A DNA stretch of 40,018 bases from Calditrichia bacterium (lineage in GTDB: Bacteria > Calditrichota > Calditrichia > RBG-13-44-9): the NCBI GenBank assembly GCA_037381445.1, contig JARRQT010000012.1:1-40018 (forward strand). Reading direction: 5' to 3'. Positions 1 through 40,018 of the stretch are shown here, one piece after another (the stretch's first letter is position 1; each line of letters begins with the position of its first letter). Under the pieces are notes generated by a model. The model saw only the letters and a list, made by a program, of their open reading frames with translations. It searched no databases and was not told the origin of the DNA. Both the position numbers and the translations under genes were made by a program.

Positions 1-576
1 TATAGGAAACATACCCACGAAGGAAGAAAACTGCGGATTCAGAAGATTCCCTTCCATCACTTTTCCGGTAATGGGATTTGGCCGGTCAAGGACTACGTAA
101 GGTTTTCCCTGTTCGGCGGCGGCTTCCATGGCCAGCGCCATGGTAGAAATGTAGGTGTAGTATCGCGCGCCGATGCCCTGGATATCAAAAACCAGAATAT
201 CCACATTCTTCAGCATTTCCGGCGTCGGCTTGCGCGTAGTCCCGTACAAGCTGTAAACGGGAATTTGCCGTGAACTGTCCAGATCCGAGTTGATCGTATC
301 GCCGGCGGAGGCCTTGCCCCCGATACCATGCTCGGGACCAAAAAGAGCTGTTATCCGGACATCTTTCAGCTCGCGAAATACGTCGGTGATATAACGGCCT
401 TTGGAGTCGTAGCCGGTATGATTGGTAATGATGCCAACCCGCCTGTTTTTAAAGAGGTCATGGAATTCGCTGACACGGTCCAGGCCGGTCTGCACGGTGA
501 CCTTCGGCTGGGTGGAAGAGCCGCAGCCCAGCAACAGGGCTGACAAAATGAAAGGAAAGAAGGTTTTGATTTTCAT
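1..576 (-). CDS. namZ: Exo-beta-N-acetylmuramidase NamZ (DUF1343/YbbC) lipoprotein; 3' end runs off the window
   Basis: Absent from the ORF track; translated by hand from ATG 576 (GAGG upstream). It reads MKIKTFFPFILSALLLG-C (lipobox), then VQTGLD, RVGIITNHTG, LFGPEHG, IPVYSLYG, KPTPEML, FDIQGIGARYYTY and VLDRPNPI, which are DUF1343 motifs. Confidence 0.93.
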   Translation of the reverse strand, partial: MKIKTFFPFILSALLLGCGSSTQPKVTVQTGLDRVSEFHDLFKNRRVGIITNHTGYDSKGRYITDVFRELKDVRITALFGPEHGIGGKASAGDTINSDLDSSRQIPVYSLYGTTRKPTPEMLKNVDILVFDIQGIGARYYTYISTMALAMEAAAEQGKPYVVLDRPNPITGKVMEGNLLNPQFSSFVGMFPI

Positions 577-622
577 GACGAGTCTTCCTCTTTTTTTGTT
601 TTTTCAATTTTATTTTAAAATG

Positions 623-3203
623 TCATCGAATCAAAATCATCTTATGACTTTTGGAATAATTACCGGCTTTCAGACGATAGATGTAGACCCCGCTGGCAAC
701 CGGGACGCCCCGATCGTCGTTGCCGTCCCAGAGAACCTCATAGAAACCCGCTGCCTGCCTATCGTCCAGTAATAAACGGATTTTTCTTCCCAGCAGATCA
801 AAGATGGTAAGCTGCACCTTGACCGATCTGGCAAGGCGGTAGGTGAGGGTAGTGGATGGATTAAACGGGTTTGGAAAATTCTGATCCAAAGCGAATGAAC
901 CGGAAAGGGAAATGGGTTCTTTGCCATCAATGCCCACCGGAGTGTCAAAATCGAGTACGTTTGCCATGATGTCGTAGCCGGTATTAAAATCGGACGGGGT
1001 TCCCTGGTTGTCCTGCCAGACGCAGTAGATATTTTTCCCCTGCAATTTGACATCCGGAGAATGCTGCGTTCTGCTCTTCCCGGTTGTTATTTGAAAGTTT
1101 TTTCCAATGGGGGTGCCTTGCGCGGAAAATCTCTGGCCGAACATTTCCCATAGATCAGCGCCTGTATTCCCCGATTCCCAGACGATCACAAAATCTCCCG
1201 TCTCATTAAATGCAATGACCGGATTTCTCAGTTCAGCATTGACAAAGGCCGGCCTGTCGCTTATCCGAATGACGGAATCCACTCTTGCCCCTGATCTTGA
1301 AAAGCGCTGCATAACCAAATTTTTCGTGCTATCTACTTGATTATATTCATACCAGCACATCAGAAAATCTCCCGAGGGGGCTATAGCCAGACCAGGGAAA
1401 AAACAGTGGCATTCATTGTCTGGGCTGACCAGAAAGTTGCCGCCCATTTTTTGACCATCGCTTGCATACAACTGGGCATAAATTGCACCTATCCCATTCC
1501 TGTTATCACTCCAGGCAAAAACAGTCTGCCCGTCAGGCCACATCGCCACAGACGGAGAAAAATGATCAACTTCTGCTGAATCGGCATTAACAATAAAATT
1601 GGGTCCCACGGGTTTTCCCATGTTTGTAAATCTTTGTCCAAATATTTTGCCATAGATTGTATTGACAGACTGGCTCCACCCGATGATAATATTTCCCAGG
1701 GAATCCGTTGCTGTGGACAGTGAAGATTCAATTAATCGTATACGGTTGCTGTTTTCATTTACCTTAAAAATCTCTCCCTGCGGACTGGCATCATCCGTAA
1801 AAAGCTGTGCATATACATTCCAGTCATAGTTTGACGGGCCACGGCCGAGCCAGGCGATCAAAAAGTTGCCGGATTCAGATTTAACACCCACAGGAGCATA
1901 ATTCTCATCGGGAATATCAGACCCGACCGTATACGGCGAGTCGAGGGGAGTGCCGTCTGCGGAGAATTTCTGAACATAAATATCGGGATTGCCGTTTCGA
2001 TAATCCTGCCAGGTCACCGTAAATTCACCATTCTGGTTCAAAATCAATGAAGGATGGGTCTGATCAGCACAGGAGAGGCTGTCGTCATTGATCTTTACGG
2101 GTGTATCGAGCGGCTCACCCGTTTTCGAGAATTTTTGTGCGTATATGTTATCGTAATAAATGTCATGGAGAAACGAATCTCCTTCACTCCAGGTAAATAT
2201 AAAATCACCGTTGCCAGCGCTGGCGACACCCGGATATTTCTGCGAGTTTGAATCATTCCAGCTAGGGATAATAAAAGGATCACCCGCCGGCGAGCTGTCA
2301 TCATTAAACAGGCGGGCGCAGATCGTTCTGTCGGATAAATCTGTCGGGTCCCACGGCCAGGTGACCATAAAGTTGCCGGAATCCGAAGCGGCGACACCCA
2401 ATTGGGTCATATTTTTCTGACTGCTCATGTCTTCGGAAGCCACCTCAAAATTTTGCGCGGTTGTTCTTTGTCCGTATTTATCAAAACGCTGGCCATAAAC
2501 ATGGTAATCCGCTCCTGTCCAGACGACAATGAAATTATCGGACCTGTCAAATGAAATATCCTTTTCGGTCCATGTCGGGACTGCAGAATCGTCGTTTATC
2601 TTGAAGTTAAGGCCAAGGCGCTCTCCATTATTGGAAAATAACTGGGCATAGAGTCCCAGAGACGGCCCTCTGTTGTCAAACCAGGTAATTACAAAATTTC
2701 CCTGGCTGTCGCTTGAATTGGTTGATAAATCCGCTTGAATTGGCAACCAGCATTGTCTGGCTTGCCGGAGAGCCATCACTGGAGAAGCATCTGAAATAAA
2801 CATTACACTGTGAATATGGCGGATTTTTGATTCCTATCCAGGTCACCACAAAATTTCCACTGCTGTCCATCGCGCCCGACAGGAACCTGATGCCATCAAA
2901 CAGGCTGTCTCCGGTCAATTTGACGTTGGGGCCGGCTGGAGCGCCGCCTTCATCAAAAACCTGGGCGTAGATTGCCGGTTTAAGCTCCCGCATGTCAATC
3001 CAGGCGGCTGCCGACCTGCCTTTCCAGTTTGAGAAGATGCGGGGATCTATCTTCCAGGATCCTATTTTGCCTGAGTAATCATTTATCACCATGTCCGGCA
3101 AAACAGGATTCAGCGTCTGAGTATAAGCCGGTTTGGATACAAATAAAAGTGCAGAGAATGAAAAGCAAAAGGTCATACAAAATGTTATTCTTTTCATAGC
3201 CAT
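623..3203 (-). pseudogene. Frameshifted T9SS-secreted protein: about 13 beta-propeller-type repeats plus FlgD-Ig/type A CTD, split into ORFs 2676..3203 and 623..2803
   Basis: The upstream ORF has a signal peptide and two DxxGNFxxxW...YxQxFxxxG repeats. The same repeat continues in another frame from about 2710 (SDSQGNFVITW) and ends in QNFPNPFNPST...ASGVYIY...KMILIR. Confidence 0.85.
2710..2743. repeat. 12-bp direct repeat CGCTTGAATTGG x2 (period 22 bp) at the frameshift site
   Basis: Exact copies at 2710-2721 and 2732-2743. Confidence 0.9.
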
Positions 3204-3222
3204 AGAACCTTTCGTTTATGTC

Positions 3223-4329
3223 TCAGATTTTTATAAAGATTCTTTTTCTGAACATAATGCCTGCTATTAAAAGAAAGAATAGTACATTGACAATCGCAAA
3301 TGCCAGCGAGGCGTTGACGGGGCTTGTCCAGGGCATGAAGAGATTGCTAAATATCCAGTTTTTCAGGGCAACGGAATTCCCGCCTTCTCCCGCCCATTTT
3401 ATAATATTCATGCTTCTGGCCAGCACACCGGCGAGCACGAATACGGCAATGGCATTCATTCCGTACATAATGGCAGGATACGCCCATCTGCGGATTCCCT
3501 TGACATCGATCAGCCAGTAGCAGAAGCCCAGAAACTGCAGCGCTGCTCCGGATGTAAATACAACATAAGAACTGGTCCATAGGGATTTGTTGATGGGGAA
3601 GATGATATGCCAGAACATGCCTGTGACAATACCAATCCAGCCGACCACGAACATTCCCCCGGCGATTTCATTTTTCTCTTTTCCCGAATTTAGCCAGTGA
3701 CCGGTCAGCACGCCGGTAAGGGCGGTGGCAACAGCCGGAATGGTGCTCAGCAGACCTTCCGGGTCCCAGGTTTTGCTCTGGGCCCAGAGATGGCCGTGGA
3801 GAAGCAGATTGTCAATAAAAGCGGCCAGGTTTCCTTCCGGTGTCAGTTGACCGGCTCCATGTCCGGGGACAGGTATCAGTTTCATCAGCGCCCAATAAGC
3901 CAGCAAGACGGCGCCGGTGATCCAGACCTGGGTCCGCAGGTGCGTATTCATGGTTATAAGAGCTGTTATGCCATAAACAACGGCGATCCGCTGCAGCACA
4001 CCTGGAATGCGCAGGCCGGAAAGTTCAAAAAAGGGAAAGGCGTTGAGAAAAAGCCCCAGTCCGAAAAGAATGAGAGTCCTTTTCAGTATTTTCAGATAGA
4101 CATACTTTCTGTCATGCAGGGCGAGCTGTTTTTTCTGAGCAAGGGTAATGGCCACTCCGACAATGAACAGAAAGAATGGAAAAATTAGGTCAGTGGGCGT
4201 CCAGCCGTGCCAGGCGGCATGGCGAAGCGGCGCATAGACGTGCCCCCAGCTTCCCGGATTATTGACCAGTATCATGCCGGCAATGGTGATCCCGCGGAAT
4301 GCATCAAGGGATTCCAGGCGTTTTTGCAT
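3223..4329 (-). CDS. nagX: NagX / heparan-alpha-glucosaminide N-acetyltransferase (HGSNAT, DUF5009-like) multi-TM membrane protein
   Basis: Motifs RLESLDAFRG, MILVNNPG, LRHAAWHG, DLIFPFFLFIVG, PGVLQRIA, DPEGLLST, PINKSLWTSSY and GMNAI; many TM helices; AGGA RBS. Confidence 0.88.
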   Translation of the reverse strand: MQKRLESLDAFRGITIAGMILVNNPGSWGHVYAPLRHAAWHGWTPTDLIFPFFLFIVGVAITLAQKKQLALHDRKYVYLKILKRTLILFGLGLFLNAFPFFELSGLRIPGVLQRIAVVYGITALITMNTHLRTQVWITGAVLLAYWALMKLIPVPGHGAGQLTPEGNLAAFIDNLLLHGHLWAQSKTWDPEGLLSTIPAVATALTGVLTGHWLNSGKEKNEIAGGMFVVGWIGIVTGMFWHIIFPINKSLWTSSYVVFTSGAALQFLGFCYWLIDVKGIRRWAYPAIMYGMNAIAVFVLAGVLARSMNIIKWAGEGGNSVALKNWIFSNLFMPWTSPVNASLAFAIVNVLFFLLIAGIMFRKRIFIKI

Positions 4330-4822
4330 GGGATTCCTTTCCGGTTACTATTCATCAGATTTAATCGATCTATGAGGCAAAATTTTTTAAAAGCAGAACT
4401 ATCCCTTTTGATCAGTCGTGATATTAACATCCTGAAGTTAGCAGAGAAAAGGTATCATATTCAAGTATTAATCCGCTAAATATTTCTATTATTTTTGCAG
4501 CCGGTAAAATTTCATGGAAATGAGCCAAATTAACGCATCTTTTTATCTTTAATTGTATTTAAATATCCTATTATGTCCCCGCAAACAATTTAGACCCTTA
4601 CTTTTCCGGCAATTCTCTTGAAGCTATTTTCCTCAAAAATATATCTCACTCAGGTGAATAATGGGACCAAAGAAAAATTCGATTTCAACATATCTGATGG
4701 ATCTGATCAAAGTTTCATTATTTTGAAATTTAGAGAGACGTAACTTCGGTAAAATCATCGGTCGCATTTAAAATGCCGGATTACCATACGGCTGTTCTTT
4801 TTCGAAAAAATTTATCTTCTGC

Positions 4823-4851
4823 TTGCAAATTATATGTGGCATATTTATACT
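4823..4851 (+). promoter_or_regulatory. Putative sigma70-type promoter for the rightward operon
   Basis: TTGCAA (4823-4828), 17 bp spacer, TATACT (4846-4851). It lies in the AT-rich divergent intergenic region and is overlapped by the inverted repeat TGCAAAT...ATTTGCA (4824-4860). Confidence 0.5.
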
Positions 4852-5148
4852 ATATTTGCATTGCATTTTTTATATTTAATAGCAATTCCAAGATACTTTT
4901 TGGACGCATTAAAATAATCTTTTCAGTAACCAGAGAAACATATCTAATCAGGTCCAGGTGCTAATTTAGTATTAAAGCTGGTTAAAATAAATGTAGAAAA
5001 TGAAGCGCAAAAATTGTTCATTTATACAGGTTCATTGAGAGGATGAGGTTAAGCAGTTTAATTTGTTCGTTAATTAAGACTGAAAGGAAATTGTCTATTC
5101 AAACTGTGATACCTTGACTTTACCTGCTGAATTTTCCAACAACAATTC

Positions 5149-6087
5149 GTGATAATTTTTTTGGTTTTGGAATATAGCTGTCTGGAGCGTGTTATCCGGA
5201 AATTAAGAAAAGGTCCGGGTAACATATCCGTTCTTGGCCGGAGGTTACTGTCCATTCTGATAGGCGAGCTGACTGATGAGCTTCTCCGGGGGCGGAAAAC
5301 CGATGAAATCGCAGGCGCCACGTTTGCTTTCGCCGGGGCGGGGAGAGTCCCGGAAAAGCGGATGGCAGGCGAGGTTATACAAGAAGCAGGGATCAAGAAC
5401 TTTACGATTATGACAGATGCCGAAATTTTACATTACTCCATATTTGGCGAGCAGGCGGGTATCCTGATATCAGCCGGTACGGGTTCGGTTTGCCTGGTAA
5501 AACGGAAGGACCTGGGCTACCTTCAGCTTGGCGGATGGGGGTATCTGCTCGGCGACGAGGGAAGCGGATTTCATATTGGAAATCTGGCCATTCGCCGGGT
5601 ACTGCATAATGCTCAAAAGGGAAATGTCAATACCGGCTTCACTCAAAAAATACTCTCATTCTATAATATTGACCATCCCAGAAACATTATATCCGCCATT
5701 TATTCTTCTTCAAATCCGTCAAACCTGGTGGCTTCCTGCGCCAGGCTGGTTTGCGAGCTTGCCGAGGCGGGAGATGCTGAAGCAGACAGCATCATCATGA
5801 GCGCGGCGGAAGTACTGGTGGATTTGGCCCAGCAGGCGATCCTTTATTATGATTTGAATGAATCCGAGAAATACCGGATATCCCTGGCAGGCAGCATCCT
5901 GGCGGATGTTTCCGCTGTTAACAGAAAATTCAGGGAAATTGCCCTGAAAAGGAATCTGAAACTGGAATACATCGCTCAGGAAATGGAGCCTTCGGCTGCT
6001 GCGGTGCTGCACGCAATGAAGATGGCGGATGCCGAAATTCCCGGTTCACTGACAGGCAAATTAAAATCCTTACGCTTCAATAATTGA
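5149..6087 (+). CDS. BadF/BadG/BcrA/BcrD-family amino-sugar kinase (MurK/GlcNAc kinase-like), apparently 5'-truncated
   Basis: GPGN, FAGAG, TDAE, ISAGTGS and GGWGYLLGDEGSG are present. The N-terminal GIDGGGTKT phosphate-1 motif is absent and the start is uncertain (GTG with no clear RBS). Confidence 0.82.
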   Translation: MIIFLVLEYSCLERVIRKLRKGPGNISVLGRRLLSILIGELTDELLRGRKTDEIAGATFAFAGAGRVPEKRMAGEVIQEAGIKNFTIMTDAEILHYSIFGEQAGILISAGTGSVCLVKRKDLGYLQLGGWGYLLGDEGSGFHIGNLAIRRVLHNAQKGNVNTGFTQKILSFYNIDHPRNIISAIYSSSNPSNLVASCARLVCELAEAGDAEADSIIMSAAEVLVDLAQQAILYYDLNESEKYRISLAGSILADVSAVNRKFREIALKRNLKLEYIAQEMEPSAAAVLHAMKMADAEIPGSLTGKLKSLRFNN

Positions 6088-6157
6088 TAATCAAGAAGAG
6101 GTCATTATAAACCGGCAGTTAAACCATTTTTCATATTCAACAAGGAAAAAGGAAATC

Positions 6158-9043
6158 ATGACACTCGTACGTCCGGAAATGAAAAGAAAGAAATATGCGT
6201 TCCTTATCTTCTTTATGCTTATGCTTTTGATTAGTTGTGCAGGTGTTCGACAGAAAGAGCCCGGAAACCGGGTGGACCAGCAGCTCCGTTCCATGAGTCT
6301 GGAACAAAAGATTGGTCAGATGATGGTTTACGGGTATACACCTCATTTCCCCAACGATGAAGACGGCCAGTTCCGGCATCTGGAAAGGCTGGTGAAGAAC
6401 TATCATCTTGGAGGACTTATTTTATGGAGAGGCGATCCCTATACGGCGGCTCGAACGATTGAAAAAATCCAATCTGTTTCCGAAATCCCCCTGATGATTA
6501 TGGCTGATATGGAATGGGGTGTTACGATGCGCGTCAATGAGGGCACCACTTTCCTGCCCAACATGGCGATCGGGGCCACGAATTCGGAGGAATATGCCTA
6601 TCAAATGGGTAAAATCAGCGCGGAAGAAGCCCGTGCTGTGGGGATACATGTCAATTTTGCACCGGTCATGGATGTCAATAATAATCCGGATAATATTATC
6701 ATCAACACCCGTTCCTACGGTGAGGACCCGGCACTGGTTTCAAAACTGGGGGCAGCCTTTATCCGGGGCACACAGGAGAATGGGATTATTGCCTGCGCAA
6801 AACATTATCCGGGACACGGCGACACGGATGTGGATTCTCACTTGGGACTTCCCACAATTGCGGCAAGCAGTGAACGACTGAATGAAGTGGAACTCGTTCC
6901 TTTCCAGGCGGCTGTGGACGCCGGCGTTAAGATGGTGATGGTAGCGCATATTACCTACAGTGATTTTCCGCAGATGGAAGGGCGCCCGGCCACACTCGAT
7001 CCCTATTTTATTAAGGATGTCCTGCGGAAAAAGATGGGATTCAAAGGTCTTGTGGTCACCGATGCGATGGGAATGGGAGGCGTTGTGAATAATTACTGGT
7101 CAGGCCAGGCAGCGGTCATGGCCATAAATGCCGGGATTGATTTGGTGCTGGATTCCCCTAATTTTGAACCGACCTTCAAATTCGTGCTGCAGGCTGCCAG
7201 AGACGGCCGCATTTCCATGGATAGAATTAATGAAGCGGTCCGCCGGATACTTGAAGCGAAACAGGAGTTGGGCCTTGAAAAGAAGCCCGTCATGAACTGG
7301 CAGCACTTCGAAAAAGTATTTGCCAAACCTGAAAACAGGGCGCAAAGCGAAGATATCGCAGACGCCGCCATAACCCTTCTGCGTGATGAAAAAAATGTGA
7401 TTCCGTTCAAAGCGGACCGCTTGGACAGCGTCCTGGTAGTGGCAATTACCGACAGGGAGTGGAGCTATACCTATCGCGATATGCTTGAGCGTGAAGTGTC
7501 CCGGAGAATCCCTTATGTCCGGAGCGCCCTGATAGATCCACGTTCTTCTGCCGAAGAAATAAAAGAGATAATTAGCGAAGCAGATTCGTCGCAGGCTGTT
7601 ATTGCAGGGCTTTTTATCACCTGGGGAAGTTATAAAGGTTCGGTGACCATGCCGGACACCACGGTAAAGCTGCTCCATGAATTATTCAGCATTGAAAAAC
7701 CAATGGCTGTCGTTTCTTACGGCTCACCGTATCTGATCCGACAGATTCCGGAAGTGCCGACCTATTTATGCGCCTATGCAACTGATCATCTTGCCGTGCG
7801 GTCTTCTATGAAAGCCGTTTTTGGGGAAATTCCCCTGAACGCAAAAATCCCGGTGTCAATTCCGGCACTGGCCGAAATCGGTGATGGTTTATCGAGACCG
7901 CCATATGATATGGAACTGGTAAAGGAAATTGATGATGATTTTATGGCGGACGCCTACCAGTCAATCGATCAGGCGATTGCCGATTCCGTTTTTCCGGGGG
8001 CCCAGATTGCGGTGGTGCATGACGGAAAACTGATCGCCAGCCGCAGCTTCGGACATCAAACCTATGATGCCGATTCTCCTGAAATTACCAGTGAAACCAT
8101 GTACGATCTTGCCTCGGTGACAAAGGTTATTGCCACCACAGCCATCGCTATGCGGCTTTATGAACAGAAGAAACTCAGACTAGATATACCTGTCAAAAGT
8201 TATCTGCCGCAGTTTTCGGGGGGAATGAAAGATTCTGTTACCGTCCGCCACCTTCTGACCCATTCTGCCGGAATTCTCTGGTGGGATGCCCTCTGGAAAA
8301 ATGCCAAAACAAAGGAGGAGGCCCTCAATTATATTTATTCGCTTCCTCTTGTTTATGCGCCCGGAGATTCCATGATCTACTCCGACCTGGGACTCATTAT
8401 GGTCGGTCAGATTATCGAAACCGTTACCGGCAGATCGTTGGATCAGCTTGCCAGGCAAATGATTTATGAACCGATGGGTATGACAGAGACGATGTTCAAT
8501 CCGCCCAAAAGCTTGTTGTCCCGAATTGCCCCCACAGAAATCGGCGGCAGTATGAACCGCGGTCTCATTCATGGTGAAGTCCATGATGAAAATGCCTTTT
8601 TCCTGGGGGGTGTTTCCGCCCACGCGGGATTATTTTCTACTGCGCAAGATCTGGCAAAATTTTCTCAAATGCTTTTAAATGGCGGAATTTATAAAAATAA
8701 ACGGTTTTACTCACCAGAGACAATTAAATATTGGACGACTGCACAGAATATTCCGCCGGGCAGCAATCGGGCCCTGGGATGGGATACTCCCTCTGCGAAA
8801 GGCTCTTCGGCTGGCGACTATTTCTCGACTGGAAGTTTTGGACACCTGGGTTTTACCGGTACCTCTATCTGGATTGATCCGAACCGAAAGATTGCGATTG
8901 TGCTTTTAACGAACCGTGTTTATCCAAGCAGGGAGAAAAAAGGAATTTATGGAGCCCGGCGGGAATTCTATAATAGGGCCATGAAGGCCCTGCTTCAAAA
9001 AATGGGGCTGAATATTAATGCGGAAACCGTCGCTGCGGACTGA
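6158..9043 (+). CDS. nagZ: Lipoprotein fusion: GH3 beta-N-acetylglucosaminidase (NagZ) plus C-terminal beta-lactamase-fold serine hydrolase (AmiE-like)
   Basis: Lipobox LLIS-C; NagZ signature KHYPGHGDTDVDSH; nucleophile motif VTDAM. The C-terminal domain has LASVTK (SxxK), YSDLG, GEVHDENA, HAGLFS and GHLGFTG. Confidence 0.93.
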   Translation: MTLVRPEMKRKKYAFLIFFMLMLLISCAGVRQKEPGNRVDQQLRSMSLEQKIGQMMVYGYTPHFPNDEDGQFRHLERLVKNYHLGGLILWRGDPYTAARTIEKIQSVSEIPLMIMADMEWGVTMRVNEGTTFLPNMAIGATNSEEYAYQMGKISAEEARAVGIHVNFAPVMDVNNNPDNIIINTRSYGEDPALVSKLGAAFIRGTQENGIIACAKHYPGHGDTDVDSHLGLPTIAASSERLNEVELVPFQAAVDAGVKMVMVAHITYSDFPQMEGRPATLDPYFIKDVLRKKMGFKGLVVTDAMGMGGVVNNYWSGQAAVMAINAGIDLVLDSPNFEPTFKFVLQAARDGRISMDRINEAVRRILEAKQELGLEKKPVMNWQHFEKVFAKPENRAQSEDIADAAITLLRDEKNVIPFKADRLDSVLVVAITDREWSYTYRDMLEREVSRRIPYVRSALIDPRSSAEEIKEIISEADSSQAVIAGLFITWGSYKGSVTMPDTTVKLLHELFSIEKPMAVVSYGSPYLIRQIPEVPTYLCAYATDHLAVRSSMKAVFGEIPLNAKIPVSIPALAEIGDGLSRPPYDMELVKEIDDDFMADAYQSIDQAIADSVFPGAQIAVVHDGKLIASRSFGHQTYDADSPEITSETMYDLASVTKVIATTAIAMRLYEQKKLRLDIPVKSYLPQFSGGMKDSVTVRHLLTHSAGILWWDALWKNAKTKEEALNYIYSLPLVYAPGDSMIYSDLGLIMVGQIIETVTGRSLDQLARQMIYEPMGMTETMFNPPKSLLSRIAPTEIGGSMNRGLIHGEVHDENAFFLGGVSAHAGLFSTAQDLAKFSQMLLNGGIYKNKRFYSPETIKYWTTAQNIPPGSNRALGWDTPSAKGSSAGDYFSTGSFGHLGFTGTSIWIDPNRKIAIVLLTNRVYPSREKKGIYGARREFYNRAMKALLQKMGLNINAETVAAD

Positions 9044-9096
9044 TTGCTCCCATGTTATTTGAGTTTTAATTGATTTGATTATTGGAAGGATTTTGA

Positions 9097-10623
9097 ATGC
9101 ATTTTTCAGGAATAGATGTGGCGATCGTTCTGCTCTACATGATTGTTACGGCAGGAGTTGGATCATGGATCGGAAGGGGACAGAAAGATACGAATGATTA
9201 TTTTTTGGGGAAACGTCAGATTCCCTGGCTGGCTGTTTCGCTGAGCATTGTGGCAACCGAAACCAGCGTTTTGACCTTTATCAGTATCCCGGCGGTCTCC
9301 TATGGGGGAAATATGACCTTCCTCCAATTAACCTTCGGGTATGTCATCGGACGAATACTGGTGGCAATGCTCTTAATCCCGCAATATTTCCGGGGAGAAA
9401 TTTCCACGGCATATCATTTCCTGGGCGAGCGGTTCGGCCAGAAAATGCGCAATACGGCAAGCATCACCTTCATGGTCACACGGTTGCTGGCAGACGGTGT
9501 CCGCCTGTTTGCCACGGCAATCCCGTTAGCGCTTATCATCAAAGGAAGCGGTATTTTCAAATCCCTGTCGGATGTTGATTTCTATCTCATCTCAATTATT
9601 GCGATTGGCATATTTACCATGATTTACACTTATATCGGCGGAATACGCTCGGTTATCTGGATGGATGTGGTCCAGTTGATCATATATATCGGAGGCGCCC
9701 TGCTCGCAGCTGCACTGATTCTTAACCGCTTGCCCCACGGTCTGGAGTCGGCAATCGAGTGGGCTAAACCGGATGGCAAATTAAAGACATTCTATTTAGG
9801 TGCAAATCTGACGTTTAAGGAATTTATCAAACAGCCCTATGTGTTTATCACTGCTGTTTTGGGCGGGGCCGTTTTCAGCCTGGCTTCCCATGGCACGGAT
9901 CAGTTAATTGTTCAGAGAATATTGGCCTGCAAAAATATGCGGGCCAGCCAGAAGGCAATTGCACTCAGCGGGATTCTGGTTGTGCTGCAATTCTTTGTTT
10001 TCTTGCTGGTGGGAATATTCCTTTACGCCTATTATCAGGGAATGGGCTTGGAGCAGTTGAACTTAACTCGCGCCGACGGCATTTTCCCGAAATTTATTGT
10101 CGAGGAGATGCCGGTCGGGGTAAGCGGGCTTATTGTTGCAGCACTTTTTGCTGCCGCAATGAGCACCCTTGCCAGCAGCTTGTCCAGCCTTTCCAGTGCG
10201 ACAGTGCTGGATATCCTCGCTCCTCTGGCCGGCAAGAAAAAAACACCTGCCGAATTGCTGAAAATAAGCCGTTTTGTCACCCTGATCTGGGGAGTTGTTT
10301 TGATCGGAACTGCTTTTGCTTTCATCGGGATCAAGGGAGCTGTGGTGGAAATAGCGCTGGGCATCGCTTCGTATACTTACGGCGGACTTCTGGGCACATT
10401 TTTGTTGGGATTGTTTTTCAAAAATGTCACCCAACGGGATGCGATTATTGGTTTTGCGAGCGCGCTCGTCGTTATGACGCTCTTCATCCAGACCATACAA
10501 ATTGCCTGGCCCCTCTATACGGTCGTAGGCAGTTTTACCACAATTGTTATTGGCGTTTTGTCATATAGATTTCTGTTAAGATTTAATATCAACCTCAGGA
10601 GGATTCCATTTCTGAAATGGTAA
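9097..10623 (+). CDS. Sodium:solute symporter (SSS family), candidate MurNAc/amino-sugar importer
   Basis: Motifs DYFLG.R, SIVATETS..TF, GGIRSVIW.D..Q, GTDQLIVQR and AAAMSTL; many TM helices; located between nagZ and murQ. Confidence 0.9.
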   Translation: MHFSGIDVAIVLLYMIVTAGVGSWIGRGQKDTNDYFLGKRQIPWLAVSLSIVATETSVLTFISIPAVSYGGNMTFLQLTFGYVIGRILVAMLLIPQYFRGEISTAYHFLGERFGQKMRNTASITFMVTRLLADGVRLFATAIPLALIIKGSGIFKSLSDVDFYLISIIAIGIFTMIYTYIGGIRSVIWMDVVQLIIYIGGALLAAALILNRLPHGLESAIEWAKPDGKLKTFYLGANLTFKEFIKQPYVFITAVLGGAVFSLASHGTDQLIVQRILACKNMRASQKAIALSGILVVLQFFVFLLVGIFLYAYYQGMGLEQLNLTRADGIFPKFIVEEMPVGVSGLIVAALFAAAMSTLASSLSSLSSATVLDILAPLAGKKKTPAELLKISRFVTLIWGVVLIGTAFAFIGIKGAVVEIALGIASYTYGGLLGTFLLGLFFKNVTQRDAIIGFASALVVMTLFIQTIQIAWPLYTVVGSFTTIVIGVLSYRFLLRFNINLRRIPFLKW

Positions 10624-10691
10624 AATCTGATAAGTGAATTGGGAGGCCCAGTGCCTGTTGTGAATTGCGAAAGATTAATGTGGAGAGATTG

Positions 10692-11609
10692 ATGCTAGAT
10701 GATGTGTTCAATGAAATCAAAGATTTGATTACCGAAGCGCGAAACCCGGCTTCCGAAAATATTGATGCGAAAAGTACCGAAGAAATACTTCAGATAATTA
10801 ACCGTGAAGATCAGACTGTCCCCAAGGCTGTGGGAAAAGAGATTCAATATATAGCACAGGCAGTTGATTTACTTGTAGATGTCTTTAAAAAAGGCGGCCG
10901 TCTCTTTTACATAGGAGCAGGAACCAGCGGGCGCCTGGGAGTATTGGATGCGGCGGAATGCCCGCCCACATTTGGCACTGATCCGAAAATGATTCAGGGA
11001 ATTATTGCGGGCGGCAAAAATGCATTGATAAGGGCCCAAGAAGGATCCGAAGATCTGGCGGAGAACGGCGTGAAAGATTTATTGGACAAAGGTTTTACAA
11101 AAAATGATGTGGCGTGCGGGATCGCTGCCAGCTACCGGACGCCGTATGTTCTGGCTGCCATCAAAAAGGCCGGGGAAATGGGCGCCAAAACAATTTACGT
11201 AACCTGTAATCCGAGGTCAGAGATTGAATCAAAAATAAATGCAGATGTGGCTATTTGTCCGGTGGTTGGGCCCGAAGTGGTCATGGGATCCACCCGGATG
11301 AAAGCCGGTACCGCCACAAAACTTGTTTTGAATATGCTGACAACTGCTGCGATGATTCGTATGGGCAAGGTGTATGGCAACATGATGGTAGATTTGATGA
11401 TGACCTCCCGTAAGCTGGAGGAGCGCTCCAAACGTACGGTGATGATGGTAACCGGTGTCGATTACGAAGAAGCTTCCAGGGTCCTGCACAACGCATTGGG
11501 GCATGTGAAGACCGCCCTGGTTATGATTCTTGCCAGTGTGGAGGCTGAAGAGGCCCGCAAACGATTAGGTGAATCCGATGGACTGGTACGGAAAGCGATT
11601 TGCTCTTAA
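10692..11609 (+). CDS. murQ: N-acetylmuramic acid 6-phosphate etherase
   Basis: TEARNP, GAGTSGRLGVLDAAECPPTF, EGSED and GPEVVMGSTRMKAGTATK. ATG 10692 follows GGAGAG; the ORF track starts at 10665. Confidence 0.96.
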   Translation: MLDDVFNEIKDLITEARNPASENIDAKSTEEILQIINREDQTVPKAVGKEIQYIAQAVDLLVDVFKKGGRLFYIGAGTSGRLGVLDAAECPPTFGTDPKMIQGIIAGGKNALIRAQEGSEDLAENGVKDLLDKGFTKNDVACGIAASYRTPYVLAAIKKAGEMGAKTIYVTCNPRSEIESKINADVAICPVVGPEVVMGSTRMKAGTATKLVLNMLTTAAMIRMGKVYGNMMVDLMMTSRKLEERSKRTVMMVTGVDYEEASRVLHNALGHVKTALVMILASVEAEEARKRLGESDGLVRKAICS

Positions 11610-11848
11610 ACCTGTTCATTAAGATAAGCTGGGATTGATACGTCATGATGGCTTTGAACAAACGGTCTATCAAAATAATTGAGCAAGGTGAGAATTGCCT
11701 GGATGAATCAAAAATGGCTCTTTTAACCGAATTAAAAAGCAGAGTATGCAAAATAGTCATTATTAATGGATTCGCTGTAAAGAAAGGATAAATTCCTGAA
11801 ATGTATATTTTTGCAGTTACATTCTAAATTTTTTAGGAGTAATTACTT

Positions 11849-14800
11849 ATGCAAGCCGTAAAATATACAATTATTTTTTTGATTTTAATTTTTGCTCTCT
11901 TTTCTGTGCTTTCCGCAGGTACGACCGGGAAAATCACGGGAATCGTTGAAGACGGCAGCTCCGGTGAACCTCTGCCGGGTGTGAATGTGGTTGTTGAGGG
12001 GACCAATATGGGCGCTGCCACTGATCTTGACGGTTATTATACCATTCTGAATGTTCCCCCGGGAAGTTATACCCTCAGCTTCAGCATGGTGGGATATACC
12101 ACCAGCAATGTGACTGATGTGCGTATCAATATCGATCAGACCACCACAATTAAAGTGAAGATGAAGGAAGAGGCGCTGGATCTGGGAGAAACGATTACGG
12201 TTGTGGCTTCCCGGCCGGTAGTGGAAAAGGATGTGGCAGCCAGCCGCGCCAATATCAGCAGTGAAGATATCAAAGCCGTGCCGGTGGTCAGCATATCGAA
12301 TGTGGTCGGTTTGCAGGCTGGCATCGAAGACCTTTCCATCCGTGGCGGAAATTCCAATGAAGTCGCATTCGTTGTAGACGGATTAACACTCCGGGATGAA
12401 CGAAATAATTCTCCTTTTACGGCCATCAGTCTGACCTCTGTGGATGAAATTCAGGTGCAGGCGGGGGGATTCAGTGCTGAGTACGGCAATATCCGATCGG
12501 GAATCATCAATGTGGTGACAAAAGAGGGGAGCCGTAACCGGTATAATTTTGCATTCCTGGGAAGATATCATCCGCCCTCACCCAAGCATTTCGGACCCTC
12601 CCCCAACTCACCCGAATCCTACTGGATTCGGCCGTTTGTTGATGACGCGGTGGCCTGGACCGGTACCAGAAACGGCGGATGGGACATATATACCCAGCGC
12701 CAGTATCCGGAATTTAAGGGATGGAATGCTATCTCCGAAGAAACACTGCAGAATTCAGATCCCAACGACGATCTGACGCCGGCGGCGGCACAGCAGCTTT
12801 TCCTGTTTCAACACCGCCGTCAACTGGATATTCAGGTTCCTGATTATACCGCCGATGCAAGTTTTGGCGGACCCGTTCCGTTTATCAGCAGATCACTGGG
12901 TAATCTGCGGTTCTTCACTTCCTATCGCCGCAATCAGATGGCCTATCTCATTCCGCTGTATTATGATTCCAATAATGATTACACATGGCAGACCAAATTA
13001 ACCTCCGATGTGGGCAACGGAAAGAAACTGATGTTTACCTCCCTGATAGGACGTGAGACAGGAGTGGACCTTTACAACAGCGGCGCCCCCGGAATGTTTA
13101 CAACGTCCTCGCAGATTGGCGATGCGCTAAGCATGGGCCCCAAATATATCGACGCGCGCATGTTCAATACCGATTATTGGGGACCGGCCAGTACCGACTA
13201 TCTGGGCTTCGGATTGAAATGGACGCACGTTTTGAGCGACCGCACATTCTATGAAACGAGTTTTAATACTTTCAGGTCGAAATATGATAAAGGACTAGGC
13301 ACAGCCCGGGACAATACGCTACGATATAAATTCGGAAACAATTATTATGTCGATGAGGCGCCTTTTGGGTTTGAATCCGCCTCGGTCGCAGGCATAGATG
13401 GCATGCGCATGGGAGCCGGCATGAGCAATGCCCGGGACAGCAGCGTGGTGACCAATTATCAGTTAAGAGCGGATTTTACGAGTCAGATTGACCGCCGAAA
13501 TAAGGTAAAAGTGGGCGGAGAATTTGTCGTTACCCGCAGCCAGGTCAATTATGCGCGTTATGATGAATATCTGCCCCGGAACAATACGCAAACCAAATGG
13601 GACAAAACGCCGTTGCGCGGAGCTTTGTATGTTGAGGATAAACTGGAATACGAAGGGATGATTGCGAGCCTTGGCCTCAGAATGGATTACTCACATGCAG
13701 GTGGAGATTGGTATAACTTTGATGCAAATCCCTATAGCGAAGCGTTAAGCGGAACTTATATCGGCGGAATAGATACGCTACTGGAAAAGAGCCCAACCAA
13801 ACATATCTTTACGTTCAGTCCCCGTCTGGCCATTGCATTTCCCGTGACCGAGAACAGCAAACTCTATTTTAATTATGGACACTTTCGTCAAATGCCCATA
13901 CCGGATGATCTGTATTTGATCCGGACCTCAGCCTATACGGGGCAGATTACCAGAATCGGAAATCCCAATGGTGAATTGGAAAAGACAGTGGCCTATGAAT
14001 TGGGTTATGAGCATAATCTTTTCGACCGATTTCTGGTCAGGGCAGCAGGTTATTACAAGGATATAACCCTTCAGCCCCAACTGGTAACCTATGAAAATTT
14101 TGACGGTTCCGTCAGCTACGACCGGGCCGATCCTACCAATTACGAAGACATCCGGGGATTTGAAATTACCGTGAACAAAAACCGCGGCAAATGGATACGC
14201 GGCTTTATAAATTATACCTATATGGTTTCGACATATGGTTATTTTGGATACGGATTTTATTCCCAGAATCCTGCCGAGCAGAGACAATATGAAATAACCA
14301 CTGACTATTACTATCAAAACAAGCCAAAACCCAGGCCTTACGCGCGGGCCAACGTAGACTTCCTGACACCTCCCGGCTACGGACCCCAGTTCGCCGGATT
14401 TCATCCCATTGCTGATCTGCGGTTAAATATTTTGGGCAATTGGAAAACCGGACGCTATTATACCTGGGCCGGGGGAGGGAGTATTCCCGGACTATACGCC
14501 AATGTGCAATGGAGTGATTATCTGAATGTCGATATAAGATTGAGTAAGACTTTCCGGCTGCGTAATTTCGGAAATCTTGAATTTTTCATGGATATTAACA
14601 ACCTTACCAATTACAAATACATGACAGATTATGGTTTTGTGGATTCCAACGACCGCTACGATTATTTTAAATCCCTGCATCTGTCCTCTTCCACGGAAGG
14701 CATCGACCAATTCGGATATTTCAATATCCCCGGAGATGATCATCCCGGGGATTACCGGAAGGATGGTGTCGACTTTGTTCCAATCGTTGTTATCGGGAGC

Positions 14801-15022
14801 GGCGATGATAAGGATCGCAGCGAAAATTATCTGTATTATAACCGCGATACAGGAAATTATTATTGGTGGGATTCCCAGGGCCAGAAATTTTATGAGGATA
14901 AGAATCGGACCAGTAATGTTATGGATGACAAGGCATACATTGATATGCCCAATCTGCAGTATCTGGCATTCTTGAATCCCAGGAATTATTTCTGGGGCGT
15001 CAGAATATCCTTTGATCTATAA
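11849..15022 (+). CDS. TonB-dependent receptor 1 (CarboxypepD_reg-like N-domain, plug, beta-barrel)
   Basis: AGGAG RBS; signal peptide then GTTGKITG; PLPGVNV...GAATDLDGYY; IRGG; plug motif GGFSAEYGN..SGIINVVTK; SPRLAIAFPVT; C-terminal strand NPRNYFWGVRISFDL. Confidence 0.93.
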   Translation: MQAVKYTIIFLILIFALFSVLSAGTTGKITGIVEDGSSGEPLPGVNVVVEGTNMGAATDLDGYYTILNVPPGSYTLSFSMVGYTTSNVTDVRINIDQTTTIKVKMKEEALDLGETITVVASRPVVEKDVAASRANISSEDIKAVPVVSISNVVGLQAGIEDLSIRGGNSNEVAFVVDGLTLRDERNNSPFTAISLTSVDEIQVQAGGFSAEYGNIRSGIINVVTKEGSRNRYNFAFLGRYHPPSPKHFGPSPNSPESYWIRPFVDDAVAWTGTRNGGWDIYTQRQYPEFKGWNAISEETLQNSDPNDDLTPAAAQQLFLFQHRRQLDIQVPDYTADASFGGPVPFISRSLGNLRFFTSYRRNQMAYLIPLYYDSNNDYTWQTKLTSDVGNGKKLMFTSLIGRETGVDLYNSGAPGMFTTSSQIGDALSMGPKYIDARMFNTDYWGPASTDYLGFGLKWTHVLSDRTFYETSFNTFRSKYDKGLGTARDNTLRYKFGNNYYVDEAPFGFESASVAGIDGMRMGAGMSNARDSSVVTNYQLRADFTSQIDRRNKVKVGGEFVVTRSQVNYARYDEYLPRNNTQTKWDKTPLRGALYVEDKLEYEGMIASLGLRMDYSHAGGDWYNFDANPYSEALSGTYIGGIDTLLEKSPTKHIFTFSPRLAIAFPVTENSKLYFNYGHFRQMPIPDDLYLIRTSAYTGQITRIGNPNGELEKTVAYELGYEHNLFDRFLVRAAGYYKDITLQPQLVTYENFDGSVSYDRADPTNYEDIRGFEITVNKNRGKWIRGFINYTYMVSTYGYFGYGFYSQNPAEQRQYEITTDYYYQNKPKPRPYARANVDFLTPPGYGPQFAGFHPIADLRLNILGNWKTGRYYTWAGGGSIPGLYANVQWSDYLNVDIRLSKTFRLRNFGNLEFFMDINNLTNYKYMTDYGFVDSNDRYDYFKSLHLSSSTEGIDQFGYFNIPGDDHPGDYRKDGVDFVPIVVIGSGDDKDRSENYLYYNRDTGNYYWWDSQGQKFYEDKNRTSNVMDDKAYIDMPNLQYLAFLNPRNYFWGVRISFDL

Positions 15023-15043
15023 AAACTAGATGGGGTTTTAAGT

Positions 15044-15890
15044 ATGAGAAAAATAATCATTTTTTCAATTCTTGTCGCATTAGCAATTTTTCAGGGGATT
15101 CGGGAATCTGGGGGCAAAAGCCAAATATGCCCTGTGGGCGCTATCCGGCACAGCCGAAACTGTCCCCACCGATATGATTTGTGATTTCACGGTTGATGAC
15201 CAGGGAAATATCTCCAATGATCTTTTCGATGTCAAACTTGGACTTATCCAGCAAACAAACACGCTGGTTATCTCTGTTGAGGAAAAAGACAGCCTCCCCT
15301 CCGAGGCGAGCAATTATCGCATTATTGCCGCAAAATTGCGAGCCAATGTGGGGAATTTCTCAGTGGGAGATGATTACCTGCTTGGAAAGGATCTCAGTAC
15401 GGTCACAGCCCATTACCAGGTGGTTAAGGCTGAAGGATCGGATGCCGTCAGAGGCATTTGGTTCATGGTGGGCGATACCCTGAAGGAAGCCGGAATGGAT
15501 TTGCCTGATATTTCAATTTCCGGCTGGAGGTATGAATCTTTTGCTGTGGTCAACAGCGATACTTTTTCCATGGGAACTTTTTCCTCTCCCGCCGGACCGG
15601 ATAGAAGGAATGATTACGGAGATGGTCTGCAGGAATACCCCTTCCCGGGCGAAAATTTCCTGACAGATCCCGCAACCGGCCAGGATCTAAATCTGGATTT
15701 GCGCGGCGCCGAAATTATTGTGAAGATCATTCCTCCGTTTCCCGGATATTCGAATAAGATCTTCAATCTGGAAATATTTAAGGGAACTGTTCCGAATGAT
15801 GCCGCAGAAAATACGGATTATCAGCTCGAAAATAATAATGCGACATTTCCGGGCGGGACCGCGAAGTTGATCGTCAAACTTTATGAATAA
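15044..15890 (+). pseudogene. Frameshifted putative (lipo)protein of an uncharacterised family often mis-annotated as 'anti-sigma factor'; main ORF 15174..15890
   Basis: ATG 15044 gives the signal-like MRKIIIFSILVALAIFQG and that frame stops at 15182-15184. The +1 frame is open from 15084 and reads FGNLGAKAKYALW...LPD...GWRYE...GTF...PFPGENFL, a pattern I associate with that family from memory. Confidence 0.7.
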
Positions 15891-15918
15891 TCTAAATAAA
15901 AATTCTGTAACGAGGAAA

Positions 15919-18057
15919 ATGATGAGTATAAAGCAATTTAATCGGAATTTTATAAAACTGCTTTTGGCGTTGTTTGTGCTCAGCCTGCCAAATTTTTTGC
16001 AGGCCCAGCGCTACAAATGGATGGCTGCCGGTTCCCTGCATAACTGGTATTCCGAAATTGGTTGTGAAGTGGAAGAAGCCCGCTCTGCTTCTGCCAACCA
16101 GCAGGATGGATTGATCTGGCCGGCAAATTTACCCTATCAGGACAGCCAGGCTGCAAAAGGATTCTGGATCGGATGCAAAAACTTCACGGACGAACGCGGA
16201 GAATCTTACGAATACAAGGTTGTTACGGCAGGACCGCGATCAAAGGGATTCGGGGAATTCTTTCCGACTGAGTTCAAAATGTACAGCCGCTTCGAGCTGC
16301 CCAAGGTATTTGTGGATGATGTGCTCTCCTATGGAAAGAATATTGAAGTGGATGCCGTCGATCCGACCATGCCTGCGACAATGATGATCGTGAATAAGGC
16401 AAATACCCTGATCGGCCTCTCCATGGAGCGGAAAATCATGCAATTCAGCATTCCCGGGCATGACAATTATATAGTCCAGGAATACGTGTTCACCAATACC
16501 GGCAACACGGATGATGACGAAGAGATAGAACTGCCTGATAACACGCTGACAGATGTCTGGTTCTTCTGGCAGTATCGCTGGGCGCCCTCGCAGCAGCCCC
16601 GGTATGTTATTGGAAACGGCACCGGTTGGGGAATGAATACAATGCTTGATGCAAGGGGAGACGGTGCGGATAATGAACAGCTTTATGGCGACCCTGCTGA
16701 CGAAACTGACTATATGGGACACAAGATCCGGGCACAGTTCGCGTGGCATGGCTATTTTCCGGATAAAGTAGTGAACTACGATAATATCGGTGCTCCCATC
16801 TGGCTGCCTTTTGCGCCGTATGTGGCGGATTATGATACCATTGGACGACTGGGCGCCCCGCAGTTTGTTGGTCTTTTAACCTTATATGCCGATGAATCCG
16901 CCACGGACAAGGTTGACGATCCCGGGCAGCCCCGTACAACTGGCTGGTATGGGTCAGATTTGCCGGAAAACGGCGCGAACAGCGATCCCTATAATGTGGC
17001 CGAGATGCAGAAAAGATATGATTGGATGGAGATGGGGCACTTTTCCCCGCGTCATGCCTGGGCCGTTGTTCCCTCCGGTGAATTTGCAAAACAGACCAAA
17101 GGCGCCAATATTGATATGGGACCACCCAAAGCAGGTGCGCCCGGCGGTTTTTCAGCGGGGAATGGTTATGGCCCGTATACCATTGGTCCGGGTGAAAGTG
17201 TTCGTATTGTCATGGCGGAAGCTGTCAATGGACTGAGCACTGAAAAATGTATTGAGTATGGTGTGCAGTATAAGCAGGGCCAGATAACAGCGCTTCAGAA
17301 AAATAATCTTGTTTTAACCGGAAAAGATTCGTTATTCAAAACTTTTCATAATGCTATCGAAAATTACTGGTCAGACTATCAGGTTGAACGGCCTCCCAAA
17401 CCGCCGAAGGTATTTAGAATCGATGGAGGAGGAAACAGGATTTCCCTGAACTGGGAGGTCTTTGACACTGAAAATCTGGCCGGCTTCAGAATCTACAGAA
17501 TGCGCGGTGAATATAATAACCCGCTGCAGGAGCCGACCCTCATCTATGAAGCAAACGCCAATGAGAGAAGCTATGATGATTTTACGGCGGTGCGCGGCGT
17601 CGCGTACTATTATTACATTGAGGCGGTGGGCCAGAATGGTCTGACCAGCAGCCGTTTCTTCACCCAATCCTATGATCCTACATTTTTGAAAAGGCCGCAG
17701 GGAGAAAAGTTGAACGCGATACGCGTGGTGCCCAATCCCTTTATACTTTCCTCTTCTGAAGGGCGCCTGAGATTTATTGGCGGGAGGGAGTCCGATAAGC
17801 TGGCATTTTTTAACATTCCCGGACAGTGCCGGATCAAAATTTACACCGAAACAGGAGAATTGATCAAGACGATTGAACATACCGATGGGAGTGGTGATGA
17901 GTACTGGTATGCCACAACTTCTTCAAATCAGGTGGTAGTGAGCGGCGTCTACATCGCACACATTGAAGTCACGGAGAATATTCGCGATGACCTCACCGGC
18001 GAACTTATGTTCAGAAAAGGTGAAAGCAAAATCTTGAAATTCGTTGTAATTCGTTAA
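15919..18057 (+). CDS. Secreted protein A1: unknown N-terminal domain, FN3-like domain and variant T9SS-type CTD
   Basis: Signal peptide ending FLQA; FN3-like segment PPKPP..ISLNW..GFRIYR..YYYYIEA; CTD IRVVPNPF...SGVYI...KFVVIR. GAGG precedes ATG 15919/15922; an alternative start is 15883. Confidence 0.8.
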   Translation: MMSIKQFNRNFIKLLLALFVLSLPNFLQAQRYKWMAAGSLHNWYSEIGCEVEEARSASANQQDGLIWPANLPYQDSQAAKGFWIGCKNFTDERGESYEYKVVTAGPRSKGFGEFFPTEFKMYSRFELPKVFVDDVLSYGKNIEVDAVDPTMPATMMIVNKANTLIGLSMERKIMQFSIPGHDNYIVQEYVFTNTGNTDDDEEIELPDNTLTDVWFFWQYRWAPSQQPRYVIGNGTGWGMNTMLDARGDGADNEQLYGDPADETDYMGHKIRAQFAWHGYFPDKVVNYDNIGAPIWLPFAPYVADYDTIGRLGAPQFVGLLTLYADESATDKVDDPGQPRTTGWYGSDLPENGANSDPYNVAEMQKRYDWMEMGHFSPRHAWAVVPSGEFAKQTKGANIDMGPPKAGAPGGFSAGNGYGPYTIGPGESVRIVMAEAVNGLSTEKCIEYGVQYKQGQITALQKNNLVLTGKDSLFKTFHNAIENYWSDYQVERPPKPPKVFRIDGGGNRISLNWEVFDTENLAGFRIYRMRGEYNNPLQEPTLIYEANANERSYDDFTAVRGVAYYYYIEAVGQNGLTSSRFFTQSYDPTFLKRPQGEKLNAIRVVPNPFILSSSEGRLRFIGGRESDKLAFFNIPGQCRIKIYTETGELIKTIEHTDGSGDEYWYATTSSNQVVVSGVYIAHIEVTENIRDDLTGELMFRKGESKILKFVVIR

Positions 18058-18078
18058 TGAATAAAAATAGGTAGCTCA

Positions 18079-19095
18079 ATGAAAACGAATTTAAAATCAG
18101 GTATCATACTGCTCATCCTAATTTTACTGGGAGCAGTCTCCTCATATTCTGCAGAATACAACAAGCTCGCGCAGACGGGACTCAAATTCCTCACTGTCCC
18201 CATGGATGCGCGGGCCAGCGCGATGGCGGGGGCGATGACATCCATGCCGGGTTCATCGAATTCTCTCTTTTTTAATCCGGCAGGCATGGCAGAACTGGAA
18301 TATGCAGGCGATTTTTCTCTGGGCCAGGTAAAATGGATCGGAGATATCAATTATGTATTCGGAAGTATTGCATTCCGACCGATGCAGGGACGCTTTGGGG
18401 TCCTTGGCCTGAGTCTGGTAAGTGTGGATTATGGAGAAATGTATAATACCATCCTGGCTGACAACGAGCAGGGATTTCTGGAGCTCGGCGAGTTCAGGCC
18501 TACCGCGTATGCACTCGGCCTGGGTTACGCCAAGGCTTTAACCGACAGATTCTGGGTAGGCGGACAAGCCAAATATGTATTCCAGAGCCTGGGCAGCGGC
18601 ATCACAGGATTCCAGTCTGATCAAACCCAGATAACCCGGAATTTCGAAGTCAATGTAATGGCATTTGATTTCGGTGTTTTGTACCGCACTGGCTTTAAAA
18701 GCCTGAATTTCGGTATGAGCGTCAGGAATTTTGCCAAAGAAATCACATACATTCAGGAATCATTTCAACTGCCCCTCACTTTCAAAATGGGGGTTTCCAT
18801 GAACGTATTGGATTTGTATAATATCTCATCCGAAAGGCACAGACTGTATTTATCGGTGGATGCCGTTCATCCCCGGGACTTCACAGAACAGCTCAATTTT
18901 GGGGTAGAATATACTTTGCTGGGTGCCCTGGCATTGCGGGCCGGGTATACTTCACCAACAGATGAACAGGGTATCAACCTGGGTGCCGGCTTCTATCAGA
19001 GCCTTTCCAATTTTGGTTTGCACATCGATTATTCATATACTGATTTTGGCGTGTTTAATGAAGTGCATCGATTTACCTTTGATTTCAGCTTTTAA
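18079..19095 (+). CDS. PorV/PorQ-like (FadL-type) outer-membrane beta-barrel 1
   Basis: KLAQTGLKFLTVPMDARASAMAGA...FFNPAG matches the PorV-type N-terminal motif; amphipathic strands; terminal Phe. Confidence 0.87.
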   Translation: MKTNLKSGIILLILILLGAVSSYSAEYNKLAQTGLKFLTVPMDARASAMAGAMTSMPGSSNSLFFNPAGMAELEYAGDFSLGQVKWIGDINYVFGSIAFRPMQGRFGVLGLSLVSVDYGEMYNTILADNEQGFLELGEFRPTAYALGLGYAKALTDRFWVGGQAKYVFQSLGSGITGFQSDQTQITRNFEVNVMAFDFGVLYRTGFKSLNFGMSVRNFAKEITYIQESFQLPLTFKMGVSMNVLDLYNISSERHRLYLSVDAVHPRDFTEQLNFGVEYTLLGALALRAGYTSPTDEQGINLGAGFYQSLSNFGLHIDYSYTDFGVFNEVHRFTFDFSF

Positions 19096-19135
19096 AAGTA
19101 TGAAAAGCCATGAAAATTCACCAAGGGTGATTTCT

Positions 19136-22100
19136 ATGAAAAAATTATTTACGATTTTGTTTTTAATAATGTGCTTATTCGCTTCCGCAGTGCTCGGCGG
19201 AACTACAGGAAAAGTGGTGGGAAGGGTCACTGATAATAATACCGGTGAGCCCTTAATTGGCGTTAATATCTCACTTGAGGGAACTGTTTTAGGCGCCGCT
19301 ACTGATCAGGACGGTTTCTTCATCATATTGAATGTTCCTCCTGCTCAATATACGCTAAAGGCGGATTACATCGGATATGCGCCTTCTATTGTTAAAAATA
19401 TGGAAGTCAAGATCGATCTGACCACTGAGATTAACATCAAAATGAAGGAGGCGTATATAGAGGCTGAAGCGGTGGTGGTTGAAGCCAAACGACCCATCGT
19501 TACCAAAGATATTTCCAACAGCCAGATGAATATTGAAGCGAAAGCCATTGAAACCCTCCCGGTGCAGCGGCTGGAGACAGTCCTCTCTTTACAGGCCGGA
19601 ATTGAAATGGGAACACAGGGGATTATCGTTCGGCGCGGAGATCCCAATCAAACAGTTATGATGCTAGATGGATTTTCCCTGAATGATGAACGCTCCAACG
19701 TGCCCTATACCGCCATGAGTCTGAGCGCTGTGGAAGAAATAAAAATACAGACCGGCGGTTTCAATGCTGAATATGGCGATATGCGCTCCGGTTTGATCAA
19801 TGTGGTTACCAAGGAAGGGAGCCGTGACAGTTATAACGGATCGTTGGTGTTCAATTACAGTCCGGTGGCCCAGAAACATTTGGGTCCTTCCCTCTACGAT
19901 CCGTATTCCTATTTTAACCGGCCTTTTATGGATCCGGCAGTTTGCTGGACGGGTACCGCCAATGGTGCCTGGGATGACAATATGCGCAAGCAGTATCCCA
20001 ATTTTGAGGGCTGGAATGCTGTCTCCGAAAATACCCTTCAGGACAAAGACCCCAATAACGATTTGACCCCGGAGGGTGCCAAGCGTCTGTTCGAATGGCA
20101 GCGCAGGAGACAGGGCGATATAGCCAAACCTGATTTTGTCATCGACGGTTCCTTCGGCGGGCCTGTACCTTTTGTCGGGAAAAGTCTGGGAAACCTGCGC
20201 TTCTATTTCACCCACTATCGCGAACAGAATATGTTTGTATTCCCGCTTTCCCGCGATGGCTACACGGAGAATCAAACCCAATTAAAACTAACCACAGACC
20301 TTTCATCCAAGATGAAGCTGCTGATCACATCATTCTACGGTGATGTCCGATCGGTATCTCCCTACAACTGGACCACGACTCCCACCGGCCGGGTATTGAA
20401 GGGCGTTGAAGAGGTAGCCGATCTGGCAAATGACGCCGAAGTAATTTACACTCCCGGGTATTACAGCCCCTCCAACATTTACAGGACAATGTTTGGATTG
20501 AAACTTACCCATGTGCTGAATCCGAAGACCTTTTATGAAGCGGATATTCAATTCAAGCGCAGCAAATATAATACGTTCCAGACCGGTTTGCGGGATACTT
20601 CCCTTCTTTATGAACCGGTGCCGGGATATTTTGTGGATGAGGCGCCTTATGGCTACTGGGGATACAGTTCCAGCGGCGTCGATGGTATGAGCCTGGGCGG
20701 TTGGATGAACCTGGGGAGAGACAAGAGCATCAACTCAACTTACAGTGCTGAATTCGGCTTGACCCGGCAATTCAGGAATAAAAATGAAGTAAAGACCGGT
20801 TTTAAAATTGTCTATAATGATTTCAATATTGATTCCGGGACGGAAAGCCCTTCCATGTCTACCTGGCGGCGAAGCATGATTTACCGGGTCAATCCCTTCC
20901 GTATCGGCGCCTATATCCAGGATAAGCTCGAATTCGAAGGCTTTATTGCCAATATGGGCATTCGTCTGGACTATTCCGATGCCAATGCGCCTTATTACCA
21001 GCTGGATACCTACGATCCCCTTTACAAATCCGGTAATGGAAATGATCTGGAGACGCTGGCACCTGCCACAAATTCAAAAGCCGACTGGTATATCAGTCCG
21101 CGTCTCGGAGTATCTCATCCCATCACCGAGAACTCAAAACTCTATTTTAATTATGGACACTTCTTGTCCGAGGCCAGTTCGGATTATCGTTTCCGAATTC
21201 AGCGGGAATCAAACGGGCTGGTTACCCTGTTGGGAAACCGCGATCTTGAACTGGAAAAGACAATTGCCTATGAAATTGGATATGAACATAGCTTATGGAA
21301 TCTTTTCCTGCTGAAACTGGCCGCCTATTACAAGGATGTTACAAATCAGCCGGGATGGATCTCATATCGGAATATTAATGGAACGGTTCAGTATAGCACT
21401 GCCGCCAATAACAATTATGCAGATATCCGGGGTCTGGAAATTACCCTTGATAAACGAATGGGCAACTGGATCAGCGGTTTTGTGAATTATACCTACGATG
21501 TAAGAACATCGGGTTATTTCGGTCTGCTCGAATATTATGAAAATCCCAACAGCATGAAGGAATACCTTCGCCAGAATCCGACGCTGGAGAGACCACGGCC
21601 TCAGCCTTACGCGCGGGCCAATATCATGGTCAGGTCGCCCTCAAAATTTGGGCCGGCAATGGCAGGTTTTCATCCCCTGCAAAACTGGATAGTGAATATT
21701 CTGGCTTTCTGGAAGGCGGGGGCCTATTACACTTACAATCCATATGCGGAACCGGATATTGTGGATAATGTGCGCTTCAGGGACTATAACAATGTCGATC
21801 TTCGTATCGCCAAGGATATTAAAATAAGCCGGTACAGCGTTCAGGTGTATGCGGACATCCGGAATCTGTTTAACACAAAACATTTTAGTTTTGCAGGTTT
21901 TGCCAACAATTATGACCGGGATGCCTACCTAGAATCCCTGCGTTTGCCCTGGAAAAGCGGTGACCAGAAAGGGAATGATAAGATTGGTGATGTGAGACCG
22001 TCAGGTGTGGCATTTGATCCGCTTGAACCGAATCCCAATAACGATCCGCAAATAGCAGCGCGAAATAAGGACAGAATCAGTAAGAAATCCTATATCGATA

Positions 22101-22171
22101 TGCCCAATATCCAGGCATTGACTTTTTTGAATCCCAGAGATGTGTTCTTTGGAATCAAGATTAATTTTTAA
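19136..22171 (+). CDS. TonB-dependent receptor 2 (paralog of 11849..15022)
   Basis: Likely start is MKKLFTIL (ATG 19136). Motifs GTTGKVVG, GGFNAEYG..RSGLINVVTK, SPRLGVSHPITENSKLYFNYGHF and C-terminal NPRDVFFGIKINF. Confidence 0.93.
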   Translation: MKKLFTILFLIMCLFASAVLGGTTGKVVGRVTDNNTGEPLIGVNISLEGTVLGAATDQDGFFIILNVPPAQYTLKADYIGYAPSIVKNMEVKIDLTTEINIKMKEAYIEAEAVVVEAKRPIVTKDISNSQMNIEAKAIETLPVQRLETVLSLQAGIEMGTQGIIVRRGDPNQTVMMLDGFSLNDERSNVPYTAMSLSAVEEIKIQTGGFNAEYGDMRSGLINVVTKEGSRDSYNGSLVFNYSPVAQKHLGPSLYDPYSYFNRPFMDPAVCWTGTANGAWDDNMRKQYPNFEGWNAVSENTLQDKDPNNDLTPEGAKRLFEWQRRRQGDIAKPDFVIDGSFGGPVPFVGKSLGNLRFYFTHYREQNMFVFPLSRDGYTENQTQLKLTTDLSSKMKLLITSFYGDVRSVSPYNWTTTPTGRVLKGVEEVADLANDAEVIYTPGYYSPSNIYRTMFGLKLTHVLNPKTFYEADIQFKRSKYNTFQTGLRDTSLLYEPVPGYFVDEAPYGYWGYSSSGVDGMSLGGWMNLGRDKSINSTYSAEFGLTRQFRNKNEVKTGFKIVYNDFNIDSGTESPSMSTWRRSMIYRVNPFRIGAYIQDKLEFEGFIANMGIRLDYSDANAPYYQLDTYDPLYKSGNGNDLETLAPATNSKADWYISPRLGVSHPITENSKLYFNYGHFLSEASSDYRFRIQRESNGLVTLLGNRDLELEKTIAYEIGYEHSLWNLFLLKLAAYYKDVTNQPGWISYRNINGTVQYSTAANNNYADIRGLEITLDKRMGNWISGFVNYTYDVRTSGYFGLLEYYENPNSMKEYLRQNPTLERPRPQPYARANIMVRSPSKFGPAMAGFHPLQNWIVNILAFWKAGAYYTYNPYAEPDIVDNVRFRDYNNVDLRIAKDIKISRYSVQVYADIRNLFNTKHFSFAGFANNYDRDAYLESLRLPWKSGDQKGNDKIGDVRPSGVAFDPLEPNPNNDPQIAARNKDRISKKSYIDMPNIQALTFLNPRDVFFGIKINF

Positions 22172-22181
22172 GGATATCACT

Positions 22182-24353
22182 ATGAAAATTTCGATCAGCG
22201 TGTTAAAAAATAGTCTGATTTTTGGATTAGTAATCAGTTTTTTCGTCCTCAACAATACCTTTTCCCAGGTTCAGAGCACGGACAGGCGGTATGTGCGGGT
22301 TGGTTCACTCCAGAATCACTATTCAGCCTACGGTTCGGAACGGGCCTGGAATAACTCATATTATGAAGGTCTTATCTGGCCCGCGGACTATTTATATCAG
22401 GATAACGCCGTCATTAAACGATCGTGGATCGGAACCAAAGACTACACTGATCAGGACGGTTTGTACTGGGAAGCATATGGAATCAGCATTACGGAGGGAT
22501 TTGTGGGCGAATCCGTATTCCCCGTTAAATTAAAGCAAACCGCAAAATTTGAACTTCCCACCGTAATTGTCGATGGGAGCAACATAACCGCGCCTTATAT
22601 GGCCGATGTGGATGAAATTGATCCCAACCAGATTCCGGACCGGATTGTGACCAATATTATCAATACCTCCATGGGATTGACGATGAATCGCACCATATAT
22701 GCATTCAGCCAGCAATACCACGATAATTATCATATTAAGATTTTCACCTTTACCAACACTGGCAACACGGATTATGACGATGAGATTGAACGGCATGGTC
22801 CTTTATACGGTGTCAGGGTTGGATGGGGAATTCGCTACAGTGTCAGCCGTGAAGGATCTTTCGCAATCGGGGGGCCGCAGTCATGGGGAAAACACACCTG
22901 GGTCAGCCGCCGGGGTGAAGATTATGCGGATCACATGGATGAGCAGATTACGCCGGATAATCCAATTGTGGACTGGATTCGCTGCGGATTCGCCTGGGCC
23001 GGGCAGTCAGAAGATAACGCCTTCGATAATGTGGGCGGCCCCTATCTCTCACGGGACGGAAGATTGACCGCGCCCCAGCATGCCGGAATAGCTGTGCTGC
23101 ACGTGGATAAAAGCGCCGCGGACCATTCCGATGACCCTGCTCAGCCCGTTACGCTGGGCTGGCATGCCGGTGACACATATCCGGGAATGAATACGGTTTC
23201 CCGGGCCGAGCTGCCTAAAATGATACAGCTCTATTCAATGCTGAGCGGAATTCCTTTCGATGGATTGGGCGGAAATGAGCGGTTCTGGGAAACCTACAAG
23301 GATCAGAAAAAGGATCCTTACCTGGTGCATAATGATGGCGGCGGAACAAACTTGTGGATCAATTACGGTCCCTTTGACCTGGAGGAGGGGGAGAGCGTTG
23401 TTATTGTGGAGGCTGAAGGCATAAGCGGTTTAGACAGGCAAATGTGTGAAGAAATCGGACGCCGCTGGAAGAAAGCATACCTCGATCCGAATGACAAGGG
23501 ACCGTTCACTCTGCCAGACGGATCTACCACCACGGACAAGGACAAATATAAAGATGAGTGGGTTTACACCGGCCGGGATTCCATCCTTTTAACATTCAGC
23601 CGGGCCATGCGCAATTTTGATATGGATTTTCAGATTCCCCAACCGCCCCAGCCGCCGGCTATGTTTCAGGTGAATTCAGGAGGAGACATGATTAGCCTGA
23701 CCTGGGCTGCAAGTCCTTCCGAGTCAGAACCTGGTTTTGGGGGCTACAAAATCTACCGCGCCGAAGGAAAGTCGGATACCACCTATAAGGAGATCTTTGC
23801 CTGCGGTTACGGAACAAAGAATCCGACAATTGTGCATGAGGTTGCCGATGTGAGTGCCGTGCGGGGAGTGTCCTATTATTATTATATTGTCTCGTTTAAT
23901 GATGGCTCGAATAACAATACCGATGCGAATCCTCATGGAATTCTTCACAGCAGCCGCTTTTATACCCGCACCACCGAACCGGCTTATTTGCGCCGTCCCG
24001 GACATGATATTCTGAAAGATGTAAGGATAGTCCCGAATCCATTTTATTATAATGCCGATCGTGATCGGCTACGGTTCCTCGGAGAAGCGGACAAGATCAT
24101 GTTTTATAATATTCCCGGGCGCTGTAAGATTAAAATCTATACCGAGCGCGGAGATTTGATTGAAACGATCGTCCATGAGGATGGCAGCGGAGACCAGGCC
24201 TGGAACGCCCTCACGTCCTCACGGCAGGTAGTGGTGAGCGGAATATATATTGCCTATATAGAAGTGACGAATGATATCATCGACAACACCACTGGCCAAA
24301 TACTCCTGAGAAAAGGCGAATCGGTCACCAAGAAATTTATTGTGATAAGATGA
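22182..24353 (+). CDS. Secreted protein A2 (paralog of A1): unknown N-domain, FN3-like domain and variant CTD
   Basis: AGGA RBS before ATG 22182. It shares GSL.N.YS..G.E, GLIWPA...YQD, FTNTGNTD.D.EIE, SSRF.T, VPNPF, FxNIPG.C.IKIYTE.G and KF.VIR with A1. Confidence 0.8.
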   Translation: MKISISVLKNSLIFGLVISFFVLNNTFSQVQSTDRRYVRVGSLQNHYSAYGSERAWNNSYYEGLIWPADYLYQDNAVIKRSWIGTKDYTDQDGLYWEAYGISITEGFVGESVFPVKLKQTAKFELPTVIVDGSNITAPYMADVDEIDPNQIPDRIVTNIINTSMGLTMNRTIYAFSQQYHDNYHIKIFTFTNTGNTDYDDEIERHGPLYGVRVGWGIRYSVSREGSFAIGGPQSWGKHTWVSRRGEDYADHMDEQITPDNPIVDWIRCGFAWAGQSEDNAFDNVGGPYLSRDGRLTAPQHAGIAVLHVDKSAADHSDDPAQPVTLGWHAGDTYPGMNTVSRAELPKMIQLYSMLSGIPFDGLGGNERFWETYKDQKKDPYLVHNDGGGTNLWINYGPFDLEEGESVVIVEAEGISGLDRQMCEEIGRRWKKAYLDPNDKGPFTLPDGSTTTDKDKYKDEWVYTGRDSILLTFSRAMRNFDMDFQIPQPPQPPAMFQVNSGGDMISLTWAASPSESEPGFGGYKIYRAEGKSDTTYKEIFACGYGTKNPTIVHEVADVSAVRGVSYYYYIVSFNDGSNNNTDANPHGILHSSRFYTRTTEPAYLRRPGHDILKDVRIVPNPFYYNADRDRLRFLGEADKIMFYNIPGRCKIKIYTERGDLIETIVHEDGSGDQAWNALTSSRQVVVSGIYIAYIEVTNDIIDNTTGQILLRKGESVTKKFIVIR

Positions 24354-24405
24354 TTTTTCTGTTCATAAAAAAGAATAAGGAAGAAAAGCCATATTGGAGT
24401 AACAA

Positions 24406-25413
24406 ATGAATCGAAAAATACCAAATTTCATGAAAATTTTATTGTTGGGGATTATTCTGCTATCTCAGCTTCATGCGGAGGATAAACTAGCCCAGACCGG
24501 TTTTCAATTTTTAAGCGTTATGCCGGATGCCCGTTCTGCGGCTTTGATGGGCGCCGTTGCCATGACGCCCGGCTATTATTCGACTGCGCTGTGGACCAAT
24601 CCCTCCTACCTGGCTGATATGAACACGAAACTGGAAATTATGGCAAACCAGGCGGAATGGATCGCTGATATTAACTACTACTCAATGACGACAGCCTTCC
24701 TTCCCGCCAATGGTCGTTACGGAGTTCTGGGACTTAGCATGCTGTATGTGGATTACGGAAATATCGAAGGAACAATTATCGCCGAGAATGAACTTGGCTA
24801 TCTCGAGATGAACGAACCCATTAAGCCCTCTGCTTATGCCGTGGGGCTGGGCTATGCGATCCGGTTGTCAGACCGTTTCACTGTTGGGGGACAGATCAAA
24901 CTGACTGATCAAAATCTGGGTCCGGCAGTAAGATCCCTTTCAGATGCCGGGAATGATCAGAATGTGGATAACAATGAGGTCTCCGTACTCGCTTTCGATC
25001 TGGGAACACAGTATAAAACCGGTTTGAAGAGCCTTGTTTTCAGCATGTCGGTGCGTAATTTCTCAAGGGAAGTGAAATACGCCATGGAAGGATTTCAGCT
25101 GCCATTGACGTTCAACATCGGCATATCCATGAATCTGCTCGACCTGTATCCCGGCGCATCCGGCACACATAGCCTTGTCCTGGCCGCCGATGCCGCGCAC
25201 CCGCGTTCTTATCCCGAATTTGTGCAGTTGGGCGCTGAATACAGCTTCCTGAGCACTTTCTTTCTGAGAATCGGCTATATGTCAAACCGGGCTGAAGAAG
25301 ACTTCTCCTACGGCTTCGGCTTCAGAAAATTTGGGCTGGGCGTTGATTATGCATATACACCTTTTGGTGTTTTTGATAATGTTCAGAGATTTTCAATAAA
25401 TTTTTCCTTTTGA
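24406..25413 (+). CDS. PorV/PorQ-like outer-membrane beta-barrel 2
   Basis: GGAG RBS; KLAQTGFQFLSVMPDARSAA...WTNP; FQLPLTF shared with barrel 1; terminal FSF. Confidence 0.87.
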   Translation: MNRKIPNFMKILLLGIILLSQLHAEDKLAQTGFQFLSVMPDARSAALMGAVAMTPGYYSTALWTNPSYLADMNTKLEIMANQAEWIADINYYSMTTAFLPANGRYGVLGLSMLYVDYGNIEGTIIAENELGYLEMNEPIKPSAYAVGLGYAIRLSDRFTVGGQIKLTDQNLGPAVRSLSDAGNDQNVDNNEVSVLAFDLGTQYKTGLKSLVFSMSVRNFSREVKYAMEGFQLPLTFNIGISMNLLDLYPGASGTHSLVLAADAAHPRSYPEFVQLGAEYSFLSTFFLRIGYMSNRAEEDFSYGFGFRKFGLGVDYAYTPFGVFDNVQRFSINFSF

Positions 25414-25440
25414 CATTGGAAAGTTAATGGGAGTAACATA

Positions 25441-26712
25441 ATGAAAAAGCATTATTTAATTCGTTTATTCATGGTTGTTTTGGTTAGTATGTTTTTCATG
25501 CAGTGCGCTGAAGACCCGCAAAAAAGTCTGTATGAACTGGATCCCACTTATTCTCAGAAACCGGATCCGATCATCACCAAAGTGGAACCGGCGGCGGGAG
25601 CATATGCCGGCATCAGTGAGGTAACCATAACAGGCACCAATTTCGATCCCAGCGAAAATTATAGTCATACGCGGGTCTATTTCGGCGGGAAAAAGGCGCA
25701 GATCAATTCAATGACCTCCGACGAGATAATATGCATCGCGCCTGTGATTGCCGGGGATTCCCTGCTCGTTAAAGTCCAGGTAGATGGAGCAACCTTATTC
25801 GGTGTGTCCGAACCTTATAAACTGGAATATGCACAAAAAGACTACGGCGGCATAACCGGGGCATTTAATGCGTACGGATTGGCTGTGGACCTCGATGAAA
25901 ATTTGTATGTTTCCCTTGGAGAAGGCAAAATTCTGAAAGTGACACCTGAGGAAGAGCAGATTGACTATTTGACCTCAGAACAGGGCGTTGACGGGTTTTA
26001 TAAAGCCATGAAAATGGGTCCCAACAAAACACTGTTTACGGCCCGGACCGTTTTTATTTACCAGTTTCCCGAGGGCGGCACCGGGACCCGTGCCCGCATG
26101 ACAAAATCAATTAATGATTTTGATTTTGATGAAAATCTAAACATTTTCTATGCCACAAAGTTTGCCGTTTACACCCTGCCTTCCCAGAATCTGGCTGACA
26201 AAATTGACCGGCTGGTGGCGGATTATCCTGACTATATCCTGAATGCACTGCGCGTTTATAATGGTTATGTCTACGTCGCGGGATCCTATAATGGCACCAG
26301 TGCGGACTCGGTCCAGAAGGGGGTTTGGCGCAATCAGATCCTGAACAGCACCGGTGATCTGGGGCCTAAGGAACTGGTGTTCGACTGGGAAAGCTATTTT
26401 GGGGCGGCAACTGTCGGTATTCCAAACATTCTATCCATGACCTTCGCAGAGGATGGAGATTTATATCTGGGTGCTGATTCTACCCTGATCTCCGACGCTA
26501 TTATGGCTATCCATCCAAACGGCAGCGGTCAATATCTTCCTGAGAATGCCGAACCGCTGTTTCCCGCGGTTTTGATGCCGCCAGCTACAACTTTGTGCTG
26601 GGGGGCAGGGCAGTATCTGTATGTCAATCGCAGAAATGTCAGTGATGACCTCAAAAGGGTCGTAAGAGTCACCATGGGTAAAAATTCTGCTCCATATTAT
26701 GGAAGGAGATAA
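25441..26712 (+). CDS. IPT/TIG-domain lipoprotein with C-terminal beta-propeller (surface glycan-binding-like)
   Basis: Lipobox FFMQ-C; IPT/TIG segment PIITKVEP...VTITGTNF...VYFGG; NHL-like repeats (YGLAVDLDENLYV). Confidence 0.8.
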   Translation: MKKHYLIRLFMVVLVSMFFMQCAEDPQKSLYELDPTYSQKPDPIITKVEPAAGAYAGISEVTITGTNFDPSENYSHTRVYFGGKKAQINSMTSDEIICIAPVIAGDSLLVKVQVDGATLFGVSEPYKLEYAQKDYGGITGAFNAYGLAVDLDENLYVSLGEGKILKVTPEEEQIDYLTSEQGVDGFYKAMKMGPNKTLFTARTVFIYQFPEGGTGTRARMTKSINDFDFDENLNIFYATKFAVYTLPSQNLADKIDRLVADYPDYILNALRVYNGYVYVAGSYNGTSADSVQKGVWRNQILNSTGDLGPKELVFDWESYFGAATVGIPNILSMTFAEDGDLYLGADSTLISDAIMAIHPNGSGQYLPENAEPLFPAVLMPPATTLCWGAGQYLYVNRRNVSDDLKRVVRVTMGKNSAPYYGRR

Positions 26713-26823
26713 TTTTAATGCTGATGACTTATAAGAATGCTTCAAATGAAAGGAGGTGGTTGAGTTCAGGTGAAATCTTTTTGTTTGACTAAATAAATCC
26801 ATTAATTAAACAAGGAGCGCATT

Positions 26824-28287
26824 ATGAAAAAATTGTTTCTGGTTTTACTAATTGTTACAGTGATGGTTAGTCTTGGCTTCACGCAGCAAAAGGTTTACAA
26901 TTTTGAGAGCCTTATCATTAACGGCTATACAATTGCCACGGATGAGGGCGCCGCTGCCGTTAATGTTCCCGGCTTTAAAAATGCCTATTCTGTTGCTCTG
27001 GATCCTGATGGGAAAATATGGACCGGATCCTATTACTCACGGGTGGATGAGTTTACGAAGGAATATCCCGATTTAATCCTGAAAATTGTGGAAAAAGATA
27101 CCGGAACCGGCCCCTATCAGGATACTACCGAATATTATATTAAGCCCATATTCACATGGGACCCGGCGACCCAAACGGCCGACACTATCAGCTTCCTGAA
27201 CTTGCCGGATGGTTCTATTGATACCTTGACAGCCGGTCACCGCGGAATGGGTACCGATCCGGATGGGAATATTATCGCCTCTTTTGCTAATGGAGCCGTC
27301 TACAAGATTAATTATCAGACCCATGATGTCATTGCTAAATATGAAACCGGTGGAAGCAACGGACGGCCCGGTGTGGATGCGGAAGGTTATGTGTATCAGA
27401 TGGATGGTGTATTCGCAACCCGCATAGATATTCTGGACCCTGATGACTGGAGCTCACCTTTTAACCAGATTACCGGCATCTCCGCCGGCGTGACCCGCTG
27501 TATGGAAGTCTCGCCTGATGGACAAAATGTCTATGTCTGTTCGCAGAGCGGCGGAATCCATCACTATTATAGTGCGGATGGTGTCTATGGAACATATGCA
27601 TTGGTGGATACAATTTTGGCCTCGGTTCAGATTGATGACACCACCGAAGTCCCATTTGCCACCAACCTGGCTCAGTGGTCTCCCGATGGTCTGTTATTGG
27701 TAGCCAGCTATGATGACGTTAATTTCAGAGCCATTTATGCGCTCGATCCGGACCAGGACTATCGCATTGTCAGTCTTGAGCGTGAGCCTGCAGCCACCTC
27801 CATTCCCAATATGCAATTCTGGAACAACACAGATTTGCAGGATACCACGTCGGGAAATTATCCCAAGCCGCAATATTTGCGCTGTGTCCGCGATGCTGCT
27901 TTTGACGCAACCACCGGATCTTTGTATCTTGCTGAATTTTATGGCTATGGCGTAAAAAAGTTCGACCTGAATCCGAATGGTATTAATGGCATTGCGCCTG
28001 GGCAGGATAAGAAAGAAGTTGCCGGTACTTTCACCCTCTACCGCAATTATCCCAATCCGTTCAACCCCACGACCACCATTCCCTTTGAGCTGCGCAAGAG
28101 CGCGGATGTGGTGTTAAGGGTGTACGATGTGCGCGGAAGCCTGGTTGGAACCTATATTAACAAGCGCCTGGAAGCCGGAAGGCATGAATTCAAATTCAAT
28201 GGCAGCAATCTGGCCTCAGGTCAATACTACTTCAAACTGACGGTCGATCATGCAGTTGCCACCGGCAAGATGATGCTGGTGAAGTAG
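26824..28287 (+). CDS. T9SS type A CTD protein with beta-propeller, function unknown
   Basis: AAGGAG RBS; signal peptide; repeats such as VALDPDGKIW and EVSPDGQNVYV; CTD NYPNPFNPTT...LASGQYYF...KMMLVK. Confidence 0.8.
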   Translation: MKKLFLVLLIVTVMVSLGFTQQKVYNFESLIINGYTIATDEGAAAVNVPGFKNAYSVALDPDGKIWTGSYYSRVDEFTKEYPDLILKIVEKDTGTGPYQDTTEYYIKPIFTWDPATQTADTISFLNLPDGSIDTLTAGHRGMGTDPDGNIIASFANGAVYKINYQTHDVIAKYETGGSNGRPGVDAEGYVYQMDGVFATRIDILDPDDWSSPFNQITGISAGVTRCMEVSPDGQNVYVCSQSGGIHHYYSADGVYGTYALVDTILASVQIDDTTEVPFATNLAQWSPDGLLLVASYDDVNFRAIYALDPDQDYRIVSLEREPAATSIPNMQFWNNTDLQDTTSGNYPKPQYLRCVRDAAFDATTGSLYLAEFYGYGVKKFDLNPNGINGIAPGQDKKEVAGTFTLYRNYPNPFNPTTTIPFELRKSADVVLRVYDVRGSLVGTYINKRLEAGRHEFKFNGSNLASGQYYFKLTVDHAVATGKMMLVK

Positions 28288-28303
28288 CATATTTGAGTAT
28301 GGG

Positions 28304-28342
28304 AATAAAGGCCGGAAGTTCTCTGATCCGGCCTTTATTTTT
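28304..28342 (+). terminator. Rho-independent terminator
   Basis: Perfect 13-bp stem AATAAAGGCCGGA / TCCGGCCTTTATT with a 10-nt loop, ending in a T-run, 16 nt after the stop codon. Confidence 0.88.
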
Positions 28343-28429
28343 AATTTGAACATCTGTGTCTTTTATAACTGCTTGGATTGTTTTTTTCTGATTTTCATGG
28401 CAGCGTAGGCATTTGTGCCGAAATAAAAG

Positions 28430-28470
28430 ACTGCAAAATATTGCAGTAGCCTTAAATTAAACAGTATAAT
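28430..28470 (+). promoter_or_regulatory. Putative sigma70 promoter with a palindromic operator over the -35 box
   Basis: TTGCAG (28441-46), 18 bp spacer, TATAAT (28465-70). The near-perfect palindrome ACTGCAAAATATTGCAGT spans 28430-28447. Confidence 0.55.
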
Positions 28471-28565
28471 ATGGAAGTCGCTGATTTTTTTCTGCTAAAC
28501 CAGAAGTTGTATCGGATCGGGAAATTTGGCGTCAATCATCTTATTCTTTTCATGGAGTAATCATC

Positions 28566-31500
28566 ATGCGCGTGTATTTATTACTTTTATCAATTCTGCT
28601 GCTGTCCGCAAAATTGTTCGCCGGCGGAAACACTGAATTCCGCGCTGCCTGGGTGGTAACCTGGGAGCATATCAGTCCCTACAGCTCAACGGAAGACAAC
28701 AAGGCACGTGTCCGCCTGATATTGGATAATTTAAAAAAAGCCAATATGAATGCGGTGCTTTGGCAGGTCAGACAAAGCGGCACGGCCTATTATAACTCTT
28801 CATTTGAACCCTGGGGATATTATGCGGGATACAAAGATCCCGGCTACGATCCGCTGGCCTATGCCATCGAAGAAGCACACAAAAGAGGGATGGAATTACA
28901 CGCCTGGTATAATGTGTTTAACTGCTCGGATATGGTAGATGGTGCCCCCGCCAAAGAACACCCCGAATGGGTATGCCGTGACGGCTACGGACAGCCCATG
29001 CCAGCCAGCCGTGCGCTTTCACCGGGATTGCAGGAGGTAAGGGATTACAATCTGAAAGTTGCCATGGAAATCGTCAATAATTATGATATTGACGGACTCC
29101 ATCTGGATTATGTCCGCTGGAATGAATTCGACCGCTCCGATTTCTCAAGCGGCGCCTTGCAGAAAGAAGGCAATATTTTTGCTCTTGACGGGCAGATCTC
29201 TCAGGAAAAAATTGAAAAACTGATGGTAACTCCCAGCCAGGACCGCTATTTGTACGATGTCGAGCATCCCTATGACGCTGTGAATCCGCCGGCGGGATTT
29301 GCCAGTTGGGAAGACTGGTGGCGCTGGAGTGTCACAGAATTTGTCCATGCGCTGCACGATTCCATCCAGCAGGTGAAACCGTGGGTGCGCTTGTCTCCGG
29401 CTGCATTGGGGAAATACAACTGGACAAGCTGGCAGGGGTATGGCGTGGTGTATCAGGATGCCGCGCTCTGGTTTAATAACGGTTATATAGACCAGTTGAC
29501 GCCCATGCATTATCACTGGACCACCGGCAGTGAATTTTATGGTATGCTTATCGGGAACGTAACGGAAAGTTGGGGGTACTGGATCCAGCCGGGGATCGAT
29601 GCCGGCCGTTTATATACCGTTGGGCCGGGTTCCTATGCGCTGTCTGATAAGAACGTATGGGACAACCATAAACAGATTGTGGACCGTTCCCGGGATGTTC
29701 CCTGGGTGGACGGTTTTCAGTTCTTCAGCTATGCCAGCTGGAAGAATCATAACTACTTTGATGATGCGAAGAATTTATTTTTTAACCGCAAAACCAAAAT
29801 TCGGGCGGCCTCGTTTTTAAATGCTCAGATCCCCGCTGCGCCGGTCGTTGCTCTGACAAAAATAGATGATCAAAACTACCGGATTAATATCTCGCCGGAT
29901 GAAGTTTTGGATGCGGATCAGCGTTTCTGCCTTTACCGTTCTGAGGATGACGTGTTGGATGTTGATTCCGATGAAATCATTGATATTCATTTTGGCAGAA
30001 ATGCATACACGGTTGAAGATTCTGTTACCGGACTGCAGGATTTTAACGGAAAATACAAATATTTTGCTACCCGTCTGAATCGTTTCTGGAACGAGTCTGC
30101 TGTCTCCAACAGTGTGGAAACCGATTCGATCCCGTCCTTTGCGCCGGTGGTCCTTTCCAGCGATCCTCTGCCGGGCGATACGATTTCGATAAACAGCATG
30201 ATGACCCTTGATTTCTCCAAGACCATGGACACCGCCTCTTTTAACGAATCGGTCATTTTTGAACCGGTTGTTGAATTCAATTCTCCGGTCTGGTCATCGG
30301 ACAGAAAACAATTGACCATTATTCCCGCCGCATCTCTGCAGAATGATACGGAATATACTTTAACCATAAAGAAGGAAGCCACTGACATCAATGGCAGGCA
30401 ATTGGATGGAAACGGCGATGGTGTAGGCAGTGAAGACTTCATCCTGACCTTCCGAACCATCGAAAAGGATATTTTCCCGCCGCGGCTGGTCTACAGCAAT
30501 CCGGATATGAATGTTTATGTTGATAATTTCGATGTTGCCGATATTTTCTCTTTTGCTTTCGATGAATTGCTCGATCATACTTCCCTGCAGACCGCTTCCA
30601 CCGTAGTTACACGGGACGGGCAGGAAATCTCCCACAAGGCAAAGATGTACGATATTGGCGGCAGGACCATATTAAGCGTTCAGACTGACGAGAATCTTCC
30701 TTCCGGTCATGCCTATCAGATATCACTCTTTAATGATATTACGGATACCGCCGGCAATGCACTGGATACAACCATTTCCCTCACGTTTGAAACCGAGCCC
30801 TACAGCTACAAAGAGACCACCATGATCGATAATTTCTCCGGAACCGGCTATTGGAGAGAACCCGGCTACAGCGGTTCAACCAATGGGATTGACAGGGTTG
30901 CCAGCACTTTCGATATTTCATCAACGGTTTATCTACCGAATGTGTACAAGCCGCTGGATCGCTATTCCGGCCGCCTGCATTATGTGTGGGATGCCAGCGA
31001 TCTGGATCCGGCGGGTTCGGAATATCTGCTTCGTGATTACCTGGATGAATCTCCGCCGCGAAATGTCTTCTTTGGTACTGATTATATTTTGCAATGCTAC
31101 ATCCTGGGTGACGGCAGTCATAATAAATTCCGTTTCGCGCTGGATGAAGGCAATGGGGTGTCCTGGCCCAATCACGAAGTTTCCGTATGGTTTACAATCG
31201 ATTGGATTGGCTGGAAGCTGATTCAGTGGGATTTGAGCGATCCCGAGATGGTAGGAAGCTGGCTGGGCAACGGCCAGTTAGATATGAGCACTTACCGGAT
31301 TGACAGTTTCCAGTTAACACATGATGAGAGCGGCGCCGGGTCCGGAACGCTGTATTTCAGCAATTTGCGCGTGGTGAAGAAGCAATATGAAATTACAAAT
31401 CAAATTGCGGATGAAAATTCCCAGGCGCCTTTCAGATTTTCTTTATTGCAGAATTATCCGAATCCTTTCAATCCGGAAACAACCATTCCTTTTGATATCG

Positions 31501-31694
31501 CAAAAGCCGGAAAGGTGAGGTTGACAATCTATAATGTGCTTGGTCAGGTCGTAGCTGTTTTGGTAAACAAAGAATTACTGCCCGGTCGTTATGAAATCGA
31601 TTTCAGCGGGCAAAATCTGGCATCCGGTATCTATGTATATGAATTGCGGAATGAAAACAGGGTCATGCGCAAACGAATGATTCTGCTGAAATAG
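28566..31694 (+). CDS. Secreted GHL10 (DigH/YddW-like) glycoside hydrolase with FN3-like, 2x Big_5, jelly-roll module and type A CTD
   Basis: GGAG RBS; EFRAAW, NAVLWQVR, GYDPLAYAIEEAHKRGMELHAW and YDIDGLHLDY; FSKTMD/FDELLD Ig-like domains; QNYPNPFNP...KRMILLK. Confidence 0.88.
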   Translation: MRVYLLLLSILLLSAKLFAGGNTEFRAAWVVTWEHISPYSSTEDNKARVRLILDNLKKANMNAVLWQVRQSGTAYYNSSFEPWGYYAGYKDPGYDPLAYAIEEAHKRGMELHAWYNVFNCSDMVDGAPAKEHPEWVCRDGYGQPMPASRALSPGLQEVRDYNLKVAMEIVNNYDIDGLHLDYVRWNEFDRSDFSSGALQKEGNIFALDGQISQEKIEKLMVTPSQDRYLYDVEHPYDAVNPPAGFASWEDWWRWSVTEFVHALHDSIQQVKPWVRLSPAALGKYNWTSWQGYGVVYQDAALWFNNGYIDQLTPMHYHWTTGSEFYGMLIGNVTESWGYWIQPGIDAGRLYTVGPGSYALSDKNVWDNHKQIVDRSRDVPWVDGFQFFSYASWKNHNYFDDAKNLFFNRKTKIRAASFLNAQIPAAPVVALTKIDDQNYRINISPDEVLDADQRFCLYRSEDDVLDVDSDEIIDIHFGRNAYTVEDSVTGLQDFNGKYKYFATRLNRFWNESAVSNSVETDSIPSFAPVVLSSDPLPGDTISINSMMTLDFSKTMDTASFNESVIFEPVVEFNSPVWSSDRKQLTIIPAASLQNDTEYTLTIKKEATDINGRQLDGNGDGVGSEDFILTFRTIEKDIFPPRLVYSNPDMNVYVDNFDVADIFSFAFDELLDHTSLQTASTVVTRDGQEISHKAKMYDIGGRTILSVQTDENLPSGHAYQISLFNDITDTAGNALDTTISLTFETEPYSYKETTMIDNFSGTGYWREPGYSGSTNGIDRVASTFDISSTVYLPNVYKPLDRYSGRLHYVWDASDLDPAGSEYLLRDYLDESPPRNVFFGTDYILQCYILGDGSHNKFRFALDEGNGVSWPNHEVSVWFTIDWIGWKLIQWDLSDPEMVGSWLGNGQLDMSTYRIDSFQLTHDESGAGSGTLYFSNLRVVKKQYEITNQIADENSQAPFRFSLLQNYPNPFNPETTIPFDIAKAGKVRLTIYNVLGQVVAVLVNKELLPGRYEIDFSGQNLASGIYVYELRNENRVMRKRMILLK

Positions 31695-31901
31695 TATGAA
31701 TCAAAACAGGTCATGCGGGTTGTCATGTATAAGATGAGCAGAAAAAATACGAAAACTCAATAAATTGTGACCGTGCGGTCTGCAGCCGGGCAAGCCTCCC
31801 GGTACAAATGTTTTGCTGGAAACTGCTGTGCTTTAAATCTCTTAAGAAGCCGGCTCACAGGAATTATTTAAATACATAGTTGTTATTTTTGGAGATATCA
31901 G

Positions 31902-32852
31902 ATGAAAAGAATATTGTTGATGGTGCTGGTCATTACGGCACAAATTTTTGCGCAGGAGTTATTCAGGGTTCAGCCGGAAGAGGTGCTGGTAAGTCCGGCT
32001 AATGAAGGTGTTCAATTCCGGAATCCCAAATGGTCACCGGATGGTTCCAGAATTGCGCTTACCGGCAATAATTACCGCGGAATCTGGATTTATGAGCTGT
32101 CCACCAGACAGTTGGAACTGCTGACAGATGAGGGCGCGGCCGGATTCGGCTTTTCCTGGTCGGCAGACGGAAATTATATCCTGACGGATGTCGCGAAGTA
32201 TGAAAATGGCAGGCGGCTGGATGCCGTGAAAATGTTCAATATTGCCGCGCGAAGTGAAAAAACACTGATTGATTACAGGACAAATCTGCGCGGCACTCCC
32301 CGCTGGACATCGGGGGATAACCGCATTTACCTTTTTGACGGGAGGAAAATACGATACCTGGAAACCGGCTTCCGTCAAAATACGCTGGCCAAAAGCGCCG
32401 CCCCGCAATCCATCGTTTATTCAAAGGGAGATAAAATTATTCTGGAAGATACCGGAACGGGCCTCAAAACGCAGTTTCGTCCTTTCGATGGTGAACAATA
32501 TCTTAATCTTCGCCTTTCTCCCGATGGAAAAAAAGTGGTTTTCGAAGTGTATGGCGGCAATTGTCATGTGCTGAACGTGGAAACCTCCGAGGTGTTTGAT
32601 CTTGGAACCGGATATCGTCCCCAATGGTCACCGGATGGTCAATTTGTTGTTTACATGGTGACGCAGGACGATGGGCATAACTACACCGCCTCTGATATCT
32701 TTGTATCTGATTTTAACGGGACGGCAAAACAAAACATTACCGCCAACAGCTCCAGGATTGCAATGGACCCCGACTGGTCTCCGGACGGAAACCGCATTGT
32801 CTACAGTGCCTACCGGGAAGGAACCATTATCAGTATCGGGCTGGAAAAGTGA
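31902..32852 (+). CDS. TolB-like PD40 beta-propeller protein with signal peptide
   Basis: GGAG RBS; repeated P.WSPDG..I motifs. Confidence 0.85.
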   Translation: MKRILLMVLVITAQIFAQELFRVQPEEVLVSPANEGVQFRNPKWSPDGSRIALTGNNYRGIWIYELSTRQLELLTDEGAAGFGFSWSADGNYILTDVAKYENGRRLDAVKMFNIAARSEKTLIDYRTNLRGTPRWTSGDNRIYLFDGRKIRYLETGFRQNTLAKSAAPQSIVYSKGDKIILEDTGTGLKTQFRPFDGEQYLNLRLSPDGKKVVFEVYGGNCHVLNVETSEVFDLGTGYRPQWSPDGQFVVYMVTQDDGHNYTASDIFVSDFNGTAKQNITANSSRIAMDPDWSPDGNRIVYSAYREGTIISIGLEK

Positions 32853-32902
32853 CTCTGAATAATAATAATCATAGGATTTTTAAAAATTGAACAGGACGCA
32901 AG

Positions 32903-35437
32903 ATGAATATGAGAGATAAATTTATTATTGCAGCATTTCTTCTTTTTCCAATACTGGCTATGGCGCAGGTAACCGGATTGTCAGATTGGAATATTTTTGT
33001 GGATCCGGGGCATAGCCAGAATGAAAACATGCCAACTTTTAGCTGGGCAATCTCCGAAGCAAAACGTAATGTGCGGGTCGCACTGGAACTCCGTGACATG
33101 CTGATGAACGAAACCGACATTGATACCGTGTATCTTTCCAGAACAAATGATACGCAAAGCGTATCCCTGTCGCAGCGCACGGATCTGGCAAATTTCCTGA
33201 AGGCTGCCTGGTATCATTCTATTCACACGGATGCCGGCGGAGAAAGCAGCAACAGCACACTGCTCTTATGGGGCGGATGGATAGATAACGGAACGATCGT
33301 TGAGAAGACTCCGAACGGCGGACAAGCCATGAGCCAGATCATGGTCGATCTTTTGACAAGGGGAATGAGAACCACAACCCGTGGGGACTATGCCGACCGT
33401 ACCTTTTATGAAGGCTTTCCCTATAATCATGATAAGCATTATCCTTATCTGCATGTCAATCGTGAAAGTGATATGGCCTCGGAACTGAGCGAGGCCGGAT
33501 TCCATACCAATCTCAGGCAAAATCAGTTGTATATGAACCATGACTGGCGCCGAATGGAAGCCCGCACCTTTTTCTGGTCAATTCTGGCCTATCACAACAT
33601 TCCGCGTCCCCCCGCTGATATTGTGGCCGGGATTATCACCGATGCCGAAAGCGGTATACCGATCAATGGTGCGGTAATTAGCGTTGAGGGTCGCCAGTAT
33701 GTCACAGACACCTATGAATCCTTGTTTAACCAGTTTACCAGCGATCCTGACCTGCTTCACAATGGCTTTTATTATCTGGAAAATATGGATTACGATTCGG
33801 TCACCATCTCTGTAAATGCTGAAAATTATGTTCCTGACAGCGCCCGGATCGCTGTTTCCAGCACCTTCTTCACTTTTAAGGATTTCGCCCTGGTTTCCAG
33901 CATTCCGCCATACCTCGCATCCAGCACGCCCGCAGATGGCGATACGGCAGTTTCGATTCTGGATGACATCGTCTTAACTTTCAGCAGACCAATGAATGTG
34001 GAGAGCGTTGAATCTTCACTTACCATCCAGCCTGAAATACCGCTGAATTTTTCATGGAGAGAAAACAACAGCCAATTGAGAATCCAAAGCGATTCACTGG
34101 AGTTCCTGACGAATTATACAATCACTATCCCCGGTAGCGTCACGGATCAATATGACCATCTATTCGATGGTGATGCGGATGGAAATGGGGGAGATGGTCT
34201 GAGTCTTTCTTTCAAAACCGGCTTCGATGTTTATCCTCCCAAGGTGATTGCCTATTATCCCTCCCGCTACCAGAAAGATGTGGAAAGAAGACCCATTGTA
34301 AATATTGAATTTGATGAAGAGCTGGCGGATACATCCATCACACCTGAAAATGTATTTTTGGAGAAATTCGATACAAAAGAGACGGTTCCCGGTATTATAA
34401 AGCATTATGTGGTGGATAAAAGAAGCGTGCTGAATTTTTTCCCGACGGAAGATCTGACCCCCGGCGCACTATATGTGGCAAGAATTTACCCGGGATTAAA
34501 GGACCTCTACGGAAATGCAACTGTCACATATTTATCCGTAAGCTTTAACGCAGCGACAACGGATCTGCAGGTAACGCCAATCGATCCCCTCGAGGCCGGT
34601 TTCTCATCCTATTGGTGGCAGCCCGCCAATAGCGGCAGCACCACCGGCATCAATCCCAGCCCCGGAATTTATATGGAGGAGAGTCAGGATTATCTGAATG
34701 AACTAACGTCCAGTCAAAGATCGCTCAAATTATATTATGACTGGGACCTCAATGCTTCGGGATGGCTGATTCGCGAGTATCTGAGCGGAGGAGCGCCGCG
34801 CAGCGTCTTCTTTGATACTACCTACACACTGCAATGTTATGTTTTTGGCGATGGCAGCCATAATTTGTTCCGCTTTGCACTGGATGAAGGGGACGGGGCA
34901 TCCTGGCCAAACCATGAAGTCTCCCAGTGGTATGAAATTGACTGGCTGGGCTGGAAACTGATCGAATGGAAATTAAGTGATCCTTCCACCGTTCAGAGCT
35001 GGGCAGGTCTGGGCAACGGCAAACTGGATATGCCGAGCTACCGTATAGACAGTTTTCAGCTTGCCTATCAGGCCGGCGCCTTTCCCAAAGGATTCGTCTA
35101 TTTTGACGATCTGCGGCTTGTGAAGAAGATTCCCACTTCAATCGCCAGGACAAATCCCGAAGGGCTCATTCCCGACAGATTCTCTTTGGACCAGAATTAT
35201 CCCAATCCTTTTAATCCTGCTACCACTATTTCATTTTCGATTCCGAAGAAGGTTCATGTATCAATCGGTATCTATAATACGCTGGGCCAGCTTGTGAAGA
35301 CGCTTGTTTCGGAAGAAAAAAATCCCGGCAATTACCGTATCAGTTTTGACGCTTCCAGTCTGGCATCGGGGATTTATGTTTATGAAATGAGAGCCGGAGA
35401 TTTTGTTCAGGCGAAAAAAATGATTTTTATGAAATAA
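32903..35437 (+). CDS. Secreted N-acetylmuramoyl-L-alanine amidase (Amidase_3) with CarboxypepD-like, 2x Big_5, jelly-roll module and type A CTD
   Basis: Zn/catalytic motifs FVDPGH, SEA..N, LSR....VSLSQR..LAN, SIHTDA and LSEAGF; CTD QNYPNPFNP...KKMIFMK. Confidence 0.9.
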   Translation: MNMRDKFIIAAFLLFPILAMAQVTGLSDWNIFVDPGHSQNENMPTFSWAISEAKRNVRVALELRDMLMNETDIDTVYLSRTNDTQSVSLSQRTDLANFLKAAWYHSIHTDAGGESSNSTLLLWGGWIDNGTIVEKTPNGGQAMSQIMVDLLTRGMRTTTRGDYADRTFYEGFPYNHDKHYPYLHVNRESDMASELSEAGFHTNLRQNQLYMNHDWRRMEARTFFWSILAYHNIPRPPADIVAGIITDAESGIPINGAVISVEGRQYVTDTYESLFNQFTSDPDLLHNGFYYLENMDYDSVTISVNAENYVPDSARIAVSSTFFTFKDFALVSSIPPYLASSTPADGDTAVSILDDIVLTFSRPMNVESVESSLTIQPEIPLNFSWRENNSQLRIQSDSLEFLTNYTITIPGSVTDQYDHLFDGDADGNGGDGLSLSFKTGFDVYPPKVIAYYPSRYQKDVERRPIVNIEFDEELADTSITPENVFLEKFDTKETVPGIIKHYVVDKRSVLNFFPTEDLTPGALYVARIYPGLKDLYGNATVTYLSVSFNAATTDLQVTPIDPLEAGFSSYWWQPANSGSTTGINPSPGIYMEESQDYLNELTSSQRSLKLYYDWDLNASGWLIREYLSGGAPRSVFFDTTYTLQCYVFGDGSHNLFRFALDEGDGASWPNHEVSQWYEIDWLGWKLIEWKLSDPSTVQSWAGLGNGKLDMPSYRIDSFQLAYQAGAFPKGFVYFDDLRLVKKIPTSIARTNPEGLIPDRFSLDQNYPNPFNPATTISFSIPKKVHVSIGIYNTLGQLVKTLVSEEKNPGNYRISFDASSLASGIYVYEMRAGDFVQAKKMIFMK

Positions 35438-35512
35438 TTCCTGATTCTATTTACGAGGGAAAATGCAATAGCATATTAGTCCGGAAAAGGAAAATTTGTA
35501 AAGGATTCCATC

Positions 35513-37960
35513 ATGAAAATAGGGTGTTCCATATTAACTGCCATCTGCCTGTTCTGGCTGCCTCTGCAGGCGCAGACAGAATTTCATACCGACATCACAA
35601 CGCAGGTGGGGCCGGGAATGACCTACAGGCATATCGTCGCGCCGACCCGGCTCTGGAATATTAATGTACTGGAAATAGACCTGACCAATCCCTATGTCAC
35701 CATGCAAACCGTCAAAGCAAACGACCGTCTGCAGGGCATGGAAATCGTCAGCTCCATGGCGGCCCGTCATAGTTATGAGGGACATGAGGTGGTTGGCGCG
35801 ATTAACGGAGATTTTTATGATACCAGCAACGGTGTTCCGCTCAACACCCAGGTTATAAACGGGGAAGTCCTGAAGAATCCAAATGGATGGCCCACGCTTG
35901 GTTTTGACATAAATAATCATCCTTACATCGATCCTGTGACCTTCGCCGCAAAAATTATGGTCGGTGACCTGGAATATGCCGTGGCGGGGGTGAACAAAGA
36001 CCGTTCCACCGACGAGCTGATCCTTTATAATTCGTTTAAGGGCTCATCCACCGGGACCAACCAATACGGGTATGAGCTTAGCATTGCGCCGGTCGATCCC
36101 TGGATCGTCAACGATACGGTGCGATGTGTGGTAGAAGCTATTGATACTGATGGTGATATGCCCATCAGCAAAGGGAAAGCAGTGCTCTCCGGGCATGGTG
36201 CCGCAGCCGTATTTTTGCAAAACAACCTGCAGATCGGAGACACTGTCGGGGTGCAGCTTCAGCTTCTTCCCGGGCTTGCCAATCTGGTGCAGATGGTCGG
36301 AGGAAATAATAAAATACTGACAGATGGAGTATACAGCGGCGGTGGGGATACTGCTGTCCATCCGCGCACATTTGTGGGAATATCCGCCGACAAAAAGACT
36401 CTTTATATCGCCACGGTAGATGGCCGGGTTGTGGGGTGGTATAACGGAATGTCCTATCGCGATCTTGCCAATTTTATGCTTTACCTGGGAGCTTCGGATG
36501 CAATTAATCTGGATGGTGGCGGCTCGACCACATTTGTTTTATATGGGGATGTAAAAAATCATCCTTCCGATGGTCAGGAGCGGCATGTCGCAAACTCGAT
36601 GCTCTGCGTTTCCCTGGCTCCGGCAGGCACTGGCACAGCATCTATCCAGGTCGAACCCGATAACCAACGCGTTTTTCTCAAAAATGGATTTTGGATTACC
36701 GTCAAAGGCTGGGACGAATATTTCCATCCATCGCCGATCAATACTGAGGAATTAAGCTTTAACGTGGACCCTAATCTTGGGCAGGTATCACAGAGTGGTT
36801 ATTTTTTGGCAGCAGGAGAACCCGATAGCGGTTATGTTTATGTGACCTGCCAGGGATTGAAGGATTCCGTCTATATCTTCATAAAAGGCATTAAAGATAT
36901 TGATATCTCGCCCCGTGCGCTTACCACGGATTCCATTCAAACGGTGCAGTTCCATGTCAATCCTACCGATGTGGACAATCTGCACCCCGAAATTGCGCTC
37001 AGTGATTATCATTGGAATTGTTTAAATCCTGAAGTTGGTGTAATCGACACAACCGGCAAATTTAAGGGCATAGCAGAAGGTCAGGCTAAAGTAGTGGTGC
37101 AATTCCGTGGAAAAACCGATACTGCCCTGGTAACAGTCGAGATCGGCAAGGATATGGTGACACTGGATACCATGGATGTTGCTGGCAACTGGACTGTTTC
37201 CGGGGAACTTTATGACGCCCAGGCGACAACATTGACCGCCGTCGATACACCGAAAACAACCGGGAAGAAGGCATTGCGTCTGGACTATCAGTTTGTGCGC
37301 AGCAGTGAAGGCCGAAGTTGGGTGTATCTCGATACGGACGAGGATATCTACGGATTGCCCGACACCATTCTGCTTGACATAAAATCAAACGGAATGAAAC
37401 ATATTGCCGATGTGATTATCAGTGATGACAACGATGAACTGTTTGCTGCCTCCACCGGCCTTTTCTCGACTTCAGCAACCGGATATGAGACCTATAAGAT
37501 CCCGTTGTCAAAATTTAATGCCATCGATGCCGGCTCCGCTTTCCATTTCCCAATCAGAATGAGGGGTATCCACATCAAATTAATGTATACCGGCGTTGTC
37601 GGGGACACCAATAGCGGCACCCTTTATTTTGATAATCTGAGACTTCATTATCCAACGGTGACCGGCATAAAATCCCAAACCGGAAAATTGATTCCCAGGG
37701 AGATTCAGCTATATCAGAATTATCCGAACCCTTTCAATCCCAATACGAAAATCCGGTACAAGACACAACGGAACGGGATGGTTCTTCTGGAAGTGTATGA
37801 TTTGTTGGGTCAGAGGGTCTGCACACTCGTCAATGCCCGTCAGAATGCCGGCGTTCATACGGTGAATTTTGAAGCAGGAAATCTGGCCAGCGGCATCTAT
37901 TTTTATCGGTTGCTGGCAGACCAGCATGCGATATTGAGAAAAATGATCCTTATGAGATAA
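35513..37960 (+). CDS. Secreted phosphodiester glycosidase (NAGPA/DUF2233) with Big_2-like, jelly-roll module and type A CTD
   Basis: GAINGDFY, HPRTFVG, VDGR, AINLDGGGSTT and ERHVAN; CTD QNYPNPFNP...RKMILMR. Confidence 0.9.
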   Translation: MKIGCSILTAICLFWLPLQAQTEFHTDITTQVGPGMTYRHIVAPTRLWNINVLEIDLTNPYVTMQTVKANDRLQGMEIVSSMAARHSYEGHEVVGAINGDFYDTSNGVPLNTQVINGEVLKNPNGWPTLGFDINNHPYIDPVTFAAKIMVGDLEYAVAGVNKDRSTDELILYNSFKGSSTGTNQYGYELSIAPVDPWIVNDTVRCVVEAIDTDGDMPISKGKAVLSGHGAAAVFLQNNLQIGDTVGVQLQLLPGLANLVQMVGGNNKILTDGVYSGGGDTAVHPRTFVGISADKKTLYIATVDGRVVGWYNGMSYRDLANFMLYLGASDAINLDGGGSTTFVLYGDVKNHPSDGQERHVANSMLCVSLAPAGTGTASIQVEPDNQRVFLKNGFWITVKGWDEYFHPSPINTEELSFNVDPNLGQVSQSGYFLAAGEPDSGYVYVTCQGLKDSVYIFIKGIKDIDISPRALTTDSIQTVQFHVNPTDVDNLHPEIALSDYHWNCLNPEVGVIDTTGKFKGIAEGQAKVVVQFRGKTDTALVTVEIGKDMVTLDTMDVAGNWTVSGELYDAQATTLTAVDTPKTTGKKALRLDYQFVRSSEGRSWVYLDTDEDIYGLPDTILLDIKSNGMKHIADVIISDDNDELFAASTGLFSTSATGYETYKIPLSKFNAIDAGSAFHFPIRMRGIHIKLMYTGVVGDTNSGTLYFDNLRLHYPTVTGIKSQTGKLIPREIQLYQNYPNPFNPNTKIRYKTQRNGMVLLEVYDLLGQRVCTLVNARQNAGVHTVNFEAGNLASGIYFYRLLADQHAILRKMILMR

Positions 37961-38075
37961 GAGCCCGGCATAAGGGCATTCATGATCGAAAATGCAATGC
38001 ATTTGAAGTTCAGTTGGCTGAGATCAAAAGAACTGATGCAATCGTCGGGCATCAGCAAAGCAATTAAATTTTTCG

Positions 38076-38094
38076 AACCGCCAAAATGGCGGTT
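38076..38094. other. Intergenic hairpin upstream of the NlpC/P60 gene
   Basis: AACCGCCA-AAA-TGGCGGTT forms an 8-bp stem without a long U-tract. Confidence 0.4.
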
Positions 38095-38137
38095 TCACCG
38101 GAAAGAAAATATCCTGAATGTTGCAACGAGGTCAACG

Positions 38138-39268
38138 ATGACGAGAAAGTCTGTATATTTTTTAACATTTCTGCTCCTGATAATTCTTAGCTCCTGCGGA
38201 CGGCAAGATCAAATTGCAGGGAAATTCTCGGAAAGATCCGAAGAGATCGGGAAAAAGTATGCACCGGACAAGAGTCTGAATTTGTTCACCGCTCGATTAA
38301 CATACGGCGATAGTAAATGGGTGCTGAGAGGAGAAACCACGGTTCCCGCGGCAAAGGCTGAATTAGTATCCTGGGCAGATTCGGTTATAGGCGATGAAAA
38401 ATATCTTGATAGTCTGAGAGTTCTTCCGGATACGGATTTGGGCGACAATATTTATGGAATCATAAATGTAAGTGTGGCCAATATGAGGGATCATCCCCGG
38501 CATTCGGCCCAGATGGTGAATCAGTGTATCATGGGGAAGGCTGTGCACCTTTTGAAAAAAGACGGCGGCTGGTTTCTGGTGCAGACGGACTATGGGTATC
38601 TCGGATGGATGACTGAGGATTCGTTCCTGCGCACCGATCAAAATGGTAAAGAGGAATGGGAATCATCTAAAAAGGTAAAGGTCAAAGAGTTGTTCACAAT
38701 GATTCGTTCTCAGCCGGAAGATAATGCCGAGCCAGTTACCGATGTGGTATTGAATGCACGATTGAAGCCGGGAAAAATATTAGGTATATGGATGGAGGTT
38801 TCCACCCCGGACGGACGTGAGGGCTATCTTCCGCATCGCATGGTGTCGGATGAAGCCGGCGAAAAGCTTTCCGGCGACAAATTAAGATCAAAAATTGTAT
38901 TCACTGCCCGCAGCATGATGGGAATTCCGTATTTATGGGGAGGCAATTCACCAAAGGGAAATGATTGCTCGGGATTTACCCGCACCGTTTTTGAAGCAAA
39001 TGGCATTTATCTGCCGCGCGATGCCAGGCAACAGGTTTTTTCGGGAGAGGAAGTTGTGCCGGATGAAAATTTCTCCAATGTGCTGCCCGGCGATTTATTG
39101 TTCTTTGGCAGTAAAGAGCGAATAACGCACGTGGGAATCAGCCTGGGAGGCACAGAGTTCATTCATCAGAGCGGGTGGGTTCATGTTGCCAGCCTGAATC
39201 CAGGATCATCAGTTTACAGTCCATCACGGAAAAGTGGATTGCAGAAGATTAAGAGAATTTTTAAATAA
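38138..39268 (+). CDS. ykfC: SH3b + NlpC/P60 lipoprotein, YkfC-like gamma-D-Glu-diamino acid endopeptidase
   Basis: GAGG then ATG 38138; lipobox LSS-C; SH3b-like segments; PYLWGG...DCSG...PRDA...PGDLLFF...THVG...FIH (Cys-His-His triad). The ORF track extension to 37982 is unlikely. Confidence 0.87.
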   Translation: MTRKSVYFLTFLLLIILSSCGRQDQIAGKFSERSEEIGKKYAPDKSLNLFTARLTYGDSKWVLRGETTVPAAKAELVSWADSVIGDEKYLDSLRVLPDTDLGDNIYGIINVSVANMRDHPRHSAQMVNQCIMGKAVHLLKKDGGWFLVQTDYGYLGWMTEDSFLRTDQNGKEEWESSKKVKVKELFTMIRSQPEDNAEPVTDVVLNARLKPGKILGIWMEVSTPDGREGYLPHRMVSDEAGEKLSGDKLRSKIVFTARSMMGIPYLWGGNSPKGNDCSGFTRTVFEANGIYLPRDARQQVFSGEEVVPDENFSNVLPGDLLFFGSKERITHVGISLGGTEFIHQSGWVHVASLNPGSSVYSPSRKSGLQKIKRIFK

Positions 39269-39285
39269 CAGCGGAAAGGAAAATC

Positions 39286-40018
39286 ATGGTATTAAGCAGA
39301 AAAGAGTTCCTGTCAATTTCCGGAAGCACGTTTTTAGGGCTGACTTTTTTTAATCCCTTTTTCAAAGCTTCCGGCGCAGATTCGGGTGATTTTGAAAACA
39401 TACCTGGACTATCTCAAGAAATTCCAGCGATTATAAAACCAACGTTTTTGTAAAATTGCAAAGGGACGGCATTATTGGCTATGGCGAAGCGGCACCCAAT
39501 GTCAGGTATGGCGAAAATGCGGAACTGACAACCCAGAGATTAAACGAAGCGGCGCACATTCTGAAAGATCACGATTTGAATCATTATATTGACATAAAAG
39601 AGGCAATAGACTCCGCTATCTCTGATCAAAGCTGCGCCAAGGCTGCGCTTGATATCGCCATGATGGATTGGGTGGGAAAATCCATTGGTGTTCCGCTGTA
39701 TAAATTGTGGGGGCTCAATACGGCCCATTCACCGGCAACCTCATTTTCCATTGGTATTGATACACCGGAGGTCATCAAACAAAAAGTTGCCGAAGCCGCG
39801 CCCTATCGCATTCTGAAAATAAAAGTTGGTACAAAAGATGATGAAATGATTGTCAAAACGGTCCGCAGTGTGACGGATAAACCGATCCGGGTGGATGCCA
39901 ATGAAGGCTGGAAAACAAAAGAAGAGGCAATCAAAAAAATAGAATGGCTGGCCAATCAGGGCGTGGAATTTGTTGAGCAGCCGATGCCTTCAAATATGCT
40001 TGAAGAAACCGCCTGGCT
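39286..40018 (+). pseudogene. ykfB: L-Ala-D/L-Glu dipeptide epimerase (YkfB/YcjG, enolase superfamily) with Tat-like signal; frameshifted near 39395 and runs off the window
   Basis: Translated by hand. ATG 39286 gives MVLSRKEFL... which stops early. The frame opening at 39396 reads KHTWTISR...GYGEAAP...AALDIA..D..GK...PLY...TSFSIG...LKIKVG...RVDANEGW...FVEQP. Confidence 0.87.

Follow-up and report, generated by a model that had tools for sequence, protein, structure and literature searches.

A PUL-like locus proposed to feed on external peptidoglycan in an uncultured Calditrichota bacterium

The locus described here is best read, at a probability of about 0.7, as a PUL-like system that feeds on peptidoglycan from outside the cell, the source of which would be wall debris or possibly prey. 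It lies in a window of 40,018 nucleotides, one entire MAG contig from the 92%-complete genome of an uncultured Calditrichota bacterium of salt-marsh/sediment habitat, and from 5149 to 40016 its 19 genes run on a single strand with gaps of 0-278 nt (Table 1). An external substrate is argued for because hydrolases are exported and importers sit in the outer membrane. This reasoning, already made in the initial annotation of the DNA, holds: five window proteins have Por_Secre_tail T9SS tails by Pfam/NCBIfam, which form the C-terminal end of the GHL10, Amidase_3 and NAGPA-like proteins, and the SprA translocon is encoded in the genome (759 bits summed). Together with murA and the conserved neighbourhoods set out below, these features of genomic context support the scavenging of foreign peptidoglycan proposed there. 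No publication describing such a locus was found in the literature.

Gene content and assembly of the window

All gene families named in the initial annotation are present by Pfam/NCBIfam, both TonB receptors included, which confirms its observation on gene content. Beyond them the window holds the NagX-like gene, the PD40 propeller and the X / PorV-like / TIG cassette genes at 15044-19095 and 22140-28287.

Table 1. Features of the window, with coordinates, strand and supporting matches.
Feature	Position	Strand	Matches and remarks
NamZ-like exo-beta-N-acetylmuramidase (GH171), N-terminal 192 aa	1..576	-	PF07075 NamZ_N, 198 bits
T9SS-tailed beta-propeller-repeat protein	623..3203	-	Por_Secre_tail / FlgD_ig
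NagX-like polytopic membrane protein (DUF5009)	3223..4329	-	PF16401; NF046061 (transmembrane glucosamine N-acetyltransferase), 218 bits, below cut-off 480
BadF/BadG-type sugar kinase (MurK-like)	5149..6087	+	PF01869
Lipoprotein, GH3 beta-N-acetylglucosaminidase (NagZ type) + beta-lactamase-fold (PBP4B/AmiE-like) fusion	6158..9043	+	PF00933, 304 bits; PF00144, 238 bits
Sodium:solute symporter (SSS)	9097..10623	+	PF00474; TIGR00813, 195 bits
MurQ	10665..11609	+	NF003915, 403 bits (cut-off 168); TIGR00274, 383 bits (cut-off 302)
TonB-dependent transporter 1 (TBDT1; CarboxypepD_reg + Plug + barrel)	11849..15022	+	
Small exported protein u238	15044..15890	+	gene broken by 71-nt omission
Protein X1	15883..18057	+	signal peptide, supersandwich, FN3, variant T9SS C-terminal domain
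PorV/PorQ-family outer-membrane barrel 1	18079..19095	+	NF033709, 193 bits (cut-off 90)
TonB-dependent transporter 2 (TBDT2)	19133..22171	+	
Protein X2, X1 paralogue	22140..24353	+	
PorV/PorQ-family barrel 2	24406..25413	+	NF033709, 173 bits
Lipoprotein, IPT/TIG domain + six-bladed beta-propeller	25441..26712	+	PF01833
T9SS-tailed beta-propeller protein	26824..28287	+	Por_Secre_tail; NHL/SGL-like by Atlas leads
GHL10 glycanase, T9SS-exported, Big_5 domains	28566..31694	+	PF02638, 126 bits
PD40/TolB-like beta-propeller, signal peptide	31902..32852	+	PF07676
Amidase_3 (N-acetylmuramoyl-L-alanine amidase), T9SS-exported, Big_5 domains	32903..35437	+	PF01520, 56 bits
NAGPA-like phosphodiester glycosidase, T9SS-exported	35513..37960	+	PF09992, 110 bits
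NlpC/P60 + SH3b lipoprotein, YkfC / dipeptidyl-peptidase VI type (gamma-D-Glu-diamino-acid endopeptidase)	37982..39268	+	PF00877, PF18348
Dipeptide (L-Ala-D/L-Glu type) epimerase	39286..40016	+	MR_MLE_N/C; ORF 39456-40016 runs past contig end

Other assemblies bear out the layout: contigs of the independent run X2 bridge the MurQ-to-TBDT1 junction and contigs of runs X1/X3 (run names, distinct from the proteins) the NagX-to-kinase 5' end. The window does contain assembly errors: 71 nt are missing within u238, the kinase gene is damaged at its 5' end, and a repeat has probably collapsed. Contigs of runs X1, X2 and X3 alike have 71 extra letters at 15095|15096, absent from the window, and the orthologue of the broken u238 is an intact lipoprotein in the relative G001. 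The N-terminal DGGGTKT motif, kept in 9/9 relatives, is missing from the window kinase because of the local assembly defect; the cluster member P0227 (321 aa) is identical to it but for an intact N-terminus. Contigs of runs X1 and X4 part from the window at 2717/2721; the repeat protein at 623..3203 is read as two overlapping ORFs (623-2803 and 2676-3203) that are probably a single gene with a collapsed repeat, and this protein, found at 0/79 related loci, probably stands outside the system. At the two ends NamZ is truncated and the epimerase gene is frameshifted near 39445, the epimerase C-terminus being found on contig C51, which overlaps the window by 119 identical nt and is its probable continuation. 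A GH9 and a GH2 exo-glucosaminidase are also encoded on C51.

Proposed outer-membrane uptake units and exported wall hydrolases

A three-gene outer-membrane unit occurs twice in tandem in the window. Each copy combines one TonB-dependent transporter with a secreted protein of ~730 aa and sugar-binding type (X1 or X2) and with a PorV-like barrel of its own; between the copies, identities are 42% for the transporters, 36% for the X proteins and 49% for the barrels. Protein X1 has no Pfam and no NCBIfam match. Its predicted structure (pLDDT 79) is laid out as a galactose-mutarotase-like beta-supersandwich (~40-500), an FN3 domain (504-603) and a variant T9SS C-terminal domain (608-724), of which the first resembles the GH94 N-domain (VIA; Z 18.2, rmsd 3.8, 272 aligned) and the last the PorZ CTD (VIA; Z 11.4, rmsd 2.7, 87 aligned). 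X1 is proposed as a surface glycan-capture partner of TBDT1, and barrel 1 as the private anchor of its tail. The predicted complex of X1 604-724 with barrel 1 scores an ipSAE of 0.90 in three runs, against a best of 0.00 in the controls (n=3), with at least 97% of contacts common to the runs and a partner pLDDT of at least 85. That value was reached by 116/157 solved complexes vs 2/215 mismatched pairs, counts that calibrate only roughly since the complex prediction had its own alignments, and the score may owe more to a likeness to known PorV/PorQ-tail pairs than to binding between these two proteins. Other copies of the triad in the genome adjoin pectin, GH97, GH3/glucoamylase, GH66 and GH2/GH130 genes, and the transporter/X/barrel triad is a general PUL scaffold of the organism.

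Activities, step order, transporter cargo and lipoprotein location are inferred as follows. Outside the outer membrane Amidase_3 would take stem peptides off the foreign wall, the NAGPA-like glycosidase may clear phosphodiester-linked wall polymers, and GHL10, of the DigH/Cwp19 family, would cleave the denuded glycan strands. Products would then be captured and imported by the two paralogous units, with the supersandwich of X1 or X2 displayed at the surface, the variant tail docked into its private barrel, and the IPT-propeller lipoprotein and the secreted propeller aiding capture or import.

The proposal of GHL10 as a cutter of peptide-free strands rests on sequence relationship: the window protein matches Cwp19 (5oq2) at E 1.2e-31 and E. 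coli DigH at 25% identity (E 6e-25), and a syntenic Rhodohalobacter GHL10 matches DigH at 36% (E 3e-75). DigH-type GHL10 enzymes favour peptide-free strands. The Amidase_3 architecture is shared with a Rhodohalobacter sp. 8-1 protein, and the PD40-Amidase_3 pair recurs in genomes G001-G005 and at locus L058, which belongs to that cultured Rhodohalobacter. Among solved structures the NAGPA-like protein is related to 3ohg (DUF2233) and, more weakly, to human NAGPA, and removal of phosphodiester-linked wall polymers is suggested for it purely by inference; like GHL10 it belongs to a broad family with few characterised members, and it occurs at 10/79 related loci.

With three wall hydrolases exported by the T9SS, these could be mainly weapons that lyse competitors or prey, with product uptake secondary, and the prey-scavenging idea of the initial annotation is compatible with the results. 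Weapons as the main role are quite improbable, as the window has no lysozyme and no M23-type or other recognised lytic endopeptidase by Pfam/NCBIfam, the preference of DigH-type enzymes fits processing and not killing, Gram-negative prey would be shielded by their outer membrane, and the fact that two importers and a complete route of catabolism are tightly linked to the hydrolases suggests nutrition. The lack in the window of a lysozyme-type endo-muramidase and of a recognised cross-link endopeptidase also counts against the main reading, which would call for a means of solubilising intact sacculi.

Proposed periplasmic steps and MurNAc catabolism

Feeding on external peptidoglycan would continue in the periplasm, where the NagZ/beta-lactamase-fold fusion and NamZ would take oligosaccharides apart, starting at the non-reducing end, into GlcNAc and MurNAc, and where de-N-acetylated glycan may have its GlcN residues re-acetylated by NagX. 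The YkfC-type lipoprotein would cleave free stem peptides and the Tat-signal epimerase would convert L-Ala-D-Glu. Lipobox-type signal peptides were read by eye in NamZ, the GH3 fusion, the TIG protein and the NlpC/P60 protein, the last from an internal Met near 38138 that is likely its true start. The closest solved relative of the fusion is B. subtilis YbbD/NagZ (274 bits), and its PBP4B model match (208 bits) is below cut-off; its beta-lactamase-fold domain, NagX and the epimerase all fall below their equivalog cut-offs. Solved relatives of the NlpC/P60 protein are dipeptidyl-peptidase VI (3npf, 199 bits; 3pvq, 188 bits) and YkfC (3h41, 65 bits). The epimerase has a Tat-like signal, and its orthologues have signal peptides. 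The SSS is proposed as the inner-membrane importer of MurNAc (or amino-sugar), after which the BadF-type kinase and MurQ would yield GlcNAc-6-P and D-lactate. Catabolism would be finished by NagA (308 bits) and NagB (428 bits), whose genes are on other contigs.

NagZ, NamZ, MurQ, the kinase and the YkfC/YkfB-type pair are classic recycling parts (PMC8054146), and the locus could recycle the cell's own turnover products. That is very unlikely, given that T9SS-exported enzymes work beyond the outer membrane, away from the cell's own wall, and TonB-dependent import brings in outside material. Moreover, the window shows no anhydro-muropeptide parts of AnmK or AmpG type, and a search of the 92%-complete genome for AnmK gave no match.

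Recurrence in relatives and comparison with known systems

A search with protein X1 found 426 relatives, of which 79 loci were kept, in Calditrichota, KSB1, Ignavibacteriota and Balneolales; the suggestion of Calditrichota, KSB1 and Ignavibacteria as the place to look was thus right. The TBDT1 orthologue is found at 68/79 loci, u238 at 16 and NagX at 10. At 8 of the 79 a second cassette stands in tandem, its X2 orthologue having >50% identity, and such a cassette also occurs in many Calditrichota genomes. In the 39 loci with complete 10-kb flanks the TIG lipoprotein gene is present in all 39, the propeller gene at 26824..28287 in 23 and GHL10 in 30. At least one strict peptidoglycan-linked gene (Amidase_3, NlpC/P60, epimerase, NamZ, NagX, NAGPA-like, GH3/beta-lactamase) is present in 21/39 and none in 18/39; GHL10 or a strict gene is present in 33/39 and neither in 6/39. 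The co-clustering on which the initial annotation had staked its reading is thus found, and the recurrence of these neighbourhoods in other phyla is more than chance. Three distant loci, annotated with Pfam in an unbiased way, proved to have matching gene sets, and five genomes read past the flanks have Amidase_3 with PD40, NAGPA, NlpC with epimerase and NagX, and NamZ around the unit. In G001 NamZ adjoins NagX too.

The MurNAc block behaves otherwise. None of the 79 related loci has MurQ, kinase or SSS closer than 10 kb to the uptake unit, and the kinase-NagZ/AmiE-SSS-MurQ block adjoins that unit in the window genome only, lying elsewhere in relatives, so that the earlier view of a near-complete route in one locus stands for the window genome and not for its relatives. 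G001 has the identical order kinase-GH3-SSS-MurQ on contig C80, separate from its uptake block. Among 86 Calditrichota genomes searched, MurQ is <10 kb from X in the window genome only; it is 13 kb from the uptake unit in G005, and in 10 other genomes with both on one contig the two are 41 kb to >300 kb apart. MurQ is present in 40/46 genomes with X vs 20/40 without, by a hand count from tables in which related genomes are not independent. The uptake-to-MurNAc link therefore rests on the window genome, G005 and co-occurrence.

This separation, in G001 as across the 79 loci, is what would be expected if the uptake unit and exported enzymes targeted another amino-sugar polymer (exopolysaccharide, chitin/chitosan-like or other wall glycopolymer) and the adjacency of the MurNAc block were an accident of rearrangement. 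The breadth of the GHL10 and NAGPA-like families, the low identity of the window GHL10 to DigH and the GH9 and GH2 genes on the probable continuation point the same way. Such a target is nevertheless unlikely, since Amidase_3, YkfC-type NlpC/P60, dipeptide epimerase and NamZ have as their substrates structures exclusive to peptidoglycan, since genes of these families turn up next to the uptake unit across several phyla with no MurQ block there, and since both characterised or solved GHL10 relatives, Cwp19 and DigH, are peptidoglycan enzymes.

Compared with known systems, the external-peptidoglycan locus is PUL-like and not a canonical PUL, as the earlier label 'PUL-style' is to be qualified, because SusD is absent from the window and both transporters score far below the SusC/RagA model cut-off; its outer-membrane import unit differs from the familiar Bacteroides one. 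The TIG lipoprotein has the architecture of the Bacteroides PUL 'auxiliary nutrient binding protein' BT_3476: in its predicted structure (pLDDT 88.5) residues 38-413 match 3tc9 (VIA; Z 20.3, 336 aligned) and the propeller matches 8djf (VIA; Z 26.9). For B. subtilis, PMC8054146 describes sequential peptidoglycan digestion by NagZ, AmiE and NamZ and an operon murQ-murR-murP-amiE-nagZ-namZ. For Tannerella forsythia, bioRxiv 10.1101/2021.12.02.470905 puts forward a model with uptake, removal of peptides by an amidase yet to be identified, and NamZ in the periplasm. The window shares with T. forsythia NamZ, a transporter, a BadF-type kinase and MurQ, a parts list that would also suit MurNAc salvage for wall building in an auxotroph. 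Such salvage is extremely unlikely here: murA (573 bits) argues against MurNAc auxotrophy, a murB C-terminal fragment (105 bits) is also present in the genome, and MurQ channels MurNAc into catabolism.

Gene content and the state of the contig

When the 23 ORFs of the window were scanned with Pfam and NCBIfam, all the gene families named in the initial annotation, which had read the stretch as a peptidoglycan utilisation locus, were found, and a PD40 propeller and a NagX-like membrane protein absent from it were added. MurQ passes the equivalog cut-off for the etherase. NamZ gives 198 bits for NamZ_N over profile positions 1-146 of 203, any NamZ_C part lying beyond the contig end; a second and complete NamZ (393 aa, NamZ_N plus NamZ_C, 44% identical to the window copy) is on contig C116 (locus L005, 4173-5354), where it adjoins a DinG-type helicase outside any wall-related context. 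The NagX-like protein scores below the equivalog cut-off though aligned end to end (3-368 of 369), and on this profile evidence would be a family relative only. The GH3 domain is closest to Bacillus subtilis YbbD/NagZ (274 bits), and the second domain of the fusion has a beta-lactamase fold (208 bits with the PBP4B model, cut-off 385) and may correspond to AmiE. The transporter next to it is of the SSS type, as we take MurT of Tannerella forsythia to be. Lipobox-type signal peptides, read by eye, are carried by NamZ, the GH3 fusion, the TIG protein (an IPT-propeller protein) and, from an internal Met, the NlpC/P60 protein. The nagA and nagB genes are on other contigs of the genome, and likewise an LdcA-like S66 peptidase.

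Features of the window (bits are profile scores; TBDT, TonB-dependent transporter)
Feature	Position	Strand	Remarks
NamZ	1-576	minus	cut by contig end
NagX-like membrane protein	3223-4329		218.5 bits, equivalog cut-off 480
Spacer between divergent NagX and kinase genes	4330-5148		800 bp, AT-rich (GC about 0.42), without ORFs
BadF/BadG kinase	5149-6087
GH3 fused to beta-lactamase-fold domain	6158-9043
SSS transporter	9097-10623
MurQ	10665-11609		NF003915 402.7 bits (cut-off 168); TIGR00274 382.7 bits (cut-off 302)
TBDT1	11849-15022		42% identical to TBDT2
X1	15883-18057		about 730 aa; 36% identical to X2
TBDT2	19133-22171
X2	22140-24353		about 730 aa
GHL10	28566-31694
PD40 propeller	31902-32852
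Amidase_3	32903-35437
NAGPA-like	35513-37960
NlpC/P60 with SH3b	37982-39268
MR/MLE epimerase	from 39456

A T9SS sorting domain ends the GHL10, Amidase_3 and NAGPA-like proteins and two further ones (TIGR04183, 28-41 bits, cut-off 23), and with a SprA translocon encoded on contig C78 (759 bits summed) these proteins have the features of T9SS type A cargo. The GHL10 protein (1042 aa; PF02638 126 bits against a gathering score of 27.9) has Cwp19 (PDB 5oq2, E 1.2e-31) as the sole solved relative of its GHL10 domain, and E. coli DigH, in the K-12 record a 'divisome localized glycosyl hydrolase', is 25% identical to it (E 6e-25); the syntenic GHL10 of Rhodohalobacter is 36% identical to DigH (E 3e-75). 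Two GHL10 subtypes share this locus position (28566-30100 in the window, 15769-17748 in the Rhodohalobacter sp. 8-1 locus L058), the window type being found also in the closest relative genome, G001 (Caldithrix), and in locus L018, and the one with 36% identity to DigH being the commoner. DigH reportedly prefers peptide-free strands, and Cwp19 is said to cleave peptidoglycan. Neither a lysozyme-type endo-muramidase nor a recognised cross-link endopeptidase was seen in the window, and what the system degrades may be fragments or walls that are damaged beforehand.

The NlpC/P60 protein (PF00877 83 bits; PF18348, SH3_16, 46 bits) is closest to the solved dipeptidyl-peptidase VI/YkfC group, with 199 bits to 3npf (residues 154-413), 188 to 3pvq and 65 to 3h41, and its domain content is that of a putative YkfC-type gamma-D-Glu-diamino-acid endopeptidase. 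The window part of the epimerase gene amounts to 187 residues, for which NF041118 gives 66 bits (cut-off 500), NF011708 50.5 (343) and DgcA 98.6 (400); its full-length relatives are named 'dipeptide epimerase' in their sources. Full-length orthologues (loci L087, L050, L052, L054 and L056) are of about 380 aa with an N-terminal Tat-type signal of about 40 residues. In eight full-length locus orthologues this signal reads RRxFL in six and RKxFL in two, the RK forms being the Calditrichota ones, and four Calditrichota/KSB1 database proteins start with RKEFL- or RQQFL-type signals; the window has a signal of this kind within 39286-39456, in the reading frame that lies upstream of the frameshift. 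Because the epimerase has a Tat-type signal and the NlpC/P60 protein is a lipoprotein, the sequences suggest that stem peptides are processed in the periplasm, an L-Ala-D/L-Glu-type epimerase included.

The window, which makes up all of contig C12 (40,018 bp), belongs to a MAG of 5.1 Mb in 401 contigs (91.85% completeness, 2.17% contamination). Among named organisms, its proteins and loci find their best relatives in Calditrichota, with 'uncultured Caldithrix sp.' giving 76-77% identity and Calditrichota bacterium LG25 giving 72%. Four apparent frameshifts prompted an alignment of contigs from public sequencing runs (runs X1 to X4, distinct from the X proteins) to bases 1-20000. Run X1, labelled 'salt marsh metagenome', contains 94% of sampled words and may be the source sample of the MAG, and runs X2 and X3, which come from another study and are labelled 'sediment metagenome', contain a strain at 90-95% identity. 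Contigs of runs X1, X2 and X3, so of three runs and two studies, have 71 extra letters between 15095 and 15096, and therefore the window misses 71 nt. The omission disrupts the small gene that separates TBDT1 from X1; in G001 this small gene has an orthologue that is intact and encodes a lipoprotein. At 2717/2721 the window diverges from contigs of runs X1 and X4, just where a T9SS-tailed beta-propeller-repeat gene is split into two overlapping ORFs (overlap 2676-2803), probably through a collapsed repeat or a false join. The left 2.7 kb beyond this break is uncertain. No such beta-propeller-repeat gene was found in 79 related loci.

The kinase could be taken for a pseudogene, its 5' end (5149-5190) having in none of the three frames the ASKHA phosphate-1 motif DGGGTKT present in nine of nine relatives. 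P0227, the sole other member of the 90% cluster of the window kinase, is a 321-aa protein encoded on a 3,305-nt contig of a different assembly; it carries the motif and differs in nothing else, so the defect lies in the assembly and not in the gene; alignments of contigs from two runs end at 5189, in this same region. That the contig is a chimera of two loci was considered because G001 holds the corresponding blocks on two contigs, and was rejected for the two junctions where it could be tested. Contigs of runs X1 and X3 extend from NagX over the spacer into the kinase 5' end, and a run X2 contig joins the MurQ 3' end to TBDT1 with the 86-nt spacer replaced; the adjacency of MurQ block and uptake unit is therefore real in this population. 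Within the NagX-kinase spacer the related strain of runs X2/X3 has lost single bases at 4581, 4626/4630 and 4677. Rfam at gathering thresholds matched no family in the window, this spacer included, a tRNA scan found none, no RNA run was listed among the public runs that contain the stretch, and promoter and terminator patterns occur at the level of shuffled sequence (16 against 13.4 and 8 against 8.9).

At its right end the window shares 119 identical bases with the start of contig C51, which opens with the remainder of the epimerase gene, and for these two reasons the locus probably continues there. The frameshift in the epimerase near 39445 lies outside the stretch compared with run contigs, and a search for a same-strain full-length epimerase protein found none, the best match being 81% identical. 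After the epimerase, C51 (locus L003, 537-15416) carries an AraC-type regulator, a 635-aa SSS transporter preceded by part of another SSS gene, a GH9, an FAD-linked oxidase with a CCG/Fe-S protein, a ROK kinase, an MFS transporter and a GH2 exo-beta-D-glucosaminidase. The oxidase/CCG pair is possibly a D-lactate dehydrogenase, which would consume the by-product of MurQ.

The outer-membrane uptake unit and its copies

Each transporter is followed by a large protein, X1 or X2, for which neither Pfam nor NCBIfam has a match, and this in turn by a barrel of the PorV/PorQ family (193 and 173 bits, cut-off 90), the two barrels being 49% identical. After the second unit come the TIG lipoprotein and a T9SS-tailed protein of 487 aa, which Atlas leads suggest to be an NHL/SGL-type propeller. 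SusD/RagB has no match among the 23 ORFs (Pfam, NCBIfam), and what follows the transporters is the small gene (u238), X1 and a PorV-like barrel in the one case and X2 and a PorV-like barrel in the other. The transporters score 87.8 and 75.2 bits with TIGR04056 (SusC/RagA, cut-off 368.25), with the N-terminal part alone matched.

An AlphaFold model of X1 (pLDDT 79.4, pTM 0.79) was informative at the level of domains when compared by VIA-align, Foldseek on the same model having been uninformative since FN3 matches dominated. Residues of about 40-500 form in the model a beta-supersandwich resembling the N-terminal domains of GH94, GH15, GH65 and GH116 enzymes and galactose mutarotases (best structural match 5nz7, Z 18.2, rmsd 3.8, 272 aligned), 504-603 an FN3 domain (2w1n, Z 11.7, rmsd 1.6, 86 aligned), and the tail, 608-724, is like the PorZ C-terminal domain (5m11, Z 11.4, rmsd 2.7, 87 aligned, 29% identity). 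Complex prediction of this tail with the neighbouring barrel gave ipSAE values of 0.90, 0.91 and 0.90 in three runs against 0.00 for the best of three controls, with contacts agreeing in at least 97% of pairs across runs and a partner pLDDT of at least 85. Among solved complexes this ipSAE mark was reached in 116 of 157 cases, and among mismatched pairs in 2 of 215, counts that hold only roughly here as our own alignments were used. The prediction supports binding of the X1 tail by the barrel rather than demonstrating it, and the score may derive from resemblance to known PorV/PorQ-tail pairs.

The TIG lipoprotein is modelled (pLDDT 88.5) as an IPT domain plus a six-bladed propeller, with a match to 8djf at Z 26.9, rmsd 2.4 and 252 aligned. 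Compared end to end it is similar to 3tc9 (BT_3476, 'auxiliary nutrient binding protein'; Z 20.3, rmsd 8.6, 336 aligned) and to 3hrp (Z 22.5, rmsd 10.5, 328 aligned), both from Bacteroides thetaiotaomicron, the high rmsd of both being due to a different inter-domain angle.

Rows of transporter, large protein and PorV-like barrel are found on at least ten other contigs when the window proteins are searched against the whole genome by tblastn, and gene content was annotated for the first six of thirteen fetched regions. There the unit sits with GH28, GH88, pectinesterase and pectate-lyase-like genes (C47), with GH97 (C10), with GH3, a glucoamylase-like gene and a LacI regulator (C73), with GH66 dextranases and an SSS transporter (C94), with GH2, GH130 and an ABC transporter (C9), and on C112 with no glycanase nearby; contig C85 has a four-gene form that includes a TIG lipoprotein. 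The unit is the general PUL scaffold of this organism, and since its copies lie beside enzymes for other substrates the wall locus is one substrate-specific locus among several built on it.

Conservation in related genomes

A profile from X1 and 28 homologues was used to scan one genome per species and matched 448 stretches, of which 426 encode a relative, and the best 80 of these reduce to 79 distinct loci. By record titles the loci are from Calditrichota, KSB1, Ignavibacteriota/Melioribacteraceae and Balneolaceae (Gracilimonas, Balneola, Rhodohalobacter sp. 8-1), along with MAGs labelled Bacteroidetes, Cytophagia or Chitinophagales. Neighbours were counted by local tblastn with window proteins and catalytic domains (at least 50% query coverage, E at most 1e-6), and 39 loci have full 10-kb flanks.

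Loci with each gene next to an X relative
Gene	All loci (79)	Loci with full flanks (39)
Transporter	68
PorV-like barrel	73
TIG	66	39
GHL10	43	30
NagX	10
NAGPA-like	10
Epimerase	8
NlpC/P60	7
PD40	7
Amidase_3	5
NamZ	3
GH3	3
MurQ	0	0
Kinase	0	0
SSS	0	0
Any strict peptidoglycan gene	26	21
GHL10 or strict gene	48	33

Conserved neighbourhoods in relatives from Calditrichota, KSB1 and Ignavibacteria, sought because the initial annotation had made its reading depend on them, are thus seen, with GHL10 or a strict peptidoglycan gene at all but six of the full-flank loci. Unbiased Pfam annotation of three distant loci agrees with peptidoglycan-linked gene sets: Rhodohalobacter sp. 8-1 has Amidase_3-Big_5-T9SS, PD40, the uptake unit, a T9SS cargo, GHL10-T9SS and NAGPA-T9SS, an Ignavibacteriota MAG has GHL10-T9SS, NlpC/P60-SH3, an MR/MLE epimerase and a NagX homologue, and a KSB1 MAG has NamZ and GHL10-T9SS.

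Five genomes were followed beyond the 10-kb flanks. In the closest of them, G001 (X1 76% identical), a single contig carries in order NamZ, NagX, GH3/beta-lactamase, both uptake units, TIG, the T9SS propeller, GHL10, PD40, Amidase_3 and the NAGPA-like gene, and a second contig carries kinase, a second GH3/beta-lactamase, SSS, a second SSS, NagB and MurQ, with NlpC/P60 and epimerase further along. On these contigs (C16 and C80; L007, L085-L087) there are two GH3/beta-lactamase paralogues, and the kinase-GH3-SSS-SSS-NagB-MurQ block is apart from the uptake locus; the window block has neither the second SSS nor NagB, nagB being on the small contig C384. Judged by gene order, a rearrangement separates the window and G001 lineages. 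In the Ignavibacteriales genome, G005, MurQ is 13 kb downstream of X.

Across the phylum an X-family match (E at most 1e-100) is present in 46 of 86 genomes and in 33 of the 53 of good quality, often as two or three copies 6-10 kb apart, and in only 3 of 16 other genomes of the window's own family. At E at most 1e-30, the X family as a whole accounts for 301 of 1.84 billion representative clusters. MurQ occurs in 60 of the 86, that is in 40 of 46 X-positive against 20 of 40 X-negative genomes, related genomes not being independent in this comparison. Both are on one contig in 11 genomes, about 4 kb apart in that of the window and in the other ten at 41, 48, 57, 58, 58, 67, 140 and 143 kb and twice at more than 300 kb. 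In G031, G034, G060, G065 and G067 the two are 48-68 kb apart on the same contig, and the nearly constant spacing of 57-58 kb that three members of one family show may point to a larger conserved island.

Substrate, proposed mechanism and known systems

That the substrate should be peptidoglycan is suggested by the families, as MurQ and NamZ act on MurNAc and Amidase_3 cuts the MurNAc-L-Ala bond. That it should be external is argued by several things, since the T9SS-tailed enzymes leave the cell in a genome that has SprA, since TonB-dependent transporters import from outside, since the organism is not a MurNAc auxotroph, and since nagA, nagB and the LdcA-like peptidase are present. Auxotrophy of the T. 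forsythia type would be another reason for salvaging MurNAc and is rejected by the presence of murA (572.8 bits, cut-off 392.7); of murB, no more than a C-terminal fragment turned up (104.6 bits, profile positions 149-290, in an open frame of 149 aa at C25 18332-18721), either because the gene is broken or through another assembly gap. In line with an external substrate, a search of the 92%-complete genome turned up no AnmK, the enzyme required for anhydro-MurNAc that a cell's own lytic transglycosylases form. The scavenging of foreign cell walls proposed in the initial annotation is in this way supported by the T9SS tails, SprA, TonB import and murA, as well as by the conserved neighbourhoods.

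Overall the locus may represent a dedicated and conserved peptidoglycan 'utilisome' of T9SS hydrolases, TonB-dependent transporters with a T9SS-cargo lid and periplasmic peptide breakdown, extending across Calditrichota, KSB1, Ignavibacteriota and Balneolales, a reading to which we give a probability of about 0.45, somewhat short of even odds. T9SS-exported amidase, glycanase and phosphodiesterase would take apart foreign walls, the amidase presumably before the glycanase, with the NAGPA-like enzyme putatively acting on phosphodiester-linked wall polymers, and one or two TonB-dependent channels would import the pieces. The lid or capture protein would be a T9SS cargo with its tail locked in a private PorQ-like barrel and not a SusD lipoprotein. 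Stem peptides would then be broken down in the periplasm with the help of a Tat-exported dipeptide epimerase, and NagX might act on de-N-acetylated glycan. All enzyme activities in this scheme are putative ones, as are the cargo of each channel and the facing of the lipoproteins. What the sequences and models themselves give is the families, the export signals, the recurring neighbourhoods, the X1 and TIG folds and a predicted complex of tail and barrel.

Peptidoglycan is a large and nitrogen-rich pool of bacterial necromass, and if the scheme is true these lineages would be major consumers of such necromass in sediments. The locus yields testable candidates for import, for capture at the surface, for an amidase that strips peptides and for a glycanase that cuts strands, and the uptake locus is present in at least one cultured organism, Rhodohalobacter sp. 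8-1. More widely, a SusD-less transporter with a T9SS-tailed partner and a private PorV-like barrel carries substrate-specific loci, for wall material here and for pectin, dextran and mannan elsewhere in the genome, which should aid the reading of many unannotated loci in FCB-group phyla outside Bacteroidia. In open-access papers and bioRxiv, the Caldithrix abyssi genome paper included, we found no description of a dedicated outer-membrane peptidoglycan uptake system or of a TonB-linked, T9SS-coupled peptidoglycan locus, and the combination of PUL-type uptake with known wall-recycling enzymes is apparently undescribed in print.

As in SusC/SusD PULs, a transporter, surface binding proteins, exported enzymes, periplasmic exo-enzymes and an inner-membrane importer are in one co-directional cluster, and the Bacteroidota likeness extends to the resemblance of the TIG lipoprotein to BT_3476 and to the other unit copies that sit with pectin, dextran and mannan enzymes. 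In contrast to SusC/SusD, the partner of the transporter is a T9SS-tailed protein with its own PorV-like barrel and not a lipoprotein. The initial 'PUL-style' label therefore holds for the clustered uptake and not for a canonical PUL, there being no SusD and a SusC/RagA score below cut-off. PorZ-PorQ and PorU-PorV are pairs of the Porphyromonas gingivalis T9SS attachment complex, and like them the window has a PorZ-like T9SS C-terminal domain predicted inside a PorV/PorQ-family barrel; unlike them, the barrel is a private paralogue encoded beside its cargo in nutrient-uptake loci, with many copies per genome.

The window GHL10 is of the same Pfam family as DigH (YddW) and Cwp19 but is T9SS-exported, has Big_5 domains and is far longer, and it appears as a divergent subtype, the syntenic GHL10 of most relatives being nearer to DigH. 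In Bacillus the epimerase and endopeptidase genes are paired as ykfB-ykfC. Like YkfC/YkfB and the solved 3npf and 3pvq, the window has an NlpC/P60 enzyme with SH3b followed by an enolase-superfamily dipeptide epimerase, the differences being that its endopeptidase is a lipoprotein and that the epimerase family carries a Tat-like signal.

The B. subtilis NagZ/AmiE/NamZ/MurQ logic (PMC8054146) is the catabolic core of the window locus. Compared with the murQ-murR-murP-amiE-nagZ-namZ(ybbC) operon, MurQ, a YbbD-like NagZ and NamZ are again present, and the exo-enzymes are again exported and together could dismantle glycan from the non-reducing end. In the window an SSS transporter and a kinase stand in for the MurP PTS, MurR is absent, NagZ is fused to a beta-lactamase-fold domain, and T9SS-exported endo-type enzymes and TonB-dependent outer-membrane import are added. 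A GH3/beta-lactamase fusion is known as RmNag3 of Rhodothermus marinus, with only GlcNAc-ase activity shown (PMC6987092).

The T. forsythia salvage cluster comprises namZ1, ampG, lytB, murT, murK and murQ (bioRxiv 10.1101/2021.12.02.470905). This Gram-negative, FCB-group organism shares with the window foreign wall uptake, peptide stripping, a periplasmic NamZ, MurNAc import, a BadF-type kinase and MurQ, and its murT-murK-murQ likewise has an SSS transporter and kinase in place of a PTS. It differs in being a MurNAc auxotroph, whereas the window genome has murA, and AmpG and LytB have no counterpart in the window. The accessible text describes its stripping amidase as 'so far unidentified' and names no outer-membrane uptake route, the terms TonB and SusC being absent from it, whereas the window locus encodes candidates for both; if the proposed scheme is true, the locus would supply the outer-membrane uptake route and the stripping amidase that a Tannerella-type salvage model lacks.
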